Notes under the pieces: model-generated | The model's database searches: none | The model's input: only the letters and a program-made list of their open reading frames with translations | Told to the model about the DNA's origin: nothing | Part shown: one piece after another, positions 1-64,000 of the stretch | Layout of the letters: each line of letters opens with the position of its first letter | Position numbering within the stretch: position 1 is the first letter of the stretch | From: a phage | Assembly: GCA_012646185.1 (NCBI GenBank) | Contig: GCA_012646185.1_4706.1 | Reading direction: 5' to 3' (one strand) | Length of the DNA: 64,000 bases | Made by a program: the position numbers and the translations under genes

Positions 1-1625
1 ACCACGACAAAGACGCTGACTCGCCGCATGAATTCGGTAAAGATGAAGTCACTATCGGATCGATGACCGCAACCGCGGACGACGCTCAGAGTAACTACTA
101 TCCGATTCTGGATGGTCTGGTAAGCTGGCGCGGTGAGGAAGGTAACAATATCGGTCTGCGTTTAGAAGCGCCGACCGCATTGAGCAGCAATCCGACCCGT
201 ACCGACATCATCGAACGCATCGGTGCATTCCTGTATCGCATTCAGTTCGTTGAACGTAAATCGGCACGTACCGCACCGACGGTCATCCGTACCATCAGCG
301 GTATGGAACAAGAAACGTTCGCGTTGCAGACAGGTGTTATCCATCCGGACGACGAGACTGATCTGTCCTTTGATAAAGTCGTTGTTGACGCCTACGAGTA
401 CAATGAAACGGGGAATACTCCGATCTTTGCACCGATGGATCAACTTCACATCTATCAGAAGAATATCGACGAACTGACCAAGCGTCTGTATGATGCTGAG
501 AAAGCGGAAGCAGGAAACCACCTGTTGACCGACGTGGAATTCGTTGAAGGTCAGATGAACATCCTTACCGGTGTTGACTACAACGGTATTCCGTATTACT
601 CGGTGGAAGTCCTGGATGCAGACGAAGGCGGCGTTATCTTTGATGGCGGCAGCACCTTCTACGCGATCGACGGTAGCGATGGCACCGTTGACTGGGATAC
701 CTTCGATGCGTTAGCGCAACAGCAGTTCGAATCGTTCGGCAACATGGGCGAAGATCTGGAAGACATGGCTTTCTATCCGTTCTCCATCGTGTATGACATT
801 GGTTACAAAGTCGACACGAAGAAAGCGATGGCAAACGTCTTGTCTCTGCGTCCGGATGTCATGATCATTGCGTCAACCCATACCTGGAAGGGTGTGGAAC
901 TGAATGTTGATGAAGAAAGCTCCATGGGTGCAATGCTGCGTAACTATTACCGCCTGCATCCAGAAAGCGTGCTTTACAATACCCCAGCTTGCCGTGCTGC
1001 GGTATTCATGCAATACGGTGAAAGCATCGAAGCGCCAAGCCTGGGTAAAGTTCCGTTGACGCTGGAAGTTGCGAATAAACTTGCAACTTACATGGGTGCT
1101 TCGGATGGTGTTATCCGTGGTACCCGCATCGATAACAACCCTGGTAACGTTGTCACAACGATGCGTAAAATCAACAAGACGTATCGTAACGCAACGGTCC
1201 GCGATCGTGATTGGGAAAACGGCTTGAACTATGTTCAGACCTACAACCGTAATTCCAACTTCTTCCCGGCTTGGGGCACGATCTACAATAACGACCGTTC
1301 GGTATGGCGTTCGTTGATCAACGTGATCATCGGTTGCGATCTAACTCGTGTCTGCTATCGTCTCTGGGCAGAAACCACCGGTACAACAGGAATGGATGAA
1401 ACCCTGTTCCTGAAACTGATGGGCGAACGCTTCCTGGAATACACCACGGGCCGTTACAACGACCACGTGACTGTTAAGGGACGTTTCTACCTGGATAAAG
1501 AAGACGGTTACAACGGCTTCAGCTATCACGGCGATATCAGCCTGATCGGCGATCCAGGCATGACCGTGGGTACGTTTACCATCACCGGGCTGCGTCGTAA
1601 CACCGAAGCAGCAGAAGCGGCGTAA
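1..1625 (+). CDS. virion structural protein, 5' end outside window; candidate tail sheath
   Basis: Frame is open from window start to stop at 1625; followed 15 bp later by a ~296-aa ORF with strong RBS, a sheath-tube-like arrangement. No motif confirmation. Confidence 0.3.
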   Translation, partial: HDKDADSPHEFGKDEVTIGSMTATADDAQSNYYPILDGLVSWRGEEGNNIGLRLEAPTALSSNPTRTDIIERIGAFLYRIQFVERKSARTAPTVIRTISGMEQETFALQTGVIHPDDETDLSFDKVVVDAYEYNETGNTPIFAPMDQLHIYQKNIDELTKRLYDAEKAEAGNHLLTDVEFVEGQMNILTGVDYNGIPYYSVEVLDADEGGVIFDGGSTFYAIDGSDGTVDWDTFDALAQQQFESFGNMGEDLEDMAFYPFSIVYDIGYKVDTKKAMANVLSLRPDVMIIASTHTWKGVELNVDEESSMGAMLRNYYRLHPESVLYNTPACRAAVFMQYGESIEAPSLGKVPLTLEVANKLATYMGASDGVIRGTRIDNNPGNVVTTMRKINKTYRNATVRDRDWENGLNYVQTYNRNSNFFPAWGTIYNNDRSVWRSLINVIIGCDLTRVCYRLWAETTGTTGMDETLFLKLMGERFLEYTTGRYNDHVTVKGRFYLDKEDGYNGFSYHGDISLIGDPGMTVGTFTITGLRRNTEAAEAA

Positions 1626-1640
1626 TGAGAGGAGTCCATA

Positions 1641-2531
1641 ATGCGTCCTGATAATACCCTACTCGGTGAACAGGGTGTTGGTGCTCTTAGCAACGCGGCT
1701 ATGGTCGATATTCGTGCAGGTGCCCAAAACGGGTACATCAGCAATATCGGTACGTACGTTGCTAACGCCAACTACATTCCTAACCAAATGTTCTGTCTCC
1801 TGCTGGAGGCACCACGTGGTTTCAACTATCTACCTAACCCGGATGTACAGATTGGTTATCTGAAGGCGTTGGTAGAAGAGGTTGCGCATTCGATTACCGG
1901 TCTGCAACGCGGATTGGAAGTTGAATTCGTTAGCGTCCCGGTTTCTGGTTCCGGTGAAATCCAGGAAGAAGTTTCTGACGTTAAACGTCCTCGCTCTAAC
2001 CCGACTTTCGGGATCTATGAGAAAGAAGGTCGTTCCGTTAGTTACTTCCTGGAACAATGGATCACGTATCTGTTGATGGATCCGGATGCCAAATATCCGA
2101 TGTTGTCGTCTATCGTATCCACCGGTGGTCCAACCGACCTGCTGGCGGATTATCGTAGCGCAACAATGCTGTTCGTTGAGCCAGACCGTCAACACAAGAA
2201 AGTGGTTAACGCCTGGCTGTGCACGAACATGATGCCTCATGGTACCGGCGACTGGACATCACGTCGTAACAAGAACGATGCGCCAAACGTGGTAGAATTG
2301 AGCATTCAGTTCACCGCGTTAACACAGACCAACTACGGCGTGCGTGCTTTTGCACAACGTCTGCTGGATAAGATGAACCTGCTTAAAGTGAACCCGGATT
2401 TCCGTCCGGCTTATCTGAGCGACATCGATCCGGCTGTGGCAGCGCAGAAGGTTGGCTATACCTTCGACTTTGATAACAACGATACCTTTGAGGTACCGAA
2501 TACTTATCAAAACGTAACACCTCGCGTGTAA
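1641..2531 (+). CDS. hypothetical virion protein; candidate tail tube
   Basis: ATG at 1641 preceded by GAGAGGAG; position directly after the candidate sheath gene. Function is by context only. Confidence 0.3.
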   Translation: MRPDNTLLGEQGVGALSNAAMVDIRAGAQNGYISNIGTYVANANYIPNQMFCLLLEAPRGFNYLPNPDVQIGYLKALVEEVAHSITGLQRGLEVEFVSVPVSGSGEIQEEVSDVKRPRSNPTFGIYEKEGRSVSYFLEQWITYLLMDPDAKYPMLSSIVSTGGPTDLLADYRSATMLFVEPDRQHKKVVNAWLCTNMMPHGTGDWTSRRNKNDAPNVVELSIQFTALTQTNYGVRAFAQRLLDKMNLLKVNPDFRPAYLSDIDPAVAAQKVGYTFDFDNNDTFEVPNTYQNVTPRV

Positions 2532-2557
2532 CGTAAAAAAAAAAGCATATTAACCTC

Positions 2558-2594
2558 CCTTCCTTCCCCGGCCTTGACGGCTAGGGAAGGAAGG
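2558..2594. terminator. bidirectional intrinsic terminator hairpin, family 1 (UUGAC loop)
   Basis: 16-bp stem ccttccttccccggcc/ggctagggaaggaagg with one mismatch; A-run upstream, T-rich run downstream; lies between convergent genes. Confidence 0.6.
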
Positions 2595-2606
2595 TTTATG
2601 GTTTAT

Positions 2607-3146
2607 TTACTGTTTGTTCGTGGCTTCACGAATGAAAATAACATCAGGATATTCTTGGGATTCAATGAATTCAGGATTACGATAACGACGAATGTGACGC
2701 ATTGTCGTACAAGCAAGTTTGTAAAGATGTTCCTCCTCACGTTGTGTTAATAACATCAGTTGCGCGTCTGGAATCACGAATGGGAGTCTTTCATTCACGT
2801 ATTCCCGAAGGTCATCGAGATCATCGTGATGAATGCCCTCTGAGAGCTTATATAACGCTTCCAGCAATTCTAATCCACCGAACTGGTAACTTCCTATTGT
2901 CGTCTTAAACAATGCGCCAGAACGCGTGGTGGATGCTCTATCGGCGACATCGTATTGTTCTAACATATATCCGTAGACCATGCTACGTCGATCCAGTGTA
3001 TCCGTAACGAGATTACGCCACCGTTCTAGTCTTTTGAGCGCTTTGTCGATAGAGTAAACGATCATGCCATGTTCATCCAACTCTTCCGCAATACCCAATA
3101 GTTCATTGTTGTTAGGTTTTGCTGCACCGATAAGAAAAACACTCAT
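2607..3146 (-). CDS. hypothetical protein
   Basis: 179-aa ORF; start overlaps the upstream stop as TAATG. Confidence 0.55.
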   Translation of the reverse strand: MSVFLIGAAKPNNNELLGIAEELDEHGMIVYSIDKALKRLERWRNLVTDTLDRRSMVYGYMLEQYDVADRASTTRSGALFKTTIGSYQFGGLELLEALYKLSEGIHHDDLDDLREYVNERLPFVIPDAQLMLLTQREEEHLYKLACTTMRHIRRYRNPEFIESQEYPDVIFIREATNKQ

Positions 3147-3559
3147 TACTCAAACTCCTTATTCCAAAACTCGATTAATGAATCGAGCTGTTCCTTACTG
3201 GTTATCTCACCTCCCCTAACAAAATGAAATCGTTCTTGAATGGCGATCTTTTCAAGGATATCGGTAAGCGAATGACGGTGACAGAAATTTCCTGCAGGAC
3301 AATAACACCCTAACACCACAACCGGATGGGAGAATAAAGCCAGCCACTCCGATGTATGATCAACAAAGCTTTTACGCATAAGCGTGTAGTAGCCTGCGGT
3401 ATATTCATCCTCGGTTAACGTTTTTGATTTGATTCCTGTAACAAGTTCCCATGAAGGTGCGAAGAGCGGGTTACCTGTTTTCACCGTCGTGTCCAGTAGG
3501 AACGCTCGTGTGTCTGAAAGCCAACGATATTTGGCTAATTGAAGGGTGTATAAAAACAC
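3146..3559 (-). CDS. hypothetical protein with CYCPAGNFCHRH Cys/His motif
   Basis: 137-aa ORF with a conserved-looking Cys/His cluster; family not verified. Confidence 0.5.
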   Translation of the reverse strand: MFLYTLQLAKYRWLSDTRAFLLDTTVKTGNPLFAPSWELVTGIKSKTLTEDEYTAGYYTLMRKSFVDHTSEWLALFSHPVVVLGCYCPAGNFCHRHSLTDILEKIAIQERFHFVRGGEITSKEQLDSLIEFWNKEFE

Positions 3560-3602
3560 AGCGCTAACCCCAAAGGATAAAAATAAAACCTTGACATAAC
3601 CA

Positions 3603-3632
3603 CCACCGTAGCCCCATACAGGGCTACGGTGG
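3603..3632 (-). terminator. intrinsic terminator hairpin
   Basis: Perfect 12-bp stem ccaccgtagccc/gggctacggtgg, loop cataca, U-rich tract on the minus strand, directly after the 3663..4142 gene. Confidence 0.55.
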
Positions 3633-3662
3633 GGTCATACAGAGAGACGTGTTAAGTTACAA

Positions 3663-4142
3663 TCAGTCTTTCAGCAGCTCAGCTGCATACGCACTGATGT
3701 TGTCGCGAATATGCTTAACCTGAGTTGTCGGGAAAGATTTCTTATACGCGGTAGTCAGGCGTCCGTAAACCTGTTTCTTCTCGTTAGAGCCGAAACCAAC
3801 TTCAGCGCTACGTTGAACCGTTGCAGACACAACGTCTTTGCCCAGCGGCAGGGTTACAGAAACAACGTCAACCTGTTTGTTATCCGCCATGAACTGCGCG
3901 CCAACGCGGCCAACCGCCAGACCGTGAGCCAGACCGATATCGGTGGTCAGTTTCTGTGCTTTTTCCAGGATTTCTTTTTCTTCCGGCGTTACCAGAGTAC
4001 CCAGGAAATCACTGCCTAACTTCTGGCTACCAGATTCGTCCAGTTTAATACCAGCGGCGATTTTATCAGAAAGAGCCTGAACTTCCGGACGTACGTTAGA
4101 AGTGGTTTCAGTCGCTACGGTGGTTTCTACAGCTTCAGACAT
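3663..4142 (-). CDS. hypothetical acidic protein, likely abundant
   Basis: 159-aa ORF, GGAG RBS, codon usage dominated by preferred codons, downstream of a CTATATTAC promoter motif. Confidence 0.6.
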   Translation of the reverse strand: MSEAVETTVATETTSNVRPEVQALSDKIAAGIKLDESGSQKLGSDFLGTLVTPEEKEILEKAQKLTTDIGLAHGLAVGRVGAQFMADNKQVDVVSVTLPLGKDVVSATVQRSAEVGFGSNEKKQVYGRLTTAYKKSFPTTQVKHIRDNISAYAAELLKD

Positions 4143-4259
4143 GTTAATACTCCAATTAGTTTTTTCGATCGATCAAAAGGATAAAATCAGAAGATTCTTT
4201 CTTCATAGGGAAAACACAAGTCGGTTAAGGTTTACTTCTTAAACTCCTTGCGTTCTATC

Positions 4260-4290
4260 AGTTAGGTAATATAGACCTCAACTTTTTTCC
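4260..4290 (-). promoter_or_regulatory. early-type promoter candidate (CTATATTACC motif)
   Basis: Minus strand reads AAAAAAGTTGAGGTCTATATTACCTAA; same motif at three other sites, all upstream of minus-strand genes. Confidence 0.5.
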
Positions 4291-5078
4291 AATAATGCTG
4301 CAACGTTCCGCGCGAAACGAATTACCTTGTAATTGCGGGTCTGTTTGATATCTTCTTCCCCATCACTGTCACCTTCAGACGGATCTTCCCACATGAAGTC
4401 TTGTTCGTCCGCTTTCTGTAAGTAGCGGTATAACTGCACCATGCTGCGTGCGGTCGGAGAGATAGCGCGAAGCTCATCCAATTCTTCATCCGTGAGCAGA
4501 ACATGCGGTGAACGCAGTGGTTCCATTGTCGTATTACACAACAGACGAATCAGCAGATCGACGCACGGAATAACCGAACCTGGTGAGGCGATTTCTGGGT
4601 GTAATGTATAACCCCAATATACAGTGTTAAAATACGTCAAAACAGCAGGTAGTGACGGATGTTCCATCGCACGGCCAATTTGTTGTCTTACGATAGATGC
4701 ACGATCGTTCAATACATCGAAAGTAATCTGCTGCGGTTCCATAACCGCAAGTGAAATACCGTATGCGTCAGCCACACCCAGGATTTCATGAAGGGCCGAA
4801 CGTTCTTCTTCGGTGGATATTGTCCCGATTGCCTTACGCCCTGCAAGGTCAATCAGCATCGGTGAAACAGCTTCTTTAACCGCATTAAAAGAAGCCTGGT
4901 AAGCGTGTTTGTGAATATACAGCGTCCACGCTAATGCGCGCTCAGCCGCATGAAGCAGATCGACATAAGACAGTTCTTGATGGCATGGGCCATACACACT
5001 CACAGCAAGCTTGGTGGCTTTCTCAGAGGCTTGCATAATAACATCCGGTGATTTAGGCATATCGCGTTCTTCTTGCAT
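4278..5078 (-). CDS. hypothetical protein
   Basis: 266-aa ORF. Confidence 0.55.
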   Translation of the reverse strand: MQEERDMPKSPDVIMQASEKATKLAVSVYGPCHQELSYVDLLHAAERALAWTLYIHKHAYQASFNAVKEAVSPMLIDLAGRKAIGTISTEEERSALHEILGVADAYGISLAVMEPQQITFDVLNDRASIVRQQIGRAMEHPSLPAVLTYFNTVYWGYTLHPEIASPGSVIPCVDLLIRLLCNTTMEPLRSPHVLLTDEELDELRAISPTARSMVQLYRYLQKADEQDFMWEDPSEGDSDGEEDIKQTRNYKVIRFARNVAALLEKS

Positions 5079-5182
5079 CTTTTAAATTCCTACTTAACAA
5101 TAAAGTTCATATACGGCGTATGTATCCGTAGAATAATGAGTTCCGGTAAGATCTTACATCAAAATGACGGCATAAAAAGTAC

Positions 5183-5207
5183 CTCCTTACCCACATGGGT
5201 AAGGAGG
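5183..5207. terminator. hairpin, candidate terminator
   Basis: cctccttaccc acat gggtaaggagg; U-rich on the minus strand after it. Confidence 0.4.
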
Positions 5208-5359
5208 TTCGTCCATCACGACGAAAGGACGTTATGTGACGCGGTGTCCATAACGGCCCTGGTAGCAGGCATCAAAGATAACAAAAAGGATGTAAGTTGA
5301 GCTAAACCACCTAAATACGGTAACGATTACTTCCGTACACAATATAACGCAACATCTTT

Positions 5360-6169
5360 TTACCAATGATTAAAGCTGCCCGCTTTAACGACGTCACAGC
5401 GCAGATGGTTACGTAACTGATCCAGGAAGACAACCGGACTGTCGCCAGACAACATGGCCAGCGCGTGTTGGCCACCGGAACGAACAACAAGCTCATCAAC
5501 CATTGGTGCTGTAATCGGAAGATCATACGCATCCATGATTGCTTTGGCTTCCTGTTCTACGTCTTTCTGGAACCCTTCCATCGTCGGAGAGTCATATTTG
5601 GTTGCAAACTCGATCCCAGGCAAGTTAACGTAATCGTAAGTCATGACACGGGTCATAACACGACGGCGCTCACGTTGCCAGATCTGAGGATCGGTTAACG
5701 CGCGAACCGAAAAACACACGTTCACCAACGGCGTTTCAAAATCTTTACGTAATGGATCACCGTACGGCCCGCAAGGAATAACATCCCCCATCACCATCAC
5801 GACAGGACGACCACGACGATCACGTCCAGCTTCCTCTAGCCAAATCTTAGAAAAACAATGGCTTACCTTCGTTTCTTCGATTCGTAATGCTCGCTGCAAA
5901 AAGCTGGTTGCATCCTGACCGATCTCTGGTTTAGGGTGACCGTATTCACCTTTCAACGAACGATTGCGTGCGTTTGTTTGCAATAAGCTGTTTTCCAGGA
6001 ACAGCGGTTTCGAACGCTCAAGTTCGTAATATTCTTCGGTATTGTTAAAACAGTTAAATCCGCCTATAACACAGGTGTAGGCACCGTCAGCATTAGGACG
6101 GATAATACCTTTCTTATTCACACCAAGATAACTGGTGCAAACAAGATTACTAATTGGTGGTTGCATCAT
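5360..6169 (-). CDS. hypothetical protein
   Basis: 269-aa ORF. Confidence 0.55.
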   Translation of the reverse strand: MMQPPISNLVCTSYLGVNKKGIIRPNADGAYTCVIGGFNCFNNTEEYYELERSKPLFLENSLLQTNARNRSLKGEYGHPKPEIGQDATSFLQRALRIEETKVSHCFSKIWLEEAGRDRRGRPVVMVMGDVIPCGPYGDPLRKDFETPLVNVCFSVRALTDPQIWQRERRRVMTRVMTYDYVNLPGIEFATKYDSPTMEGFQKDVEQEAKAIMDAYDLPITAPMVDELVVRSGGQHALAMLSGDSPVVFLDQLRNHLRCDVVKAGSFNHW

Positions 6170-6248
6170 AACCCCTTTATAAGCAACTGAATGAAAAAAG
6201 CGTTACATTCCCGCTTTTACGTCAAGAAGGTGACGCGTAAGCGTTATA

Positions 6249-6980
6249 TCACCATTCATACGATCCGGCGCACTGATGCCCCAATAGTACCAACGCGTCG
6301 TCTTTGGCAGCCAGGTATTTTTCTAACGTTATCCGTGAAACAGACACATTAGAGAAATCCATCACACCTAAGCGATGATCGTAATGGTTAATTTGCATCC
6401 GGTAATAACCTTTCTTTACCACCAGAAACTCACCTTGACGCAACCATAGCGGAACGTTATCAACCTCCGCATGGATATAAAACACCGGACATTCTGTCGT
6501 AACGGAGTTTTCCTTCCCATCGCTATCTGTAATCTTCCCTTTGGGGACAGCCGCGATAAAACATTCTCCGATACGCTCGGTTTGGTACCCGTTGGGGTAA
6601 CGCGGATCGTGAAACAACCAATGTTCATCGCTAATATCCACATCGGATAATAACGTACGATGTGGACGTAAGGCGATATCAAACGGAACACGATAGATAA
6701 CGTACCCGCCTAACCAATGGGCTAAGTGACCGCCAGAAAAATACTGCTTGATTGCGGTACTGTAGCCGTATATACAACCCATCAAACTGCTGGACACACA
6801 GATCCTTGGAAACGACCCGTCTTCCATACGCAAGGTACGTTGAGGGATACGCGGCATCATCGTTTTCAGTTCGGTATCGGTGCTAATATGCAATAAACCG
6901 AAAGGAAGCGTTTTGCTCGGCACCCACGCACAACGTTCCATAATCGCTCTTGGGACAATAGTCTCGATAGACGATAACAT
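6249..6980 (-). CDS. hypothetical protein
   Basis: 243-aa ORF, tightly packed with neighbours. Confidence 0.55.
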   Translation of the reverse strand: MLSSIETIVPRAIMERCAWVPSKTLPFGLLHISTDTELKTMMPRIPQRTLRMEDGSFPRICVSSSLMGCIYGYSTAIKQYFSGGHLAHWLGGYVIYRVPFDIALRPHRTLLSDVDISDEHWLFHDPRYPNGYQTERIGECFIAAVPKGKITDSDGKENSVTTECPVFYIHAEVDNVPLWLRQGEFLVVKKGYYRMQINHYDHRLGVMDFSNVSVSRITLEKYLAAKDDALVLLGHQCAGSYEW

Positions 6981-6981
6981 A

Positions 6982-7692
6982 TCACCCCCTCAGAATCGCT
7001 TCTGTTTCGCTGATCGTATCCGCAGGATAAACCAAACTACTATCGATTGCGTTATTCACGTAACCACCCATTAAGTTGGTGATGGTGTTTGTACCGCTAT
7101 CGATAATGTTTCGTAATCCGATGTCGATGGCTTTTAAGGTGCTGCGTTCCTCATCCGAAAGCAAACGCCATGCTCGACGACGATCGTTGGGGTCACGTGT
7201 GGTGATAGACGCCAGAACAGAATAGATGCTGCTATCCGCATTCAATTTAACACCAGCCAATTTCGCTGACGTGTAGAGCAGCTGATATTTTTCTTTTTCG
7301 GTGTACCACCACGGCACTTTACCGAGCGTATAGATCTCGTTATACATCAGCCATGGGAAAGAGTTTCGCATCACGACATCGGTTGACACCAACACCGTGT
7401 CGCCGGGAAGAAACACAAATTCATAAAACGGCTGACCATCCATGGTAATCTCACGGATGTCAGATGGGTCGATATGGAGCTGGGTCAATGCGTGGCTGAC
7501 ACCATACTGACCATCAGGAAGAATAATCGGGCAGCACGCACAAACCCGGTTCTCACTCCCGATGATAGATAAACCCAATCCCTCGTAACGGACGGGTGTC
7601 AGAATCGAACACCCGCCACGAGTAACAACAGATTTATCTTCTTGTATGTCCCAGTCCGCAAGCACCGCAGCACCGTTGCGGACAAGCGCCAT
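6982..7692 (-). CDS. hypothetical protein
   Basis: 236-aa ORF abutting neighbours in an operon-like run. Confidence 0.55.
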   Translation of the reverse strand: MALVRNGAAVLADWDIQEDKSVVTRGGCSILTPVRYEGLGLSIIGSENRVCACCPIILPDGQYGVSHALTQLHIDPSDIREITMDGQPFYEFVFLPGDTVLVSTDVVMRNSFPWLMYNEIYTLGKVPWWYTEKEKYQLLYTSAKLAGVKLNADSSIYSVLASITTRDPNDRRRAWRLLSDEERSTLKAIDIGLRNIIDSGTNTITNLMGGYVNNAIDSSLVYPADTISETEAILRG

Positions 7693-9216
7693 TTACACCT
7701 CGCTAATCTGGATAACGTAAAGCTGCTGGGCCACGTAATCGGTGGTCAGATGCATCGTTGCGATGGTTGCTGCTTCGAATACCGTGAGTTCAGGACGTTC
7801 ACGCATAATCAAATCGATCTCATCGATGAGACGGTTAACGCCTTGAGCGTCTTCGTGATGCATGGTTTTCACGTACAGCGTACGGAAATACTGCTGGAAG
7901 TTAGCTACGTCGGTATCGGTAAGGGTAGCAACTTCACCACGCACAATTTCCATGACCTTCTTACGGGCATCTTCATCGAGGTCCACCGTAATCAGGTCAG
8001 CAAATACACCCTGCAACGCCAACGCGTATGCACGTAAGCGGTTTGCGGCTTGCTGGCTGGCTTTCATGTTAATGTAGTTACGGTAATGCTGCATGAAGCC
8101 CGCACCGTTAGCCAACAGTTCATCTTTACTGATGAGTTCACGTTCTAACAGGACAGCTGCGGTCAGTGCTTCCGGCGAACCACCTTCTTGCAGATAACCC
8201 ATGTAGACGTCTGCGTTAACGAAAATCGTCATCGTTGACGCGTCTTCAGCACGTTGAATCTGAGAAGCCGACGGTGCAGAAAGAATCAGCTCACCACGCT
8301 CCATACGCAGGATACGATCACGACCGACGCGGGCCATCCCGTTGATCGCCGCAGCACGAGCTTGTTGCATTTTAGCGCGGTAGTTTTCAAGCATCATGTC
8401 GTTGCCGTCCTGGATATCTTCCAGCAGGTTAACGGCCCACATATAGCAGAGGAATGCAGGAGTTGCCGCCGCGCGGGAACCGTGGAATGCAACGTTATCG
8501 CTATCCGGATATGTAATCAGATAAGCGGTGTTGTTCGAAGAAGGAGCGGAACCACGGAAGAAATAGTTGTAGATGTCTTCCAGTGCCTGATCGCTCATCC
8601 CTTCCGTTGCTTGCTGTACAAAACGATCCAGGTTTTCATTACCGGTATACAGCAACGTACGCAGCTTATCACCGGTGATAAACGCAAGCTTTCCGGTTGG
8701 AGTGAAATCGTTATTAATCGAAATCAAGCCATTGAGGTCATAATCGCTAACTAAGGCCTGGTACTCTTCGGAGTTATAAAACTCAGGATAGTAACTCAGA
8801 CTTACTGTCGGGATCAGTTTCGGTGCCAGGATGATCGAATCGATACGTTTTTCCAGTTCCGGGTACAGCGCACGGCATTTCGGCAGGATGGTATTACGCG
8901 CCAACTCTTTGGCATACACCACTTTTTCCACCACGTCTTGAACTGCGGTCTGTAAAACTTCATCGTGGATATAAACCTCGCGTTCGCTGGCAGGTGCTAC
9001 AGCGCCATCTTCGGTTTCATCAAGTGTTTCAGCAACAACCACACGTTCAGCACTAAGCTGTACCAACGCATCCGCGTCTTCCGGTGGCTGGTTCCAGTGC
9101 ATGGTTTCACAAACCGCGGCTAACGGAGTACCTGGAATCGCAGCGACGATTTGGTTACGTTTGATAAACCCTTCGACAATAGGCTCAACAGCATAAACGG
9201 TTTTATTGGTGATCAT
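7693..9216 (-). CDS. hypothetical protein
   Basis: 507-aa ORF in the same tightly coupled run. Confidence 0.6.
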   Translation of the reverse strand: MITNKTVYAVEPIVEGFIKRNQIVAAIPGTPLAAVCETMHWNQPPEDADALVQLSAERVVVAETLDETEDGAVAPASEREVYIHDEVLQTAVQDVVEKVVYAKELARNTILPKCRALYPELEKRIDSIILAPKLIPTVSLSYYPEFYNSEEYQALVSDYDLNGLISINNDFTPTGKLAFITGDKLRTLLYTGNENLDRFVQQATEGMSDQALEDIYNYFFRGSAPSSNNTAYLITYPDSDNVAFHGSRAAATPAFLCYMWAVNLLEDIQDGNDMMLENYRAKMQQARAAAINGMARVGRDRILRMERGELILSAPSASQIQRAEDASTMTIFVNADVYMGYLQEGGSPEALTAAVLLERELISKDELLANGAGFMQHYRNYINMKASQQAANRLRAYALALQGVFADLITVDLDEDARKKVMEIVRGEVATLTDTDVANFQQYFRTLYVKTMHHEDAQGVNRLIDEIDLIMRERPELTVFEAATIATMHLTTDYVAQQLYVIQISEV

Positions 9217-9449
9217 TACTGCGCTCCCTCCAACGCATTACTACCTACGGGTTCTTTGGTTTCCAGACGGCTGTTTAAGCGCGCAGCAACCGCATCTTCC
9301 AATCCCAACGGCATAACCTTTTTGTTCACGTCAGGATCGGCGGCATCATTACCAACGGTTTGACGTACGACCTCAGCAACCAACGTTACCGCGTTCGTCA
9401 GCGCAACAAAGCTCGCTGCCCGAGCCGTGTTAAGTTGTTCTTGGTTCAT
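9216..9449 (-). CDS. small hypothetical protein
   Basis: 77-aa ORF whose stop overlaps the start of the 507-aa gene by 1 nt. Confidence 0.4.
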   Translation of the reverse strand: MNQEQLNTARAASFVALTNAVTLVAEVVRQTVGNDAADPDVNKKVMPLGLEDAVAARLNSRLETKEPVGSNALEGAQ

Positions 9450-9480
9450 TCACTTTTCCTTTTAATGTCAGAGCATCGCA

Positions 9481-9500
9481 TTCTTGACGTACGTCAAGAA
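9481..9500. promoter_or_regulatory. perfect 20-bp palindrome TTCTTGACGTACGTCAAGAA, candidate operator
   Basis: Read directly; a related half-site TACGTCAAGAAGG occurs at 6218-6230, also upstream of a minus-strand gene. Confidence 0.4.
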
Positions 9501-9524
9501 GGTACTGCGTTCAGCGAAATAAAC

Positions 9525-9550
9525 GAGCAGGGGCATGAAGCCCCCTGCTC
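9525..9550 (-). terminator. intrinsic terminator hairpin
   Basis: 9-bp stem gagcagggg/cccctgctc immediately after the stop of the 9551..13897 gene, followed by a U-rich tract on the minus strand. Confidence 0.5.
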
Positions 9551-12500
9551 TTATTTGGCGTCGTTAAAATAAATATCAACAGCTCGTTCCGTTGCGTAGA
9601 GGAGACCAAGATTCACAGTCCCAACCACTTCCGGTGAACCGATGATACGGTTAGCGATACTGGTGCCACTGAAGATAGCATCAAGGGTGTGCCCGTCTTC
9701 GGTTTTGTTCACACCATGACCCACGGAAGAGACAACGGATTTCGCTTGAGCTGCGAAGGTACCTTTATCACCCATCCCCGCACCAAGGTCGTAACGCATG
9801 AAAATACGGATAGCGATCTGGTTCTCGCCTAACGGATTACCGTCTATTCTCACGTTACTGTTATTGATACGCCCCGTAGTTGCTTCGTTGAGTTTCAGTT
9901 CCTTAACGCGTTTAGCTCGTGCTTTATCTGCCTCACCGACGAGCGCTGCCATGGTTTCACTCATATCCTCAATCTGAGCGCGGTACAGTACATCGATCTG
10001 TACAACTTCACCATGAACGTCAGCACGTGGGTTATACTGACTCATACGACGTAATGCTTCAACGGCTTCCTGACTCTCATCACTCAGATCGGTCGCAATC
10101 GGTTCTTCCAGTGTTGCAAGGATCGTTCGTGGTTCAACATGATCGCCGATTTTCACGAGACCACGAATGTTGAGATGGGCGTCAACGATGAGCGTACGGC
10201 TCTTAATCGATGGTGTTACGAGACGATCAGCAAGATTGTCGAAGATATACGAACTGTCCTCGTGAGTCTCTGGAATATCCAGAATACCGACAAGAGACAG
10301 AACACCTGCGCGCCAAACAACCTGACCTGGGTTCCACCAATCGCGTTTAAAATAAAGACGATGGAAAACCACCACATCCTGATCCTTAACGCGATCCCCG
10401 ACTTTATAATCGGTAATGAGATCGTGAGGATAATACTTACCTGGTCCTTTCCCGATTATCGTACCGAGCTGGAAAACCTCTTCCCCTAACTCTGGATCGT
10501 CGTATTGTATCGTAAGCGCAGTTTTGGTGACCTTCTTAACAACACCATCGCCTTGGGCAGCTGCTGCAAAGAGCTTACCAACACGATGCGCGATGACAGT
10601 CTCACCGCCTGTGCGCCATGGTTGTACATCGTAACCTTCAGCAGCAATCATGCGGTTGTGTTGGATCCCGACGAAGACCAGACGTTTTCCATCATCACGG
10701 TCTACAGCCGGAACAGCTAACGCTGACGTACTCATTACCGATGAGATGCCGTCTGTCTTTTCATCGAATGGTCGTGTTTCACCATACACCGACACGATAT
10801 TAGCATTAGGTGCAAGGTAAGCAGAGATACCCACATCCCCACTATCTTTCGTACCCTCTGACACAATACCAACATCGGACTTGTCGTATTCACGATCGCG
10901 TGCGCGTCGAAGCGATGTCTTTGAACGACCCCCGATACCGGTCATCGTTGCTTCTTCACCCTGCTTGATATCCAGCATCGGGTTGGTTTCATCGATCACG
11001 ATGGACGCGCTGTCGTCGAGAATTTGGTTCCAGACGCTTACCGGACTGATTGAGATTTTCTGACGATTTCCTTGACTGCTGTTCTCATTCTGACGAATAG
11101 CGCCAACCAGATCCTTATACACCAATTCAGCGAACTTATCGTACGTTTTAAAACGTTGATAGTTCACATCGTTGGTGTTAGGTGCCCAGTCATCCAGAAG
11201 CAGTTCAACAGCACGCAGTAACAACATGGCGAAATCGGTAGGTTCTCCCATGTTCTGTAGCAACGTACGGCTTACCGGATCAACGAAAAGACGCTCCATG
11301 AGTTCAAGTTCGCGTAAATGACGAACCTTAAGTCCGGCACCATCGACAACGTTAAAATAGATATCTCGATTGTCGAAAGCACCGCGAGCGTAACCGATGT
11401 AGTTACGGTACTCGTTAAATCCGCCCAGCAACAACGTCGTCATGCGATCGTCTTTACTGAAGATCAAACTTTCGTCATCAAAGCTCACCGCGAATTCATC
11501 GGGCGCTAGACCCATACGAGAACCGCGAGGTACCGTACGATAGTTCGCTTTAAGATGTTCTAATAACGGGGTAAGTCCACCCAGATAACTTAGAACAACA
11601 CCAACCGGAATACGTACACCCATGAATTCAAGATCGGCGGCTTCGATCGGCATCTTAGCCGCATTGATACCGAAGAAATCGGGGAACGTCCCTACAGGTG
11701 TTGGTGTTTGTCCTGACTGACAGATATAGAGCTGATTGCGTTTATCGATTGCTAAGAATTCACCCAGCGTGTTACGCGCAAACGTCAGGAGCCCTTCGGC
11801 TAACTGTTCGTTGAACCGATCTTCCCCGATGAACTCCGGCAATGTCTTTGTATCAAGACGTATATCCCAATCAGCAAATTGGATTTGGGTATAGTTGCGT
11901 GCAAGCACAGCGAAGTAATACGGGACTTTGACGGCCGGATCAAAGACGTTACCACGTTTTAACGTGGTTAAGGGCGAAGACTTATCGTAATACATCGCTG
12001 TAAGTTGGCGTGTTAGCCAACGACCGGCGTTATTAACGACACGCTCTGAACGTTTAACAAACACCTTACCGTAGGCGGTACTCAACGCAACTTCGGATGA
12101 TGATACCTTTCTAATAGGTTTATCAACACGTTGTTTACGCATCCGGTATTTGATGCCGTTAACAACATAAATGCCGTCCTTACGAACCTTCGGCAACATC
12201 ACCGGGAACGTGGTTGGGACACCGCCTACAGGAGCCAGTTTAATCGTGATGACTTGATAATCCCCCATCACGTCAACAACATCTTCAACTTTATATCCCG
12301 TGACAGGGTAACCTGCCTGTTGTACGGCAACAACAGCGGCTGCGATGTCCTTTTGCATCACGTGTTCAACGTAATGTTTATCCCACACCGCAAGCGTCGA
12401 TTTACATAGGCTCTTATCGACGATAACATCCGCTTCCGGCATAACCTTTGCTGGCGCTAATTTCGCGGCTTTTGGTTTAACTTCAACATACTCAGCAAGT

Positions 12501-13897
12501 GTTAATCCAGAACCGTCGGGTGCTTCGATTTCGTGAATGGCGTCAGCATTACGCATCGCTGCTTTATATTGGACGCCGCTTAACTGACCCGCATCAGCCA
12601 GATCGCTCGCGCGTACCAACACCGCATCCGATAACGACTGAATATATTCACCGTGTGTTTTCGGTAGCGTTGCTGCGTCAAAGACATCAACCTTTTCTTC
12701 TTCGGTATCGTCGGTAACGACTTCGAAGAGATCGTCGGTAATGTCCTGATCTTCATCGGGTTGGAAATCTGGTTGTACTTCTACCCCGGGTACTTCACGG
12801 ACATCTTCGAACGAGCGTTCTACAATGGCGTTCCACGCATCAGCGTCATCGTCTTCATCCGACCCGCCGACCAACTCCGCTTCTAACTCATCGGGATCAA
12901 GAACGGTAGCCAGATCCTCACCGTTAGGAAGCACGACGTCGCGATCATCATACTCCGCATCCGGGCTGTCTGCAAGAATATCTCGCTCTTGACGAAGAAC
13001 CTGTTCCTCTTCTTGTTTCTGTTCTTCTTCATTCGCACTCTGCGACCACAAACGTGTTACCGCCATCATCCAACGACGCTGGAAGGTTTCAAGTGTCGTT
13101 TTATCGAGTTCTTCCCCTTCCTTAACAAGCCCGGTACGCCATTCCTCCAGCAGGCCCAGATTCAGCGTAAAGAAGTACACACCGTCCGTAAATACAACGT
13201 TAAGCTTATCCAGCGTGGCTCTGTCTAACGAAGCCATCGTACTGTTCTCACGATCGGTTCCCAACCAGCGGAAGAAGTCAAAGAACGACAGCTCCTCCGG
13301 CGTAGCGAAATTCATGAGGTTGTTACGGGTCGGTGCCTGTTGCGTGGTACGCATCAACGAAATCTTCGGCAATGTTGACGGTATACGGAACAACAGAAAG
13401 TGTTGACGATCGCTTTGCTGTGCGATTTCGTTGGCTTTCGACCAAATTGTTTTACGTACGTTGAACCATTCATCATACCAACGGGTGAGCGTTGGACGAT
13501 AAATGTACATGTGGTTAAGATGCGCGTAGTTAGCCACGATCTGAGCGTTGATGTTTTTCTCCACCGTACTTAGATCAGTGACCAAACGAAAACGACGATG
13601 CGATGCACGGTAATCCAGTTTCGCACGCGGTAGCTGGAATCGCTGATCCCGTCGAGGTGCGCCTTGCTTGGTTGCAAGGTCATCCGCGAACGATATCCAA
13701 AGCTGGGCACTTTCTTTGCTCAGCATGTATTCGTTTTCTGGAGGACCTATCAATGATGGATCCGTTGCGGTGTAATGATAGACAGCATAACGCGGCAGCT
13801 GCAATAGCTGCACTAAACGTAATCTCGGTGACAATAGCTCTTGGTAGCGTCTGACACCGAACTGTCGGTAGTAATCAAGGTATTTAAGTTTTGCCAT
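9551..13897 (-). CDS. multisubunit RNA polymerase beta-prime-like subunit, C-terminal part
   Basis: 1448-aa ORF with ATG and GGAG RBS; contains a bridge-helix-like NNAGRWLTRQL (compare E. coli ANSGYLTRRL) and a possible trigger-loop-like TMTGIGG; follows the DFDGD exon. Highly diverged. Confidence 0.5.
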   Translation of the reverse strand: MAKLKYLDYYRQFGVRRYQELLSPRLRLVQLLQLPRYAVYHYTATDPSLIGPPENEYMLSKESAQLWISFADDLATKQGAPRRDQRFQLPRAKLDYRASHRRFRLVTDLSTVEKNINAQIVANYAHLNHMYIYRPTLTRWYDEWFNVRKTIWSKANEIAQQSDRQHFLLFRIPSTLPKISLMRTTQQAPTRNNLMNFATPEELSFFDFFRWLGTDRENSTMASLDRATLDKLNVVFTDGVYFFTLNLGLLEEWRTGLVKEGEELDKTTLETFQRRWMMAVTRLWSQSANEEEQKQEEEQVLRQERDILADSPDAEYDDRDVVLPNGEDLATVLDPDELEAELVGGSDEDDDADAWNAIVERSFEDVREVPGVEVQPDFQPDEDQDITDDLFEVVTDDTEEEKVDVFDAATLPKTHGEYIQSLSDAVLVRASDLADAGQLSGVQYKAAMRNADAIHEIEAPDGSGLTLAEYVEVKPKAAKLAPAKVMPEADVIVDKSLCKSTLAVWDKHYVEHVMQKDIAAAVVAVQQAGYPVTGYKVEDVVDVMGDYQVITIKLAPVGGVPTTFPVMLPKVRKDGIYVVNGIKYRMRKQRVDKPIRKVSSSEVALSTAYGKVFVKRSERVVNNAGRWLTRQLTAMYYDKSSPLTTLKRGNVFDPAVKVPYYFAVLARNYTQIQFADWDIRLDTKTLPEFIGEDRFNEQLAEGLLTFARNTLGEFLAIDKRNQLYICQSGQTPTPVGTFPDFFGINAAKMPIEAADLEFMGVRIPVGVVLSYLGGLTPLLEHLKANYRTVPRGSRMGLAPDEFAVSFDDESLIFSKDDRMTTLLLGGFNEYRNYIGYARGAFDNRDIYFNVVDGAGLKVRHLRELELMERLFVDPVSRTLLQNMGEPTDFAMLLLRAVELLLDDWAPNTNDVNYQRFKTYDKFAELVYKDLVGAIRQNENSSQGNRQKISISPVSVWNQILDDSASIVIDETNPMLDIKQGEEATMTGIGGRSKTSLRRARDREYDKSDVGIVSEGTKDSGDVGISAYLAPNANIVSVYGETRPFDEKTDGISSVMSTSALAVPAVDRDDGKRLVFVGIQHNRMIAAEGYDVQPWRTGGETVIAHRVGKLFAAAAQGDGVVKKVTKTALTIQYDDPELGEEVFQLGTIIGKGPGKYYPHDLITDYKVGDRVKDQDVVVFHRLYFKRDWWNPGQVVWRAGVLSLVGILDIPETHEDSSYIFDNLADRLVTPSIKSRTLIVDAHLNIRGLVKIGDHVEPRTILATLEEPIATDLSDESQEAVEALRRMSQYNPRADVHGEVVQIDVLYRAQIEDMSETMAALVGEADKARAKRVKELKLNEATTGRINNSNVRIDGNPLGENQIAIRIFMRYDLGAGMGDKGTFAAQAKSVVSSVGHGVNKTEDGHTLDAIFSGTSIANRIIGSPEVVGTVNLGLLYATERAVDIYFNDAK

Positions 13898-13900
13898 GGG

Positions 13901-14101
13901 TTAGGCTCCACGAGGTCCCGTTAAGTTGCGTAACAGGAACGCAACTGTATCGTAACCAATATCAATGTTGAATTTATTTTTACCGCTTACCCAGAAAGCA
14001 CGCTTCTTGTGTGAGTTGGTAATTTCGTCAATAGCTTCCATGGAATAAAGAACGTTAACCGAGACCGTATCACCGTCGAACCTTGTCTTCGCCTCAGGTC
14101 G
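13901..14101 (-). CDS. RNA polymerase beta-prime-like N-terminal subunit, exon 2 (catalytic DFDGD-type motif)
   Basis: Open frame encodes RPEAKTRFDGDTVSVNVLYSMEAIDEI...NIDIGYDTVAFLL, matching the beta-prime NADFDGDQMAVHVPLSLEA...QDVVLGLYY region; bounded upstream by in-frame UAG inside the intron core; stop UAA lies 2 codons before the ATG of the next gene. 5' boundary approximate. Confidence 0.6.
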   Translation of the reverse strand, partial: RPEAKTRFDGDTVSVNVLYSMEAIDEITNSHKKRAFWVSGKNKFNIDIGYDTVAFLLRNLTGPRGA

Positions 14102-16060
14102 CTACGCTGAGACCGCCTGCATGGATACGTACATCACAGGCTGCTTGCACTTTCATGCAAGAGGAGACTATATCAAACCGGCAGCGCAACCTGCTACGGT
14201 AACCTACACTTCGAAGACGCTCGTCCTCTACAGGGTGGTAAATCCCTTAGTCGTTGAACCTGCGTTGTTTCACATTCTTGTTTGTAAGAATGTCGTATTA
14301 CTACGCAACAACCAGGCTGCTGATTGCCCATTGTTTCGCACCTTAGCACCGCTTACGCGGCTTTTCTTTCAGCCTAAGCCTCTTACGGAGGTAGTGCATC
14401 TCAACTGTTGTTTCTGCCTTTCGGCACCTCATGGGTCGTTGAGCTTTAGGGGTTCCCAGCATTTCGTAGGTTTTTCAAGCACTCCCTTTCGGGAATACCG
14501 GACTCATTATTAGCTTATTTATTCAAGTATCTGAAATCCCACTTATCTTTACGTCGTTTATCGCACTTGATGTCAGGATGATTAACACGATGCCTAATAG
14601 TTGTTGCCGATAGCTGGCTGAGATTCTCAGCAGATCGTGCGCCAAGAACAACGAGTTTTGTGTCGTCTGGACGCGTAACTTCTACTGCCCGATAATGCTT
14701 ACGTAACACATCACGCCAATATTCACGACGTTCTGGTTCAGCATACTCAAGCATGTAACCGTTAACATCTACTAAACCGTAGCTTTCGTTTAATCGAGAG
14801 GTAGCGGCTGGTTTACTAATACCGATTGCTTTAGCCGCATCGACCACGGTTTTATACGGGGTCTCATTACCGTCTCTATCTACAACCACAATGAAATCTG
14901 GACGTGAATCGAGTAGCTGCTGTCTGCGTTCGACGGCTTGTTGATGAAGCACCATGTTAACGTGTTCGAACCCGTAACCTTCTGGACCGTGCCACCCTGG
15001 ATTGTTATTCGCTCGATAAAGTACCGTCGCAGATTTCACTCCAGTCTGACGTGACGCCTCGTTTGCACTATGAACAACCGTGGTAGAGCCGTCAGGGTGA
15101 TATATCCGTATCTGGTTCATTATACCGGAACCAATGAAGTTACCATCAGCTGATTTAATATCCGGCCATGGTTGAGGATCATCTTTGAATTTAACCACCC
15201 AGCGGTTATTAAACAGTTTGACTTTTCGAACATGTTTGCCCATTGTCGTATCCGTAACACCTGCGACTACTGATGCCTGTGTGATACTCAGGTACTCAGT
15301 AACGGTATCGTTCCATGTATCCCAAAGCAGAACCGGTTTATTGTCGTCGCGTAAACCGTATTCGATGGCGTGTAGAACGTTACGACTTCTGGTCGCCCAT
15401 TCAAGATTATCGAGAGAGTAATTCCATTTGTCGGCATCGAGATGATTAACGTCCAACTTATCGACATTAGCCGGATATTCCCGCCACGCCAACATCAAGC
15501 AGCGATGCAGAACCTTAGTTCTCGTTACATCCCGACAATCATGACGTAGACTAATGAATACGTAATTATCCTTTTTCGGATACGATCTACATTCCTGACC
15601 GTCTTTGCGGCGAATAACTCGTCCTTTCTCATTTATCAGATAACGGGTGTGTCCAGGAATGACACGATAACCAGGGTACTTAGCGATTTCGTAAGCAGGC
15701 TCGAACCGATAGGATAAATTATCAACATCCCAGTTAGATTCGTCACCATCAACAAACATCGCTTTGACGTACTTCTGTGTTTCAATATCAACCAGGATGT
15801 TTTTGTGTGCGATACAAATCAATGCTGGGATATTGAATTCACGACCGGCTAAGATAACCATGTCGCCATTTCTCGGTATCACGACGTGGGTATCACGATA
15901 CCGTAAATTTCCATAGCCGTCTATTTCAATCCAGCTTAGAAACGGAATGGATATAAACTCTTTTTCAGATACTCGCCATTTAAACATCTTAATACCTATT
16001 TAATACTAAACATCATATTAATAGGTTTAAAAGTTAAAAATGACAGAAAATGGCTAAATT
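14102..16060 (-). mobile_element. group I self-splicing intron carrying an HNH homing endonuclease gene
   Basis: Canonical P, Q, R, S core elements in correct order on the minus strand: P ~14366-14381 (GGCUGAAA), Q ~14312-14326 (AAUCAGCAGCC), R ~14244-14259 (GUUCAACGACUAAGGG), S ~14163-14176 (UUGAUAUAGUC); P4 and P7 pairings are complementary. 5' splice site not resolved. Confidence 0.7.
14515..15987 (-). CDS. HNH homing endonuclease (intron-encoded)
   Basis: 490-aa ORF with HNH-type motif DVNHLDADKWNYSLDNLEWATRSRNVLHA, a NUMOD4-like N-terminal segment and three helix-turn-helix-like repeats in the C-terminal half. Confidence 0.8.
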   Translation of the reverse strand: MFKWRVSEKEFISIPFLSWIEIDGYGNLRYRDTHVVIPRNGDMVILAGREFNIPALICIAHKNILVDIETQKYVKAMFVDGDESNWDVDNLSYRFEPAYEIAKYPGYRVIPGHTRYLINEKGRVIRRKDGQECRSYPKKDNYVFISLRHDCRDVTRTKVLHRCLMLAWREYPANVDKLDVNHLDADKWNYSLDNLEWATRSRNVLHAIEYGLRDDNKPVLLWDTWNDTVTEYLSITQASVVAGVTDTTMGKHVRKVKLFNNRWVVKFKDDPQPWPDIKSADGNFIGSGIMNQIRIYHPDGSTTVVHSANEASRQTGVKSATVLYRANNNPGWHGPEGYGFEHVNMVLHQQAVERRQQLLDSRPDFIVVVDRDGNETPYKTVVDAAKAIGISKPAATSRLNESYGLVDVNGYMLEYAEPERREYWRDVLRKHYRAVEVTRPDDTKLVVLGARSAENLSQLSATTIRHRVNHPDIKCDKRRKDKWDFRYLNK

Positions 16061-17529
16061 GAATCACCGCCTAAACCGGCGAGGTACGGGGCAGGAACAA
16101 TAGTAGTTTCTACGAATGATGCATTAGGTAACCAGTCGGGGTATTCCCATGCGATAAATCGTTCATCCGTTATTGGTTCCCAGTTACTATCCAGTTCGGT
16201 TTTCGGTTTTGCCGCAACGGTTGTACGTGCGTAACAGGTTAACGGGATAACGGATTGCATACCGGATACCGGATAACGTGTTACCATCGCAGCCAGGTTA
16301 TTCCAGTACTTATAACCAGCGATATAAATAAGCTCGGTGTAAGTAATGGGGTGAACATCCGCACCAGGCTTATTCAACATCTCCGGAGGTAATTCACTCA
16401 TACCACGGAATAACCGAAACGAATCATTGTTCACATAGACGAGGCAAAGATATCGTCCATTGACCATGATAGGCTCGTTACGCACGCCAGGATCGCTTAA
16501 GGTGTTCAGTAAACGTTCTATTCCGTCCCAGGTTGTAAAGTCATCGATGGTGTCTGGATCAAGCGTGACACGTTCACGTTCCATCGTTTCGGTATCAATA
16601 AGTTCAACTTCTGTAACGTCACGAACAAATATTTCCTGCAAAATACCGGTACGTAACGCATGTTGCGTTACTGGGAGAGCAGCTTTACTCATCTGGTATA
16701 ACCCTAACTGAACTGCGGTACAGGAAGGCTGGTTAGGCGACCCTAATACCTCCGTTGTGGGGTTAATTGCCGAAATAACGTTACGGGTTGAGTTCCAAAC
16801 GCGACGTGAACCAAACTTCCCTTGGAAGATCCCTTTCTTACCTTGGAACATATCCAACAACAAAGCGTAGATATCGTTAAACGTTCTCTGTAAGCTCCAG
16901 CGTTGGCCGTCGTAAACGGGATCGGAATAATCTTTTAATCCATCAGGGACGGTGTTAGAAATTGCAAGGAAACGACGATACAACTCCGTGATTTCTTGCT
17001 CGCTTTCATACCCACCTTCTTTTACTTCTATTTCACGTAAACCCGCAGGTAAAACCAGTAGATGACGAGTCATCGCTTTGAACATGTTCTCTTCGACGAC
17101 TTTAATTCGTAGCTCTCGTTGAGCTGAACCCGTTGAAACGAACTTAATATCAGCGACGTGTTGTGCAAAGAACCCGTACCCTGTCTGTCCTGTTAACGCA
17201 TCAGACGCAACGAAGTCGCGTTGTTCAGGATCCCAACGCGCGTACGCCTTCCCCGACATGATATCGCCATAGAGGTGTTTTAGTCGAATGAGACGATCGT
17301 AGATGACAGGATGTAGGATTTCAACCTTGCATTCAATCACCGCAAATCGACGGTCTCGATCTTCACTACCCGCACTACCAAAGATGGTGTATGAATAGAA
17401 ACCGTCATCGTGGAAATTACCGGTGCTTGGATCACGAATGCTCATGCTCGTGATCTTGGGGAGAAAACGTAACTGCTGTTTATCGAGGTGTAAAATACTA
17501 ATATTAAACGGCTCTCTGACTTTAGCCAT
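16054..17529 (-). CDS. RNA polymerase beta-prime-like N-terminal subunit, exon 1
   Basis: Start ATG at 17529 with AGAGGAG RBS (ORF-track start 17571 is an upstream extension). N-terminus FNISILHL...DGFYSYTIFGS aligns with beta-prime FDAIKIAL...DGLFCARIFGP; KGIFQGKFGSRRVWNSTRNVISAINP aligns with the [26 protein letters not shown] region. Frame stops at 16054 inside the presumed intron, so the true 3' end of exon 1 is uncertain. Confidence 0.6.
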   Translation of the reverse strand: MAKVREPFNISILHLDKQQLRFLPKITSMSIRDPSTGNFHDDGFYSYTIFGSAGSEDRDRRFAVIECKVEILHPVIYDRLIRLKHLYGDIMSGKAYARWDPEQRDFVASDALTGQTGYGFFAQHVADIKFVSTGSAQRELRIKVVEENMFKAMTRHLLVLPAGLREIEVKEGGYESEQEITELYRRFLAISNTVPDGLKDYSDPVYDGQRWSLQRTFNDIYALLLDMFQGKKGIFQGKFGSRRVWNSTRNVISAINPTTEVLGSPNQPSCTAVQLGLYQMSKAALPVTQHALRTGILQEIFVRDVTEVELIDTETMERERVTLDPDTIDDFTTWDGIERLLNTLSDPGVRNEPIMVNGRYLCLVYVNNDSFRLFRGMSELPPEMLNKPGADVHPITYTELIYIAGYKYWNNLAAMVTRYPVSGMQSVIPLTCYARTTVAAKPKTELDSNWEPITDERFIAWEYPDWLPNASFVETTIVPAPYLAGLGGDSI

Positions 17530-17774
17530 GGAGACACTCCTCTTTACCACCACCGGCTGCGGCGGTATCATCTGAACACACGAGAGACGTAATGGGTGAT
17601 GGCGTCACCCATCGCTTCCTTGCTTGAGGCGAGGAAGTTACTAGGTTACGTACCTGCCTGATTTTATCAGGTGGGCGATGTGTGAAGTTATGCTTCAACA
17701 TTATCAATGCCGAAGGTAAACTTCGTGCATCACGTTCCAACGTAACATGGGAACGTATCGAACTGGAGGTATAC

Positions 17775-20700
17775 ATGGTAGATAAAACCCGTGTTGAGGG
17801 TGATGATAATTGGGACAACTGGGATGAAGACTTCTCCCTGGATCTCGATTTTAACGAACCCAAAGACGATCGTAAACCGATAACACGCTTTGCGATAGGA
17901 GCGGTTAAAGGTGCTGCTGAAGATCTTACTTCCTACGAAAGAATGAGGGAGATCGCCAGAAACGCATTGCCTAAGGGCTACAGCGACGGTATGGATCTTA
18001 TCGATTCCGCCGTCGGATCCACGAAGGAACTATACAATGAAGCCGTTCGTGACGTTCTTCCTAAGGTCCAAAGCTCAAAACGGTTAGCCGCACAACTGAC
18101 CAAGAAATACCGTGCGAGCATGCCCGATTTCTCGAAGAAAATTCTTGAGCAATGGGAGCAAGAAGCCAAGGAAGAAGACGAACGTAAAAAAGCTGAAGAA
18201 ACCCTTCGTCAACGCATGGCGAGCGCAGGGGACGATGAGATCGCCCGCAAGGTTGCCGAGGCATTAGGCGAATCAGCAAACCAAAGCGCGGATCAGTTCG
18301 CTGAACAGCAAGCGAAAGAGAGTATCCGTGACGATATCGCTGACAAACGGTACGCTGTAACCAACAAACAAATGAGTGCGATGCAAGAAGGCGTCGCCAA
18401 GATGGTTGGTTTCAACAATGAATTCGCTGCGCGCTACATGCGTAAAAGCCTGGAACTGAAATATCGTTCCTTAGCGATTCAGCGTGCAAGTTTCGACCAG
18501 CATAAAAAGTTAGCCGAAGTCTATATCGGTTTATTACAAAACATCCAGAAGAATACGGCTTTACCTGATGCGGCTAAAGCGAAGATGTCGGAAGAATTCC
18601 GTCGTAGTGCATACCAACGTTTCTTTGGTAATGCGTTAGATGCGATGGGTTCTTTCGAGAACCGTTTCTTTGCCGATGTTAAGAAGAACCTCGCCACCAA
18701 CGCATTAGGTGCTTTAAAAGGCGTCGTGTCTGGCGCAAACGATGCGTTATACGGTTTAAACGAAGCACGTGACTCGATGTCCATGATGGACGGGATGGGG
18801 TCAGAAGGCGATATTAAGGAAATGCAAGGAAAGATGTTGGGTCAACTTATCGGCTCAACTGTCGTACCATGGATGGCTGATAAAGGCAGGATGGCGTTAC
18901 GCGATTTAGCAAAACGTCACCCCAATGCTAAATTCGCTAGCGCGTTAAAAGCCGTGGATCAAGGTGGTGAGGCTGCCGCTTACACGACGCGTAATCTCGG
19001 TAAACTGCTCCAGGAAGATATTCGTAAAAACGAATTCAATCTTAGCGATCCGTTTTACAAGCAATTGTTACGCGGTGCAGGGCGTTGGGCTTTCAACATG
19101 GATAGCGGACGTAACTTCCGCGTGATGAACGACACCGCTGAAACACTGGCGGAGCAAACGTCTTTCGACGGTTTAACCTACCGCAGCATCAACGAAGTTA
19201 TTCCAGGCTTTCTTGCACGCATTCTGAAAAGCAGTGAAGGTATCCGCACCGGAAACAGCGATCCTGATTACGAGGTCTATGACGGCATCAGCGGGCAATT
19301 CGTGTCTCAGCGCACGCGTGAACAAAGCGTCAATGACACGCTGTTTAACAAACGTACATTTGGTTATTACGCCAGCCGTTTCAACGAGGTTATCTCGGTC
19401 ATCGATCCCGATAAACAATTATCGGAAAAAGCCAGGAAGGCACTGGCTAAACAGTTGGCACGAGATAGCGACGCGAACATCGCATTCGACCCGGCTCGTT
19501 TTACGGATGAAAGCAACTTCGATCGTAGCATTGACCGTGACGCTATTAAGGAACTTTCCACGTACTTTCGTGACCGTTACGGTATTCGTGATGATGTCAA
19601 CGATAAGGGCGAACGTCATCAGGTCATTGGAAACCGCGGGCAATATTACACGGAACGTAACCGAGCCGACCTTCGCTACGGTAATTTGAAATCGTTACAA
19701 CCGGATATCCAGCGTAACCTTAACCTACTGAAACGTACTGGTGACGTCCAATATCTGGAACGTATTGGTATTGTAACGAGAAATAGCGACGGAAGTTACT
19801 CGGTTAATCACGATAGGTATTTCTCTGAAATCGATCGGTACATCGACCGACCGGAGTACGCTGAACGTAGTGATGTTAATACGCGATTAACCGCTCAGGA
19901 AACAAGAGCGCTGGCGTTGGGTTATCGTGACGCAAAACCATCAGTTGATGACGTCCAAAATGCGGGTCTGCCGAACATCGATCGTAAGGCTGTTGGAACA
20001 GTAACCGTTGATGAAAACATCGGCTACGATAAATGGTGGAACGACACAGGTGTTATCACCACATCGCTTGAAGAACAGAATCGAGCATGGCAAGAGCTTT
20101 ATCTCGAAGCGTTATCTGAAGCATCCGAACAACGTGTTGAGATGCTTGCGTTGCTGAAAGCCATTTCTGAGAAAGACTGGTCTAATAACGTTTCGCTGGA
20201 TGGTGAAGACGTGCCTGAAGGCGCAGCACCTATTTCATTTATTGATCGTGCCAAACAAAAACTTGGCGGACGCAACCTCTTTAAAGGTGGCCGTAATCTC
20301 CTCTGGAAAGGAATTAAAAATACCGCACGTTTAGGTGTTAAAGGCGCGCGCTGGGGTGCAGAACGCACGTTGGGTAGTTTGGTAAATTCCGGCCGACGCA
20401 TTATCAACTTCAACCGCTTCGTGTTCGGTGCGTTATCCAAGGTCGATCAGGTTCCGTTTGACATTTACGTTAAAGGGGAATCCCAACCACGCATACTGGC
20501 TGCCAAACTTCGTCAGGGGTTATACTTCGACGAGGCGACAGGAAAAGCCGTCAAACGGATGAAGGATATCAAAGGCCCACTCGTTGATGCAGATGGAAAC
20601 ATCGTAATCAGCAACGAGGATATCGAGAAAGGGTTGGTCACTCGCGCCGGTCGTGCCTTTGAGAATTCAGGACTTAAAGCATGGGCGCGTGAAGGTCTTA

Positions 20701-23700
20701 ATGGAATCACGACGGTATTAAGTCTCCCACGGATGTTAAAACGCGGTGCGGTCGAGATCTACAAGCAGCTTGACAAAACACCCGACGTTTACGTCAAGGG
20801 AGAATCAACGCCTCGTCTGTTGTCCATGGTGTTAGCAGCGGGTGGGTATTTCCGTCGCTCGGATGGACAAGTCATCAAAAATCTTGAAGACATCGATGGT
20901 GATGTTGTTGATGCACAAGGTAACGTCGTACTTACGCTTGCCGACATGCAGAAAGGACTTGTCGATAAATACGGTAAAGCGATTCGTCGCTTAAAAGAAA
21001 AGCTCATCAACTTCGGTGTGAAAGCTTTCACGTTACCGTTAACGCTGCTACGTAAGACAAAGGACATCCTTAAAGCCCTTCCAGGTAAAACCGTTAACGG
21101 TCTACGACGGATGGGATTAAATGTCCAATCACCCGACGCATTACTGGTGGGAACAACGTCGAGCATGGTAGATCGGCTCGATGCGATTTACCAGCTTCTT
21201 GACCAGCGTATGCCGGGTGGTGATAAGGATTATCGCGATTGGAATGGGGATGGCGTTCGAGAAGGATCGTTGGAAGACCTGAAACGTAAGCGTGAAGCCA
21301 AGGAAAACGGTAAGGATGACACCGGCAAAGATTCCAATAAAGGAGAAGAAAAGGAGAAGAAACGAGGATTACTCGGAAGCCTTTTCGATATGCTTGGCGA
21401 TACCGCATTAGGTAAACGACTCATGGCGAGTCCGCTTGGAAAAATTCTAGGCGGTCTTGGGGCGGTGTTAAGCGGCGGAGCATCGTTAACCGGATTGTTG
21501 GGCAAGGGTCTCATTAGTGGAACCGGCGCGCTAGTCAAGGGAGGACTAAGTGCGGCAGGATGGTTAGGACGTGGTGCGTTAATGGCGGGTGGGGCTGCAT
21601 TGAACGCCGTTGGTGGGTTATCGGGATTAGGTGCATTCCTCATCTCACCTGTTGGGCTTGCTATCGCTGGCGGTGCATTGGCTGCTTATGCTGGATGGAA
21701 GATCTATCAGCATTTCGCCGAGAAGCCTGACCCGATGCAGAAGCTCCGTCTTATTGCATACGGTGCAAAAGGGGACGATAAAGACTTCAATAAGAAGCTG
21801 CTTGCGACAGAAACATACCTCACCGACCATGTGGTTATGACCGGGGATACCATCGGATTCGATCCGAAAGCCGACTCGGAAAAGATTCTCGAAATCTGGG
21901 AATTGTCCCTGGAAGATTCCGACCGAATGAACGAATGGAAACGCTGGTATCTGCATCGTTTTATTCCTGTTTTCGCTCGTGCGTACAAACTCTGGAAAGA
22001 GCATATGCCGGACGAGAAGAAATACATGGAAATGGATAAATATCCGAACGGTGAGAACAAAGTGAAATGGTCGGAAGCGTTTATCTGGCCTTCCGATAGT
22101 CCTGACGGTCCGTATTACGTCGAAGCTAACCCGTTGGGTTCTTCTGGTGCGACGCGTTATATTGCTGGTCAAGACGTCAAAACCTTGATGCTGAAACAAC
22201 TCGAAGCCATCAAGAAAGAGTACCAGAATCAGATCAAACAATACTCTCATGATGAGGCTATTGCTGATTGGTCACGGATGTCTGACACACAGCGTAAATC
22301 CGTTGCGCCTAACGCATTACGTGGTCAGAAAGCGTCGTTACGTTTTAACGATAAACGTTACAACAGCGCTGGTGCTAAAGGACGACAGAAACTGGATGCA
22401 ACCGCGGTTATTGAAAGCGTAGACCGCCGTGGTAGAAAATGGGTTGCCGGTGGATACATCGATGAACTCACCAGTCTCCGTGTTCGCGCGTACGGTATCA
22501 AGGTTCCGTTGTTAAGCCAGATAAAAGTGCTGATGGAACTTGAAGACGCTGTAGAACCTGGCGTTGTCGCTGAAGGTAAAGGTGTTAAATACGGTGGCGA
22601 TCTTGTCGCGCTCTACAAGAAATTCGCGACGAAGTTCGGAAGAGACGTTAACAGCAAGCATGATCAGGATATCTGGTTTGCTTGGATGAACAACCGTTTC
22701 CTGCCCGTCTTTTTAACCTATTACCAACAAGTTAGCGAAATGGGCGGTCAAGGACTTCTGTCCGACGTGGTACAGAACCTGAAAGACAGCCAACGCTGGG
22801 AAATCGGTGAAGCACTTGTCGCAACACAATACCGTGATGAGAAAGGTACACTGCAGCCTGTATGGTCCTGGAATAGTTGTGGTTTCTCCGGTACTGAAGC
22901 TAACACCACCAGCAGTTCAACAAAGAGCCAACTCGATCTGTTAAAAGAATATGCGGATAAAGAGAAGGTTCGTGAGAAGAACGCGGAAGCATCGCAAGAG
23001 GATACCGATAAATTATCGAAGATCCAAGAGCTGATGATGAAGCAGGCTGGGTACGAGAAGAAGGACGGTGTCTGGCAGAAGAAATCTCGCATTACCGGCG
23101 GGATGAGTAACTCCGAAGCGAATTACAACCCCAATAGGAATAAGGTCGGTGAAAGCAGCTTTACGGCTTCGGCTACTTCCAATGCGGGATTGGGATCAAC
23201 CGGCGATCTTACTGGATTGCCTAACATGGGCTTACAGAAACCGGCAATGGGACCAGGTCCTGAAGCTGGACGTCGTGCGCTTGTTAAATCCGCTGTAAAA
23301 CGCGGCATTACCGATCCAATGGAAATGGCGATGTTCCTTGCGAACATCGAACATGAATCGGGGAACTACACTCACGTACGTGAGGGGAACTACAAGACGC
23401 CAGAGCGTCTTAAACAGGTCTTCCCTTACAAATTCCGTGATGTGCAGGATGCCGCACAGACGATCAGCATGGGGCCGGAAGCGGTATTCGAACGTGTGTA
23501 TGGTAATCGTAAAGATCTCGGAAACACACAGAAAGGAGACGGGGCGAAGTATTTAGGACGCGGCTTCATTCAGGTTACCGGTAAAGCTAACTACGCTCGT
23601 CTGTCTAAGACCTTGAATAAGGATCTTGTCAGCGATCCGACCTACCTGGAAACGCCGGAAGGTGCGGCGGAAGGTAGTGTTGCATGGTGGCTCAACCGAG

Positions 23701-24440
23701 GTAACGTATTACGCGATCCCGCAAAACGGGGTGACGTACGCCAAGTTCGTTATCTGGTTAACGGTGGGTTTAACGGATTACGTGATGTTGAACAACGTTC
23801 AGCTTATTGGATTCAGGCGGCTAAGAATGGCACCCTGAAGAAAATGATGGACGAGTTATCAGGGTCAACATCAGACGATCAAGCTGAAGGACCAACCACT
23901 GCCGAACAGGTGAAGAACGAAGCAGCACAAGAGGCAAACGGAACACCTGCTGTAAGCAACGATCCGCAAGCCCCAGCATCTTCTACTACCCCTGAAGCTA
24001 AACCGTCTGCGGCTGCCGGGACGGCCCCAGCACCTGGAGAAGCATCACCAACGCCCGGAAGTTTCGAAACAGCAAAAGCCGCGGCAGGACAACCGACATC
24101 AACTCCAGCACCTAGCGATTTGCCGTCAAACCCGGGTGCAAATCGAGGGATATCGGTTCCGAATACACCTGCACAGGTTGCGCAGTCTGCGACACAAACG
24201 TCGGCTGCAAGTGAGAACTTCTACGGTAGCGCAGGTGAAATTCTCCGACAGCAGCTGACCACGCAGCAGAACATCGAGAAGAACACCGGTAGAACGAATG
24301 AACTTATTTCGGAATTAATCCAAGCCGTTAAGGGTTCTTCTATCGGTAAGGGTTCTGCAAGTCCTTCTCAACAACAGGCGATGTCGCTACCTAATCGTCC
24401 GCAAGGAATCTCTCCAACACGGACAAGGTACGCACAGTAG
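17775..24440 (+). CDS. giant virion protein (~2221 aa) with embedded lysozyme-like peptidoglycan hydrolase domain
   Basis: Start ATG at 17775 with GGAGG RBS (track start 17682 is GTG). Glycine-rich hydrophobic segment; GH19-like motifs FLANIEHESG and YLGRGFIQVTGKANY; Pro/Ala/Ser/Thr-rich C-terminus. Confidence 0.7.
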   Translation: MVDKTRVEGDDNWDNWDEDFSLDLDFNEPKDDRKPITRFAIGAVKGAAEDLTSYERMREIARNALPKGYSDGMDLIDSAVGSTKELYNEAVRDVLPKVQSSKRLAAQLTKKYRASMPDFSKKILEQWEQEAKEEDERKKAEETLRQRMASAGDDEIARKVAEALGESANQSADQFAEQQAKESIRDDIADKRYAVTNKQMSAMQEGVAKMVGFNNEFAARYMRKSLELKYRSLAIQRASFDQHKKLAEVYIGLLQNIQKNTALPDAAKAKMSEEFRRSAYQRFFGNALDAMGSFENRFFADVKKNLATNALGALKGVVSGANDALYGLNEARDSMSMMDGMGSEGDIKEMQGKMLGQLIGSTVVPWMADKGRMALRDLAKRHPNAKFASALKAVDQGGEAAAYTTRNLGKLLQEDIRKNEFNLSDPFYKQLLRGAGRWAFNMDSGRNFRVMNDTAETLAEQTSFDGLTYRSINEVIPGFLARILKSSEGIRTGNSDPDYEVYDGISGQFVSQRTREQSVNDTLFNKRTFGYYASRFNEVISVIDPDKQLSEKARKALAKQLARDSDANIAFDPARFTDESNFDRSIDRDAIKELSTYFRDRYGIRDDVNDKGERHQVIGNRGQYYTERNRADLRYGNLKSLQPDIQRNLNLLKRTGDVQYLERIGIVTRNSDGSYSVNHDRYFSEIDRYIDRPEYAERSDVNTRLTAQETRALALGYRDAKPSVDDVQNAGLPNIDRKAVGTVTVDENIGYDKWWNDTGVITTSLEEQNRAWQELYLEALSEASEQRVEMLALLKAISEKDWSNNVSLDGEDVPEGAAPISFIDRAKQKLGGRNLFKGGRNLLWKGIKNTARLGVKGARWGAERTLGSLVNSGRRIINFNRFVFGALSKVDQVPFDIYVKGESQPRILAAKLRQGLYFDEATGKAVKRMKDIKGPLVDADGNIVISNEDIEKGLVTRAGRAFENSGLKAWAREGLNGITTVLSLPRMLKRGAVEIYKQLDKTPDVYVKGESTPRLLSMVLAAGGYFRRSDGQVIKNLEDIDGDVVDAQGNVVLTLADMQKGLVDKYGKAIRRLKEKLINFGVKAFTLPLTLLRKTKDILKALPGKTVNGLRRMGLNVQSPDALLVGTTSSMVDRLDAIYQLLDQRMPGGDKDYRDWNGDGVREGSLEDLKRKREAKENGKDDTGKDSNKGEEKEKKRGLLGSLFDMLGDTALGKRLMASPLGKILGGLGAVLSGGASLTGLLGKGLISGTGALVKGGLSAAGWLGRGALMAGGAALNAVGGLSGLGAFLISPVGLAIAGGALAAYAGWKIYQHFAEKPDPMQKLRLIAYGAKGDDKDFNKKLLATETYLTDHVVMTGDTIGFDPKADSEKILEIWELSLEDSDRMNEWKRWYLHRFIPVFARAYKLWKEHMPDEKKYMEMDKYPNGENKVKWSEAFIWPSDSPDGPYYVEANPLGSSGATRYIAGQDVKTLMLKQLEAIKKEYQNQIKQYSHDEAIADWSRMSDTQRKSVAPNALRGQKASLRFNDKRYNSAGAKGRQKLDATAVIESVDRRGRKWVAGGYIDELTSLRVRAYGIKVPLLSQIKVLMELEDAVEPGVVAEGKGVKYGGDLVALYKKFATKFGRDVNSKHDQDIWFAWMNNRFLPVFLTYYQQVSEMGGQGLLSDVVQNLKDSQRWEIGEALVATQYRDEKGTLQPVWSWNSCGFSGTEANTTSSSTKSQLDLLKEYADKEKVREKNAEASQEDTDKLSKIQELMMKQAGYEKKDGVWQKKSRITGGMSNSEANYNPNRNKVGESSFTASATSNAGLGSTGDLTGLPNMGLQKPAMGPGPEAGRRALVKSAVKRGITDPMEMAMFLANIEHESGNYTHVREGNYKTPERLKQVFPYKFRDVQDAAQTISMGPEAVFERVYGNRKDLGNTQKGDGAKYLGRGFIQVTGKANYARLSKTLNKDLVSDPTYLETPEGAAEGSVAWWLNRGNVLRDPAKRGDVRQVRYLVNGGFNGLRDVEQRSAYWIQAAKNGTLKKMMDELSGSTSDDQAEGPTTAEQVKNEAAQEANGTPAVSNDPQAPASSTTPEAKPSAAAGTAPAPGEASPTPGSFETAKAAAGQPTSTPAPSDLPSNPGANRGISVPNTPAQVAQSATQTSAASENFYGSAGEILRQQLTTQQNIEKNTGRTNELISELIQAVKGSSIGKGSASPSQQQAMSLPNRPQGISPTRTRYAQ

Positions 24441-24452
24441 TCATTAGTTAAG

Positions 24453-24470
24453 GGCGGGAGATTCCCGCCC
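24453..24470 (+). terminator. intrinsic terminator hairpin
   Basis: gggcggga gatt cccgccc followed by tcttcttg, 13 nt after the stop of the giant gene. Confidence 0.5.
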
Positions 24471-24489
24471 TCTTCTTGAGGAATGTTAC

Positions 24490-26634
24490 ATGGGTATTCT
24501 TGTTCAAAACGCCCTAATCACCAAACAGGCATTTTTATTACCGGGCGATAGCAGCACGCTGAGTGCCGACATGATTAAAGCGAGACATACACCGTATTCC
24601 TACGATAACGTCGATGATACCACCTTAGGTGGGAACTGGGTGCTTAACCCGCCGCCGCAATATACAAAATTTGCCGACATCAAAGAACGCCGACGTGCGG
24701 TTATGCCGGGATCAACGGGTATGGGTCGAGGCTATAGTGAAAGCATTAACAGCTTTAAAGAAGTCGTTACGTTACGATTCGGTAAACCTCGCTTTACAGG
24801 CGCAAGTATCTTCTTTACTGATTTCTACGATGCGGATGTTGCCGTAACGGTTAAAACCGGTCGCGATCCCGGTATTCTTTATTACGCGGCCAAAGCGTAT
24901 ACCACCGTTCTTTCTTACCTCACACCGCTACCTTACTTGTATATGGTTGGACGTATCGGTCGATATTTCCTGGGTAAGCCAACCAGTCAATATTACTATC
25001 AAGTACCAACCATGCATGTGTATTGGGCGTCTTTCCAGACGTTGGTAAACCAAACAGCGATAAACATGGGTCTTATCGCCGGTGCCGGTAAAGATAAAGG
25101 CTACGTGGAAGAAGGAGGTACCGTACTCCACCAATATTCAATCGGTGGTCAGAACGTTGAAGAATTCATCAACTACGCCTCTAAGACGCTACCGGGGATT
25201 TATAAGAAAGGTGGTGGGATCGATATCTACCAGATTGCAACACGTCGTCAGCGCATACAGAACGCATGGGTACGTCGTATTCAATCCATGATGGAAAACG
25301 ATTACTCGTCTTACGAGGAGTTCTGGAACGATCTTGATAAACGACTTGATAGTGGAGCATTTCCATCGGATGTAACCGGTCGTACGTTAACGCAGTATCT
25401 CGCCGATGTGCAGAAATCTAAAGTTTATAGCGTCGAAAACAAAGGCGATAATAAACAAACAATGGACGACCTTTTATTCGGAAGGGCCACATACACCAAC
25501 AAGGATGCTGATGCCAACTTCAATGTCTCAGCGGCTACCTCCGACGGTGGTACGTCAACACAGAGTCAGGGCACAACAGCCAATGTCGGTAATTCGACGT
25601 CAGGGACAACGCAGGCTTCAACAGCAGCATCGACGGCTGGAGGAGCGAACGTACAGAGCAAAGGAATCGGTCAAACAAATGCGGCCGAGGAAGCTAAGTT
25701 TCTTGATCTGATGGATGCTGAACTGGCCGATGGCGCTCAGTTTATCAGTTTTCGAGTCGACTCTGTCACCAGTGTAACCGAAACGTTTTCAAACAGTGCT
25801 TCAGAAAGTTCAATCGCGCAGACGATGAACAGTCGTGCGCAAGCGAACATCGAACGTCGTTTCACCCTTTCCGGTGGTAATACAGGTTGGGCTATATTGG
25901 ACGAAGCCATCAAAGCCGGTTCCGATCTCGTTAATGGTGCTATTTCCGGGATGGGCCTGGATGGTATTTTTGGTGCCTTCATGGGTTCCGGCTTCGCTGA
26001 CATTCCGAAATTCTATTCCGGATCATCGGTAAGTCTTCCACGCGCAGATCTAACGATGGAATTGCGTTCTTGGAGTGGGGACCGCTGGTCGATCTTTACG
26101 AACCTCATGGTACCTCTTTTAGCGATCCTTGCAGGTGGTTTACCTCAGGCTACCGGTAAATCGTCCTACGGGATGCCATTCATGTGTGAGTGTTATATTC
26201 CCGGTAAAGTTCAGATTAAAATGGGCCTTATCGACAACATCACTGTGACGCGTCATGTTGGAAACGTACCATCGACACGCGAGCGATTACCGTTGGGTAT
26301 CGACGTCAGCTTCAGCGTTTATGACCTGTCGTCCATCGTCGCCATGCCGATCACAACGACGGCCGCATCGATCGCAAAACTGGATCCTCGCGGCTTCTTA
26401 AGTGATCTTCTTGCTGACGATACGCCGCTCAACAACTATCTTGCTGTATTATCGGCATTGACACTTACGGAACAAGTTTACATGATTCCGGATTTAAGTC
26501 GTCGCATGCATAAAACCATGGCTGATATCGATAGTTTCTGGAGCAAAGGTAATTTTGCTAGCTGGTTGTCTGACACCATGCCTGGCAGGATAGCATCAGG
26601 GCTGTTATGGAAACGTACAGAACGACCGTTCTGA
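24490..26634 (+). CDS. hypothetical protein, probably structural
   Basis: 714-aa ORF, ATG with GAGGA RBS, directly downstream of the giant virion protein. Confidence 0.6.
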   Translation: MGILVQNALITKQAFLLPGDSSTLSADMIKARHTPYSYDNVDDTTLGGNWVLNPPPQYTKFADIKERRRAVMPGSTGMGRGYSESINSFKEVVTLRFGKPRFTGASIFFTDFYDADVAVTVKTGRDPGILYYAAKAYTTVLSYLTPLPYLYMVGRIGRYFLGKPTSQYYYQVPTMHVYWASFQTLVNQTAINMGLIAGAGKDKGYVEEGGTVLHQYSIGGQNVEEFINYASKTLPGIYKKGGGIDIYQIATRRQRIQNAWVRRIQSMMENDYSSYEEFWNDLDKRLDSGAFPSDVTGRTLTQYLADVQKSKVYSVENKGDNKQTMDDLLFGRATYTNKDADANFNVSAATSDGGTSTQSQGTTANVGNSTSGTTQASTAASTAGGANVQSKGIGQTNAAEEAKFLDLMDAELADGAQFISFRVDSVTSVTETFSNSASESSIAQTMNSRAQANIERRFTLSGGNTGWAILDEAIKAGSDLVNGAISGMGLDGIFGAFMGSGFADIPKFYSGSSVSLPRADLTMELRSWSGDRWSIFTNLMVPLLAILAGGLPQATGKSSYGMPFMCECYIPGKVQIKMGLIDNITVTRHVGNVPSTRERLPLGIDVSFSVYDLSSIVAMPITTTAASIAKLDPRGFLSDLLADDTPLNNYLAVLSALTLTEQVYMIPDLSRRMHKTMADIDSFWSKGNFASWLSDTMPGRIASGLLWKRTERPF

Positions 26635-26650
26635 TATTCACTGCATAAAC

Positions 26651-26682
26651 CCCTCTCCCTTCCCTTACGGGTTGGGAGAGGG
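26651..26682. terminator. bidirectional terminator hairpin, family 2 (UUAC loop)
   Basis: ccctctcccttccc ttac gggttgggagaggg, 14-bp stem with two central T-T mismatches; between convergent genes. Confidence 0.55.
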
Positions 26683-26688
26683 ATTATG

Positions 26689-27756
26689 TTAACCTAATGA
26701 CACCGTCGGTAAATCAGGATAAAGTTTCTTCAAACCCGCCATCGTGGTGGTAGTTGTATAATTCTTACCCATCGCAGCAAGAGATGCGTATTTCCTACTG
26801 CGGGAGAAAAGAGAATAGAACCCACTGGATGTTTCCATCCACATCGTGAGGAGTTCCGCATCATTACCGTGGTAGTTCGTTTTACCCCATCCAGGTTTAA
26901 ACGCATCGGCAAAATCAATTAAACGCGAGGCTTCAGCGTCGTATTCTTTAAGGGTAATGTACGATGGAATGCGGTAGTTACGAAACAGTAACGTAATGAG
27001 TTCAGGGACAACGCTACGGGCACGTTCGGCAGTAATGAGTTCGGTGATCACAGCAGCCGTACGGAAATCGCCGTTGAGGCCAACGCTGCTTAACGATTCC
27101 GCTAAAGTGGTCGCCATCGCCACTTTATCCTCCGCTGACCCAGAGTCATACAGACTACGCACATCGATGTAGTTGCCTGCTAATGCAGCTTGACGAATCA
27201 ACGACGTGACAACCGTCCGGTTCGTCTTATAGTCGTTGTAACTGAATTCGGTTCGCGTTTTCCCTTGATCGTCGAGATACCGATCGACAATCGTTGAAAG
27301 TTTATAATACTCATCGCCCGACATCAGACTATCGAGAAGCTTAACGTTTCCATCTTTATCAATAAGCTTCCCTAACGCGCCATTGGATTGCTGGTTAATG
27401 GTACTGTAAATCTGGTCTTTTACTTGCGATAGGATGTTATCGGTTGACGATATATTCAGGCCAGTAACATCTTTGATCTTATTCATCAACGCGTTTTCAT
27501 TCAGGGAGATTTTGCCTCCGCTGATATCGATGAAAGAATTAAGATCGCTTATGGAAATCAGGTTTCCTGTTAACGCCGATAATGTACTATTGATACTGTT
27601 CGTAATACTGCTACGAAAACTGGTTAACGCATCAGCCGCTGAAACAGCGGTACCGCTAACCGCTTTAAGGAGCGTATCACGCCCTGTCGAAAAATCGCTG
27701 GTAATGGTTTTGATCTTGGACGTATCTATACTCGGCAGTTTGTCGTAAAGACTCAT
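26689..27756 (-). CDS. hypothetical Ser/Thr-rich protein
   Basis: Start reassigned to ATG at 27756 with AGGAGGA RBS (MSLYDK...). Confidence 0.55.
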   Translation of the reverse strand: MSLYDKLPSIDTSKIKTITSDFSTGRDTLLKAVSGTAVSAADALTSFRSSITNSINSTLSALTGNLISISDLNSFIDISGGKISLNENALMNKIKDVTGLNISSTDNILSQVKDQIYSTINQQSNGALGKLIDKDGNVKLLDSLMSGDEYYKLSTIVDRYLDDQGKTRTEFSYNDYKTNRTVVTSLIRQAALAGNYIDVRSLYDSGSAEDKVAMATTLAESLSSVGLNGDFRTAAVITELITAERARSVVPELITLLFRNYRIPSYITLKEYDAEASRLIDFADAFKPGWGKTNYHGNDAELLTMWMETSSGFYSLFSRSRKYASLAAMGKNYTTTTTMAGLKKLYPDLPTVSLG

Positions 27757-27794
27757 CACGTCCTCCTGAAAAAGAAAAAAGAAATACGGCATAA

Positions 27795-27822
27795 AGCCTA
27801 CCCACACAATGGTGGGTAGGCT
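27795..27822 (-). terminator. hairpin, candidate terminator
   Basis: agcctacccac/gtgggtaggct stem with U-rich tract on the minus strand. Confidence 0.45.
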
Positions 27823-27838
27823 AAGATCAACATCGATG

Positions 27839-28351
27839 TTAAACTTCTTCGTTTTCCGAACCTAACGATTCAGCATCTGGATCATCAACGGGAATGGTTG
27901 CGTCAAAATACCGCTTCGTATGCGTGGTTGTATAACCTACGCTATCTGTGATGGAAATCGTAAACGTGACTTCCCTTGCACGGATTAAGCGTAGTTTATT
28001 CATGAAGTTACGGAACGGCATCGATCCCCGATTCAACTCCTTAATGACGTTTCCTCGAATACTGGAAATGTCTTTATTCGTTTTATCAGGGTGTCGTTTC
28101 TTCACATCACGCATATGTCGGGTAATATACGAATTGAGCTGATTTGCGCCGATCCCTCTCTCCGTATAAATCTGCAACAGGAACTCCGTAAGGAAATCCT
28201 GTCTACCCGTAGGCGTCCAGAAATTGTTACCGTGATGGTAGTTAGTCGCTCGTCCTCGATTGCTTTGAGGATTTTCATCATCGCTCTCATCACGACGCTT
28301 AAGCGGATTAATGCGTGCGCGGAAAGAGACTTCATTATATTTATTTGTCAT
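27839..28351 (-). CDS. hypothetical protein
   Basis: Start reassigned to ATG at 28351, which forms an ATGA overlap with the upstream stop. Confidence 0.55.
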   Translation of the reverse strand: MTNKYNEVSFRARINPLKRRDESDDENPQSNRGRATNYHHGNNFWTPTGRQDFLTEFLLQIYTERGIGANQLNSYITRHMRDVKKRHPDKTNKDISSIRGNVIKELNRGSMPFRNFMNKLRLIRAREVTFTISITDSVGYTTTHTKRYFDATIPVDDPDAESLGSENEEV

Positions 28352-28863
28352 AATACACCAGTGTACTGACTGAGTGCGAAGGTTAGGAGTTCGCAACAGT
28401 CTCTCGCTAGTTTCCTTGTTTTGCGTAATCCATAAGCCGCATCCAAATCGTCACGTTCCGCCAGCGCGTCTAACCACGTCGCAAGTATGCGTCCATACTC
28501 GATAACGTCACGCATGAGAACGTCGAACTGGATAACACGACCATCGGCATCAGCAAGCCAACGATTGAATGTGATTTGTGGTGCTAGTATTGCATATGTT
28601 CTCTCCTCTAATGCGATTATGTTTATGTTGCCTTCGTTATCGAACGCTTGATGCCAACGGCGAAGGTCAAGCATCAACGACTCAGCGTCCATATACCACA
28701 ACGGTAAATACGTTTTACGTGCAACGCGTATATCGTAGATGTTGTGAACCCAGGACGTTGTTTTGTAAAGCAACAAGAGTTCGTTTAACCGTTGCCTATC
28801 ATCTTGAAACGTCTTCCTTTTATAACGTTGGAACGCACGCCTCAAGAAAAAGCGATGTAACAT
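28348..28863 (-). CDS. hypothetical protein
   Basis: 171-aa ORF, first gene downstream of the promoter motif at 28955. Confidence 0.55.
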   Translation of the reverse strand: MLHRFFLRRAFQRYKRKTFQDDRQRLNELLLLYKTTSWVHNIYDIRVARKTYLPLWYMDAESLMLDLRRWHQAFDNEGNINIIALEERTYAILAPQITFNRWLADADGRVIQFDVLMRDVIEYGRILATWLDALAERDDLDAAYGLRKTRKLARDCCELLTFALSQYTGVL

Positions 28864-28944
28864 GGCATCACCTATGTATCATTCTTGCAGGCATCAATGA
28901 AGCCATCACAAGAAGGTAACGTTATACGTCGCCTTCATGACAGT

Positions 28945-28985
28945 CATCATGAAGGTAATATAGTCCTGTTATTTTTTTCAATACG
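28945..28985 (-). promoter_or_regulatory. early-type promoter candidate (CTATATTACC motif)
   Basis: Minus strand reads GAAAAAAATAACAGGACTATATTACCTTCA. Confidence 0.5.
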
Positions 28986-28996
28986 GAGAATGTAAA

Positions 28997-29626
28997 ATGA
29001 GCGAATATGGTGTTGCCCCCGTAGATGATGAACCGCAAGAAGCACCTGATAAATTCGAGGTCCGTCTTGACGAAACCCGTAATATCCGCCAACGATTTAT
29101 TCAACGTCTTGAAATGCTGTTAGATAGCGAATTCAAGGAATTTGAGCATAATCCTGGCGCTGATAACAAAGCCATCGTCGACGTCGAAAACGTCGACCGA
29201 ATAGGTAAGCTGTTGTTGAAATCGTTGGGCGATAACGACAAAGTCGACTTAACATTGAAACGTATCAGTGCCGACCAGGCCATGAACGACAGCGCACTGA
29301 AAACAGCACAAGCCCTAACCGAAACCATGCTGCGCCGCTTAGGTCAGATGGATCAACATCCTCTCGCAGCAGGGGCTGTTTATGAAGGCGAAGTCGTGAA
29401 ACCCGTCACACCTGAAGAACGTGATCGTCGACTTGGTTTTGCGTCATTGGAAGAGTTCGATAGCAAGGAGTTTTCACCAGGCGTTCTCATCCAGGGACGT
29501 GTCGAAGAAACCAGCGATGCTTTCTACGCTAGAATGGCTCAACTGACGGCGTCGGTTCGTGAGGAGGTATCTCAGAAGATGGCTGCAGATCATCAGTCTT
29601 CGGAGGCGTCACACGAGGAGGAATAA
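28997..29626 (+). CDS. hypothetical acidic protein
   Basis: 209-aa ORF, ATG with GGAGA RBS. Confidence 0.55.
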   Translation: MSEYGVAPVDDEPQEAPDKFEVRLDETRNIRQRFIQRLEMLLDSEFKEFEHNPGADNKAIVDVENVDRIGKLLLKSLGDNDKVDLTLKRISADQAMNDSALKTAQALTETMLRRLGQMDQHPLAAGAVYEGEVVKPVTPEERDRRLGFASLEEFDSKEFSPGVLIQGRVEETSDAFYARMAQLTASVREEVSQKMAADHQSSEASHEEE

Positions 29627-30317
29627 AATAACTGAACCATTTTATTCCAAAGAACCGCATGAACATCACAGGTGCGTTAGAAAGTTCGATTGCTTCGTAA
29701 AGTTTGTCATAAGCCAGATCGGAATCAGGGATGGTTTCACTGATTCGTCTGGCTACAACCAATACGTTACAAATCGGATTGTCTTCTAACAGCATCTGAT
29801 TGGGGAGGTGCCAGCGTTTGAAATCGTAAAAGAACATCGCATTATACGTCTTACGGATTTCTGACGGATGCAGTGTGGCCGGATGACGGTAAATAACCTC
29901 AACGCTATCTTGCGCGCCGAGGTATTGCTGGATGCCTTCTTTTAACGCAATTGCAGCATCTCCCACAAATTCAAACGGGTACGTATTCACATGAACCGAA
30001 AAATCCGGTGCAGCAATCCCTGTCAAGCGGTCTTTCATGTAGTCCGCTACCACGTAACATAATCGCCACATCAACTCCGTCGGAATGCATTTATCGAGAA
30101 TGGTTTCATCGATATTTGCCAACGCACCCTTAAACTCTTCGTAAGTGTAAGTAACACCCGCCTGCTTCTCCGGCTCCAGGTTATAGGGTCGGTAATGCCA
30201 TTTCTTCCCCCACTTTCTGATAGCCTCCGGATCCAACGTTGTTGCTACCGCCATTTCGATATCAAGCAGCGCCTCGAGTTCTACGTACACCGTCACTAAC
30301 GCCGCATTTCCAGTCAT
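29529..30317 (-). CDS. hypothetical protein
   Basis: 262-aa ORF; its 3' end overlaps the convergent 28997..29626 gene by 98 nt. Confidence 0.5.
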   Translation of the reverse strand: MTGNAALVTVYVELEALLDIEMAVATTLDPEAIRKWGKKWHYRPYNLEPEKQAGVTYTYEEFKGALANIDETILDKCIPTELMWRLCYVVADYMKDRLTGIAAPDFSVHVNTYPFEFVGDAAIALKEGIQQYLGAQDSVEVIYRHPATLHPSEIRKTYNAMFFYDFKRWHLPNQMLLEDNPICNVLVVARRISETIPDSDLAYDKLYEAIELSNAPVMFMRFFGIKWFSYFIPPRVTPPKTDDLQPSSEIPPHEPTPSVEPF

Positions 30318-31021
30318 CGTTGCTCTCCAGCTTCACCGGTTAACATCTGCATATCGGGAGACGTTTTAATTTTCTTCTCGTACTCTTTTGTTTGTTTGAA
30401 TACCAACTCACCGATTTCTTCCAATTCTTCAACGGTGACGGTATGCAAATAGAGCAACGGAATAATCCAGGTATTCGCACGAAGCATATCCCGAATATCA
30501 TCAACGGTGGGTAACTCCGTAAAGAACTGTTCGTCTACCGCAAATAAATCCCGTGCGATACCATCCACCAGTTTATGATCGCTTTCATGGATCCATGCAA
30601 AACTTCCAGCAAGATGATCGATAAGCATATCGATGTCATCGACCGTTGAGAACACTGTACGCCGAACGTGCGTTGTGAGGTCCATCGTAAAACCCATTAA
30701 CGAAGGGGTTTCCTCAGAACGGAGTTCACGCCAAAGACGGATCATGTTTTCAGGGATAAACAAATCATGGATGAACGTCACACTGAATTTCGTAACCCAA
30801 TCACGAATTGTTGCCCCTTTGGAATATTGTTGCGGTGGGGAATACAAATACACCCAGCGTTTCGTGTACGCGATAACTTCCTTTCGCATCGCCGCATCTA
30901 AAACAAGCACGTAACGATCGGAAGCAAGCTCTTCTAATAAAAGCTCGAACGCAGTATCACTCTCTGGGGAGAACGATCGTTTTATTTCTGCGATACGTCG
31001 TGATAACCGACCACGTAACAT
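30314..31021 (-). CDS. hypothetical protein
   Basis: 235-aa ORF, 4-nt overlap with the downstream gene. Confidence 0.55.
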   Translation of the reverse strand: MLRGRLSRRIAEIKRSFSPESDTAFELLLEELASDRYVLVLDAAMRKEVIAYTKRWVYLYSPPQQYSKGATIRDWVTKFSVTFIHDLFIPENMIRLWRELRSEETPSLMGFTMDLTTHVRRTVFSTVDDIDMLIDHLAGSFAWIHESDHKLVDGIARDLFAVDEQFFTELPTVDDIRDMLRANTWIIPLLYLHTVTVEELEEIGELVFKQTKEYEKKIKTSPDMQMLTGEAGEQR

Positions 31022-31023
31022 AA

Positions 31024-31698
31024 TTAGCCCTCATCAAGGTTATTCTGGAGATGCATTGCGGTGAGGATAACGCCAACCGCCGAAACCGATTTTGCCTTGC
31101 TGTCTTCAGGGAGCTGCTCCAAGCTTACGGTACCTGTTTCTAACAGCATGCGGTTCATCGCGTTGAACTTCTTATCATCACCACCACGAGCCTGCATCAG
31201 CTCTCGGTTCACGTTCGGCATCGACCGTCCTAACGTCGCTTGCATTTCCGGCTGGCTCCAAGTGGAACCTTTACTATCACCCGTCGGCTGATTGGTGAGC
31301 TGGTCCTTGGTGTTGTTGTTTTTCGGAATCGATATTTTAGCACTCAACGTTTCGGCTTGTCGGCGGTTTGGAATCAGGTACAATCTGGTTGGGCGGTCAC
31401 GAAGCACCAATTGCCCTGTTTTCTGGTCGGTGAGATAAATGCGCTGGAAGAAGGGGAAACCGTATTTCTTACCAACTTCCAACGCACGTTTTATCGTCAC
31501 CTCGTTTTTGTTCATGTTGGGTACCCAGATGGGTAGAATCTCTTTCTTATCCCGACATAAACGCATATAGGCATCAAACGTCTCATCATCGATTTCAGCA
31601 AAACGTTTTTTGTAAATAGCGTAAGTCGGGCTCGATTCACCCACCAGGTCTTTGATATACCCAAGAATGAATTTTTCTGCTGCAGCGCGGTTGGACAT
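31024..31698 (-). CDS. hypothetical protein
   Basis: 224-aa ORF. Confidence 0.55.
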   Translation of the reverse strand: MSNRAAAEKFILGYIKDLVGESSPTYAIYKKRFAEIDDETFDAYMRLCRDKKEILPIWVPNMNKNEVTIKRALEVGKKYGFPFFQRIYLTDQKTGQLVLRDRPTRLYLIPNRRQAETLSAKISIPKNNNTKDQLTNQPTGDSKGSTWSQPEMQATLGRSMPNVNRELMQARGGDDKKFNAMNRMLLETGTVSLEQLPEDSKAKSVSAVGVILTAMHLQNNLDEG

Positions 31699-31707
31699 AA
31701 ACGTCTC

Positions 31708-32049
31708 CTATTGTCGTGTCTGTTGCGGAAATACCCGAAACACCTGGACAATGATGTTCTTGTCCTCGCGGTTGGCGATGTCGATCATGTGTTTTGTTCC
31801 AGGACTTTTGAAATCCCAGAACGCAATTAAATGCGTAATGACATCGCCCATCCACTCATTGCGTCTGAATCCAGCACCTTTACGATAAGGGCCATCCCAA
31901 TCGGCAGGAAACGTGGTGTATTTGAACCCGTAATCCTTCGCATAGCGGCGCACATGCAAATCAGCACCTGAATGCGCACCGCCAGCAATGAGATGAACTT
32001 TGTCGTGAGGAAGGTTGTGTAACATCTGGTTCATACGCTTTTCGAACAA
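31708..32049 (-). CDS. hypothetical protein
   Basis: 113-aa ORF; GGAHSGADLHVRRYAKDYGF segment is loosely reminiscent of a Rossmann-like nucleotide-binding fold, not verified. Confidence 0.45.
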   Translation of the reverse strand: MFEKRMNQMLHNLPHDKVHLIAGGAHSGADLHVRRYAKDYGFKYTTFPADWDGPYRKGAGFRRNEWMGDVITHLIAFWDFKSPGTKHMIDIANREDKNIIVQVFRVFPQQTRQ

Positions 32050-32102
32050 GGGATAATCATCCCAGTAGCGTGATCCTGATACCCCTACACGATAGGGTTC
32101 GC

Positions 32103-32423
32103 TTATCTTCCACCGCGCAATGACTTTACGTTGCGTGCGATAAAGGGTGCAACGTAATCACGGAAATTATGGATCCATCCTTTAATGGGTTGGTTGTCGA
32201 GTAAGCACTCACGTACCGAAAACGTACTTACTTCTAATACACCAAACTGTAGTCGCCAATAGCGATTGATTTCAGCTTGGGTATGTTCTAATGTCATGTA
32301 CTCAGGAACACGAGCCAATAGGTCGTGTTTGAATTGCTCAGCAATCGCTGGTTGATGTGACGCAATTGTCTGCGTGATAACATCAATCAGTTCATGTGCA
32401 TGCTTGATAGCAGGTGCGGTCAT
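32103..32423 (-). CDS. hypothetical protein
   Basis: 106-aa ORF. Confidence 0.5.
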   Translation of the reverse strand: MTAPAIKHAHELIDVITQTIASHQPAIAEQFKHDLLARVPEYMTLEHTQAEINRYWRLQFGVLEVSTFSVRECLLDNQPIKGWIHNFRDYVAPFIARNVKSLRGGR

Positions 32424-32435
32424 TTATTTAGCCTT

Positions 32436-33926
32436 TTATTTTTTACTCGGACGATTCAATGCGGGTACCGGGTTCTTTGGTTGTTTTGTCTTTTCATCCA
32501 TCCAGTACGGGAAGTACTCACCAGTACGCATACGCAATAAGTCCATTGTGGACAGGAACGGCAGCGGGTTAGGATCGTCCAAATACGTCCAGTAACCACG
32601 CGTGTTTAACAATACATCCCAATCGAAACCTTTTGCTTTAAGATCGTCGTACAGTTCCTGTGGGGTGCAATACAGCTGTGGGTTTTCGTAAACCTCTTGA
32701 CGCCAGAGATTATGCATCTGACACAGCTCCGACGTGATTTCCAGAGCGCGCTGTAAATACTCATCCTCTTCGCAAAGAGAACGAATGGTCGTACGCTGCA
32801 ACGCAACATCCGGATAAATATCCAAATATACCGTTGAAGCACCATCAGCTGATTTACCACCTGACGCATGCATACCCCAACCACGCATCCAATCTTTATC
32901 ACGCAGGTAGTGGTATTCTGTTAATGATGGTTTAACCCCTTCGCTCTGACTAACCACAATCGGGAACGGTAAGCCGGTGGGTCCGTTTTTAGCACGCATG
33001 TTGAAGACTTGAATCAACTGCAGATCGGTATCCCCGATAAGGTTGTCACCAGGCCCACGCGGATAAAGGACGCGTTTATCGGCGTTCTGAAGAATCGTCA
33101 GTTTATCGATTTTCCAGAGGTTATTCGTATAAAACGTGAAGCGTTCCGGGACGTTCTTAAACTTCTCATCGCCCTTAAACCCTTTCAGTTTTCGTACCGG
33201 CTGCTGTCCCGGCATACCACCGACGTTTACACCGTCACCAAGGTGGGCGGTCATGGTAATGTAGATACCCGCCGACGCTGTGAGTACTGGCATCTGTGAT
33301 AAAATCTGGCTTTTTGCTGCTGCTGAACGCATCGCTTCAGCATTCAGTTTTGCACCACCGGCGGTTTCTTTATCAAACAGTGCATCAACAGCATCGATTG
33401 GTAATCCAGAGAAACTGTCGATGAGTACAACGGTCGGCAACCACCAGGTATAGTTCTCACCATGTTTATTAATAAACGGAACGGCTTTGCGTTGAGATTT
33501 ATCTTTGACCTTGTCGTCACGGAATTTCTTAATCGCATCAAACCAAATGTTACCGCTCATCTGAACAGCATCGGTGATAAACACACGTTCTTCTTCGAAA
33601 AGATCGACACCTGCGATATTAGACATGTTCATCGCAAGCGTTAAGATACGTGTTGTCGTTAACGACATTTCTGTGTCGTAAACGCTACTATTGCTGTTTG
33701 CGTAACGATCGATAACGCGTAACAAGCGAAACATTATGAACGTGGTTTTGTTCATGTTGCCGCGAGCGCCTGCGCCCTCAACAAGCATCATGCCGCCGTT
33801 ACAAATGCTTTCACCGTGTTTACCGACATAGTACCGACCACCAGATGTGGGAATATCCATTAAGCAACCAATGTTGAGATTAAAACGCATCTCTTCACCA
33901 GGAGAAAGGTACTTATTAAGATTCAT
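32436..33926 (-). CDS. RecA/UvsX-like recombinase candidate
   Basis: ATG with AAGGAG RBS; Walker-A-like GGMMLVEGAGARGNMNKTT and VVLIDSFSGL...AMRSAAAKSQ resembling the RecA IVVDSVAAL...ARLMSQA region. Diverged. Confidence 0.45.
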   Translation of the reverse strand: MNLNKYLSPGEEMRFNLNIGCLMDIPTSGGRYYVGKHGESICNGGMMLVEGAGARGNMNKTTFIMFRLLRVIDRYANSNSSVYDTEMSLTTTRILTLAMNMSNIAGVDLFEEERVFITDAVQMSGNIWFDAIKKFRDDKVKDKSQRKAVPFINKHGENYTWWLPTVVLIDSFSGLPIDAVDALFDKETAGGAKLNAEAMRSAAAKSQILSQMPVLTASAGIYITMTAHLGDGVNVGGMPGQQPVRKLKGFKGDEKFKNVPERFTFYTNNLWKIDKLTILQNADKRVLYPRGPGDNLIGDTDLQLIQVFNMRAKNGPTGLPFPIVVSQSEGVKPSLTEYHYLRDKDWMRGWGMHASGGKSADGASTVYLDIYPDVALQRTTIRSLCEEDEYLQRALEITSELCQMHNLWRQEVYENPQLYCTPQELYDDLKAKGFDWDVLLNTRGYWTYLDDPNPLPFLSTMDLLRMRTGEYFPYWMDEKTKQPKNPVPALNRPSKK

Positions 33927-34024
33927 TGGGTAAAGACTCCTTCGATTCTTCGACTAATTCTTAGTGTTCAGAGAATAACTATTTTTAGTTAAGACTGACA
34001 ACCGCTATTTCCACGAGGACAATC

Positions 34025-34867
34025 ATGCATAAATTTACCATTCCTGAAGACCCGATTACACTGCAGACCCTTTGGGATTCACATCGTGCTTTATCAATGG
34101 AAGGCTTTGCGCAAGACTTCGCTTCACTTACCGCAGTAACGAACCTTCGTAGTATGTTTACTAACGGTAAGAAGTTCGTTACCGATTGGCTTAAAAAACG
34201 TGATGAGACGGTTTATCCTAAAGTCTTCGATGACCTCGACACCATCTTTAGCAACAACGCTTACAGCGATCTCATTGGGTATCGCGCTTTTATTCCGAAT
34301 GGTTTAAATGCGCCGATGTCAGATTATGTTGTTGCTTTAACCCAGAGTCTGGATAGCGTAATTGGCACCATCCTACCTGATTTGGATAAGTTGACCGTAA
34401 CGTGCGCTAAAGCCGTCAACGACGTTAACTTCCGCCGTAGTAGTGGTATGGCTCAAACGCTACCTAAAAACGATCCAGAGAACGTTCTAGAGACGTTACG
34501 TGCGATGTTCAAACAAGGGACGGTAACACAGACCACTGTAGGCCGTGCATATAAGAACGAAGACGATATTCGTCAGATCGGAAAAGATCTGGATGCTTCC
34601 CGTATCCGTGCGCTTGACGTTAATCCTAAAGACGTGAAGAAGGCAATCGAACGTTTCATGGAGGTGGCTGACCGTTTAACCGAAATCCTGGTTCAAGACT
34701 ACAACGAAGGTGCGGTGAGCAACGCGATGATTCGCGATATTAGCGACGCTATCTACCAAACAGCCAAGCAGGCTGAACTGTACGCGTTTCTCGTGAACGC
34801 TTTGGCTGAGGCGATCATCGCATATAACGATACCTGGGACGCCGTTAAAAAGAACGCGAAAAAATAA
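34025..34867 (+). CDS. hypothetical protein
   Basis: 280-aa ORF, ATG with GAGGA RBS. Confidence 0.6.
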   Translation: MHKFTIPEDPITLQTLWDSHRALSMEGFAQDFASLTAVTNLRSMFTNGKKFVTDWLKKRDETVYPKVFDDLDTIFSNNAYSDLIGYRAFIPNGLNAPMSDYVVALTQSLDSVIGTILPDLDKLTVTCAKAVNDVNFRRSSGMAQTLPKNDPENVLETLRAMFKQGTVTQTTVGRAYKNEDDIRQIGKDLDASRIRALDVNPKDVKKAIERFMEVADRLTEILVQDYNEGAVSNAMIRDISDAIYQTAKQAELYAFLVNALAEAIIAYNDTWDAVKKNAKK

Positions 34868-34875
34868 CATAATAA

Positions 34876-34911
34876 CCCACCCTACTACCCCGTTAAGGGC
34901 GGTAGGGTGGG
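34876..34911. terminator. bidirectional terminator hairpin
   Basis: cccaccctac ... gtagggtggg outer stem with an inner ccc/ggg stem; AT-rich flanks on both sides; between convergent genes. Confidence 0.55.
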
Positions 34912-34918
34912 ATAAGGT

Positions 34919-35350
34919 TTATTTGCCGTATAGTTGTACCACTCGTTGTGTCGTAGGAACGCAGACTCTTACCAGAAGCTTTTTAATCTCCTGACGAATC
35001 GTTGCTTTATCGTCATAATAAAGCCATGGCGGAACGCGTTGCATTATGCACTGCACGGCTTCATCGTAGTTCGTCGTCCCATTAAGTAACGTCTCACTAT
35101 CCAGATCTTTCCACGCAGTAATACCAAGTCGCGCAGCAAACATCAACGCTGAAACCGACTCAGCTATCTCCAATCGCTCATTCATATCCGCAAGACCTTT
35201 TAGCATGATGTAATTATCATCATGCTGATGTAAGGTGCCATACAAACTTCCGAAGAGAAGTATACGTTTAGCTTTTGCGGTTAAGAGGAACGATAGGAGA
35301 GCGTGTTTCAACGGTTGTTTCTCACGTTCTACCTGTTCGACCATCACCAT
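34919..35350 (-). CDS. hypothetical protein
   Basis: 143-aa ORF. Confidence 0.5.
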   Translation of the reverse strand: MVMVEQVEREKQPLKHALLSFLLTAKAKRILLFGSLYGTLHQHDDNYIMLKGLADMNERLEIAESVSALMFAARLGITAWKDLDSETLLNGTTNYDEAVQCIMQRVPPWLYYDDKATIRQEIKKLLVRVCVPTTQRVVQLYGK

Positions 35351-35353
35351 TGA

Positions 35354-36880
35354 TTACTCCAACACATAACGTGGGTTACTGTATATGTTAGCCCATATAC
35401 CAACGTCGGCACCTGACTCAATAATCACGGCGAAACGAAACGCAACATCAGACTCACGATAAGTTACCGCGTACGCTTTCGTTTCCGGTGATGCTAAATA
35501 GCTCAAGTTCAGACGTTGAGGCAGGTCTAACCCCAAGGACATGGTACAAGACGTAACGCCCTGCTTATCGGGGTTCAGTCTGTAATTCACGTCCACCTTC
35601 AAGCTTTTCGTAACCTGCGTAATCGCACTATGCACTTTGGTAACCGTTTTGCCTTTCTTATCCTTTTCTGTTTCGAAAAGAACGTCGGTAATTTCGGTTA
35701 CAACCAGACGCGGTGTGGATTCGCGGTTAGCGTCAAGCCATTCATCCAGTAACGTCTTTAAGAAGTTCAAGGAATCAATTGCACGCCAAGCAAGGTTAGG
35801 CGGGTTGCACGCTTCCATTAAAATGGCTGTGTTCGATCCACCTAGCGGAAGATGCACGCTCTTACCGAGGCCTGTCGGACGCATCGTAAGATCGCACTCA
35901 CCCTCAAGAATATCGCGATGATATTGACGATGATGAAGGTTATCCGTGTATGCGATATACACTGACTCCGTTGTCCCATGCTCTAATACCCGAGATGCAT
36001 GCGTACGCATAATCTCAACAGCATCATCCGGCTTGCTTAGATAGATAACACTGTACGCACTATCGCTAATCCTTTTCCCTAACTCAAGACGTCCCTTGTT
36101 GTCTTTATCAGTGTTACCACCGAAATAGATGTAGCGGCCATCTTTCGCACGCTCTTGCTGCTGGTTGGTGGTAAAGTAGCAGCGTGAGAACGTAAAGAAC
36201 GGGCTTATTTCCGGTTCGGGGCTCCAATACCCCTTAGCCGGAAGTTCGCGGCGTATTTGGGTTCTTACAGCCCAGTCCTGGTTTTGTGACAGATATGTTC
36301 CACGCGTTGCCAGCATATCCGCACGTTCGTTACCAACATTGCCCTCATGTCCAGGAACGTAGCGCAGCGAAATATCGATAGCGTCACGCTTCGCATCCCT
36401 TATCGCGCTATCGAGTTTCCGCCACCGTTCCGCATTCATTAACGGTTTATTGTCGGATTTAACCCAGTTGTTCTCTCGCCAGTTAGCAAGATGGTTGGTG
36501 GCACCTACAACAACATATTGGCTGTCCGACAACAGCTGGATCCGTTTTGCCCCCTTTGCTTTTCCAAGTTCAATCGCACGTATTGCAGCATCCAACTCAG
36601 CCTGATTGTTCGTTACGTTGAAACCCAAAGCCTCTAACTCATCCACGTATTCCTTGGGTTCGACCAGCACAGCGTCTTTAGGAAAGTCGAGTTTAGGGTC
36701 AACATAACCGTATTGCGTTGGTTTGGGCTTCCCGCTTTTTGAGGGTTCCAAGGTGCCTTTTATTTCTTTCACCATATCGTAGGTGTAGCCGTGCACGCCA
36801 TAGCCACCATACCCACTCGATGTTGGACGGGATCCTCCATCGCAGTAGAAAACGGCACCAAGCTCAGTATTTCCTGCCAT
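35354..36880 (-). CDS. RNase H1-domain protein with ~300-aa C-terminal extension
   Basis: Start ATG at 36880 with GAGG RBS. RNase H motifs FYCDGGS, NNQAELDAAIRAIE, LLSDSQYVV, HEGNVGNERAD match the E. coli RNase HI catalytic residues. Confidence 0.7.
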   Translation of the reverse strand: MAGNTELGAVFYCDGGSRPTSSGYGGYGVHGYTYDMVKEIKGTLEPSKSGKPKPTQYGYVDPKLDFPKDAVLVEPKEYVDELEALGFNVTNNQAELDAAIRAIELGKAKGAKRIQLLSDSQYVVVGATNHLANWRENNWVKSDNKPLMNAERWRKLDSAIRDAKRDAIDISLRYVPGHEGNVGNERADMLATRGTYLSQNQDWAVRTQIRRELPAKGYWSPEPEISPFFTFSRCYFTTNQQQERAKDGRYIYFGGNTDKDNKGRLELGKRISDSAYSVIYLSKPDDAVEIMRTHASRVLEHGTTESVYIAYTDNLHHRQYHRDILEGECDLTMRPTGLGKSVHLPLGGSNTAILMEACNPPNLAWRAIDSLNFLKTLLDEWLDANRESTPRLVVTEITDVLFETEKDKKGKTVTKVHSAITQVTKSLKVDVNYRLNPDKQGVTSCTMSLGLDLPQRLNLSYLASPETKAYAVTYRESDVAFRFAVIIESGADVGIWANIYSNPRYVLE

Positions 36881-36930
36881 TGTAAACCTCATTAATCATT
36901 GTCCGTATGATAGCCCAAAGTTGTACGGTA

Positions 36931-37482
36931 TTACCGATTACCGTCGGTTGACGTCGGTTGATCGCGATTGACTTTCATTGACCGCAGTTTTCCACCGTTA
37001 ATTACGCATTGATTGCGTTGTTTGGCGGAGGTCAGACTATTGCAGACGTAATAGGTATCGATAAAACGTTCAACGCGTTCTTGAAACTCCCTCTCGTCAA
37101 CTTTATCTTTTTCAAAGGTTCGTAACGCTCGATCAACCTCACCCTGGAGAATCCGGTTCTGTTCAACCATACTGTCGATTAAACGGCCTCGTACTTCGTT
37201 CGATGTGTAAAGTTGACGAATCAGTTCTCGGTTGGTGTCTCGCGCATAACGCAATGTTGCATTTTCCTGACGTAAACTACTCACGTCAGCCATCAAGGTA
37301 ATGATTTTTTCGCCAGCGAATAACGTCACGATACCCAATACGATGAAAAAGCCCGTAATCAAGAATATCGAGGACTGTCGAGCTCCATCTCGACGATAGC
37401 GTGTGGGCGGTCGCTTACTTCGCCGAAACAACTCGCGAAGAAAAGGGAAAAGCCAGGGCAACGCCTTGAGTGTAGTAAACAT
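36931..37482 (-). CDS. membrane protein with N-terminal TM helix and coiled-coil
   Basis: Start reassigned to ATG at 37482 with AAGGA RBS; hydrophobic SSIFLITGFFIVLGIVTLFAG followed by charged coiled-coil-like sequence. Confidence 0.45.
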   Translation of the reverse strand: MFTTLKALPWLFPFLRELFRRSKRPPTRYRRDGARQSSIFLITGFFIVLGIVTLFAGEKIITLMADVSSLRQENATLRYARDTNRELIRQLYTSNEVRGRLIDSMVEQNRILQGEVDRALRTFEKDKVDEREFQERVERFIDTYYVCNSLTSAKQRNQCVINGGKLRSMKVNRDQPTSTDGNR

Positions 37483-37536
37483 GCGTGTGTCCTTGATAGT
37501 ATGAAATTTCCAATACAACTTAACCGAGGACGTCGA

Positions 37537-38877
37537 ATGATTAGTATTTTTGGTTTTTATACGTACAAAGGGTACGCTAATAACCACCCAAAAACCACGG
37601 CGAAATTCGGTGAGTTCAGTCAGCACAGTGCTACGTTCAGTCGCGAAATCGGCATCTATACCAACACGGCGTACGCACGTACGACCTTATTAGTGTTGAA
37701 TGCCGAAAACGAAGCTGGTGAAGCACAAACGCTGAATGACGACACCGCAGGCCGTATTCTTCAGGTTGGTCAATGGTTGCTGGAAAAAGCCGCATCGGGC
37801 GAAATCCAGGAAGACCGAGACCAGGTTATCAGTTACCTAAAAGACGACTTCACAACGTATCTGGATTCTATCGACATCCCAACACCCACCACCGATGGTA
37901 CAGTCTATCTACCGGCGTGGATCAGTTTCAAGATAACCGCCACCGGCGATGTCGTCAAGATTTGGTTGTCTGATAGCGTATTCCAAAGTCAATATCCAAA
38001 ATACGAATATGAAGTCGTTCCCCCTGTTCCTAAGGATCAGTTAGATACCTTCTTCGAAGATCTGGCAACATTGAAGAAACTGGTTGACAGTCGAAGCAGC
38101 GAGAAACTGACCGAAGAAATCAACGAGGTGCGCGACCAATTCCCAGACACACAATTGTGGACGAAAACCTATAAAGCGTACGATTACACCGACGATTCGA
38201 AATACATTAATACCGATTGGACGGTGATTATCTACGGTGCAGCAGGTAACAACATTGATAATATCAAGGAGTTCCTGCAAAACTGGATTCTTAGCAATAG
38301 TACGCATGGACGTCCAGACTGGGAAATCGTTCTGCCGGATCTTTTTATCCCGACAGAACACATCTTCATTCCAATCTGGAACCGCCACAGTGCGCCAGAA
38401 ATGACCAATCAGGCACGTATCTATAGTCCTATCTTCGATGATTCGTTGATGGATACCTACCTGAAAAACTTTGCTGATGGTTACGGCGAAACCGCCGAAG
38501 TCCGTAAATCGCTTCAAGCGGTGCCGACGTTGTGGCGCTCGATCGGTTTCTTAAGCGTTGGTAACTCACGTAACCGAGACGGTAAACTTAAGTTCTACGA
38601 TCGTTGGCCGCAATACGCGCTCATCAGCACAACCAGCATCGATATTAACCGTATCGATGATGCGACACGTGAATTCATCACGTTCACTTACGAAATGCTG
38701 AAACTGGCAGAATCGCTGACCGAAGACGACCCGGTACCGTTGGGTTATAGTCGTGTTACGCGTGGTAGCAATAGCTTCTTAGCGAAAAGCCACAACGATG
38801 TTCAGTATCTCTTCTTAACAAAAGAAGCGTTCCTGAAGAAAATGCCGGATGAAGCCGACACGCCTGTTGGAGGTTGA
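37537..38877 (+). CDS. hypothetical protein
   Basis: ATG at 37537 with GAGGA RBS. Confidence 0.6.
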   Translation: MISIFGFYTYKGYANNHPKTTAKFGEFSQHSATFSREIGIYTNTAYARTTLLVLNAENEAGEAQTLNDDTAGRILQVGQWLLEKAASGEIQEDRDQVISYLKDDFTTYLDSIDIPTPTTDGTVYLPAWISFKITATGDVVKIWLSDSVFQSQYPKYEYEVVPPVPKDQLDTFFEDLATLKKLVDSRSSEKLTEEINEVRDQFPDTQLWTKTYKAYDYTDDSKYINTDWTVIIYGAAGNNIDNIKEFLQNWILSNSTHGRPDWEIVLPDLFIPTEHIFIPIWNRHSAPEMTNQARIYSPIFDDSLMDTYLKNFADGYGETAEVRKSLQAVPTLWRSIGFLSVGNSRNRDGKLKFYDRWPQYALISTTSIDINRIDDATREFITFTYEMLKLAESLTEDDPVPLGYSRVTRGSNSFLAKSHNDVQYLFLTKEAFLKKMPDEADTPVGG

Positions 38878-38879
38878 TT

Positions 38880-39506
38880 ATGGCTGTAACACGCATGACG
38901 CCAAGTCCCGGTGCGGTCGGGGTATTCACAGTATCAGCGCCGTTTACCGTTGGTGCGTCAACGCTATATACCGTTACAGCGTTGCGAAGATTCAGCGAAG
39001 TCATCGGTAGTGGAATCGATCTATTTGCGGAACTGTACGAACCGTTATCAATAGACAAATCCACATTCGAAGCGCATCTCGAAGCGAATGCTTATCTCGT
39101 CACGTTGCAACCGGATTACGGTGCACCCGTACTGGTACCTGATACGTATATCACGTCGTACCCAAAGAACGATTCCTTGCGGTATCGTCGCATTATTCTG
39201 GGTATCGATTTCGGGCCTCTTCCTCCCGGTCTTGACCTTTCGTATTTAACAACGATATTGAAAGGTAAGGCTAGTGATATTCTTGGTGTCGAACCTGAAG
39301 TTAAAACGATGGAAATCACTCTCGATGATACCGTTACTCAGGAACAACATCAGATAAACGAAGCCTGTCGTCAGGCTGCGATAAAAGAGCGGGATACCAT
39401 TTACGCACGCTGTGAAACGCAAGAGAAGCAGATAACGGCTTTACTTGCAACCCAAAAGCAACTTATTAAATTGCTTCAAGACGCCGGTATTAATCCGACA
39501 CCTTAA
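38880..39506 (+). CDS. hypothetical protein
   Basis: ATG at 38880 with GGAGG RBS embedded in the end of the upstream gene (track start is TTG). Confidence 0.55.
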   Translation: MAVTRMTPSPGAVGVFTVSAPFTVGASTLYTVTALRRFSEVIGSGIDLFAELYEPLSIDKSTFEAHLEANAYLVTLQPDYGAPVLVPDTYITSYPKNDSLRYRRIILGIDFGPLPPGLDLSYLTTILKGKASDILGVEPEVKTMEITLDDTVTQEQHQINEACRQAAIKERDTIYARCETQEKQITALLATQKQLIKLLQDAGINPTP

Positions 39507-39512
39507 CATATT

Positions 39513-39544
39513 CCCTCCTCCTTCCCTGTTGGGTTGGAGGAGGG
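39513..39544. terminator. bidirectional terminator hairpin, family 2 variant
   Basis: ccctcctcc ttccctgttgggtt ggaggaggg; between convergent genes. Confidence 0.55.
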
Positions 39545-39614
39545 TTATGCCGTCAAGCAAAAAAAAAAATGATAGTCACAGGCTCTCCAATGAAGGAGAG
39601 CCGTGACCGTCAGT

Positions 39615-40316
39615 TTAAGATGCAGATAATCTCGCGTACTTCTGGCGAACATGGTTCTTACGGCGAACTTCGTCGTCCTCGTCACGCCATTCGAGGTAAG
39701 CAACGAATCGACGTAACTGCGCCGCCGTCATCGTTGACGAGTGGTCTTCTACGTCTAGAACAACGTAACGAACGTCACCAACACCATCACAATCAACGTA
39801 ACTGAATACCAAAAGACCATCACCGTATTCAACGATGGTAACTTCGAATCGTTTATCGAACAAATAAAACAGTTCCGATTCAATGATCATCGGAATGACG
39901 CACATATCAGCACGATTGAGGATTTCCATCATCACCCGTAACGCGCGAGGAGTATGGCGAGCGAACTGGTCGTTAAAACGTTGTTTCATCGCTTGTTCCA
40001 CGCCATCTGTTTTTGTTCCAAACCACGGACGTACTACAGATTTCGGTGGTGTAAGACGAAAGCGATATGCTTGTATAAACAACAGAATATCAGCGACGTT
40101 GGGAAATTCTTCCTGGTCTTCGTATATCTTGCGGATAATATCCGGAATCGTAACCATCAAGTATTTCTTATCGCCTCCCACTTTCTCGAGATTAGCAATA
40201 TGCCCTTCTACCACCGGCTGGTAAATGAAATTATACCAATGACGGTATCTTGCAGTACGTTGGTAGTTTGGGATAAAATTAAGAATAATACTCACTGCGC
40301 GTTTTAACGGGTTCAT
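39615..40316 (-). CDS. hypothetical protein
   Basis: 233-aa ORF. Confidence 0.55.
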   Translation of the reverse strand: MNPLKRAVSIILNFIPNYQRTARYRHWYNFIYQPVVEGHIANLEKVGGDKKYLMVTIPDIIRKIYEDQEEFPNVADILLFIQAYRFRLTPPKSVVRPWFGTKTDGVEQAMKQRFNDQFARHTPRALRVMMEILNRADMCVIPMIIESELFYLFDKRFEVTIVEYGDGLLVFSYVDCDGVGDVRYVVLDVEDHSSTMTAAQLRRFVAYLEWRDEDDEVRRKNHVRQKYARLSAS

Positions 40317-40330
40317 CGAAAGGATCCTTC

Positions 40331-40765
40331 TTATGTTTTAATATGCACATCGTCAATCCCCTCGGTAATCCAGCCGATGGGAAGGACAACCGTTGTTATC
40401 CTGTTATGGGTGTAGTGGTTGAGAAAATGGAAATAGTAATTTTTGTTAGACTGTTCGATCCGTAGGTCGAGGTGCGCGTCTTCAGGTAACCGTAACCAAG
40501 CACCGTACAGCTCATTAAACTTACGCTGAATTTTACCGGGGTTCATTGGAACCCCACGACCACGACGATGTAGCTGACGTAATGATTCAATCAAACACTC
40601 AGAGATACCCGTTGTCGTTCCGTTATCGCTTGTATCAATAACGATGAACTCTCGTGACCCACGACCGAGATAAAACCCAGCGACAAAAGCTGCAGCAACA
40701 AAAATTATCGTACCGATACCAATATACCAATAGTAAGTATCCATAACGACCTCACTTATACCCAA
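40331..40765 (-). CDS. small membrane protein
   Basis: N-terminal hydrophobic helix YWYIGIGTIIFVAAAFVAGFYLG. Confidence 0.5.
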   Translation of the reverse strand: MGISEVVMDTYYWYIGIGTIIFVAAAFVAGFYLGRGSREFIVIDTSDNGTTTGISECLIESLRQLHRRGRGVPMNPGKIQRKFNELYGAWLRLPEDAHLDLRIEQSNKNYYFHFLNHYTHNRITTVVLPIGWITEGIDDVHIKT

Positions 40766-41289
40766 TAGTCGGCAAGCGGTTTTACCTTATTAATGGGCAA
40801 CTGTACTTTACCGATGTTCTCTACATCCGCATCAGCGTAGAGAACAATTTTATCATCGTCTCTTTCCCAACGAATAGTAAATCGACCAGGAAGAAGATTA
40901 CTCTGTTCAAGAGACGCAGTAACCTGCTGCGTCAAAACAGACAACCAAGCAGGCATCAATGTTGCAATATCTAAGTCATTTGACCACTCAGCACGTTGCT
41001 CCACTGGGCGTAACATACGTTCGACGGTGCGTTGAACCGTTGCGGTGATATAGCCTTTATCTTCGTCACTGATTGGATCAGGACGAGACACAAAACGTTC
41101 AGCAGGTTTACGGGAAATATGCTCATGCAAATCGATGAGTGGTGTTGTCATAGTACTCGCTCCATCAGAATGTAATTGGGTAACCCGTAGGGTTGTCTGC
41201 ATGCTATTCAGAAGCGCAAAAGCGCCATAAACAACAACGATACCAAGTATAGCCAAAACAGAAATCATTAACGTGTATTGCATTGTCAT
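40756..41289 (-). CDS. small membrane protein
   Basis: N-terminal hydrophobic helix LMISVLAILGIVVVYGAFALL. Confidence 0.5.
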   Translation of the reverse strand: MTMQYTLMISVLAILGIVVVYGAFALLNSMQTTLRVTQLHSDGASTMTTPLIDLHEHISRKPAERFVSRPDPISDEDKGYITATVQRTVERMLRPVEQRAEWSNDLDIATLMPAWLSVLTQQVTASLEQSNLLPGRFTIRWERDDDKIVLYADADVENIGKVQLPINKVKPLADYWV

Positions 41290-41350
41290 CTCCCCCTACA
41301 TACGCATCTTGAAGATCGGTTAAAAACAACAAAAGAAAAAACGATATAAA

Positions 41351-41380
41351 GCAAGGTCCTCTGATATCAGAGGACCTTGG
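41351..41380 (-). terminator. intrinsic terminator hairpin
   Basis: Palindrome caaggtcctctga tat cagaggaccttg followed by a U-rich run on the minus strand, after the 41386..42042 gene. Confidence 0.6.
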
Positions 41381-41385
41381 ATCAA

Positions 41386-42042
41386 TTAGCTTGCAGCTTC
41401 TTCATTTGTATCAGGTTTGCTTCCCCCTAACAAACCGTCAAACAGACCCGTATGTTTCAGGTAGAAGAGAGCGATAGCGCCCATTGCTGCTGCGCTCGTC
41501 GCCGTTAACGCAACCCCGGCACGATACTGCCATTTACGGTCAGGCTTTTGATCGAGAGCCATACGACGCATGTATTCAGCCTCTGCTTCATTCCGATGAA
41601 TTTCGGATTCAGCCAAGCGGGCTAAGGTATCGCGGTCAAGGTTATCATAACGTACGTTCATGGTGGTTTCCTCTTGTTTGGAAGTTGATTGCTTAGTGGA
41701 TTCTTGGTCAACAGTCGTTTCAGATGGTTCAAACGGCTGGTTGTTCATTTTCTGATCTTTATTGGTCATGATAGACTCCTTCAATTTTTGAGACGAAATT
41801 GATTTAAACCATCGTGGATGACGGTATTCAGTTTTACATGTGCAGTTAAGTTTCTCGTGCAGGAAAGCGTAAAAACGTTTTGCGCCTACACGTAAGGCTT
41901 TCAGCATTACCCATCCACGAGCACTCAAACGGTGTAGCTGTTGCGGTATGTCGAGTTTCCTAGCCAAGCGAAAGTATCTTTCAATCACTTCGATAGGAAA
42001 CCATTGTTGTTCCACATCGGTGAGACTGAAAGTCTTATCCAT
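41386..42042 (-). CDS. hypothetical protein with C-terminal hydrophobic segment
   Basis: 218-aa ORF; first gene after the promoter motif at 42074. Confidence 0.5.
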   Translation of the reverse strand: MDKTFSLTDVEQQWFPIEVIERYFRLARKLDIPQQLHRLSARGWVMLKALRVGAKRFYAFLHEKLNCTCKTEYRHPRWFKSISSQKLKESIMTNKDQKMNNQPFEPSETTVDQESTKQSTSKQEETTMNVRYDNLDRDTLARLAESEIHRNEAEAEYMRRMALDQKPDRKWQYRAGVALTATSAAAMGAIALFYLKHTGLFDGLLGGSKPDTNEEAAS

Positions 42043-42067
42043 GAATGAAATCTCGCTGGCTTACTTC

Positions 42068-42100
42068 ACTTAAGTAATATAGCCGTGAAAAATGTTGGAT
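42068..42100 (-). promoter_or_regulatory. early-type promoter candidate (CTATATTAC motif)
   Basis: Minus strand reads CATTTTTCACGGCTATATTACTTAAG. Confidence 0.5.
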
Positions 42101-42192
42101 TAAGTTAAATACCGCAACCGCAGCTAATTTTATAGGCTTTTAGCCTAAACCAATCATCTTCGGAATCATCATCTTTGAAACAGGAATCTATC

Positions 42193-43014
42193 ATGGAAAA
42201 AGTATTTGTTTGTAAGTTGTTTACTAACGGCAATAGCCAACCAATGTACCTGACCGATCCAGTTCTAGGTAATCGGAACAGCACCGTATTCAAAGAAGCT
42301 ATCGAATACGCTAAAAATAAAGCCGTGAGAACACTGACGTCCGATGACTGTATCAACGGTATCACGTGGGCAGAGTTATTCGGTGATGCTGTTAGACACT
42401 TCGTTCGGGACGCAAGAAAACGGGAAATCTGTCTCACGACTATCGTTGTGCGTGAAAATGCAGAAATTTTATCAAACGTTTTGGTTGATTTTAATGACGT
42501 TTGCGTGTTTAATCCAGAGAACACGTTTGAACAATACCTTACTGCCCTGAACAACCAGCTCGGTAAAGATATTCATCCCGAATTCGCCAAGTTAACATAT
42601 CAGTTACTTTTTGACGACGACGATCCAAATACGAATATCGATACCAGCTTATCGCCCCTGGTAAAGAAATACGGATCGGTTCTCGCTACGGCAACACCCA
42701 CCACCGATGGCGGTTATGATATCGAATTGGATGGTCCATTAAAAGAACAAGAGCCTACTGGGGTTAGGGCGGTACATCACAACCTCGTCGTTAAATCTGA
42801 TGGGTGCGATGAACATTACGCTATGATAAACGATGAAAACAATTACCGTTTAAGTCAAGCGATTGGTGTTCTACGCTATACCGAACCCACTGTTGTAGAC
42901 GATTATACATCGACAACAACGCACACCACGTGTTTCATTTTCATCTATCCCAATGAAAGTGTGTACATTACTGACTGCTACGGCAATACCGTAGATAGCT
43001 TACGTCGTTACTAA
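42193..43014 (+). CDS. hypothetical protein
   Basis: ATG at 42193 with AGGA RBS (track start 42175 is TTG). Confidence 0.55.
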   Translation: MEKVFVCKLFTNGNSQPMYLTDPVLGNRNSTVFKEAIEYAKNKAVRTLTSDDCINGITWAELFGDAVRHFVRDARKREICLTTIVVRENAEILSNVLVDFNDVCVFNPENTFEQYLTALNNQLGKDIHPEFAKLTYQLLFDDDDPNTNIDTSLSPLVKKYGSVLATATPTTDGGYDIELDGPLKEQEPTGVRAVHHNLVVKSDGCDEHYAMINDENNYRLSQAIGVLRYTEPTVVDDYTSTTTHTTCFIFIYPNESVYITDCYGNTVDSLRRY

Positions 43015-43020
43015 TCGTCG

Positions 43021-43042
43021 AGCCTGTCCTTCGGGGCAGGCT
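43021..43042 (+). terminator. intrinsic terminator hairpin
   Basis: agcctgtcc ttcg ggggcaggct followed by tttt. Confidence 0.55.
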
Positions 43043-43122
43043 TTTATGCTGTTAAATATCAGGAATAAGAATTAACAAAATAGGAAAATGGTGTGAATAT
43101 AACACAAAGGAGGGAGATGATC

Positions 43123-43239
43123 ATGTTACTCATTCTAATGGAGAGAGCATTGCTGGCGGGTATCTGCGCATTCTCTGTTAAACACGCTGTTGCTATCATG
43201 GCTGAAGAAAGGCGTAATACGCATAATGTATTACGCTGA
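43123..43239 (+). CDS. small ORF (38 aa), candidate small protein
   Basis: Strong RBS AAGGAGGG 7 nt before ATG; not in the ORF track (below size cut-off); its 3' end sits in a 9-bp inverted repeat gcgtaatac/gtattacgc. Confidence 0.35.
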   Translation: MLLILMERALLAGICAFSVKHAVAIMAEERRNTHNVLR

Positions 43240-43349
43240 AAACACTGTGTGCATTAGTGTATGACGAGAAATCGTCGAGGCCCCCGTCTTCACGAGGGCC
43301 AACACCTATGCATGATTATTCATCGTCTGTTAAACAAAAGGTTATAAAC

Positions 43350-43658
43350 ATGAGCAATTTGAACGTTGAATTTACTTCAACAACGCCTGTCATGAATGGT
43401 GTTGGCACTGAAACCAAAATCGTATTAGAACCCATTCCAGGGTTACGCGATCTCGGTGATTTTTATCCACTGATGCCGCGTATACGGAAGGCCTTAAATA
43501 GTATCGATCTTGATTCCAATAAAGATTTCCAACACGATACAGAAAATACCGATCATGTATTGCTGCCATCGGGGATCGCAAAATTCACCTACACGCAAAC
43601 ATTGAAAGCCTCCGATGGTGAAATCCGTCGTTTTATCGTTGAAGTAGAAAGCGCATAA
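43350..43658 (+). CDS. hypothetical protein
   Basis: Start assigned to ATG at 43350 (MSNLNVEF); the ORF-track N-terminal extension begins with GTG and spans a GC hairpin. Confidence 0.5.
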   Translation: MSNLNVEFTSTTPVMNGVGTETKIVLEPIPGLRDLGDFYPLMPRIRKALNSIDLDSNKDFQHDTENTDHVLLPSGIAKFTYTQTLKASDGEIRRFIVEVESA

Positions 43659-43662
43659 AAAC

Positions 43663-43694
43663 CATCCTCCCTTCCCTTACGGGTTGGGAGGATG
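43663..43694. terminator. bidirectional terminator hairpin, family 2 (UUAC loop)
   Basis: catcctcccttccc ttac gggttgggaggatg; inner 20 nt identical to the hairpin at 26651-26682. Confidence 0.55.
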
Positions 43695-43711
43695 AAATAT
43701 GCCGTTAAACG

Positions 43712-44341
43712 TTATTCAACAAACCCTGCATTCAACAGATTGTCGTAAACACGATTAGCGACATCAACAGGAGAATGTGTGTTACTGGTGTCTATACACA
43801 ACGTTTTCGCATCGCCGAGATAGTCCATAAAATCCATGTAACGATAACGTCGTTTATTGAATGTCGCTTCATCGATGTTATCAAACATCTGATGTTTAGC
43901 GTGACGAACACGGAACCGTCTTAAATACGTAGGATAGTCAATATCCAGATAAACATAGTAAGACGGCATGATAATCGACGGTAGGTTCGGCAACAACGCG
44001 TCAAACAACTTAACGTTAGCGTCATTAACCTGGTAAACATACGTCGAAGCAATCGAACGATCGCTAAGCACAGTCTTCCCTTCGTTAAGGGCTGGATGAA
44101 TCACCTTGTTGAAGAGATGATTACGTTGCGACATCATCGCCAATAGTTCAGTTTCTGGATCGAATCTGTTTGTTGGTGTTTGGTCTTCCAGGATAAGTTT
44201 ACGAATGGCTTCTCCGTAGAGAGTACCACCGGGTTCACGTACAACACAAACATTGTTTAAACGACTGTGTAAAGACGAGATAACCGAACTCTTTCCTGAA
44301 TAATCCAGACCTTCAATAACGATATATTTATTACGAGACAT
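43712..44341 (-). CDS. tmk: thymidylate (dTMP) kinase
   Basis: Start reassigned to ATG at 44341 with GGAG RBS (track start is TTG). P-loop YIVIEGLDYSGKSS and REPGGTLYGEAIRKL match the thymidylate kinase signature. Confidence 0.7.
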   Translation of the reverse strand: MSRNKYIVIEGLDYSGKSSVISSLHSRLNNVCVVREPGGTLYGEAIRKLILEDQTPTNRFDPETELLAMMSQRNHLFNKVIHPALNEGKTVLSDRSIASTYVYQVNDANVKLFDALLPNLPSIIMPSYYVYLDIDYPTYLRRFRVRHAKHQMFDNIDEATFNKRRYRYMDFMDYLGDAKTLCIDTSNTHSPVDVANRVYDNLLNAGFVE

Positions 44342-44357
44342 TCCCCGCTCCAATTAA

Positions 44358-45536
44358 CTACTTCGTTTTCGCCGTTATCGGCTGCGATACTGTAATCTCG
44401 ACCCGATCGACATCGGTACGTTTAACGATGATAAGGCTGCGTTCATCACCGAATGGTTCTGAGATCTTACAAGCCTCTTTAAGATTTTCGAGAATCGTGC
44501 CATGGGGTTCAAACACCGCAAAACCGGAACTAGCGTCGATTTTTACTAAATATACACGCACATTGTTTACGGTAATGGTGTCATCCGTCTTGAACCCACA
44601 GCAGGAGGGTAGACAGAACTGGCCGGGAATACCGGCTACGTATGCCTCACCACCGAACATTTCTATTAACGTCACCGGTTTAAATGTTTTCTCTGGGAAA
44701 GCATTATTAAGGATATCGTTTCCATTCACAAACCAGATCGTCACTTTATCTTCAGAATACGCTAGTCGGTATGGTTGAGTTGCGGACGCTTGCGCTTTAT
44801 GCTGGTTAAATAATTTTGATTTTGTCGCAATCACAGCACGGCCTTGGGCGTCAAAGTACAGAACTTCATACCCAACACATCCGATAAACACGCGACGGTT
44901 ATTAAGTTCCGGAATTCTGACTAATAATGCTTCACCGTTGTATCCAGTAGGAACAATACCACGTAGGATGATAGATTCGTTATTCAATACTGAGTTGTCC
45001 ACGACGATGCTTCGCATTACCGCTGGGGTTACTGTTTTATCTGCGGTAGGTTCAGGTTGCTCAGCAATACGGTCAAAAGGTTCGATGGATACCATGGGAA
45101 CGAAGTATTCAACTATATGCTTGTTTTCAGCACCAACGTCCATGACGGTGATCTGCAAACGCGTAGCATCCGAATTCAATGCTTGTTTCACACGTTCTGC
45201 ATTAGGAGTATCACGGTCAATATGAATCAAGGCTTTTACCACACCGTCGTCTTCCAACCATCCCGTTAAAACGCGACCGACGATATCATTCACATCACGA
45301 ATCGGGAAGCACAGTTCAGCACCATCGAGCACCGCTTCGATTTTACTGCTAATGACGGGCACCTTACCGTCGTTAAGATGCGCCAGCAGACCGGTTACTG
45401 CACCTTCACTAACCGGATGTTTTGTCGTCGTACTGACCAACGGTACGATAAAACGATCTTCGCTGTATTTCTCTGCACCACAGATAACCGGGACTTGAGG
45501 ACAATAATCAACCAGCCCCCATTCAACAGTATTCAT
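44358..45536 (-). CDS. hypothetical protein
   Basis: 392-aa ORF. Confidence 0.55.
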   Translation of the reverse strand: MNTVEWGLVDYCPQVPVICGAEKYSEDRFIVPLVSTTTKHPVSEGAVTGLLAHLNDGKVPVISSKIEAVLDGAELCFPIRDVNDIVGRVLTGWLEDDGVVKALIHIDRDTPNAERVKQALNSDATRLQITVMDVGAENKHIVEYFVPMVSIEPFDRIAEQPEPTADKTVTPAVMRSIVVDNSVLNNESIILRGIVPTGYNGEALLVRIPELNNRRVFIGCVGYEVLYFDAQGRAVIATKSKLFNQHKAQASATQPYRLAYSEDKVTIWFVNGNDILNNAFPEKTFKPVTLIEMFGGEAYVAGIPGQFCLPSCCGFKTDDTITVNNVRVYLVKIDASSGFAVFEPHGTILENLKEACKISEPFGDERSLIIVKRTDVDRVEITVSQPITAKTK

Positions 45537-45568
45537 AACGTTTTCCTTCTTGGGTTTTGTACGTGTTG

Positions 45569-46183
45569 CTAACGGCGTTTCGTACCGACCTTCCCATTTC
45601 GATGGTCATCAAGAATACGCCATTCTTCGAACAGGAGTTCAGCAGCGAAATAACCTACAGCGATGCTGTCTATCGCATGCTCATCAAGATTCGCTAACAC
45701 AACACCATTCCTGGGTGTGATGTTCATGAGGTTCAATACTTTCTGGCGAACATCGTCCTTACCAACACGGGACGTCATGATCCCAACGGCGCGTTTTGCG
45801 CTTCGGTTATCAACCCCTAAGAAAGACACCGTAGGGTCAAAATCGATAACCGTTGTCTGAATCGCTGAAAACAGCTCGCTGAGCGCCATACCGCTTTGCT
45901 TGAAACGACCGATGAATGGCGTCTCACAAGCGACCGCTTGCGGCTGGTACTCTTGCAATAACGTTGTCAGCGAACGACGGTGTTCTTGGATACGTGCGGC
46001 ACGATTACCGTATCCAAGCGCAATATCGCCATCGGGATCATATCGACGTGAAGCGTGCCATGTCCCTGCATACAGCAGTTCAATATCTTCGACACGCACG
46101 TCCAAACGTAGTAACGACGCACCGAGTGTATCGGTGCCAGGGTCGATTGCCAGAATATCGTAAGCGTATTCTGGTGGGATCAT
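45569..46183 (-). CDS. RuvC-like Holliday junction resolvase candidate
   Basis: Start reassigned to ATG at 46183 (ATGA overlap with upstream stop); N-terminal YDILAIDPGTDTLGASLL resembles the RuvC catalytic ILGIDPG segment. Confidence 0.45.
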   Translation of the reverse strand: MIPPEYAYDILAIDPGTDTLGASLLRLDVRVEDIELLYAGTWHASRRYDPDGDIALGYGNRAARIQEHRRSLTTLLQEYQPQAVACETPFIGRFKQSGMALSELFSAIQTTVIDFDPTVSFLGVDNRSAKRAVGIMTSRVGKDDVRQKVLNLMNITPRNGVVLANLDEHAIDSIAVGYFAAELLFEEWRILDDHRNGKVGTKRR

Positions 46184-46995
46184 GGTGTTACAACAGCCTC
46201 TACTGACCATGGGAAGGTTTTCGCAATAACACCTTCCAGGAAGCGTTCAACTTCCGATTGCTCATACACCGAAAGCTTTTCAAACGGCGTTTGGTCTTCG
46301 GTTAAACCTACCGCATGAATAGGACCCAGGTCTTTAACCAGGGTAACTTCGCCTTTAACGCCTTCGCGCTTAACGATGATCGCGTGGTCATTAACCTTAG
46401 GATCGTACAGCACGCGCATCATGGTTACGGCGTCATCCGGTTCATGACCGAAATCGATGGCAACACGAGCATTCGTCCCTTCATCATCCAGAAGCTTGCT
46501 CAGCGCTTTACAACGGTCTTCAATCCAATCCAACGCAACCACGGTTTCTTGGCGTAGCTGAACCTCAACTTCTTTTCCTTGTTCGTCGATACGTTTCACG
46601 GTAACAAAATCGTGTAATAGGCGGTCAGGAAGGAGGGAAGCAATAAGCTCAACGTCGGGTTCAGGTTTTTCGTTTTCCAGAATGATAGTCGCTTGTGCGT
46701 CCAGATGTTCTTTAAAACGGATGTAACGTGTTAATCGCAGAACTTCATCTTGGGATTTTGCGTCTTCGGGAATAATCTCCGTCATGACGTTATAAATCTT
46801 TTCAGCGAACGTCGGAATTACGGTGATTGTAATTCGTGCTGGTGTACCACGCTCCTGGTACTCATCGGCTAACTTCTTCGCCATCCCGTTAAAATAAGTC
46901 TGGAGAAACGGTTGCTGCGTTAAAAACATTTTCTCCAGATCGGAATAGCGATGCTTGCGTGCATGGCCTAGCTTCTTCATGGGCTTTTTCATCAA
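46180..46995 (-). CDS. hypothetical protein
   Basis: 271-aa ORF between the Rad50-like and RuvC-like genes; no Mre11 phosphoesterase motifs seen. Confidence 0.55.
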   Translation of the reverse strand: MMKKPMKKLGHARKHRYSDLEKMFLTQQPFLQTYFNGMAKKLADEYQERGTPARITITVIPTFAEKIYNVMTEIIPEDAKSQDEVLRLTRYIRFKEHLDAQATIILENEKPEPDVELIASLLPDRLLHDFVTVKRIDEQGKEVEVQLRQETVVALDWIEDRCKALSKLLDDEGTNARVAIDFGHEPDDAVTMMRVLYDPKVNDHAIIVKREGVKGEVTLVKDLGPIHAVGLTEDQTPFEKLSVYEQSEVERFLEGVIAKTFPWSVEAVVTP

Positions 46996-47013
46996 CAGAA
47001 ATCCTTATTTGTC

Positions 47014-49470
47014 TTAAATAATCGTGACGTGTTCGTTATATGTTTCAGGGAGAATGATGTTCGTTTTATCAAGAACCATACACTCGGCTTTACGGAACGA
47101 CGCATGGTTGATAACATAGTGGCTGATGAACCACACCTGGCTTACGCGGTGACCATCAACCAAACGACGAACAAAATCCATGGCATTAGATTGGTGCTGT
47201 GGATCAAATGTTGATGCGAATTCGTCTAACATCAACGGATAATCCGTGAACCCTTTGTAATGCATCATCGCGATGATGAACGCGATATTGATAATTTCCT
47301 TTTGTCCCTTACTCCCATAAACAATATCTTTTCGCGGTGTCGGATACTTCTCAGTTAAAAGCGGAAAACGATAGTTCAATCCTTGCGCGTCGATAGCACA
47401 CGGGAGTATCTGAAGTTGGTATTCCCAAATACTTGCAATGATGCCGTTCATGTACTCAACGAACGCGTTGATGGGACCCGCGATTGTTTCGGCAATCAAT
47501 CCGTTAGATGGACTTAACTCATCCAGAACAAGTTGTGCGTAACTGAGCTGTTCTTCCACCTCTTTTTGTGTCGTTTCCAACTGAGCCAGAAGCTGCTGGT
47601 CGGTTTTAGCTTCCTGTAACTGCTGTTCGACATGACTTATTCGGCGAACCGTATCAGACATCGCAGCACGTAACGATTTCGTGTAGAGGTGTTGCAGATA
47701 CTCTAACCACAGTTGCGTTAACGCTTTATCGCTGTTATCAGAACGTACCTGATCTTCCATAATCGCCGTAATGGTTTCCAATCTACCTTCCGTGGCTGTG
47801 ATAGCTTGTGTTAACCGCTCAACGGTTGTTAACAACTCTGTCCTGTTCTTATAAAGCAATTCTCGACGTTGCTGTAACGGTTCAACATCAACCGCTTGTA
47901 CCCGTTCGAGCATACCTTGAAGATGCTTCCGTTCCTGTTCGGCTTGTGTGTAACGCGCGAGTTTCTCAAACGCAAGCAACCAGTCATTAATGATTCCAAT
48001 GCTGCGGAATCCTAAACCGTTTTTACGTCCTTCTTCCAGCAGATTGTCCCACATGGGTTTAATGGCGTAATAATCTTTCGTCCAACGTGTTAACTGACGA
48101 TGCTGTTCCATCCAGAGCGTATAGCGCTGAACCTTCTCACTAAGCTCGGTTAACGATTTCTCCTGTTCTTCAACCCAGGCACGGCCCTTCTGAATACGTT
48201 GTTCAATACCCGCTTTGCTGGTCTTTTCTGTCTCACCAACATGAAAGCGATAATTGCATTTTGGACAGCTGGTCTGGGGTTGATGATTCAGGTGGTCAAG
48301 ATGCGCTTCCAAATCGGCTAACGCATGTTTCGCGTTACGCAAACGCATTCTTGCCGCCTCTTCCTCCTTGATGTAAGCTTCAGCATCGTAAACATGATAG
48401 GTGTTGTCGGTATCAATCCATTCTTGCAGTAATTCCGTTAACGGAGCCTGAACTTGCGTGAGCTGTTGTAAACAAACCGCAGCGTCCAGATTCATTGTTA
48501 AAAGCTCACCTGGATGATCTTGCTGAAGTTGTTCGTCTAAACGTGCAATGCGGGCTTTAATTTGATCGATATCACCTTCGCCAGACTGTTTCAACTGGTC
48601 AAGGATATTATCGATACCCAACAGCTCGTCAACCTGACTTTCGAGTTTTGCATTCGCATTCGCGAGTTGCTCTCTTAGTTCAGCCAGATTCTGCTGTTCT
48701 TGTTGCGATGTTCCTCCTTGGTAACGAACAACCGCACGAAGAAGCTCACGATTAAAATGATGGGCGCGTTGTGCGGATTCCAGAAGCTGTCGTTGATCAA
48801 CATCGCTATCGAATAACGGCAATCCCATCATCGCTTCGAGCGCTGAGCGTTGCTGTTTTAACTCTGCTTCCAATCCCTGGTGGTCGGTGCCGGTGTATTT
48901 CGCTTCGATGCGCTGTGATGTTTCAACCAACTTATTCAGTGTATGCTCATTCACCGCTTTCAGTGAACGTACTTGTTGCTTAACCACCTGAAACAACTCG
49001 AGTGCGTAATCGACGTTAACCGGACATATCTGCGTTAATCGTTCGCGACGTTTCATCGGTCCCATTTCGGTGAACTGGTAAGCCGTTTCGTAACCTAACA
49101 ACAAACGAATAGTGTCATCATTAAGTTCGAAATGTTCTTCGATCAGTTTCCACTGAGCGGGTTGTGTGCCACCACCATTCAGGTTCTCGCTGTCGTTAAC
49201 GTAGAACTCATGCTTAAACCCTTTTTCTAAACGACTGATAAGACGGTATTGCTTATTACGGTGTTCGCAGCGGTACTCGTAATACCCGTCTTTATCAAAA
49301 TCGGCACGCTCAGGAACGGTCGGATACAGCAAAGGCAATAGACTACTCTTACCCGAACCGTTGCTGCCTAAAATGAGTTGTACGGGATTATCTGGCCGGA
49401 TGACCAGCTCCCGAATCATCCCGGTATCAAAACGATTGAATCCACGTAAGTGGAGATAGGTGCATCGCAT
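47014..49470 (-). CDS. Rad50/SbcC-like ATPase
   Basis: Start reassigned to ATG at 49470. Walker A LILGSNGSGKSS, long central coiled-coil with CPKC zinc-hook-like motif, C-terminal LMLDEFASTFD plus SHY. Confidence 0.7.
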   Translation of the reverse strand: MRCTYLHLRGFNRFDTGMIRELVIRPDNPVQLILGSNGSGKSSLLPLLYPTVPERADFDKDGYYEYRCEHRNKQYRLISRLEKGFKHEFYVNDSENLNGGGTQPAQWKLIEEHFELNDDTIRLLLGYETAYQFTEMGPMKRRERLTQICPVNVDYALELFQVVKQQVRSLKAVNEHTLNKLVETSQRIEAKYTGTDHQGLEAELKQQRSALEAMMGLPLFDSDVDQRQLLESAQRAHHFNRELLRAVVRYQGGTSQQEQQNLAELREQLANANAKLESQVDELLGIDNILDQLKQSGEGDIDQIKARIARLDEQLQQDHPGELLTMNLDAAVCLQQLTQVQAPLTELLQEWIDTDNTYHVYDAEAYIKEEEAARMRLRNAKHALADLEAHLDHLNHQPQTSCPKCNYRFHVGETEKTSKAGIEQRIQKGRAWVEEQEKSLTELSEKVQRYTLWMEQHRQLTRWTKDYYAIKPMWDNLLEEGRKNGLGFRSIGIINDWLLAFEKLARYTQAEQERKHLQGMLERVQAVDVEPLQQRRELLYKNRTELLTTVERLTQAITATEGRLETITAIMEDQVRSDNSDKALTQLWLEYLQHLYTKSLRAAMSDTVRRISHVEQQLQEAKTDQQLLAQLETTQKEVEEQLSYAQLVLDELSPSNGLIAETIAGPINAFVEYMNGIIASIWEYQLQILPCAIDAQGLNYRFPLLTEKYPTPRKDIVYGSKGQKEIINIAFIIAMMHYKGFTDYPLMLDEFASTFDPQHQSNAMDFVRRLVDGHRVSQVWFISHYVINHASFRKAECMVLDKTNIILPETYNEHVTII

Positions 49471-49584
49471 GCTATGATAATCCTTCTTCGATACCTTCTG
49501 AACCACGGGTTCAGAATGCGAAGCTGAAGCCATACTTCAGCGTTATTTTCTATATCGTTATTTAAATCAGTAGGAGATTACAGC

Positions 49585-50673
49585 ATGAGCGACCTGGCAA
49601 CAGACAATCGCACAAAAGGGAGTCAGCTAGCTCCAGACAACAACGTAAGCGTTTTCCGTATCTATGCCTTGGGTACTGTTGCTGCCGACTTTTCCAATAA
49701 AAGTCTGGAGGAAGATCCTAACCAGGCGCTGGAGGTCTTTCTTGATGAGATGATGTCAGGCGCTGATGGGAAAGTTGAAGCGGCGGGAAGCGTGAAAGAA
49801 GTCAGTGCAACAGACGCTCAAGGGAACAGCTATACGGCGAAAGCGGCAACAACAACCAGCGTACAGTGTTATTGGTTACCTTTCGGTAGTAACCGGATGA
49901 CAGCACCTAACTTGAGGAAAGGTCAACGTGTGGTGGTCTGGCGTACCGCCGATGAAGAACAACTCTACTGGCAGCCCAAAGGAGGGGATAGTGAGCTGAT
50001 GACCATGGAATCGGTTATCCTCACCGTCAGCGCACGTCCTAGCGCTAAGAAGGACCGTAAATCGATTTCAACGGAAGACTGCTATTACCTAATGGTTGAT
50101 ACCTTCCTCAAGAAAGCGGTTATCGGTACAAGCGCACAGCTTGGTGAAGTTACCCAAGTCTACATGGAACTTAATCTGGACGAGGGTTACCTACAGGTTG
50201 CGGACAGCGTCCATCAAAATCTGTTGTTACTCCATTTTGTCGAGCATATGCTGCGTTATCAAAATCAGGATGACAGCATCATCGACGTGACAAAAAAGAA
50301 CATCACATTCCAATGCGAGGATACGCTCAAAGCAATCGCTAAGAACGATATCCGAATGAAAGCAAAAAATATTTATACCGAATGTGAGAACTTTGAACGT
50401 ACCAGCAAAACAGAAAGCGTTACGAGTCAGAATGTTTCTTTGAAGTGTGATCGTTACACCGCGCAAGTATCAGGACAGACCACGTTTAAATGTCCGAATA
50501 CGGTATTCACTGGAGCTGTAAGCTTCACAGGTGAAGACGGAAACACGATGACGTTGAATGGAAACTTCATACACATCGCAGGCTCTTGGCGTTCACCAAC
50601 CGGAACAAACGTATACACCCACGATCACGGCGGTGTAGATCGTGGTAGCGGTCGCACAGACCCGTTCCAATAA
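49585..50673 (+). CDS. hypothetical protein
   Basis: 362-aa ORF, ATG with AGGAG RBS. Confidence 0.6.
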   Translation: MSDLATDNRTKGSQLAPDNNVSVFRIYALGTVAADFSNKSLEEDPNQALEVFLDEMMSGADGKVEAAGSVKEVSATDAQGNSYTAKAATTTSVQCYWLPFGSNRMTAPNLRKGQRVVVWRTADEEQLYWQPKGGDSELMTMESVILTVSARPSAKKDRKSISTEDCYYLMVDTFLKKAVIGTSAQLGEVTQVYMELNLDEGYLQVADSVHQNLLLLHFVEHMLRYQNQDDSIIDVTKKNITFQCEDTLKAIAKNDIRMKAKNIYTECENFERTSKTESVTSQNVSLKCDRYTAQVSGQTTFKCPNTVFTGAVSFTGEDGNTMTLNGNFIHIAGSWRSPTGTNVYTHDHGGVDRGSGRTDPFQ

Positions 50674-50699
50674 ACAAAAGAAAAAGAAATGCTATATAA

Positions 50700-50735
50700 C
50701 CTCCTTCCCTAGCCGTCAAGGCCGGGGAAGGAGGA
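50700..50735. terminator. bidirectional terminator hairpin, family 1 (loop inverted relative to 2558-2594)
   Basis: cctccttccctagcc gtcaa ggccggggaaggagg; inner 21 nt is the exact reverse complement of the inner part of the 2558 hairpin while flanks keep the same orientation. Confidence 0.55.
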
Positions 50736-50749
50736 TTATAGTTTATTTA

Positions 50750-51139
50750 TTAACGCGTTGCATTCTGGATGATTTCTTTTCCGATCTTAACCAAAGCGGG
50801 TATCTGTACAGCGGTTGCGCCTCGATGACGAAACGCGGTCGTTAACGCGGTATCGATACTCACCGCACGTCCGTGAAGACGATCGAAATAGACTTGAGTG
50901 ATTGCGGTAGCGTAATCCTTTCGCTGTTTCTTGGTTTGGCTCAACAGCACCGCACTATGACTAACGATGAAGTAAGCGATTAAGAAGAACGCTGCTGACC
51001 GCGAACCGGGTAGAAAACCTTGTCGCTTAGGGAGCATCTCACAATCGCGAACACTATTATCGTTCGCAAGATCTTCCATATCAACACAGCATAATTTTGC
51101 ATAGGTGTGGAGATAGTGGGTAAAAGTTGAATTTAACAT
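50750..51139 (-). CDS. hypothetical small protein
   Basis: 129-aa ORF, last in a run of small minus-strand genes. Confidence 0.5.
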   Translation of the reverse strand: MLNSTFTHYLHTYAKLCCVDMEDLANDNSVRDCEMLPKRQGFLPGSRSAAFFLIAYFIVSHSAVLLSQTKKQRKDYATAITQVYFDRLHGRAVSIDTALTTAFRHRGATAVQIPALVKIGKEIIQNATR

Positions 51140-51244
51140 TTTCTTTCCTCGATTACAATGAGTTCAATGTATAGCTTAAACGTCACAGAACGACGTATAA
51201 CAGTTTGTTTTAATTTCTAAGGGGTTTCCCTATCTAAGATTGAT

Positions 51245-51607
51245 TTAAAGCGTTCTGAAGAGTTCTGTCGCGTTCTCGTCACGTAAACAGGCTTCGTTCA
51301 ACAATTCAGCTAACAGCTTCGACCGAACTTCAACAAATGTCCTGAGGCGATGCTCCCATTCTAAACGGATGGTGTACGTATTATCCAGGTTTTTGTAATC
51401 AACGACAGATGTAGAACAACGGGCTTCGCGTTTGTTCACGGCACCCCAAACATCACGGATAACCGTCACGCCTTTCTTGGTGCATGTAAACGTTAAAATA
51501 AAGCGATTATTCGCAGCTTCTTCACGGACGCCAACAAATTCACTTCGTAACGATGAGACTTTGATCAGTCGGTCAATAGCTAACGATAAACCGATACGTT
51601 GTTGCAT
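51245..51607 (-). CDS. hypothetical small protein
   Basis: 120-aa ORF. Confidence 0.5.
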   Translation of the reverse strand: MQQRIGLSLAIDRLIKVSSLRSEFVGVREEAANNRFILTFTCTKKGVTVIRDVWGAVNKREARCSTSVVDYKNLDNTYTIRLEWEHRLRTFVEVRSKLLAELLNEACLRDENATELFRTL

Positions 51608-51608
51608 A

Positions 51609-52034
51609 TCAAATCCCCTCTTTCAGAATCTCATTAAGACCGTCAGTAATCCAGTCGAACTTCGTCTTAATCATGGCTGGGTTCAATCCATATACTTCCC
51701 ACACAAGCTGGGGTTTATGTGTTCCATCGTCCAAACAAAGCACATCGATTGAGAGTACCATACCACCCGTCAATTTCATGTTCTCGCAACTACGAAGATA
51801 TGCGGATTCTAGCAATACTTTCCCTAACGCAGTGCAAGCAAATGTTAACCGGGAAGAGTACAGGTACGATGACGTTTTACAGTAGGTTGCTGATATCGGT
51901 TGAATATGTTTGCGGAGTTTGGCGTCTTCACGTAAAAGCAATAACGTGTGATGTAACCGCGTATGCTCGGTAACCGATGAGCTATACTCACCGATACACT
52001 CTTCGGCGACTGATTTAGGCCATTTAATTTTCAT
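51609..52034 (-). CDS. hypothetical small protein, paralogue of 52050..52493
   Basis: N-terminus MKIKWPKSVAEE resembles MEIKFCKSIAIV of the adjacent gene. Confidence 0.5.
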   Translation of the reverse strand: MKIKWPKSVAEECIGEYSSSVTEHTRLHHTLLLLREDAKLRKHIQPISATYCKTSSYLYSSRLTFACTALGKVLLESAYLRSCENMKLTGGMVLSIDVLCLDDGTHKPQLVWEVYGLNPAMIKTKFDWITDGLNEILKEGI

Positions 52035-52049
52035 GTTCGATTCCTCGTA

Positions 52050-52493
52050 TTAACACTGTGTTCCATTCGATAAGCGGGTGGTATCAAAACGATCCAGTTG
52101 GTGTACAATGCTATCAGCAACACGATGCAAATAGTGTATTTTGTCCATTCGTGAAATCGCAGAAATCGTCCAGCAAGCCTCTGACGTCCAATAGGTGCCG
52201 TCTTCACTAAGGCTAACGTTATAAACTAACTTCGTCATCACATTTCTCGCCTTATGCTCAGCAGACCAGAATATGTTTTCTAACACATCCTTCCCCGTTT
52301 GTGAAAACACGAACCCAAGCTTCACGTCGAAGTCGGATGCTTCAAGATTAACGCAGTGAAGATGATTCTCTAACGGCGCAAAAGAGGCTAAACGTTCCAG
52401 CGCATGTTGCAGTGTGGGATGATCGAGCTTTTCGAGATCGTCCACAGGTTGTTCAGGTACAATCGCGATCGATTTACAGAATTTAATTTCCAT
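52050..52493 (-). CDS. hypothetical small protein, paralogue of 51609..52034
   Basis: 147-aa ORF; see neighbouring paralogue. Confidence 0.5.
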   Translation of the reverse strand: MEIKFCKSIAIVPEQPVDDLEKLDHPTLQHALERLASFAPLENHLHCVNLEASDFDVKLGFVFSQTGKDVLENIFWSAEHKARNVMTKLVYNVSLSEDGTYWTSEACWTISAISRMDKIHYLHRVADSIVHQLDRFDTTRLSNGTQC

Positions 52494-52605
52494 GGTAGGT
52501 TCCTCTTGATAGTGGTTGATGATAGTAACGGGGACGGCGATGTCCCCTTGGTTTCTTATTGCCCCGCCCGAACCCGATGGGGTACAGGCGGGTGATGTTG
52601 ATGCG

Positions 52606-53013
52606 TTATAGCGGCATCAGACGTTCTTTAAGTTGGGTTAACTTATTTGCAACGATGTTCTCAACGTCGATCATCTTGTTCATGTTGTCGAGGGTATCCT
52701 GCCAGATGAAAATATCCACGGAACCGGTTCCGACTAACGCGTTCTCAGGACGATGGTCACGGGTCACGTAGCGTGGTCTCTGCGGGCAGGTTTGTAACTC
52801 GATCCAAAGCGCATCTAACGGACCGTGGTCCGTGACACCTAAGGCGAAGAATTCACCTCGTACGACCAGAACATCATCAGCCGTCCTGACACGGGTTGAT
52901 CCTTCGTACACCAATTCCATCTTTGCTCGACAGGCTGGGTTCTCGTTCCACGCCTGGACGGCATCGGCAAGGGCTATTGACGTTGCGGTGGTGTTCGTTT
53001 GATCATGTTGCAT
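52606..53013 (-). CDS. hypothetical small protein
   Basis: 135-aa ORF. Confidence 0.5.
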   Translation of the reverse strand: MQHDQTNTTATSIALADAVQAWNENPACRAKMELVYEGSTRVRTADDVLVVRGEFFALGVTDHGPLDALWIELQTCPQRPRYVTRDHRPENALVGTGSVDIFIWQDTLDNMNKMIDVENIVANKLTQLKERLMPL

Positions 53014-53091
53014 TCTAAGCTCCTCAATCGTTCTACAACGAACTTTTAATGGAAGGGAATATGTTTCCCTTCCTTGGGTTAGGTTATTGCG

Positions 53092-53367
53092 TTACACGGC
53101 TTTACAGCTTGCGTAAACCACAACTGTTCCGTTGTTGATTGCTTCAACCACATCCCGGGTTAACACAACGGCGTTATCGCTTCGAGACGACGGTGCGTAA
53201 TACCCTTCACCGTTCTCGGTAATCAGGCGATAACGGACTAAGCCTATGCTCGGTTCAACACGTAGCACCTTCTCAAGTTTGTATTTGATGATCTTCGTCA
53301 GGCTGACTGTGTCTGACGCGTAGATTGCTTTATAAACCTTGTTCTTTGCTGTCGGTTTCATCAACAT
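53092..53367 (-). CDS. hypothetical small protein
   Basis: 91-aa ORF. Confidence 0.45.
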   Translation of the reverse strand: MLMKPTAKNKVYKAIYASDTVSLTKIIKYKLEKVLRVEPSIGLVRYRLITENGEGYYAPSSRSDNAVVLTRDVVEAINNGTVVVYASCKAV

Positions 53368-53407
53368 GATTTCTGTTGTATTTTCCTTTTCGCTTGTTGG
53401 TGTTGGA

Positions 53408-53707
53408 TTAAGGTTTAGGTTCCGTTTTGTATTGTGCGAGTAATGTGTTGATCTGCTCCCGTTGTTCTTTTAAGTATGCGGGAAGCTGGTCTTCCCGTAC
53501 CGTTCCGATTTCCAACGTGATGTACCAGCGTTGTTCGGAAGCCTGCCATTGAAAACTGCTCTGTAGCCGTAGGATGCTAGGATCACGTACCTTGCTTGCA
53601 CTGTAGTGATCGAACCAATCCAGGTATTCTGCTTTCCCTTCCTCATCGGCAACGTAACGCTGCACGCTGTTCTTCCCTTTGTTTTCGTATCCCGTTGCAC
53701 GTATCAT
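53408..53707 (-). CDS. hypothetical small protein
   Basis: Start reassigned to ATG at 53707, forming an ATGA overlap with the upstream stop. Confidence 0.45.
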   Translation of the reverse strand: MIRATGYENKGKNSVQRYVADEEGKAEYLDWFDHYSASKVRDPSILRLQSSFQWQASEQRWYITLEIGTVREDQLPAYLKEQREQINTLLAQYKTEPKP

Positions 53708-54486
53708 GCGAACGTTTCTCCTGTAATGTGTTGCGGATGGCGTAGCATGGTAGCATCCCATTGTACGATCCGGCTCCGGCTTACCAGCATCATGACGGAT
53801 TCATCGTCAAGCCCTGGCTGCGCAACCGGCAACCAACGTTCGTTAAGCACCTTCGCTTCAACACGTTTCTTGCGGGGATTGTAGCGCACTTCGCTAACCC
53901 AAGCGAATCCAAGTGGATGCACAACCCGTGGATAATACATGCGAAGCAATTGATGCATCCGATCCGTTGCCTCCAGATTGCAATCCACCATGTAAGGTTT
54001 CACCATGGTAAGCTTTTTGGTGTAATACGTTCCAACGGTATGGTTACGCCAACTTGGCAAGGCATGATCCCCTTCTCTCAGTTTGCTATCCGAGTTCATC
54101 GGCCAGACCTGCTGTTTACCGGCCAGCATCGCGTACTGCCGATCAACGCAACGAACCTGATCGGCGAACAATGGATCCAGAACATCATCCACCGCACCCT
54201 TATTGCGATAACCGTGATGTACCACCAACCTGCTTGCGCTCATCGATGCGGGATGCTGGCTCTTATGCGCATACAGCCCACCGTCACCGCGAGGGTCGTA
54301 AAGATAGCCGCATGCGCCACGCCATATCACCTTGCCTACGGTTCTCTCGTTTTCAAGCAGCATCGTCGGCCCATCAAGCAAATTGGTGAACCACTGCACC
54401 TTCACGCATTCCGCTTGGACATGCTCAGGTAATGCCTGATACTCTTTTTGGGTGTATAAGGTATCAAAAATGATTTCATCGTTCAT
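53704..54486 (-). CDS. hypothetical protein
   Basis: 260-aa ORF with GAGGAA RBS; first gene after the promoter motif at 54577. Confidence 0.55.
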   Translation of the reverse strand: MNDEIIFDTLYTQKEYQALPEHVQAECVKVQWFTNLLDGPTMLLENERTVGKVIWRGACGYLYDPRGDGGLYAHKSQHPASMSASRLVVHHGYRNKGAVDDVLDPLFADQVRCVDRQYAMLAGKQQVWPMNSDSKLREGDHALPSWRNHTVGTYYTKKLTMVKPYMVDCNLEATDRMHQLLRMYYPRVVHPLGFAWVSEVRYNPRKKRVEAKVLNERWLPVAQPGLDDESVMMLVSRSRIVQWDATMLRHPQHITGETFA

Positions 54487-54569
54487 TTAAAAAGTTCCTC
54501 TGTTTTTCACGTTAATTAAACAACGTATTGATTTCTATTTGACGCAATACGAACATTGTACGTATGCAT

Positions 54570-54610
54570 CACTAAGGTAATATAGTCGTGAAAGGATTTG
54601 TGTTACAGAA
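54570..54610 (-). promoter_or_regulatory. early-type promoter candidate (CTATATTACC motif)
   Basis: Minus strand reads AATCCTTTCACGACTATATTACCTTAG. Confidence 0.5.
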
Positions 54611-54901
54611 AGGGTTTTGTTGTGTTTTAAGAAGGGATGGATTTAGAAGAGGTGTTTCATGGAAGGTAAACGAGGATAGGTATTTTGATTTAAGTAAGTA
54701 AGATGTTATCTGTATTCGTTAAAAGTGTATTGTTTATCTTAGGTTATGTCTTATTGTTTAATCGTTTAATATTTTTATCTAAGTAGGTTTAACTCTATCT
54801 TGTTTGTATATTTAAATTAAATCAATAAGCTTATCTTCAAAACAATGGATAACATGTGTTTACTACCTTAACGGTAACACATGTCATCTGTGCATTACAC
54901 T

Positions 54902-55110
54902 CCGTTATCACTTCGTTACATGCTTATAAGTTGGATAACTCAAAAAAACATTTGTGATACTCTTCTTCACGTTGTTCATCAGAGTATCTCGTCTATACTC
55001 ATTGCATTCGTATACGACATAACCGTTATACGCTAACGCTACGCTTATAGCTTGATAACTCTAAGGATAAAAACATAAACTCGCTTCGCTCGTTTAGTTT
55101 TTCTTTTTCT
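54902..55110. repeat. imperfect ~45-bp direct repeat pair plus a 12-bp inverted repeat in an AT-rich non-coding region
   Basis: ccgttat...gcttataRSttgGataactc at 54902-54940 and 55023-55066; gataactctaag at 55055-55066 and its reverse complement cttagagttatc at 55099-55110. Confidence 0.5.
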
Positions 55111-55287
55111 TAGAGTTATCCTGTTGCTCGTCTCTAAAGGACTTCGCTCCTCCCCCGTCCCCCGAAGGGGCCGGAGTCGTGGAAATTTTACTTTCCAAAT
55201 ACATTTACAACATCTGTAAACTTTTACTCCAGGTACTTAATCTTATCATTAGAAATTATAAAGAGAAGAATAAACACAAACATAAAC

Positions 55288-55319
55288 CTTCCTCCAACCC
55301 AACAGGGAAGGAGGAAGGG
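55288..55319. terminator. terminator hairpin, family 2 variant (inverted copy of the 39513 element)
   Basis: ccttcctcc aacccaacagggaa ggaggaagg; loop is the reverse complement of the 39522-39535 loop, stems differ by compensatory changes. Confidence 0.5.
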
Positions 55320-55334
55320 AGAGCTTGATTTTAA

Positions 55335-56228
55335 TTAATCGGCGGTGTTATAACCGAATACTGCTTTACCGTAGGTGTGAGTACCGTTAGCTAACGACAG
55401 CACCAGCACATGGTTGTACGTAGCGTTAACGCCCTTGTCAGTAGACTCGGTGGTAGCACCGTTATAGACAAAGGTAGCCGTTTGCAGATTGGCTTTCAGC
55501 TCGGTGATGATCTCATCACTGACACCTGTCTGCTCTTTGATCAGCGTAGTCAGGTTACCTGCCAGGCTTGCATCGATATTTACTTCGTTGCCAGTAATAG
55601 CTTGTAAACCTGCGGTGTAAGTACTGAAGTCTAACGGATAGGTTAACAGACGTGCTGACGTTTTGGTACCATCGCCATCATCAACGTAGGTTAAGTTACC
55701 CAGGTTGGTAACCTTGATGATGTTAGCCAGATCCAGCGTGGTGTTATAAACTTTAACTTGAACAGAGCCATACCACGCCAACGAATCTTCTTTGGCTTCC
55801 AGGGTGATCGTCTGGATACCATGCTGGTCGAAGGTAACCGGCGTAGCTAACGTTTCGGCTTTGATGTCTTTATCTTTATCCAGGAACTTCTCACCGGTCG
55901 GCGTGATCATACCGTAGCGTTGAGCTACAAGGTCAACCACATCACCGATGGTGGTGTCAGCAGTAACGTTAACACGTACAGCGATTTTCTGGAACCACTT
56001 AGCCAGATCCAGACGATGGTAGGTAACATCGCGGTTATTGAAGTAAGGTGTACCATCACCAGGGCTAAGCGTTAAAGTTGCTTCTGGAGCAGAAGCGCTT
56101 TTGGATTTAAGAACGTATTTAAGATCACTGTATTGGAAGCTGGCACCAGTGTCGGCGTTGAGCTGATTGATCTCATCAACGATAAGTTGCCAAGGTGTTT
56201 TTAAAGTAAGCGATACTTGAGTTGCCAT
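55335..56228 (-). CDS. hypothetical protein, likely abundant structural protein
   Basis: 297-aa ORF with GAGG RBS and strongly biased codon usage. Confidence 0.55.
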   Translation of the reverse strand: MATQVSLTLKTPWQLIVDEINQLNADTGASFQYSDLKYVLKSKSASAPEATLTLSPGDGTPYFNNRDVTYHRLDLAKWFQKIAVRVNVTADTTIGDVVDLVAQRYGMITPTGEKFLDKDKDIKAETLATPVTFDQHGIQTITLEAKEDSLAWYGSVQVKVYNTTLDLANIIKVTNLGNLTYVDDGDGTKTSARLLTYPLDFSTYTAGLQAITGNEVNIDASLAGNLTTLIKEQTGVSDEIITELKANLQTATFVYNGATTESTDKGVNATYNHVLVLSLANGTHTYGKAVFGYNTAD

Positions 56229-56369
56229 TTTCTACCTCTATGGTTGTTACATCACTCTCAAAAGATGTAACTGTTTACAGAAATTAATATATTTTATATT
56301 AACGTAAATAATATGGAGAACGACTCCGAATCTCCTTTTCGACCATCAAAAATCAGAGGACACATTATC

Positions 56370-56912
56370 ATGGCCTTAGACTTTAACAAAGCAGCGAAAT
56401 CCCTTCTGCTTGATCTTATCAACACCAAAGCAACCCGCCCACTGACTGAAGAAGAACTGCAGTTCGGTACTCCGGGAGCATCTTCCGAACATGAAAAGAA
56501 CACCGTTATTCAGCTGGATGCTGCAGTTGGTGCAGAAAACCTGCAGGGTAGTCAGCAGTTCTACTACGATCGTCTGGCTCTGTCCGAAGTTTTCGCTGAA
56601 GTAACCGGCGATGTTACTTTCGAACTGCCGCACGGTACCGACAGCATCCAGGCTTCTGAACTGGTAAGCAAGCTGGTCACCAAATTCGGCCTGGCTTCCC
56701 TGACCGGTGAAATCAAAGAAGAAACCTTCCAGCTGTCTGCAGGTACTGTTGCTCAGGTAACTCTGAACGCGATCGAGAACGGTCTGGTATATACCGGCAC
56801 TCTGCAGGTTGCCCTGACCTATGCAGCAGCACCGAAAGACCAACTGGCAACCGTTCTGGCGGATAACGTAGCTGATGGCTTCGTGAAACCGACCGTTAGC
56901 GTTGTTGGCTAA
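56370..56912 (+). CDS. hypothetical protein, likely abundant structural protein
   Basis: ATG at 56370 with AGAGGA RBS; strongly biased codon usage; divergent from 55335..56228. Confidence 0.55.
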   Translation: MALDFNKAAKSLLLDLINTKATRPLTEEELQFGTPGASSEHEKNTVIQLDAAVGAENLQGSQQFYYDRLALSEVFAEVTGDVTFELPHGTDSIQASELVSKLVTKFGLASLTGEIKEETFQLSAGTVAQVTLNAIENGLVYTGTLQVALTYAAAPKDQLATVLADNVADGFVKPTVSVVG

Positions 56913-57107
56913 TAAGCACATAGAGCAATAGTATGGGTTTTGTACAGCTCGGCTATTGCTCTTCTACAATTTGGTTGTAACAATCTGCGTGGTTGCACGC
57001 TTATCTTTCTCATTGAGCGCTTCGTATGAAGCGTGGTGTTGAAAGGGTTGTGGATCTCCTCAAGCGGCCAGGGACCCAGACCAACCTGAATAAACACGAA
57101 CACCTGT

Positions 57108-57146
57108 TAAGCCCCTCCTCATCCGTTATTGGGTGAGGAGGGGTCT
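57108..57146. terminator. hairpin, candidate bidirectional terminator
   Basis: cccctcctca ... gtgaggagggg between convergent genes; a second hairpin agagcaatag...ctattgctct lies at 56916-56960. Confidence 0.45.
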
Positions 57147-57206
57147 TATACGTCTTTATGCGTTCCGTTCGTTCTGGAGCGTTTTAGGACGGTTTACGGC
57201 AGGGTT

Positions 57207-57842
57207 TTATTCAACACTGAAACCGTTCAAACGAATAGCTTCATAACGCTTACGTTCACGTCGTTTACGCGCCTGCCAGCCGTAAATGAACTTCTCGTCT
57301 TTCTCACGACGTTCAGCTAATTCGATGTAATAGGTGCTCTGCATGTCCAGCATCGCGTCGATGAGATAATCCTTACCGGTTGCACCACGCTTAGAGATGT
57401 AAGCATCAAGAGCTGCCAGTGATTTGGGGCCCATTGCACCATCAGCATCAATATCTTTCCAGTAAGTTTGACGGTTATTCATGACGTTCAGATAACGCTG
57501 GAGGTTCTTAACCGCAACCGTTTTACCTGCATTGATACCCAGGTCAAAGAGACGGTCAGCTAAAAACACAGAACGTTTCATGACTTCGTCAAGTTTCATC
57601 TTATCCCAGAAGTGGGTCTTGTAGATAAAGAACGCCATTTCCGTGGTAAGGTTACGCATGTTACCGTCCCAGCCGAATTTCGTTTTCAGCGTGGTTTTGT
57701 ATTGATTGGCAAGCGCTTGCGTCACGCCGTGGTTCGTGATTCCGCCCGAGTCATCTGGATCGTCGACATAACCTGCCTCGATGCTGGTCTTGTCGCGAAT
57801 GATGAATTCGCAGGTGAAATCTTTTTCAGTAATCTTAGCCAT
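57207..57842 (-). CDS. endolysin, GH108-type muramidase with C-terminal peptidoglycan-binding domain
   Basis: ATG with GAGGAG RBS. N-terminal EAGYVDDPDDSGGITNHGVTQ matches the GH108 signature; C-terminal half resembles a PG_binding_3-type domain. Confidence 0.65.
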   Translation of the reverse strand: MAKITEKDFTCEFIIRDKTSIEAGYVDDPDDSGGITNHGVTQALANQYKTTLKTKFGWDGNMRNLTTEMAFFIYKTHFWDKMKLDEVMKRSVFLADRLFDLGINAGKTVAVKNLQRYLNVMNNRQTYWKDIDADGAMGPKSLAALDAYISKRGATGKDYLIDAMLDMQSTYYIELAERREKDEKFIYGWQARKRRERKRYEAIRLNGFSVE

Positions 57843-57968
57843 TAGAACTCCTCGTTGGAATAACGATTTAGAGGAACAGGAAGGGTCTAGAACGCGATAA
57901 ACGATTTAATCCAAGCAAACCCCAGACTAAACTTTTCGAAGCGTTAGAACGCGTTCTAGAGTGCAATA

Positions 57969-60017
57969 TCAAATACCCTTGGTTCCTTTCACGTGATGTG
58001 CGATTTCTTCAACCATTGCACGCAGAGCACGAAGCTGTTGGTCGTGTTCGTACCAACCACCTAACAGAACCCCGCTATACACCATGGTGTCAAGACTTAA
58101 CAGTCCTTTATCTGATACGTTGATCATTTCAGGGAACTGTTCTTGAACACGCTGTGCGATAACACCGATCTTCTCGACATCAGGATCGTAGTTGTGACGG
58201 AAACGGGCAAGCCCGCTGCGCGCCATTTCACGTAAACGTTCACTGAGAGATTCCGGATGATCTTTCAGATAACGGATGTCGTGTTTACTACGCTCATCCG
58301 AGCGAATGTAAGCGTTAGGAACATCGATATTGCTGTTGAAGTACAGCGCACTACCACCGCCTGCAGAGTTCCCCCAATAGAAGCGTGTGATCTCACCGCC
58401 GCCATTTTCCGTGATGATAACATGTTTACCTAAACGCGTACCACCATTACCATCAACGAAGACCAGTTTGTTTCCGCTGTAAGAACCCCAGAACAAGCGT
58501 GTATCGATGATGTGCGTCGCAGCGAGACGGGCGTTACGTGGTGTAGAATACACGGTGTTCACATCTTGCTGTGCATGCGCATCGGAAGCGATACCGTAGT
58601 TCTGTACGTTACCCAATCCTACCTGCGCTTTTGTAACAGCATGTGGGTTGTCTCGACGGTTAGCGTGAGCGTTAACCAGATCACCCGCTAATTTCTGAAT
58701 TGCCCAGTTGGTAGACTGTGGCGTCATGTAACGGTTCGTTGCAGAACCACCTTGCGCTTCAGCTTGGTTAGCGGTTGGATAGTTCTCAACACTTCCTAAC
58801 CCTACTTGTGCTTTAGACACTTGGTGTGGGTTATTCTTGTCAGCGATGTGTGCATTAAGCGGAACTAACGCAAAGGTCTCAATGGACGCTTTGGTTGTGT
58901 TCGGTGCCATTAATCGGTTAGCTGCAACACCGGCACGCGCTTCTTCTTCAGACGCCATTGGGTAGTCTTGCACATTCCCTAACCCAACCTGTGCTTTGGT
59001 CACCCTGTGTGGGTTGTTGTAATCGGCTTTATGCGCATTAAGTGGAATCAATGCGAACTGTTCGATCGCGGCAACGGTACGTAGCGGTGTCATGAAACGG
59101 TTGTTCGCTGTTCCGGCTTTCGCCTCATCATCCGAAGCGGTCGGGAAGTTATCAACGTTCCCAAGGTTAACCTGTGCTTTGGTGACGCTATGCGGGTTAT
59201 CCCGACGGTTAGCATGCGCGTCGACTAGATCGCCCGCCAGTTTAGCAATCGCCCATCCAACCGTTTGTGCGGTCATGTATCGGTCAGGTGCAGTACCGGC
59301 TTCTGCCTCCGCCTTGTTGGCGGTAGGATAGTTCTGTACGTTACCTAGTCCGACTTGGGCTTTTGTTACTTCGTGCGGGTTATCGGTACGGTTAGCATGC
59401 GCGTAATGCAGATCGGTCAGATCTTTATCCGCTGCTTGCATGTCTTTGCGTAGCTGATCGATTGCCGCCCAGAGACGGTTATCGGATGCGGCGTCACCGA
59501 TAAGTATTGCGGCTTTCAGTGAATAGATCGCTAAGCAAAGATGTTCGGTACCGTAGATAGCACTAACGTGGTGGATGTGTGGTTCAGGCGGATAGAGTTC
59601 CGGTTTGTTCTTGATGTCATCCCAGTTGATCGGACGATCGTCAAGTTTGAGTTCTTCGATAGCCTGATATAACGCGTCAATAAGACTTACGTAAACACCA
59701 CCGATGATACGATAGTCGTTAACTAATGTACCCTCGATATCATCGTTGATAATGGCGATGGCTGCACAGATTTCTTTACCCGCGTAAAGCGTTGCATCCT
59801 GATACAAGAAGATGGGTTTATAATCCACGCCTCGTACCAGTGTCTTACCGGTAAGCTTTTCAGTGATGACCAGACTTTCGGTGAAGAACGGTCCGCCATC
59901 GAGGGCGTAACATTTATTCTCGGTTCGTGGAACGGTATGCTCTTCACCAACGATGTGGTTGCTGGCGAGTGTACCGGTCCAGTCCTCGGGGTACTTCAGG
60001 GTAATTGGTGTCGACAT
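57969..60017 (-). CDS. tail fibre protein with tandem repeats and C-terminal intramolecular chaperone domain
   Basis: Five ~60-aa repeats each carrying HxxxxxNPHxVTKAQVGLGNVxNYP; C-terminal SDERSKHD...GGWYEHDQQLRAL resembles the autoproteolytic chaperone domain of phage fibres and endosialidases. Confidence 0.75.
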   Translation of the reverse strand: MSTPITLKYPEDWTGTLASNHIVGEEHTVPRTENKCYALDGGPFFTESLVITEKLTGKTLVRGVDYKPIFLYQDATLYAGKEICAAIAIINDDIEGTLVNDYRIIGGVYVSLIDALYQAIEELKLDDRPINWDDIKNKPELYPPEPHIHHVSAIYGTEHLCLAIYSLKAAILIGDAASDNRLWAAIDQLRKDMQAADKDLTDLHYAHANRTDNPHEVTKAQVGLGNVQNYPTANKAEAEAGTAPDRYMTAQTVGWAIAKLAGDLVDAHANRRDNPHSVTKAQVNLGNVDNFPTASDDEAKAGTANNRFMTPLRTVAAIEQFALIPLNAHKADYNNPHRVTKAQVGLGNVQDYPMASEEEARAGVAANRLMAPNTTKASIETFALVPLNAHIADKNNPHQVSKAQVGLGSVENYPTANQAEAQGGSATNRYMTPQSTNWAIQKLAGDLVNAHANRRDNPHAVTKAQVGLGNVQNYGIASDAHAQQDVNTVYSTPRNARLAATHIIDTRLFWGSYSGNKLVFVDGNGGTRLGKHVIITENGGGEITRFYWGNSAGGGSALYFNSNIDVPNAYIRSDERSKHDIRYLKDHPESLSERLREMARSGLARFRHNYDPDVEKIGVIAQRVQEQFPEMINVSDKGLLSLDTMVYSGVLLGGWYEHDQQLRALRAMVEEIAHHVKGTKGI

Positions 60018-60030
60018 AACCTGGAGGTCC

Positions 60031-62634
60031 TTATAACGTGACTGTACCTAATTTGGTTGTCTTATTGAGATTAATGACAGAGATCTGGGTATCGCTGGTC
60101 GTGATGGTGCCAATATTAACGCGCTGTCCTTTATCATCTTCTTGCTTGTAGATGGTTAACTCCAGTTCTAACTGGTCGCCATTAGGAACAACGGAAACGT
60201 ACCATGTTTTATTACCTGGTGAACTATTATAGTCTTTTAGGTTATAATGACCTTTAGGTAAGGTCATGACCTTACCGGCAAACAAGCAAGTGATGTCTTC
60301 GTTGATGTAGATATCGTAACCGGAAGCAGCAACGACCGTAGAAACCATGTAACGGCTTTTAACAGCGAGAGCTTTATATTCCGCAACGGAATTACCGACA
60401 GCACTAAAGACCTGACCACCATTACCCATCACCGTAGAGACTGCGGTATCAACATAACCGATTCCCCACACTGGATGCACGTTCCAGCGCCAGCCGCTTG
60501 TCTGTAGGTAAGCATACATACCTTCAAATGCGATGGTTGTCCAGTTCCCATCGTTTTGTCGCCCAGCTCGGAACTGGTAGGTGTTCTGGTTCCCTGCAGC
60601 CTGCCGGGAATACGGAACATGTCCCGCAACAAGCCACCCATCACTCACCTTCTTGTAAGCTAATGCACCCCAGGCAGCATACTGACTACCGATAGTTGTT
60701 GTATCGGCTTCCTCGACATAACCCAGCAGTTTGGTTACACCCGTCACCGTAATAGCACCTTTACGTGCGGATACGGTAACTTCCGCAGCGATTCGTCCAT
60801 GTACGCGCGTGCTGTTATTACAGCCAGCAACAAACAGAATACAGGGTGCGTTTGTACCATCTGGAGGTACGGCTAACGCATGCTGCCACTGACTTACCCC
60901 TGATAACTTAGATCCTGTATATGCGTTCCACACGAGCTGTCCGCCTGCTTGCAGGTTGGCTGCGGTTATGCTGACGGCTTCACCGGAAGGTGCGAGTTTG
61001 GTGGCGTCATATCCGATATTACCGGATAAGTTTGAATCGGTTAAATAAGACCCGCTAACTACCGTATTGTCGTCACTTAAATGTACGGTTAGGAAAGGTC
61101 GCGACAACTGACCTGCGCTAACCACCACGTTGTTGGAAGGTGGAAAACCGTAAACGTCTATACCCTCACCTCGATAACGATAGCTAAGGTTCCAATCGTA
61201 GGTCACCAAACGGGCTTCGAAATTACCTTGCCCGCCAGCCGTACGCGAGTTAACGAAAACCTTGTTTTTAGCAAAGAAACCCAGGTAACCATGGGACGCA
61301 AGTGCACCGACGATACGATCGTCAACGCTTTTCCAGTTTGAGTCGTACTGTATTCCACCAGTAGGACCGAGTTTGGCAAGTTCGTCAAACACGTTTCCAG
61401 AGAAACCTCTGATAGTGTACGATCGTGCGTAGGGGGCGGATAAGTTGTCGTTTTGAATCACAGCGACTTGACCACGTTCATCGATTTCAATATTTCCCGT
61501 ACTGTTACCCGAACCCCACTGCCAGAAACCGTCATTATACCCGCTTGTCCCCGCCGTCGTGTTGGAAGGTCCTACCCAGTCTATTCCGCTATCGGTTGAC
61601 ACGTACGTGGATTGTCCAGCACCTGGGTTCATGCTGTAACTGTTGTTGGTGGTTTCAAAATCCAGATAGAACTGATGTACCCCGTTCTTTTGCTGATTTT
61701 TGCGGTTGTTTGTCCACCATGACGAAGCAATCAGAATACGTGCTTTCGTGCCTTTGGTTGCTGCATGCAGACGAATCTGAGCACGCCAGACGATTTGACC
61801 GATCCCGTCAGAAGGGAAATCATTCGTAGTTATGCGGTTGCAGACAATCATCTCGGCACTGTTGCTTATCGCCGTTCCTTCTATCGTTCTACCGCTAATA
61901 TTCGTAAGCTGCGTAGCCGCTACGCTGCCACCGCTGGGACCGATGGAAGATTTAGTTACGGTATAAACATTTAAGTAGAGTTTATAACTGTTAGTGCCAG
62001 CAATAGCGATGTAGATTTTACCGTTAATTTCCCAACAGCAGATATGCGGTGACGTATCAACAAAGTTGGCAAGACTACCATCGAGATACATGGCGACGTG
62101 TTTGGATGCATCAAACGTTCCGTCTGTCAATGCGATAAACATTTTAGGGCTGCTACCGTCTTCAAAAGCAGCTTGACCTAACATGATACCGTTCTGGTGA
62201 CAGTATATCACCGTAGGAATACGATCGAGCGTTGCGGGCTCATAGCGACGGCTGGTTGGAATAACTTCAGTGATCTGTCCGTTTTGATTTGTTTTACAGA
62301 TAACGTAGTAAACCCCTTTCTTTACGCTGTTCGTTGCCGAACGCAGTAACACGATAGTACCGTCGGATTCACGACATACGCCGTAACGACGATAGTCGAC
62401 GGTTAAGGCGATAGCACCATCAGCGGAGCCTTCGATTGCCAGAGGAAAATAACTTTGGTCCCCAACCTGTTCGATATCGGTTACGCCAATATCGATGTAT
62501 TTTTCCATCTCAGTGTTGAACTCAGCGGTACTGTAGGCACCGAGATCGCTCGCGTTTAGTCCCGTTGGATTGTTGCGACTGGCGATACGCGTAGTAACGC
62601 TATTCACCAGCTCGCTGAACTTTTTCATTGCCAT
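60031..62634 (-). CDS. tail fibre or tailspike protein candidate
   Basis: 867-aa ORF with GAGGTG RBS located inside the fibre cluster; no catalytic motif identified. Confidence 0.45.
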   Translation of the reverse strand: MAMKKFSELVNSVTTRIASRNNPTGLNASDLGAYSTAEFNTEMEKYIDIGVTDIEQVGDQSYFPLAIEGSADGAIALTVDYRRYGVCRESDGTIVLLRSATNSVKKGVYYVICKTNQNGQITEVIPTSRRYEPATLDRIPTVIYCHQNGIMLGQAAFEDGSSPKMFIALTDGTFDASKHVAMYLDGSLANFVDTSPHICCWEINGKIYIAIAGTNSYKLYLNVYTVTKSSIGPSGGSVAATQLTNISGRTIEGTAISNSAEMIVCNRITTNDFPSDGIGQIVWRAQIRLHAATKGTKARILIASSWWTNNRKNQQKNGVHQFYLDFETTNNSYSMNPGAGQSTYVSTDSGIDWVGPSNTTAGTSGYNDGFWQWGSGNSTGNIEIDERGQVAVIQNDNLSAPYARSYTIRGFSGNVFDELAKLGPTGGIQYDSNWKSVDDRIVGALASHGYLGFFAKNKVFVNSRTAGGQGNFEARLVTYDWNLSYRYRGEGIDVYGFPPSNNVVVSAGQLSRPFLTVHLSDDNTVVSGSYLTDSNLSGNIGYDATKLAPSGEAVSITAANLQAGGQLVWNAYTGSKLSGVSQWQHALAVPPDGTNAPCILFVAGCNNSTRVHGRIAAEVTVSARKGAITVTGVTKLLGYVEEADTTTIGSQYAAWGALAYKKVSDGWLVAGHVPYSRQAAGNQNTYQFRAGRQNDGNWTTIAFEGMYAYLQTSGWRWNVHPVWGIGYVDTAVSTVMGNGGQVFSAVGNSVAEYKALAVKSRYMVSTVVAASGYDIYINEDITCLFAGKVMTLPKGHYNLKDYNSSPGNKTWYVSVVPNGDQLELELTIYKQEDDKGQRVNIGTITTSDTQISVINLNKTTKLGTVTL

Positions 62635-62646
62635 TATTCACCTCGA

Positions 62647-63132
62647 TTAAATAGGCGAGTCAGGAAGCTGTCCGTCGTCGATTTCAACGGTGCCGATCTT
62701 ACGTGTTGCCGCGAGGTGCACGGTACCCTGAATTTTGTTCCATGTCCCGATACGCATCACGTTTCTGTAATTACTGTTGCTATCTGTTAACGTGTAGGCG
62801 AAACCGCTATCGGTGACAGCAAGATAAACCCAGCCAACAGATTCACTTACACCAGACACATCCAACGTCGTTGCAGGAACAACACCCTCTTTGGTATTGT
62901 ATTCGGCAACACCTTCCGACAAACTTATTCTTCCGTTGTTGTAAGAACCAGACGGTACGATACGATCGCGACTGAAAAAAAGAAAGGGAAGGTAACGCTG
63001 GGTAACAAGCGGTGCAAGTTTAGGAGCCACTTCGGTCTTAACGTAGACATTTGTTTGTGCTGGCGTTACCTCGTGAGGGTTCTTTTGGGTGAGATACGCT
63101 CCCCATTCAGAAAGCAATGTTGATAGCTTCAT
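62647..63132 (-). CDS. small tail-fibre-related protein
   Basis: N-terminal KNPHEVTPAQTNVY shares the NPH-VT-AQ motif of the fibre repeats. Confidence 0.45.
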   Translation of the reverse strand: MKLSTLLSEWGAYLTQKNPHEVTPAQTNVYVKTEVAPKLAPLVTQRYLPFLFFSRDRIVPSGSYNNGRISLSEGVAEYNTKEGVVPATTLDVSGVSESVGWVYLAVTDSGFAYTLTDSNSNYRNVMRIGTWNKIQGTVHLAATRKIGTVEIDDGQLPDSPI

Positions 63133-63136
63133 GCGG

Positions 63137-63646
63137 TTACCCCATGTAACGTTTTTGGCCGAGGATGAAGACTTTGTTAAATACCACCGAAGTGATTCCT
63201 GTTGCGTTACAGCTCACCTGCCCGACGCGAATTGCTGTTGACGTATCGACCCCAGCACTACTCTGCCAGATCCAATCGATCGATCCGTCTTTCTGACGAA
63301 TGAAAAGATAACCGGTTTTGTTCGCCCAGTCGGAAGTAAGTTTTTTGATGTCTAGCGTTCCTTTCGCCAGAATATAGTCGGTACCGGCGATCATGACGGG
63401 TATTTCAGGATACGAGATTACCGTACCGCTGGCGGTAACGTTGCTGATGCGATCACTACGAATATCGGTACAGTCACCGAAATACGCTACGGGGAGTATC
63501 CCCTTAGGGAGCTTTTTGCCGATTCTCGTATCGATCGTGTTTTTATCGGGTGCGTCGATTTGCGCTGCAGTGACTTGGTTAGGGTTATCCTTCCTTGCGT
63601 ACCATGCCGTCATGCGAGCACCCAATTCACTCATTTTTGTGCCCAT
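63137..63646 (-). CDS. small tail-fibre-related protein
   Basis: Start assigned to ATG at 63646 (track start 63652 is GTG); N-terminal KDNPNQVTAAQ motif. Confidence 0.45.
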   Translation of the reverse strand: MGTKMSELGARMTAWYARKDNPNQVTAAQIDAPDKNTIDTRIGKKLPKGILPVAYFGDCTDIRSDRISNVTASGTVISYPEIPVMIAGTDYILAKGTLDIKKLTSDWANKTGYLFIRQKDGSIDWIWQSSAGVDTSTAIRVGQVSCNATGITSVVFNKVFILGQKRYMG

Positions 63647-63680
63647 TTTCACATCCTATCGAAAAATAAAAAGAAGGAAA

Positions 63681-63698
63681 GGTGGGTAGAACCCACCC
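63681..63698 (-). terminator. intrinsic terminator hairpin
   Basis: ggtgggt agaa cccacc followed by a long U-run on the minus strand, directly after the stop at 63704. Confidence 0.6.
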
Positions 63699-63703
63699 AT
63701 CCG

Positions 63704-64000
63704 TTATAACGTTTCGAAGTCGGTTGCTTTGATAACCGCGTTGAAGTTGGCAAGGAATTCCTTAAGCAATGCTTGGAAGACATCACGAAACGCTGTGTTC
63801 GTCTGCAAGCTGGTTAAATAATCGTTCTTAAGGTAATCGCTCAGCTTACCGATCTTCTGCATCTTCTCGCCGTCTTGGTTCTCTCCAGGTTCTTGGCTGT
63901 TGATGTTAACCCATTTGATCCCTTCGAGATCGCCATCGGCAAGGAAGTTAGCGGGCGTCTCATCGTCGTTCAGGATTTTAATCGTGTCGCTGGATTCAAT
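63704..64000 (-). CDS. hypothetical protein, 3' end only (start outside window)
   Basis: Minus-strand frame open from the window edge to TAA at 63704-63706; not in the ORF track because it lacks a start in the window. Confidence 0.5.
   Translation of the reverse strand: MESSDTIKILNDDETPANFLADGDLEGIKWVNINSQEPGENQDGEKMQKIGKLSDYLKNDYLTSLQTNTAFRDVFQALLKEFLANFNAVIKATDFETL

Follow-up and report, generated by a model that had tools for sequence, protein, structure and literature searches.

Loops that invert in place within a copied, putative terminator cassette of a Goslar-like jumbo phage, probably through replication template switching

Two hairpins that lie at 2558..2594 and 50700..50734 of a 64,000-nucleotide stretch of phage DNA (the window, meaning the whole stretch analyzed) are copies of one putative terminator cassette, and in this article I argue that such loops have been flipped in place, probably by replication template switching and in events that are probably close to neutral, so that the two copies came to carry opposite loop orientations because such loops flip often in phage evolution. 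The window is 96.1% identical to Escherichia phage Goslar, a chimallivirus.

The first of the two, locus 1, sits in an intergenic cassette (2532..2606) between convergent genes, with a virion structural or tail-tube-like protein homologous to Goslar gp217 (1641..2531, + strand; Pfam Phage_TTP_14 on the record) ending 27 nt before the hairpin, and a hypothetical protein homologous to Goslar gp216 (2607..3146, - strand) whose stop codon is found 12 nt beyond it. This cassette consists of an A10 tract (2535-2544), GCATATTAACC, the hairpin and TTTATGGTTTATTTA. The hairpin has perfect 11-bp arms, CCTTCCTTCCC on the 5' side (2558-2568) and GGGAAGGAAGG on the 3' side (2584-2594), and since its loop of 15 nt (CGGCCTTGACGGCTA, 2569-2583, hereafter the C orientation) sits between perfectly complementary arms, the element amounts to an inverted repeat with a 15-nt spacer. 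Within the loop there is a further inner helix of 3-4 bp (GGCC/GGCT) closed by a pentaloop, and outside the stem AACC (2552-2555) pairs with GGTT (2600-2603) as an outer helix, with a TTAT box 3' of the stem on the + strand (2596-2599) and an ATAA/TTAAT box on the opposite side. Locus 2 is organized in the same manner: its cassette (50674..50749) also lies between convergent genes, here a baseplate assembly protein homologous to Goslar gp013 upstream (49585..50673, + strand) and a hypothetical protein homologous to Goslar gp014 (50750..51139, - strand), and it holds an A-rich tract, GCTATATAA, the hairpin and ATTATAGTTTATTTA, with CTATA/TATAG as outer helix. Its perfect arms are 10 bp long (CCTCCTTCCC, 50700-50709, and GGGAAGGAGG, 50725-50734), and its loop, TAGCCGTCAAGGCCG (50710-50724, the T orientation), reads exactly as the reverse complement of the loop at locus 1. 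The predicted RNA folds reach -30.4 kcal/mol on the + strand (z -4.7) and -32.7 kcal/mol on the - strand (z -6.1) at locus 1, and -32.6 and -30.3 kcal/mol at locus 2.

The initial annotation had noticed that the inner 21 nt at 2566-2586 (CCCCGGCCTTGACGGCTAGGG) are the exact reverse complement of 50707-50727, and this is correct; the exact match in fact grows to 31 nt (2561-2591 against 50702-50732), while the 21-nt cores aligned directly agree at 14 of 21 bases. The exact 15-mer loop has only these two sites in the window and CCTTCCC-N-GGGAAGG occurs twice there versus not at all in 100 shuffles. Flank similarity was scored across 20 nt per side; against a mean of 5.3 (sd 2.5) over 702 comparisons of hairpin pairs, the two loci scored 16 in direct orientation, rank 2 of 702, and 10 when inverted, rank 21. 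The earlier assertion that the flanks keep the same orientation thus holds for the strings that were quoted, all of which are present, and for the direct score exceeding the inverted one, but the CCTCC quoted at locus 2 is stem rather than flank, and the flanks of both loci are partly palindromic, owing to the TTAT/ATAA boxes present on either side and to base pairing between the upstream and the downstream flank. The suggestion of a duplicated terminator cassette fared well, given that the loci share stem, loop, A-rich tract, TTAT boxes and clade-specific loop variants. A large-scale inversion between the copies is ruled out by the collinearity of the window with Goslar over 54 kb.

By comparison with what has been mapped in related phages, both elements would be bidirectional phiKZ-type intrinsic terminators of a Goslar-like chimallivirus placed between convergent genes. 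The phiKZ report describes 61 mapped terminators with the motif BCCYCCCCHWWDGGGRRGGBYTTATKYYGT, TTAT box included (PMC10914365), and that on 201phi2-1 describes 132 transcript ends, 15 of them bidirectional, with shared motifs (PMC11512511). Like these chimallivirus terminators, the focal elements are intergenic and repeated across the genome, and at both loci the stem is rich in GC, with pyrimidines (CCYCCCC) prevailing in the 5' arm and purines (GGGRRGG) in the 3' arm. Directly beyond the stem comes the TTAT(K) box, which on the + strand reads TTTATGG (locus 1) and ATTATAG (locus 2); the - strand has GGTTATATAGC in this place for locus 2, and for locus 1 TTAATATGC, which matches the TTAT box imperfectly. 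Bidirectional use at convergent genes is a further likeness. A YATAA/TTAT box lies no more than 14 nt from the stem on 14 of 54 stem sides compared with a background of 1.4%, and the Goslar record itself annotates a "putative terminator" at locus 2. The difference is in the loop, which has 4 nt (HWWD) in phiKZ but 15 nt with an inner helix here, other Goslar-type hairpins in the window having 3-6 nt, and the transcript ends in the Goslar-like phage are predicted ones. A simple terminator scan called neither focal hairpin because it permits loops of 3-8 nt only, and an Rfam search with the focal hairpin returned no family at E<=1 (over the whole window, Rfam reported one group I intron and nothing else). 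Loop flipping goes unmentioned in the passages on these terminators in the phiKZ (PMC10914365) and 201phi2-1 (PMC11512511) papers.

The initial annotation had proposed comparing both loci across related phages for orientation polymorphism, and such polymorphism is found at both. At locus 1, the window shares CGGCCTTGACGGCTA with ERZ1643250, SRR10990315 and ERR4504460, and the IMG/VR 3300011560 contig carries a one-base variant, CGGCCTTGATGGCTA, whereas Goslar and about 20 other genomes have TAGCCGTCAAGGCC(G/T), opposite to the window but with identical stem and flanks. Between window and Goslar, what would be counted as 7 substitutions in 15 nt is an exact reverse complement, with arms, flanks and length unchanged. 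At locus 2, four relatives carry the flipped loop CGGCCTTGATGGCTA and both C* and T* flips occur, and in Goslar the two loci have the same orientation. The possibility that the flank likeness came from A/T composition only, with no orientation variation in relatives, is therefore not borne out; and since the same locus is seen with either orientation between identical flanks, the loop must have been inverted in place between its arms. This upholds the in-place part of the earlier proposal of recombination across the palindrome, although a template switch is likelier than a classical crossover. The closest pair of genomes, L113 and L114 (0.6% divergence), differs throughout the region equivalent to 2320-3809 of the window at the seven loop positions and in the length of the A tract only, a recent and isolated flip that, taken with the window group, likely gives the locus 1 flip at least two origins. 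A distant relative (87% protein identity) has T at locus 1 and a distant clade has T at locus 2, which suggests that T was ancestral at both loci and that locus 1 flipped in the lineage of the window; the two copies in the window would appear inverted relative to their flanks because of that flip. Recombination is pervasive in the population, with 24% of the SNP pairs that lie within 300 bp failing the four-gamete test, so recurrent and imported flips are formally inseparable by this test. It likewise confounds the observation that locus 1 orientation conflicts with 67% of the SNPs nearby, a result as poor as that of 10% of the SNPs with a similar frequency.

These relatives were gathered in several ways. 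A scan of viral contigs for the 15-mer gave 83 loci, nearly all of them chance matches, and only those with complementary arms were kept; a pattern scan of metagenomes gave three genomes with one locus each, adding one genome at locus 1 and two at locus 3. An exact look-up of the locus 2 neighbor protein from the window returned no record, and cluster members of that protein were used as the entry for surveying relatives at locus 2. The focal locus had no match in PLSDB plasmids or complete E. coli genomes.

Loop flipping is general and not peculiar to the focal hairpin family. When 54 hairpins were compared between window and Goslar, 6 were exactly and 2 nearly inverted, and among non-palindromic loops the flips fell on 8 of 25 non-coding hairpins versus 0 of 25 coding ones; flipped hairpins had stems of 10.3 bp with 64% GC, as against 8.7 bp and 46% otherwise. 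Besides locus 1, the examples include an intergenic hairpin at 5181..5208 with a 12-bp stem and a loop of ACAT or ATGT, divided about 50:50 among about 20 related genomes; two intergenic hairpins with 9-bp stems, one at 24451..24471 (GAT, ATC in Goslar) and the other at 49496..49516 (ACG in the window and 10 other relatives, CGT in Goslar only); two convergent-junction hairpins of a second loop family (TTCCCTTACGGGTT), exactly inverted in Goslar at 43663..43694 (AACCCGTAAGGGAA) and inverted with one substitution at 26651..26682; and a hairpin with an 8-bp stem inside the group I intron (14272..14293), whose loop GTTTGT is ACAACC in Goslar, the reverse complement with one mismatch. Comparable flips separate phiKZ from T2P (4 of 42 hairpins) and T4 from Lv5cm (1 of 42), all of them intergenic.

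Template switching would account for this pattern as follows: during DNA replication the growing strand, having copied one arm, would quit its template, pair with the complementary arm of the other strand, copy the loop backwards and go back via the second arm, leaving an exact inversion of the loop in place with stem and flanks unaltered, and such a flip, if near-neutral, could recur and spread freely. Evidence in favor of this comes from the intergenic hairpin at 3603..3632, with a 12-bp stem and the loop CATACA (TGTATG, inverted, in Goslar). Its 5' arm is an imperfect CCACCGCAACCC in most relatives but a perfectly complementary CCACCGTAGCCC in the window and Goslar, two arm mismatches having been corrected jointly, and the arm plus loop of Goslar is the reverse complement of loop plus 3' arm. 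Loop inversion here accompanies quasipalindrome correction, a pairing that is the signature of template switching in replication, and compensatory change combined with loop inversion has been considered the strongest support for the template-switch model (Mönttinen and Löytynoja, 2022; PMC8794818). At the focal loci, whose arms are already perfect, no arm homogenization is seen. Near-neutrality is argued from the folds: because both orientations fold equally stably on both transcripts (-30.4 to -32.7 kcal/mol in either orientation and on either strand), the flips are probably harmless. Pure neutrality does not explain, however, why the 15-nt loop sequence is conserved over three loci and across clades, and gene conversion between copies or another function is therefore needed in addition.

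The same product would arise if the arms recombined physically, by reciprocal exchange in an extruded cruciform or a folded single strand with the help of the phage machinery, and this is the traditional account of hairpin inversions in the plastid literature. The intense recombination of these phages, evident in the four-gamete failures, and the RuvC-like resolvase and SbcC-like protein encoded 1-4 kb from locus 2 would suit such an exchange, yet arms of 9-12 bp standing 3-15 nt apart cannot align as duplexes for crossover, and loops as short as 3-4 nt flip too. Copying accounts for the joint correction and inversion at 3603-3632 more naturally than crossover does, and the same events are observed in T4 and phiKZ, whose recombination genes differ, so that arm recombination is an unlikely source of the flips, and replication template switching is preferred from the sequences compared.

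Should the flip be something that the phage uses, the conserved loop would find its explanation. In the stronger form of this idea, which I consider very unlikely, flipping would be so fast that single populations mix both states and it would act as a phase switch without a recombinase, shifting a strand-specific signal between the convergent transcripts or changing the direction of a weak promoter, and it would be on account of that function that the 15-nt loop has been kept at three loci and across clades. As a regulated switch that moves such a signal between convergent transcripts or strands while the population hedges, it is about as improbable; the candidate signals are a protein-binding loop or a sigma-70-like promoter at 2574-2602, formed in the C orientation only, whose -35-like TTGACG lies in the loop 17 nt from TATGGT, with the -10-like element (TATGGT/TATAGT) in the flank. 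Some hairpins do stand at nearly 50:50 in the population, but flipping also affects unrelated hairpins whose loops, of 3-15 nt, are unrelated too, the promoter-like match is within chance (1 found, 2.1 expected), fold energies are equal in both orientations, no recombinase is annotated nearby in Goslar, and phiKZ, the model chimallivirus, transcribes with its own polymerases and not the host enzyme (PMC10914365).

Breakage of Logan contigs inside the focal hairpin, which is frequent because a 31-mer is common to both loci once strands are merged, might hint at an assembly or sequencing artefact at the palindrome, but this is scarcely credible, as each orientation recurs in several independent assemblies (SPAdes, MEGAHIT, NCBI isolate assemblies, Logan and a GenBank phage record) and, by reasoning, any k-mer of at least 13 across flank, one arm and the first loop base should fix the orientation, leaving the usual k unconfused. 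Independent insertion of two copies in opposite orientations, with flanks alike merely through A/T-rich palindromic sequence, could draw on the boxes and outer helix on both sides and on a whole-element alignment that scores 72 as reverse complement versus 53 directly, but it is refuted by the orthologous comparisons, in which orientation at one locus differs between base-for-base identical flanks, and is opposed by the shared orientation of the Goslar loci and by the direct flank score outranking the inverted one.

There are several consequences for those who work with these genomes. Inverted hairpin loops produced by template switching form a mutation class that is already well known, for which phage terminators are a new setting, and a literature search found no description of loop inversion in phage terminators. 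In Goslar-like jumbo phages loop inversion is a major source of intergenic change, with a per-hairpin rate estimated at about one order of magnitude above the per-site substitution rate, and since one flip mimics 2-7 clustered substitutions, divergence estimates become inflated and false signals of recombination and homoplasy enter phage phylogenies and SNP typing. Flipped palindromic cores common to several loci also break de Bruijn-graph contigs, and terminator annotation should count both orientations as one element. Moreover, public assemblies now include more than 100 Goslar-like contigs, and the many genomes of this kind among assemblies of Salmonella, E. coli and Shigella provide a natural dataset for measuring template-switch rates, in this case for a virus replicating inside a phage nucleus.

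Invertons, the DNA switches driven by site-specific recombinases of the Hin/Gin/Cin/FimB type, invert segments of hundreds of bases, and the phage hairpins resemble them in having a segment between inverted repeats that occurs in both orientations among close relatives. Unlike invertons, the segments here are 3-15 nt, well short of the hundred or so bases expected at minimum between specific sites, the flipped hairpins have arms that bear no sequence relation to one another, flipping extends to many unrelated hairpins, the two orientations are predicted not to differ in function, and the Goslar annotation near the loci lists structural, hypothetical, SbcC-like and RuvC-like proteins with no invertase or integrase. 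Closer are the "minute" hairpin-associated inversions of plastids, for example in the trnH-psbA spacer (PMC2903610), which are likewise recurrent loop flips in non-coding hairpins, in plastids even within species, and likewise cause homoplasy and inflated apparent substitution counts, albeit in another type of genome with another replication system, the phage hairpins being conserved and repeated viral terminator cassettes. Closest are the template-switch mutations, known as loop inversions in rRNA and microRNA hairpins (Mönttinen and Löytynoja, 2022; PMC8794818) and as spacer inversions between inverted repeats in yeast genes (PMC8604942): as in these, the phage segment is the exact reverse complement of the loop between complementary arms with length kept, a neighboring hairpin exhibits arm homogenization, and the events appear as clusters of apparent substitutions. 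The inverted rRNA loops, however, are mostly about 4 nt, partly self-complementary and rare, with 69 cases in a very large dataset (PMC8794818), whereas in DNA phage terminators loops of up to 15 nt flip, and at 96% identity between genomes about one third of the intergenic hairpins are different.

Two hairpins that share a 15-nt loop (family 1) lie in the window, one at 2558-2594 (locus 1), with 11-bp arms CCTTCCTTCCC / GGGAAGGAAGG and the loop CGGCCTTGACGGCTA at 2569-2583, and one at 50700-50734 (locus 2), with 10-bp arms CCTCCTTCCC / GGGAAGGAGG and the loop TAGCCGTCAAGGCCG at 50710-50724. The initial annotation, which proposed that the core is inverted relative to conserved flanks, was right that the inner 21-mers are exact reverse complements, an identity that in fact reaches 31 nt. 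The 15-mer loop has exact matches at these two sites and no others in the window, the arm-spacer-arm pattern occurs twice there versus never in 100 shuffles, and since the arms are palindromic, the loop is the sole asymmetric portion of either hairpin. The flanks do resemble each other more in the same orientation, with a direct score of 16 (rank 2 of 702 hairpin-pair comparisons) versus an inverted score of 10 (rank 21), and are also partly palindromic and able to base-pair with one another. Both hairpins sit in 75-76 nt spacers separating convergent genes: at locus 1 a tail-tube-like virion protein gene (1641-2531, + strand) faces one for a hypothetical protein (2607-3146, - strand), and at locus 2 a baseplate protein gene (49585-50673, + strand) faces another hypothetical one (50750-51139, - strand). 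Folding the RNA of either strand predicts a long hairpin (-30 to -33 kcal/mol, z-scores -4.7 to -6.2) with an inner 3-4 bp helix and pentaloop and an outer helix supplied by the flanks; an Rfam search with the hairpin gave zero family matches. The A-tracts upstream (2535-2544 and 50674-50690) differ in length among relatives (runs of 7-12 A at the first locus, several forms at the second), which is typical slippage beside a hairpin.

Escherichia phage vB_EcoM_Goslar (NC_048170.1, a 237-kb chimallivirus) is 96% identical to the window and collinear with it, including across the ends of the Goslar record. Its locus 1 reads CCTTCCTTCCC-TAGCCGTCAAGGCCG-GGGAAGGAAGG, so that the loop is inverted relative to the window while stem and flanks are unchanged, and locus 2 is alike in both; locus 1 is therefore polymorphic for core orientation, and the inversion is not a fixed property of the two copies. 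Calling the loop orientation of window locus 1 C, its reverse complement (as at window locus 2) T, and T with one base changed T', I gathered further relatives from IMG/VR, ENA, NCBI isolate assemblies and Logan. The orientation polymorphism that the initial annotation suggested looking for in related phages is present at both loci: C is found at locus 1 in four independent assemblies beyond the window's own source (one of the four with a single-base variant) versus T or T' in about 20, and at locus 2 the window, Goslar and six others have T, four genomes have the flipped form CGGCCTTGATGGCTA, and two have its un-flipped counterpart with additional changes. In the closest genome pair (handles L113 and L114; 0.6% divergence over 5.5 kb), exactly seven loop positions differ at locus 1 and A-tract length is the sole other difference within 1.5 kb, which points to a recent in-place flip rather than an imported patch. 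At locus 1 T is also found in a distant relative (87% protein identity), and at locus 2 in the distant clade, so T is the ancestral orientation and the window's locus 1 the derived state. An assembly artefact was ruled out, as each orientation was found repeatedly in independent assemblies from various pipelines; Logan contigs frequently break at the hairpin because the two loci share a 31-mer after strand merging.

As for where such phages occur, Goslar-like contigs of ~235-249 kb (L101-L134 among the relatives) turn up commonly among public isolate assemblies that carry the labels Salmonella enterica, E. coli O157 and Shigella, and in human gut metagenomes, and their protein clusters contain more than 200 variants. 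Complete RefSeq E. coli genomes and PLSDB plasmids gave no Goslar-like match. Evidently the phage accompanies cultured isolates, unrecorded as a replicon.

The reading offered at the outset, which included a duplicated terminator cassette, is borne out in the form of a loop inverted in place within a duplicated bidirectional (putative) terminator, and the inversion at locus 1 is a single instance of pervasive hairpin-loop flipping among these phages. In an alignment of the window to Goslar, the census took in 54 hairpins (perfect stem, 8 bp or longer; loop, 3-24 nt); six of these have exact reverse-complement loops (at 2558, 3603, 5181, 24451, 43663 and 49496) and two more have one extra change (14272 and 26651). 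All eight are non-coding, being intergenic or within a group I intron, so that among hairpins with non-palindromic loops 8/25 non-coding ones are flipped versus 0/25 in genes, and the flipped stems are longer and richer in GC. If each hairpin switches between two states, a discordance of 32% corresponds to roughly one flip expected per hairpin across 4% per-site divergence; by my own rough estimate, a hairpin then flips about an order of magnitude, or more, faster than a single site is substituted. The ACAT/ATGT loop at 5181-5208 is near 50:50 across about 20 genomes, and the flip at 49496 is confined to Goslar. Two control pairs gave four exact flips among 42 alignable hairpins (phiKZ versus T2P, 96.4% identity, 40 kb) and one in 42 (T4 versus Lv5cm, 95.9%, 48 kb, where gene 24 and rnlB converge), and each of the five is intergenic. 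Flipping is general among phages having strong terminator hairpins and appears commonest in the two chimalliviruses, the samples being small, and it matters in practice for phage phylogenetics and assembly.

Two further regions differ from Goslar. A group I intron (14144-14530, - strand; Rfam RF00028, 56 bits) separates the two parts of an RNA polymerase beta-subunit-like gene region; the loop of its hairpin at 14272-14293 is nearly inverted, and Goslar has about 47 additional bases at 14181-14194. The divergent intergenic region of the gp205-like and gp204-like genes (17650-17680) shows a complex difference, CTGATTTTATCAGGTG versus GTGATAAAATCAAGCA, that looks like a small-hairpin inversion plus other changes.

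The hairpin at 3603-3632 is informative on how loops may invert. Its 5' arm is imperfect in 16/18 related genomes (CCACCGCAACCC opposite GGGCTACGGTGG), whereas in the window and Goslar both mismatched positions have changed simultaneously to give an arm of perfect complementarity, CCACCGTAGCCC (quasipalindrome correction). Goslar has an inverted loop as well, and its arm-plus-loop segment is the reverse complement of its loop-plus-3'-arm segment. Such a product is classic for a polymerase strand switch inside a quasipalindrome, in which the polymerase would jump to the complementary strand and later switch back, correcting the arm and inverting the loop together; that very combination of compensatory change and loop inversion is regarded in the template-switch literature as the strongest support for the mechanism (PMC8794818), and the process has been described in yeast as 'IR spacer inversion' (PMC8604942). 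A crossover between the arms within a cruciform would yield an identical loop inversion but is the less likely route, being harder to square with loops of 3-4 nt and with the occurrence of such events in phages whose recombination genes differ. That a recombinase drives the switch is very unlikely, because an invertase is not annotated near the loci, the inverted segments are 3-15 nt and the arms are unrelated among different flipped hairpins.

The flips are probably neutral, since the predicted fold is equally stable in both orientations on both strands. Neutrality leaves unexplained why the 15-nt loop is kept at three Goslar loci and across clades, and why, across relatives (L091, L092, L121, L124, L130, L123, L128, L131-L134 and L139), loci 1 and 2 have loop variants in common: either G or A at the sixth loop position and, in the distant clade, a loop of 14 nt. 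The copies at the two loci evolve in concert, and the simplest account of both observations, as the data suggest, is gene conversion between terminator copies 48 kb apart. There is a small chance that the loop has a function; a sigma-70-like TTGACG-17-TATGGT is confined to the C orientation, at a frequency not above chance, and the model chimallivirus phiKZ is described as not relying on the host polymerase (PMC10914365). A third copy of the loop lies outside the window, between co-directional genes (Goslar L058, 10247-10273), with a different stem, GCCCTTCCC; it has a single orientation in 3/3 genomes (L058, L087, L088), and a T-to-G loop change in one lengthens the inner helix.

A second terminator-like family (26651-26682, 39513-39544, 43663-43694, 55287-55318 and a looser member at 57112-57143) has polypyrimidine/polypurine stems that vary among copies and a conserved 14-nt loop, TTCCC-NNNN-GGGTT or its reverse complement AACCC-NNNN-GGGAA; both orientations coexist within one genome, and two copies are flipped relative to Goslar.

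A putative terminator is annotated at locus 2 in the Goslar record, and known systems supply the comparison. In phiKZ the experimentally mapped terminator motif, a stem-loop with TTAT directly behind it, is given as BCCYCCCCHWWDGGGRRGGBYTTATKYYGT (PMC10914365), and for 201phi2-1 related motifs and 15 bidirectional termination sites are described (PMC11512511). Throughout the window a YATAA / (G)CATAA box, whose reverse complement is the TTAT(G) found after phiKZ terminators, lies at most 14 nt 5' of intergenic hairpin stems, in 14/54 stem flanks versus a 1.4% background (for example 5167-5180, 26637-26650, 43649-43662 and 27781-27794), and a terminator with a box solely on this side presumably serves the opposite strand. 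Convergent junctions have the TTAT box on both strands, and the 'conserved flanks' of the initial annotation are therefore the terminator's own boxes together with the A-rich tract and stop-codon region. From this resemblance I infer that the Goslar-like hairpins terminate transcription: they are like the phiKZ motif in their pyrimidine-rich 5' arm, purine-rich 3' arm and TTAT(G) box directly after the stem (as at hairpin 39513, followed by TTATGCCGT), whereas family 1 is unlike the phiKZ consensus in its long, structured 15-nt loop. Loop flipping itself is a known mutational class, and what is new is its setting in phage terminators.

Follow-up and report, generated by a model that had tools for sequence, protein, structure and literature searches.

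The window, a stretch of 64,000 nucleotides, is 93–96% identical to Escherichia phage Goslar, which marks it as DNA of a Goslar-like nucleus-forming jumbo phage, and genes for phage RNA polymerase subunits are present in it. A preliminary description had claimed at least six intergenic hairpins with a pyrimidine 5′ arm and a purine 3′ arm, sorted into two families by their loops. All six are found (at 2558, 26651, 39513, 43663, 50700 and 55288), and the class is larger, as it also includes 5181–5208, 34876–34911 and 57109–57146. Moreover, hairpins of mixed sequence at 3599, 27796 and 43020 carry the same downstream motif as the pyrimidine/purine class. All of the hairpins lie outside real genes. 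Several are putative terminators in the Goslar record, among them 50700 (11186–11220 there), the only one of the six to be so annotated. The sites are listed below (Y, pyrimidine; R, purine; ΔG in kcal/mol; matrix scores refer to the phiKZ matrix introduced further on; L009 and L013 are related contigs).

2553..2602, both strands: putative family-1 bidirectional terminator; Y-arm/R-arm hairpin 2558–2594, CCTTCCTTCCCC-GGCC-TTGAC-GGCT-A-GGGAAGGAAGG, between convergent ORFs 1641–2531 (+) and 2607–3146 (−); TTTATG downstream on the plus strand, AATATG on the minus; ΔG −30.4/−32.2, z −5.0/−6.2; core inverted relative to Goslar
3593..3640, minus: mixed-sequence hairpin, CCCCACCGTAGCCC / GGGCTACGGTGGTGG, then TTATGTC on the minus strand; downstream of ORF 3663–4142 (−); 6-nt loop inverted in Goslar
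5165..5208, minus: Y/R hairpin 5181–5208 between two minus-strand genes, on the minus strand ACCTCCTTACCC-ATGT-GGGTAAGGAGGT, then ACTTTTTATGCCGT; ΔG −22.8, z −5.3; matrix score 9.3; loop inverted in Goslar
9524..9550, minus: hairpin of opposite composition, GAGCAGGGGGC...GCCCCTGCTC, then GTTTATTTCGC; a terminator in the Goslar record
26643..26689, both strands: putative family-2 bidirectional terminator (site 26651) between convergent ORFs 24490–26634 (+) and 26689–27807 (−); outer stem CCCTCTCCC/GGGAGAGGG, 2x2 U-U internal loop, inner CCC-UUAC-GGG; ATTATG downstream on the plus strand, TTTATGCAG on the minus; ΔG −30.1/−29.8, z −6.6/−5.6; core inverted in Goslar
27786..27821, minus: mixed-sequence hairpin, GCCTACCCAC/GTGGGTAGGC, then TTTATGCCGT on the minus strand; matrix score 13.2
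34873..34914, both strands: Y-rich/R-rich hairpin, CCCACCCTACTACCC/GGGCGGTAGGGTGGG, between convergent ORFs; TTATTATG downstream on the minus strand, TTTATTTGCCGT on the plus; annotated terminator in Goslar
39507..39553, both strands: putative family-2 terminator (site 39513), CCCTCCTCC-UU-CCC-UGUU-GGG-UU-GGAGGAGGG, 7 nt past the stop codon of ORF 38874–39506 (+); TTATGCCGT downstream on the plus strand, AATATG on the minus; ΔG −29.3, z −6.2
39575..39607, minus: putative conventional terminator neighbouring 39513, a mixed-sequence hairpin, then 11 consecutive T on the minus strand; lies past ORF 39615–40316 (−); loop inverted in L009
41340..41379, minus: perfect 12-bp hairpin, CAAGGTCCTCTG-ATAT-CAGAGGACCTTG, then CTTTATATCGTTTTTT; matrix score 14.0; annotated terminator in Goslar
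43020..43055, plus: hairpin GAGCCTGTCC-TTCG-GGGCAGGCTT, then TTATGCTGT on the plus strand; matrix score 12.4; annotated terminator in Goslar
43653..43706, both strands: putative family-2 bidirectional terminator (site 43663), CATCCTCCC-UU-CCC-UUAC-GGG-UU-GGGAGGATG, between convergent ORFs 43257–43658 (+) and 43712–44353 (−); AAATATGCCGT downstream on the plus strand, GTTTTTATGCGC on the minus; ΔG −24.5, z −5.5; core inverted in Goslar and L013, in the same orientation in L009
50695..50740, both strands: putative family-1 bidirectional terminator (site 50700), its core the reverse complement of that at 2558; ATTATAG downstream on the plus strand, TTATATAG on the minus, TATA replacing TATG on both sides; ΔG −30.7, z −5.9
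55275..55318, minus: putative family-2 unidirectional terminator (site 55288), on the minus strand CCTTCCTCC-UU-CCC-UGUU-GGG-UU-GGAGGAAGG, then TTTATGTTTG; 17 nt past the stop codon of ORF 55335–56228 (−); ΔG −24.5, z −5.1
57109..57146, both strands: Y/R hairpin, CCCCTCCTCATCCG-TTAT-TGGGTGAGGAGGGG; annotated terminator in Goslar; ΔG −27.2, z −4.7; paired changes in the inner stem relative to Goslar and L013; weak downstream motif on the minus strand

Folded as RNA, the six reported hairpins reach −24.5 to −32.2 kcal/mol (z = −4.7 to −6.6), approximately equally on the plus and minus strands; each folds better than its shuffles, none of 200 of which attains the observed stability. The window holds eight hairpins in which a pure-pyrimidine 5′ arm of at least 7 bp faces an exactly complementary pure-purine 3′ arm and only one of the opposite polarity, and in the Goslar genome the corresponding numbers are 41 and 6. 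Dinucleotide shuffles of the window yield a mean of 0.08 such pyrimidine/purine hairpins (maximum 1), which speaks against random low-complexity sequence, an alternative that the preliminary description had itself named. The two loop families held in part. The family-1 loop, given as UUGAC/GUCAA, occurs at 2558 and 50700; as these hairpins are oppositely oriented, the two spellings represent a single sequence seen on opposite strands rather than two loops. The UUAC loop of family 2 is confined to 26651 and 43663, whereas 39513 and 55288 (minus strand), which lie in opposite orientation to each other, have UGUU; the U-U mismatches fail on the plus strand of 55288, which shows A-A. Many Goslarvirus copies are nested, with a 2x2 U-U internal loop separating the outer Y/R stem from an inner CCC-tetraloop-GGG hairpin.

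As had been proposed, convergent genes flank most of the sites: five of the six reported hairpins are located between convergent ORFs, 7–29 nt from the stop codons, and the sixth, at 55287, between two minus-strand genes. Between convergent genes, the downstream motif is present on both sides of the hairpin, whereas at 55288 it is absent from the untranscribed plus side. Since a pyrimidine-loop-purine palindrome is the same on both strands, CATAA upstream and TTATG downstream make up one palindrome of ~50 nt, which would stop both converging transcripts; five of the six reported hairpins are arranged in this way.

The motif, (T)TTATG(C/T)(C/T)GT located 3′ of the hairpins in the direction of transcription, did not figure in the preliminary description, which had held that the elements exceed what simple terminators need; they do exceed a generic hairpin, and the extra conserved feature is this box. 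In phiKZ, the published motif 5′-BCCYCCCCHWWDGGGRRGGBYTTATKYYGT-3′ covers 61 terminator regions whose RNA 3′ ends were mapped by ONT-cappable-seq, some of them bidirectional and placed where genes converge (Putzeys et al. 2024, PMC10914365). Within 50 kb of phiKZ DNA, 11 Y-loop-R hairpins and no R-loop-Y hairpin were found, the typical form being GCCCTCCC-loop-GGGAGGGC-TTATG(Y)(Y)GT. The commonest terminator motif of 201phi2-1 (n=59) resembles the phiKZ motif, and eight terminators of that phage were active in vivo in terminator-trap assays, in which downstream expression was lost (PMC11512511). In Goslar, TATG stands at the 3′ edge in 44 of the 85 strong hairpin-strands entered by an ORF, and in 30 of 42 of the Y-arm class, compared with a background of 5–9% and with 10 of 68 for hairpins from the untranscribed strand; the consensus of the downstream box is GGTTTATGCTGT. 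With a scoring matrix built from 33 phiKZ sites, 19 of the window's 22 transcribed sides score above the random 95th percentile (11 of them above the 99th), but only one of eight untranscribed sides does so. The core of this test is partly circular because the phiKZ sites were picked for TTAT or TATG, so that only the flanking columns are independent. The phiKZ and Goslarvirus genomes share no DNA similarity, yet the box is strand-specific and conserved in both. In the first 50 kb of SPN3US, another chimallivirus, the motif was not found; hairpin plus TTATG is thus not a family-wide rule.

Because of this strand-specific TTATG(Y)(Y)GT box 3′ of the stem, the hairpins are assigned to the phiKZ-type terminators: judged from the structure, statistics, polarity, placement after stop codons, box and match to phiKZ sites observed directly, they are likely to be intrinsic terminators, able to stop transcription without a protein factor, of a Goslar-like chimallivirus and to belong to the sequence-conserved class of phiKZ and 201phi2-1. 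The signal would consist of a very stable RNA hairpin, with a 5′ arm of C and U only (CCUCC-like) and a 3′ arm of G and A only (GGAGG-like), and a short box, (U)UUAUG(C/U)(C/U)GU, 0–9 nt past the stem, which would replace the long U-tract of bacterial terminators. The phiKZ terminators likewise have a C/U-only 5′ arm (CCYCCCC) and a G/A-only 3′ arm (GGGRRGG), with TTAT and then K-Y-Y-G-T immediately past the stem; they are placed after genes and are bidirectional between convergent ones, and phiKZ, of the same phage family as the window phage, also has its own multisubunit RNA polymerases. However, phiKZ stems are short (6–9 bp, loop 4–6 nt), whereas outer stems in the window span 9–16 bp, many copies contain a second inner hairpin bounded by U-U or A-A mismatches, and anything from 0 to 9 nt separates the stem from TATG; moreover, the phiKZ 3′ ends were mapped experimentally, while the window elements are known from sequence. 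For 201phi2-1 the comparison is indirect, through the strong resemblance to phiKZ that its authors state for motif A (and A/B) (PMC11512511); there, addition of motif B extends the hairpin, in parallel to the elongated stems of the window, and, as in the window, some sites (15 in 201phi2-1) are bidirectional.

Bacterial Rho-independent terminators also combine a G+C-rich hairpin right past the stop codon with T-rich sequence downstream, and the mechanism is presumably similar. They differ in that the window hairpins have no run of at least five U 3′ of the stem, and a standard terminator scan of the window therefore misses all of the Y/R hairpins; furthermore, arm composition in the window is strictly polarised, and past the stem lies a conserved non-U box (ATG-Y-Y-GT). 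The missing U-tract and stems of −22 to −32 kcal/mol, far beyond what termination requires, would also suit 3′-end stabilisers or processing stops, to which exonucleases trim read-through transcripts back, and 3′-end mapping alone does not tell termination from such trimming at stable hairpins. This explanation is improbable: trimming would remove a conserved strand-specific box past the stem, which makes sense only if polymerase or DNA reads it, and downstream expression was lost in the trap assays of 201phi2-1 terminators (PMC11512511).

Termination may, alternatively, be coupled to polymerase recognition. The TATG box would then be a late-promoter-like element at which the phage polymerase pauses so that the hairpin can act, which would make the terminator polymerase-specific; or transcription might start anew at each terminator, as in a terminator-promoter cassette. 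The phiKZ late promoter consensus, TATG, is required by the non-virion polymerase, and transcription starts at its G; the four bases after the stem are identical to it. On the non-template strand, this TATG is read by the β-lobe of the core subunit GP123 and not by the sigma-like subunit, which could allow recognition to continue into elongation. The box is also strand-specific in both phiKZ and Goslarvirus despite their lack of DNA similarity, and it occurs at convergent sites that have no co-oriented gene downstream. Nevertheless, such coupling is rather unlikely. Between divergent genes of the window, where promoters must lie, no consistent TATG is present, and four Goslar sites have the box ATG annotated as a start codon, which a G-initiated transcript would lose. 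Furthermore, the eight 201phi2-1 terminators worked with host polymerase in uninfected cells (PMC11512511); phage-specific recognition is therefore not required. Dispersed conserved intergenic stem-loops adjoining a short promoter-like box at gene-cassette borders also characterise the PeSL cassettes of T4-type phages. The latter, a name associated with Comeau et al. (2014), are reportedly promoter-stem-loop units with a sigma-70-type early promoter; in the window, by contrast, sigma-70-type promoters are not in excess (25 sites versus 31.7 expected), and a promoter role of TATG would be putative.

At most sites GGAGG lies 3–9 nt upstream of the ATG, as if the hairpin locked a ribosome-binding-site mimic, or translational operator, in which GGAGG serves as Shine-Dalgarno sequence and the ATG of TTATG as start codon, so as to regulate a small ORF or the gene that comes next. 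By coordinates, the annotated start codons of Goslar gp047, gp111 (methyltransferase), gp167 and gp183 coincide exactly with the box ATG, and at 27796 in the window it is in frame with the next ORF. However, at the six reported sites it opens ORFs of 2–22 codons, the one exception (50 codons) running antisense through a real gene, and most sites are faced by a converging gene. As the corresponding phiKZ position is G or T, ATG is not obligatory (PMC10914365), and an RNA ending at UUAU would exclude AUG; a translational role is thus very improbable.

The compensatory stem substitutions claimed earlier are real. Among 15 distinct family-2 copies, both partners vary in seven of nine outer pairs, with 96% of cells paired, and none of 500 shuffles reaches the observed covariation score. 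Selection on the loop sequence, in contrast, did not survive comparison of orthologous sites in genomes 93–97% identical: 7 of 18 hairpin sites, the unidirectional 3599 and 5181 among them, carry the loop or the whole core as its reverse complement, so that the RNA does not present a constant loop. A template switch at an inverted repeat yields loop inversion together with ready-compensated stem changes (PMC8794818, PMC8604942), so that covariation alone is no proof of selection. Besides the inverted loops and multi-base changes that arrive compensated, imperfect arms have turned perfect, as at 52563, where the 5′ arm in contig L013 exactly matches the 3′ arm. The inversions thus point to template-switch mutation and speak against protein-read loops; as a mutational process rather than a functional class, it explains how the hairpins change, not their role.

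The additional function proposed earlier, recognition of conserved loops by a phage protein, draws on the identical cores at many loci (CCC-UUAC-GGG with flanking U-U pairs; GGCC-UUGAC-GGCU). It is scarcely credible in view of these inversions and of orthologous loops at 39513 that read UGUU, UGAU or AUUAC; moreover, the single RNA-binding protein that has been studied in this group of phages bound close to start codons and favoured no particular motif. Copies with a common core also have common flanks, and loop similarity tracks the identity of ~50 nt of flank, which indicates copying or shared descent. Such ~50-nt identical copies at several loci, together with frequent arm homogenisation and inversion, might instead suggest DNA-level elements, either dispersed palindromes for recombination and module exchange or small mobile repeats, with a secondary RNA role. 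One insertion or deletion of a gene plus hairpin distinguishes related genomes: a contig carries an extra 151-aa gene with its own family-2 hairpin at the end, which also fits the behaviour expected of a gene-plus-terminator cassette. DNA-level elements are quite improbable, since strict pyrimidine-then-purine polarity and a transcription-oriented box are properties of RNA and transcription rather than of a symmetric DNA site, and the hairpins always lie just past stop codons. Nor did terminal repeats, target duplications or an associated transposase come to light.

The terminator class to which the hairpins are assigned is already known from experimental mapping in phiKZ and 201phi2-1, both of them related phages, and the Goslarvirus version is distinguished by longer, nested stems. 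The enzymes served by these intrinsic terminators are probably the phage RNA polymerases. RNA 3′ ends would lie at the hairpins, where phage-encoded RNA polymerases would stop, and the leftover hairpin would protect the 3′ end of the mRNA.

The hairpins with a pyrimidine-only 5' arm and a purine-only 3' arm (Y/R hairpins) at gene ends in the window are most likely intrinsic terminators for the phage's own RNA polymerases, as judged by analogy with terminators of related phages. The window corresponds to Escherichia phage vB_EcoM_Goslar (Goslarvirus), a nucleus-forming jumbo phage whose family is named Chimalliviridae in the papers cited here. Identity to Goslar is 96.3-96.5% across most of the length and 93.4% in the last 9.6 kb; on the Goslar genome, the window starts at approx. 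197,676, crosses the point at which the GenBank record is arbitrarily opened, and stops at approx. 24,493. The corresponding Goslar segment carries genes for phage RNA polymerase subunits and virion proteins, alongside many of unknown function. As beta-subunit genes are annotated there, the hairpins reside in the kind of genome that is characteristic of phiKZ-type terminators, namely, that of a chimallivirus with its own multisubunit RNA polymerases.

All six hairpins of the preliminary description (2558, 26651, 39513, 43663, 50700, and 55288, the last also written 55287) are present. Their RNA folding energies range from -24.5 to -32.2 kcal/mol (z -4.7 to -6.6; equalled in 0/200 shuffles), with roughly equal stability for either strand. 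The composition ascribed to their arms is borne out, and they are not random low-complexity sequence: the window holds eight hairpins in which a pure-pyrimidine 5' arm of at least 7 bp is exactly complementary to a pure-purine 3' arm, versus 0.08 in dinucleotide-preserving shuffles and one hairpin of opposite polarity. When the analysis was repeated on the full Goslar genome, assembled from the public record, 41 pyrimidine-loop-purine hairpins were found versus 6 of opposite polarity. The only clear opposite-polarity hairpin of the window (53049-53075, purine arm first, GGAAGGGAA-TATGT-TTCCCTTCC) lies between two minus-strand genes. A purely DNA-level role leaves the transcription-oriented polarity unaccounted for. 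Triplex (H-DNA) formation was rejected by inspection, as the arms form an inverted rather than a mirror repeat and no purine or pyrimidine run spans more than 9-16 nt.

The hairpins are all intergenic and start 7-29 nt past stop codons; five of the six reported ones lie between convergent ORFs, as had been claimed for most of them. The proposed families stand in part. The two members of family 1 (2558 and 50700), and likewise the pair 39513/55288, prove to be the same element in opposite orientations, and the UUAC loop assigned to family 2 is found in two of its four members and not in the other two. Moreover, the class exceeds the six hairpins given as a minimum, since it also comprises 5181, 34876, 57109, and mixed-sequence hairpins that share the downstream box described below. 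A search with Rfam 15 covariance models at gathering score gave no match at the hairpins, and a tRNA scan of the window detected no tRNAs and nothing at the hairpins. The sole Rfam match in the window, at 14144-14530 on the minus strand, is to a group I intron (RF00028, 56.3 bits) beside the genes for RNA polymerase subunits; the Goslar record likewise annotates this intron, and lists a second one at 169269-169645.

Other features of the region may be mentioned here. The same 55 nt stand at both ends of the Goslar GenBank record (1-55 and 237253-237307), with their window counterpart at 39520-39569; the start of the record falls inside the 39513 terminator hairpin, and the A-run adjoining this hairpin measures 11 nt in the window versus 17 nt in Goslar. 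An A+T-rich stretch of approx. 800 nt (54487-55286) separates the 55287 terminator from the next minus-strand gene; no ORF within it exceeds 51 codons, and nothing is annotated there in Goslar. Units resembling GAGTTATC(C/A)A.CTTATAAGC recur in this stretch, which also has several inverted repeats and a C-rich hairpin (55150-55180) and could be a non-coding RNA or a regulatory region. Further on, a plus-strand ORF (56313-56912) and a minus-strand ORF (56376-56921), both long, overlap. In the RefSeq entry of Goslar, the virion-protein gene matching 56313-56921 is called on the plus strand, yet its coordinates fit the minus-strand ORF; thus, its strand may need checking.

The earlier interpretation is partly right, in that these are terminators with an extra element; that element is not the loop but a box 3' of the stem, absent from the preliminary description. 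On the strand of a gene that enters the hairpin, (T)TTATG(C/T)(C/T)GT lies 0-9 nt past the stem:

Examples of the box downstream of Y/R hairpins
39513, box: TTATGCCGT
43663, box: AAATATGCCGT
55287, minus strand, box: TTTATGTTTG
5181, minus strand, box: TTTTTATGCCGT

At convergent sites, CATAA upstream is combined with TTATG downstream, which makes each such unit a palindrome of approx. 50 nt; the box is present on both sides at the convergent reported sites (5/6). In the Goslar genome (box consensus GGTTTATGCTGT), TATG is located at the 3' edge of the stem in 44 of 85 strong ORF-entered hairpin-strands and, within the pyrimidine-arm class, in 30 of 42 transcribed hairpin-strands, compared with a background of 5-9% and with 10/68 untranscribed hairpin sides. 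Exceptions are 50700, which carries TATA, and 57109, whose box is weak on the minus strand. The tails that follow the window stems read TTTATG, ATTATG, and AAATATG. A scan of window positions 39000-58000 for canonical terminators (a G+C-rich hairpin with a U-tract within 0-2 nt and at least 5 T in 8) recovered 41352 and none of the Y/R hairpins; a neighbouring hairpin at 39575, followed by a run of 11 T, satisfies the U-tract rule. It is unlikely that the hairpins serve as a stop for trimming rather than as true terminators, as the conserved sequence lies past the stem.

Such an arrangement is already known from Pseudomonas phages. ONT-cappable-seq of phiKZ revealed that more than 70% of the predicted intrinsic terminators have one common motif, 5'-BCCYCCCCHWWDGGGRRGGBYTTATKYYGT-3', that is, a stem-loop with TTAT after it; 61 terminator regions carry this motif, and some sites, between convergent genes, are bidirectional (PMC10914365). 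Applied to 201phi2-1, the method yielded a commonest motif (n=59) that, according to its authors, "strongly resembles" that of phiKZ, and a second motif that extends the hairpin; eight terminators proved active when assayed with a reporter in uninfected cells (PMC11512511). RNA 3' ends at such sites and in vivo termination by such elements thus come from the literature on relatives.

The anatomy of the window elements, their statistics, the strand specificity of the box, and the match to phiKZ sites are observed directly. In 50 kb of phiKZ DNA, the polarity was pyrimidine-loop-purine in 11 hairpins and the reverse in none; the typical form is GCCCTCCC-ATTAC-GGGAGGGC-TTATGCTGT, with CATAA upstream at convergent sites. 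A weight matrix from 33 phiKZ sites, with thresholds set as percentiles of random window positions, placed 19 of 22 transcribed window sides above the random 95th percentile (11 above the 99th), compared with 1 of 8 untranscribed sides; as the phiKZ sites had been chosen for TTAT or TATG, the matrix core is circular and the flanking columns are independent. The published consensus, written as a regular expression, had no exact match in the window, Goslar, or the 50 kb of phiKZ itself, and is too strict as a string. An automatic covariance model from 31 phiKZ sites was dropped because it captured only 3 base pairs, stems of unequal length having been misaligned. Together, composition, box, and matrix match indicate that the window hairpins are Goslarvirus members of the phiKZ-type terminator class. 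With respect to T4-type PeSL elements, sigma-70-type promoter-like sites are not enriched (25 vs. 31.7 +/- 5.9 expected), and none adjoins the hairpins.

While the terminator class has already been described in phiKZ and 201phi2-1, its elongated, nested form is specific to Goslarvirus. Stems are 6-9 bp long in phiKZ but 9-16 bp in Goslarvirus, whose commonest sub-family is nested: an outer Y/R stem, a 2x2 U-U internal loop (A-A on the other strand), and an inner CCC-tetraloop-GGG hairpin that recalls the entire phiKZ hairpin. In the viral collection, the exact 18-mer core of family 2 is confined to Goslar and two uncultivated relatives, if three short unrelated matches are set aside; hence, this sub-family is genus-specific. 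As a control, positions 1-50000 of the Salmonella chimallivirus SPN3US showed no pyrimidine-first bias (4 vs. 3), and its terminators consist of a hairpin and ordinary T-tracts. The signal of the phiKZ/Goslar type is therefore apparently lineage-restricted within the family.

The four bases that follow the terminator stems are identical to the phiKZ late promoter, which consists of TATG with transcription starting at the G (PMC4666361) and is recognised on the non-template strand by a core subunit, through its beta-lobe (PMC12809450). On these grounds, the box might be a polymerase-recognition element that acts as a polymerase-specific pause or restart signal. We regard this as improbable, although it is compatible with a role in termination: the divergent intergenic regions of the window lack a consistent TATG, for which reason TATG was also rejected as a general promoter in this phage, and 201phi2-1 terminators function with a host polymerase. 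There is, likewise, only a slim chance that TTATG, rather than being just a weak U-tract, contains the TATG that the beta-lobe of the non-virion RNA polymerase core reads at late promoters, so that such phages would use a sequence-gated, polymerase-specific terminator composed of a hairpin and a core-recognised pause box. If they did, transcription, uncoupled from ribosomes in the phage nucleus, would bypass chance intragenic hairpins and stop at marked sites only, and immediate restart at the same point could also be possible. The box is kept from Pseudomonas phiKZ to E. coli Goslarvirus and is apparently absent from SPN3US.

Mimicry of a ribosome-binding site has some support, as GGAGG lies a few bases 5' of the ATG and four annotated Goslar genes begin exactly at a box ATG; at the reported sites, however, the ATG opens 2-22 codons only or runs antisense. 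The four genes are gp047 (62 codons), gp111 (methyltransferase), gp167 (31 codons), and gp183, and the purine arm forms their apparent Shine-Dalgarno sequence. They represent either real dual use or a gene-calling artefact.

Box ATGs used as annotated start codons (positions in the Goslar record, loci L003-L005)
49770-49772, start codon
117664-117666, start codon
152270-152272, start codon
166922-166924, start codon

Termination by the phage's own polymerases could proceed as follows; here, as in every statement on RNA of this phage, we infer from its relatives. The nascent pyrimidine arm, followed by the purine arm, would form a very stable hairpin, and the polymerase, positioned on the weak UUAU hybrid of the box, would release the RNA. 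The leftover hairpin, with few unpaired 3' nucleotides, may then protect the message. Since a pyrimidine-loop-purine palindrome has the same polarity on both strands, one element would serve both converging genes.

The stems do carry the compensatory substitutions noted previously: among 15 distinct copies of family 2, seven of nine outer-stem pairs are changed on both sides, 96% of cells pair, and 0/500 shuffles attain the observed covariation score, a signal that is lost when partners are slid. Conservation of the loop sequence, by contrast, did not hold. Orthologous hairpins were compared at 18 sites in the window, Goslar, and two further Goslarvirus contigs, L009 and L013 (genomes 93-97% identical). 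At 7 of the 18 sites (2558, 3599, 5181, 17653, 26651, 39575, and 43663, both Y/R and mixed-sequence hairpins), the loop or the whole inner core is swapped for its exact reverse complement with unchanged flanks, and additional inversions occur elsewhere in the genomes. At site 52563, an imperfect arm has been turned into a perfect copy of its partner in one of the further contigs (L013). The RNA-sense loop thus varies, even at the unidirectional sites 3599 and 5181, which argues against the loop-binding phage protein proposed before. Loop inversion and arm homogenisation are known signatures of template switching in replication at inverted repeats, a process that also yields ready-compensated stem changes (PMC8794818, PMC8604942). 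Therefore, covariation here is on its own no proof of selection on RNA pairing.

Copies with a common core also have approx. 50 nt in common, flanks included, which points to copying or shared descent. In a related uncultivated genome (L011, 3443-3943), an extra gene of 151 codons ends in its own family-2 hairpin; the corresponding Goslar segment (86751-86798) has only a different Y/R hairpin. This difference is an insertion or deletion of a gene-plus-terminator cassette.

Loop inversion at this frequency illustrates clearly how template-switch mutation shapes RNA hairpins and is a warning that covariation in palindromes should not be taken as proof of selection; these flip-flop inversions, and the connection of the TATG box to the promoter, are aspects worth pursuing. 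For synthetic biology in E. coli, the compact elements would probably make strong, insulated terminators that act in both directions. In the Goslar record, only one hairpin of the reported six is marked as a putative terminator, and approx. 7 of the 41 genome-wide are annotated. With the hairpin-plus-TTATG rule, transcription units could be drawn for Goslar, a widely used E. coli model of nucleus-forming phages, and, as the motif resembles a ribosome-binding site followed by ATG, the rule also flags probable gene-calling artefacts. The presence of the signal in genera without DNA similarity suggests that it is conserved and links termination to the phage polymerases.

Follow-up and report, generated by a model that had tools for sequence, protein, structure and literature searches.

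The analysed window, i.e. the whole 64-kb stretch of phage DNA, was 96% identical to Escherichia phage Goslar (Chimalliviridae), a nucleus-forming jumbo phage of E. coli. Four of the five genes for virion RNA polymerase (vRNAP) subunits of Goslar, all five of which have been detected by virion mass spectrometry, were located in the window. All four ORFs were orthologous to these virion-detected subunits, a feature expected of a phage with a multisubunit vRNAP, three of them matching PHROG families annotated as RNA polymerase beta subunit and one matching a virion protein family. Moreover, four minus-strand transcription units were delimited, each preceded by one copy of a conserved element and followed by a predicted hairpin terminator (Table 1).

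Table 1. Features of the window; promoters, transcription starts (TSS), units and terminators are predictions.
Feature	Coordinates	Strand	Details
vRNAP subunit gene	6982..7692	minus	Goslar GenBank gp225 = RefSeq gp210; phrog_2926, virion structural protein
vRNAP large subunit gene	9551..13897	minus	Goslar gp228 = RefSeq gp207; phrog_3148, RNA polymerase beta subunit, 1389 bits
vRNAP subunit gene	16054..17571	minus	Goslar gp231 = RefSeq gp205; phrog_2986, E = 3e-161
vRNAP subunit gene	31024..31698	minus	Goslar gp240 = RefSeq gp196; phrog_3233, E = 1e-65
Early promoter 1	4257..4294	minus	TATTGGAAAAAAGTTGAGGTCTATATTACCTAACTGAT; core 4273-4266; predicted TSS ~4258
Early promoter 2	28946..28983	minus	TATTGAAAAAAATAACAGGACTATATTACCTTCATGAT; core 28962-28955; predicted TSS ~28947; divergent intergenic region
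Early promoter 3	42065..42102	minus	TAATCCAACATTTTTCACGGCTATATTACTTAAGTGAA; core 42081-42074; predicted TSS ~42066
Early promoter 4	54568..54605	minus	TAACACAAATCCTTTCACGACTATATTACCTTAGTGAT; core 54584-54577; predicted TSS ~54569
Early unit 1	2536..4258	minus	ORFs 3663-4142, 3146-3559, 2607-3146 = Goslar gp221-gp219
Unit 1 terminator	2594-2536		hairpin CCTTCCTTCCC...GGGAAGGAAGG + TTAATATGC-T10
Early unit 2	27774..28947	minus	ORFs 28348-28863, 27839-28396 = Goslar gp236, gp235
Unit 2 terminator	27821-27774		hairpin GCCTACCCAC/GTGGGTAGGC + TTTATGCCGT; ATG of a late gene then at 27756
Early unit 3	39559..42066	minus	ORFs 41386-42042, 40756-41289, 40331-40765, 39615-40316 = Goslar gp004-gp001
Unit 3 terminator	39607-39559		hairpin GGCTCTCC/GGAGAGCC + T-run
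Early unit 4	50680..54569	minus	eight ORFs, 53704-54486 down to 50750-51139 = Goslar gp021-gp014
Unit 4 terminator	50734-50680		hairpin CCTCCTTCCC...GGGAAGGAGG + TTATATAGC

The initial annotation had pointed to four plus-strand occurrences of GTAATATAG, all of which were present (at 4266, 28955, 42074 and 54577, sites 1 to 4 hereafter), so that the minus strand reads CTATATTAC at each of them. Dinucleotide-preserving shuffles gave a mean of only 0.39 occurrences and a maximum of 2. The similarity among the four sites extended beyond the 9-mer and spanned ~38 nt, with the minus-strand consensus tAat.cAaa...tTTcAcG.CTAtATTACcTa.gTGA, in which an A/T-rich tract is followed by TTTCACG, TTGAGG or ACAGG, then by CTATATTAC, C/T-T-N-N and (G/C/A)TGAT. 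Scanned with a 38-nt matrix, the window yielded these four sites and no others, with scores from 42 to 54 (42.3, 42.6, 54.0 and 49.6 for sites 1 to 4), and the best score found on 20 shuffled Goslar genomes was 15. The flanks described in the initial annotation proved to be broadly shared, although the base preceding CTATATTAC is T at site 1 instead of A or G, and the trailing (C)TTA failed at two sites, the core being followed by CTAA at site 1 and by CTTC at site 2. Using a spacing borrowed from the phiKZ TSS tables, the tetranucleotides found after the core spacer were CTGA, ATGA, GTGA and GTGA. One more TATATTAC, on the minus strand at 28122, was discarded as a chance match, as it lies inside an ORF and lacks the flanking similarity.

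The same core, TATATTAC, is that of the early promoters of phage phiKZ (PMC7058600 Table 2; PMC7598289), which have been described as an extended -10 box with a T-rich motif upstream of -19. A total of ~28-32 such sites, AT-rich and read by the virion RNA polymerase, have been mapped in phiKZ by primer extension, dRNA-seq and ONT-cappable-seq. Both features of this promoter type were found here, namely the exact TATATTAC core at four out of four sites and, before it, the A/T tract with the T-rich block (tAat.cAaa...tTTcAcG.C). Furthermore, an independent matrix built solely from nine TSS-mapped phiKZ early promoters ranked sites 3, 1, 2 and 4 first to fourth over both strands of the window, so the likeness to phiKZ pointed out in the initial annotation is real. 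Their scores (21.4, 18.0, 13.2 and 13.1, respectively) fell inside the leave-one-out range of the true phiKZ promoters (10.4-36.6); the maximum of the shuffled window averaged 9.1 and peaked at 15.3, the scores of 13.2 and 13.1 being, taken singly, within the range of such maxima. The same promoter was found upstream of the nuclear-shell gene chmA in Goslar, phiKZ, PhiPA3, Eowyn, RAY, Noxifer and RSL2. In particular, the Goslar chmA promoter was identical to the mapped phiKZ early promoter P028 at 29 of 37 positions, with proteins ~24% identical, and site 1 of the window also matched P028 at 29/37.

What the four sites have in common is their place ahead of the gene that opens an early transcription unit. 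Their earlier description as lying before the opening gene of a minus-strand run is correct for sites 2 and 3, both in divergent intergenic regions, but not literally for sites 1 and 4. The upstream neighbour of site 1 (4278-5078), a late gene whose last codons overlap the A-rich upstream half of promoter 1, is likewise encoded by the minus strand, and that of site 4 (55335-56228, minus strand) lies beyond a 0.85-kb gap. At site 3, the ATG (42042) follows the predicted TSS by 24 nt. The promoter regions of sites 1-3 were 99-100% identical to Goslar, compared to 96.3% genome-wide: the 199-nt stretch from promoter to start codon at site 1 had only two mismatches, both upstream of the 38-nt site, while no differences were found at sites 2 (138/138 nt) and 3 (139/139 nt). 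The Goslar orthologue of site 4 has the core variant TACATTAC and CATGAT, and the site 4 core is TATATTAC in two other Goslar-like contigs.

Expression evidence was carried over from the orthologues in Goslar, which is 96% identical and not the same phage. The published RNA-seq was done on ChmA-knockdown infections halted at the EPI-vesicle stage, at which, according to its authors, the virion polymerase is responsible for transcription; the table comprises one time point (30 min), and the strand-specificity of the library is not stated in the text. A total of 146 Goslar genes stayed expressed at the vesicle stage, equal to the authors' count. These genes formed nine runs, and every run had a motif site immediately before its first gene (P = 2.5e-13 for 14 sites among 247 junctions). 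Within gp217-gp249 and gp001-gp028, the equivalent of the window, there were exactly four early runs, each starting at one of the four sites, so that by orthology the sites are co-oriented with, and placed before, early, nucleus-independent genes. The genes just upstream of the orthologous sites were 10- to 100-fold down at vesicle arrest. The log2 fold changes upon ChmA knockdown were +0.9 to +1.3 for gp221 vs. -3.3 to -4.3 for gp222 (site 1), +1.2 to +1.3 for gp004 vs. -5.3 to -7.6 for gp005 (site 3) and +1.2 to +1.4 for gp021 vs. -4.0 to -5.4 for gp022 (site 4), while at site 2 gp236 and gp235 (~+0.5 to +0.6) were flanked by gp237 and gp234 (-3.2 to -5.5). The Goslar annotation includes an extra terminator after gp004, where reads drop by about half.

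A scan of the complete Goslar genome yielded 14 sites, 12 of them strong and 2 weak, and none lay on the plus strand. Although intergenic DNA makes up only 7% of that genome, it contains 11 of the strong sites. The only published TSS statement for Goslar concerns chmA, for which the TSS sequence shown begins 91 nt ahead of the ATG; this places the TSS within 91 nt of the start codon, at a resolution coarser than a single base.

Taken together, the four sites are interpreted as phiKZ-type early promoters for the virion polymerase of a Goslar-like chimallivirus, with a probability of about 0.9. Their reader is almost certainly the virion-packaged phage RNA polymerase, as the initial annotation had implied; the vRNAP genes, the phiKZ matrix and the vesicle-stage RNA-seq of Goslar all support this reading, in which direct recognition of the sites by the enzyme is inferred. 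The four vRNAP genes of the window presumably encode part of this enzyme. After injection, the packaged multisubunit polymerase would recognize a ~38-bp composite element made up of an A/T-rich tract at ~-30/-20, a TTTCACG-like block, a TA(T/C)ATTAC core at ~-15 to -8 and a (G/C/A)TGA initiator. Transcription would start 7-8 nt past the core, at the minus-strand positions predicted from the phiKZ spacing (Table 1), and each promoter would drive between two and eight small early genes, in a short unit closed by a hairpin terminator.

It is very improbable that the sites serve the E. coli RNA polymerase right after injection as ordinary sigma-70 promoters of the host, in which TATATT would be the -10 hexamer. 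An AT-rich, TATAAT-like hexamer at ~-10 is indeed shared with bacterial promoters, TATATT matching five of the six positions of TATAAT, and site 4 passes a loose scan (GTAACA-16-TATATT, 9/12). However, no acceptable -35 hexamer was found at 16-18 bp for sites 1-3, the four sites have no conserved -35 hexamer in common, and involvement of a sigma factor is not expected. Moreover, the ~38-nt conservation takes in positions with no role for sigma-70 (...TTTCACGnC on the upstream side of the core and AC-N4-GTGA on the downstream side), and the element is homologous to the promoters of phiKZ, whose transcription has been reported as host-independent (PMC10914365) and whose promoters of this type have been assigned to the virion polymerase (PMC7598289). 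In addition, the injected Goslar genome is transcribed inside a membrane vesicle carrying vRNAP.

Just as little probability is given to a second, non-virion phage polymerase (nvRNAP) reading the sites, either as middle-class promoters or alongside the virion polymerase. The nvRNAP subunit genes are themselves early, so the enzyme exists in ChmA-knockdown cells, and its exclusion from early-vesicle DNA is an inference of the RNA-seq authors. Furthermore, the genes downstream of the sites are detected throughout infection, and phiKZ chmA has both an early and a middle promoter (PMC8244752). The published phiKZ motifs, however, are different, with TACT at ~-22 after an A-rich repeat in middle promoters and TATG at +1 in late ones, and both elements were absent from those positions in the four sites. 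The downstream genes also belong to the early class in the Goslar RNA-seq, and genes without an upstream motif were 10- to 100-fold down at vesicle arrest, which indicates that whatever transcribes at the vesicle stage uses the motif selectively. Least probable of all is that the repeat is not a promoter but a chance repeat, a regulator binding site or an RNA-level 5' element. In favour of this reading, the transcript would include the conserved GTGA and some of the hairpins after it, 5' structure is strong for sites 1 and 2 (z ~-3.5), and paired substitutions preserve the hairpin at site 4. However, chance is excluded by the shuffle counts and both matrices, conservation lies mostly upstream of the phiKZ-mapped start position, the 14 Goslar sites show no general 5' structure (p = 0.49), and each early block has the motif at its 5' boundary, as promoters do.

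As virion-polymerase promoters, the four sites add another example of a type already known from phiKZ and are conceptually nothing new, because every RNA-polymerase-encoding jumbo phage was already expected to carry such a motif (PMC7598289). Among nucleus-forming phages, Goslar serves as the E. coli model, and a paper stating its early promoter sequence was not found in the literature searched. Combined with the public RNA-seq table, the motif gives a simple full map in which 14 sites account for the nine early blocks (146 genes), showing the gene membership of the early units, spots for insertions or reporters expressed from the vesicle stage on, and the sequence to mutate when probing recognition by the virion polymerase. 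The resemblance of the Goslar and phiKZ chmA promoters despite the low identity of the proteins suggests that distant virion polymerases may read each other's promoters; that this early promoter is a near-universal chimallivirus signal, read across such distances, is a tentative idea that we consider rather unlikely. If true, it would offer a portable, host-independent expression signal for engineering nucleus-forming phages, and the two upstream flavours of Goslar-like sites (phiKZ-like A-run; TAATCCAAC/TTTCACGGC) would adjust promoter strength or timing inside the early class.

Among known systems, the virion-injected polymerase of coliphage N4 reads a few phage-specific early promoters in E. 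coli (PMC4496689, PMC12633501). The strategy of a DNA-coinjected polymerase reading such promoters in this host is thus shared, while the N4 vRNAP is a giant single-subunit enzyme and the Goslar-like one is multisubunit. N4 promoters are DNA hairpins, whereas the Goslar-like promoter itself has no conserved hairpin. Closer relatives are the early promoters of 201phi2-1, conserved at -10, -20 and -30 with the consensus TTAWTAVAA_HYWTTTRARR_BTATATTACDWHDGTG (PMC7058600), and the motifs of OBP, N1M2 and EL. All of them share with the four sites a TTAAT-like start, a T-run and a purine-rich block, followed by TATATTAC (TACATTAT in EL) and N4-GTG. In contrast, OBP, N1M2 and EL have TAT instead of TAC at the end of the core, and their motifs are predictions only, while the orthologous Goslar sites are tied to RNA-seq.

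The closest counterpart is phiKZ, which has in common with the four sites the 8-nt core, the upstream A-run/T-run and TTT(G/C)A(G/C) block, the 4-nt spacer and, after it, (G/T)TGA, which is the start point of transcripts in phiKZ, the placement before early genes including chmA, and the single-strand bias. On the other hand, about half of the Goslar-type sites have TAATCCAAC/TAACACAAATCC in place of the A-run and favour TTTCACGGC over the TTTGAGAT of phiKZ, and 6 of the 14 Goslar sites carry the core variant TACATTAC, with one reading TACATAAC. Finally, the Goslar-type host is E. coli, the proteins share only ~24% identity, and Goslar has far fewer sites than phiKZ (14 compared to ~30), each Goslar site heading longer units of up to ~29 kb.

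The window aligned collinearly, at 96.3% identity, with positions 197,676-237,302 and then 1-24,493 of Escherichia phage vB_EcoM_Goslar (MK327938, 237,307 bp), a jumbo phage that forms a nucleus and belongs to the Chimalliviridae. Four minus-strand sites of 38 nt (sites 1-4) are, with a probability of about 0.9, early promoters of the phiKZ type serving the virion RNA polymerase (vRNAP) of this Goslar-like phage. The 64-kb window held exactly four copies of the plus-strand word GTAATATAG (at 4266, 28955, 42074 and 54577), as the initial annotation had indicated, against a mean of 0.39 and a maximum of 2 in dinucleotide-preserving shuffles. When read on the minus strand, the similarity among the sites went beyond this 9-mer and spanned about 38 nt, namely an A/T-rich tract, a TTTCACG/TTGAGG/ACAGG block, CTATATTAC, a 4-nt spacer and (G/C/A)TGAT; the flanking consensus previously proposed was broadly right and slightly off at sites 1 and 2. 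Moreover, a matrix of these 38 positions detected only these four sites in the window (scores of 42-54) and never scored above 15 in 20 shuffled genomes. A fifth copy of the 8-nt AT-rich core (TATATTAC) at 28122 was discarded as a chance match, lying within an ORF and lacking the flanks, and neither Rfam nor tRNA scans gave a match at any of the four sites. The placement at the head of a minus-strand gene run held for sites 2 and 3, which lie at a true strand switch, and not for site 1, overlapping the end of a co-oriented upstream gene, or site 4, separated from a co-oriented upstream gene by a 0.85-kb gap. At site 1, the A-rich upstream half (4275-4294) overlaps the last codons and the stop codon of the late gene ORF 4278-5078, so that these bases are common to promoter and coding sequence.

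Coordinates of the candidate early promoters, unit ends and polymerase genes in the window, with log2 fold changes (ChmA knockdown vs. control) of the flanking Goslar genes
Feature	Position	Strand	Sequence or match	Predicted start (about)	Predicted 5′ UTR (nt)	Goslar gene downstream, log2FC	Goslar gene upstream, log2FC
Site 1	4257-4294	minus		4258	116	gp221, +0.9 to +1.3	gp222, -3.3 to -4.3
Site 2	28946-28983	minus		28947	84	gp236, about +0.5	gp237, -3.4 to -5.5
Site 3	42065-42102	minus		42066	24	gp004, about +1.2	gp005, -5.3 to -7.6
Site 4	54568-54605	minus		54569	83	gp021, +1.2 to +1.4	gp022, -4.0 to -5.4
Unit 1 end hairpin	2594-2536		CCTTCCTTCCC...GGGAAGGAAGG, then TTAATATGC-T10
Unit 2 end hairpin	27821-27774		GCCTACCCAC/GTGGGTAGGC, then TTTATGCCGT
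Unit 3 end hairpin	39607-39559		GGCTCTCC/GGAGAGCC, then T-run
Unit 4 end hairpin	50734-50680		CCTCCTTCCC...GGGAAGGAGG, then TTATATAGC
ORF	6982-7692		PHROG virion protein family
ORF	9551-13897		PHROG 'RNA polymerase beta subunit' family
ORF	16054-17571		PHROG 'RNA polymerase beta subunit' family
ORF	31024-31698		PHROG 'RNA polymerase beta subunit' family

Mass spectrometry of Goslar virions has revealed five vRNAP subunits (GenBank gp078, gp225, gp228, gp231 and gp240; 10.64898/2026.04.21.720040), and the four tabulated ORFs, for which a Pfam search gave no match, are the orthologues of four of them. A complete group I intron (Rfam RF00028, 56.3 bits; 14144-14530, minus) and an adjoining HNH homing-endonuclease ORF (14515-15987, minus) sit between the subunit genes at 9551-13897 and 16054-17571. 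Regarding the Goslar record, its RefSeq locus tags (HOV27_gpN) equal the GenBank numbers only up to 186 and run backwards beyond (gp(435-N) for N = 188-228 and gp(436-N) for N = 230-249), which is why both gp189 and gp246 are used for chimallin, depending on the paper. Furthermore, about 50-55 bp are repeated at both ends of the record and window positions 39520-39569 run uninterrupted over its junction; thus, the start of the record does not look like a physical end of the genome but like an arbitrary cut made in assembly.

Knockdown of the nuclear-shell protein ChmA arrests Goslar at the early-infection vesicle, the carrier of the virion polymerase, and the knockdown transcriptome agrees with the one seen early in infection (Armbruster et al., bioRxiv 10.1101/2023.09.20.558163). 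The per-gene log2 fold changes in Supplementary Table 2 of that work, obtained at one time point in this 96%-identical relative of the window's phage, were considered with the authors' own threshold for retained genes (log2FC > -2); the strand-specificity of the libraries is not stated in the article's text. The retained genes formed nine runs (1-4, 14-21, 37-40, 44-47, 70-75, 94-159, 162-210, 219-221 and 235-236, GenBank numbering), all read on the minus strand and totalling 146 genes, exactly the published count. All nine began directly downstream of a motif site, the probability of covering every boundary with 14 sites among 247 junctions being 2.5e−13, and the other five sites fell inside two long runs, including the one upstream of chmA, the nuclear-shell gene. 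In particular, the Goslar genes equivalent to the window (gp217-gp249 and gp001-gp028) contained exactly four early runs, starting at the four sites. From promoter to start codon, window and Goslar were identical at 197/199, 138/138 and 139/139 positions for sites 1, 2 and 3, respectively, compared to 96.3% overall, so the Goslar evidence was safely transferred for those three, while site 4 showed three differences within its 38 nt.

The virion-packaged polymerase that the initial annotation took to be implied was supported by homology with phiKZ and by the vesicle-stage expression in Goslar; recognition of the sites by vRNAP would follow from that homology and from the interpretation of the vesicle stage by Armbruster et al. 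The non-virion RNA polymerase is an unlikely reader of the sites, as the middle and late motifs published for it differ from theirs and the Goslar genes without the motif were silent at the vesicle stage.

When the whole Goslar record (247 CDS) was scanned with the motif matrix, 12 strong sites (scores of 28-55) and two further weak ones keeping the core CTACAT(T/A)ACC were found, all 14 on the minus strand. Of the 12 strong sites, 11 were intergenic, compared to only 7% of the genome. The core was a variant at six of the 14, namely TACATTAC at five and TACATAAC at one; these six included the Goslar orthologue of site 4, whose counterparts in two other Goslar-like IMG/VR contigs had the core TATATTAC. 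In an unbiased 8-mer enrichment of Goslar intergenic DNA, A/T runs and terminator-stem words dominated rather than the promoter, since only about 14 copies of it exist. The strong site at Goslar 49716-49753 falls within codons 1-16 of gp047, annotated as a 62-aa protein (Goslar_00047, 49584-49772), whose start codon is probably mis-called, unless the ORF is spurious.

The resemblance of the core to the phiKZ early promoter, suggested initially, was borne out, as the phiKZ core is likewise TATATTAC (PMC7058600). When a matrix was derived solely from nine phiKZ early promoters whose start sites (TSSs) are mapped (Putzeys et al., bioRxiv version, supplement), the four sites took the top four ranks over all positions of both strands (21.4 for site 3, 18.0 for site 1, 13.2 for site 2 and 13.1 for site 4); the phiKZ promoters themselves scored 10.4-36.6 when left out one at a time, and the best scores in shuffled windows averaged 9.1 with a peak of 15.3. 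Transcription of these nine starts 7-8 nt past the last C of the core, on (G/T)TG(A), and the starts and 5′ UTRs predicted for the window were placed by this spacing. In Goslar, the predicted starts of sites 1-4 are equivalent to 201929, 226680, 2552 and 15052, respectively. That the sites act instead as an RNA-level element is unlikely, given that the conserved positions are mostly upstream of the predicted start and that 5′ structure is not general. A 5′ hairpin was present at sites 1, 2 and 4, with strong structures at sites 1 and 2 (z about -3.5), and just past the predicted TSS of site 4 (54530-54568, minus; Goslar 15013-15051) the pairing was kept with both arms substituted (GCATACG...CGTATTGC vs. 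AGATACG...CGTATTCT). A conserved hairpin was nevertheless rejected as a defining part, since the first 45 nt of the 14 Goslar sites showed no excess of structure over random 45-mers of the genome (p = 0.49). Finally, host sigma-70 promoters were rejected as a general explanation, as scanning all four regions gave a weak match at site 4 only, three sites had no -35 hexamer and the conserved positions extend past those that sigma-70 reads. On the reverse complement of site 2, a 10/12 sigma-70-like match (28937-28964, plus; ATGACA-16-TATAGT) points toward the plus-strand late gene at 28997, and probably results incidentally from the AT-rich core.

All four early units, the minus-strand gene blocks below sites 1-4, ended where the RNA-seq class changes, each with a hairpin at that point. 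These hairpins, which have TTAT-type tails, were missed by a simple terminator scan and identified by reading the sequence; they are similar to the conserved terminator of phiKZ, in which TTATKYYGT follows a pyrimidine-rich stem (PMC10914365). Similar hairpins were located at 39515-39553 (plus), 43680-43705 (plus) and 55287-55318; the stems of the window terminators were mostly pyrimidine-rich (CCTTCC.../...GGAAGG), with a tail of the TTAT(G/A) type, and, A/T runs apart, no 8-mers were more enriched in Goslar intergenic DNA than the words of these stems.

Between a late gene and site 4, about 0.7 kb (54610-55335) had no ORF longer than 51 aa, the same ORF-poor gap appearing in Goslar (14971-15826). 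In the window, the hexamer GTTATC/GATAAC was present six times in 415 bp of this region, which also contained a pair of near-repeats of about 19 nt (AGTTATCcAaCTTATAAGC and AGTTATCaAgCTATAAGC), several inverted repeats and the GC-rich, terminator-like hairpin at 55287-55318, and gave no Rfam match. The region may be an origin or have a regulatory role. Over the whole window, GTTATC/GATAAC was spread throughout, with 93 occurrences vs. 35.7 expected from dinucleotide shuffles (a 2.6-fold excess).

Regarding other phages, a 19-nt pattern searched in IMG/VR for distant relatives retrieved Goslar itself and, beyond it, only two contigs of about 95-97% identity, while a shorter pattern gave mostly random hits, the extended motif being kept only in Goslar-like contigs. 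Therefore, the family-wide comparison was anchored on chmA in GenBank phages. Goslar gp189 was identified as the nuclear-shell protein by tblastn hits so annotated in phiKZ, PhiPA3, RAY and others (about 22-25% identity). Within 200 nt upstream of chmA, the same element was found with the core TATATTAC in Goslar, phiKZ, Eowyn, RAY and RSL2, and with TATATCAC in PhiPA3 and Noxifer, in all seven preceded by an A/T tract and followed by (G/T)TG after a 4-nt spacer. The mapped phiKZ early promoter P028 (TSS 45583) was identical at 29/37 positions to the Goslar chmA copy and at 29/37 to site 1. The early consensus of 201phi2-1 is TTAWTAVAA_HYWTTTRARR_BTATATTACDWHDGTG (PMC7058600), and, according to reviews, the AT-rich element lies around -10 relative to early TSSs and belongs to the virion polymerase (PMC7598289, PMC8244752 and PMC10914365). 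No paper stating the Goslar early-promoter motif was found in a literature search. The promoter type was known from phiKZ and its occurrence in a Goslar-like phage would be new, and an early-promoter motif of this type is expected in every phage of the Chimalliviridae.
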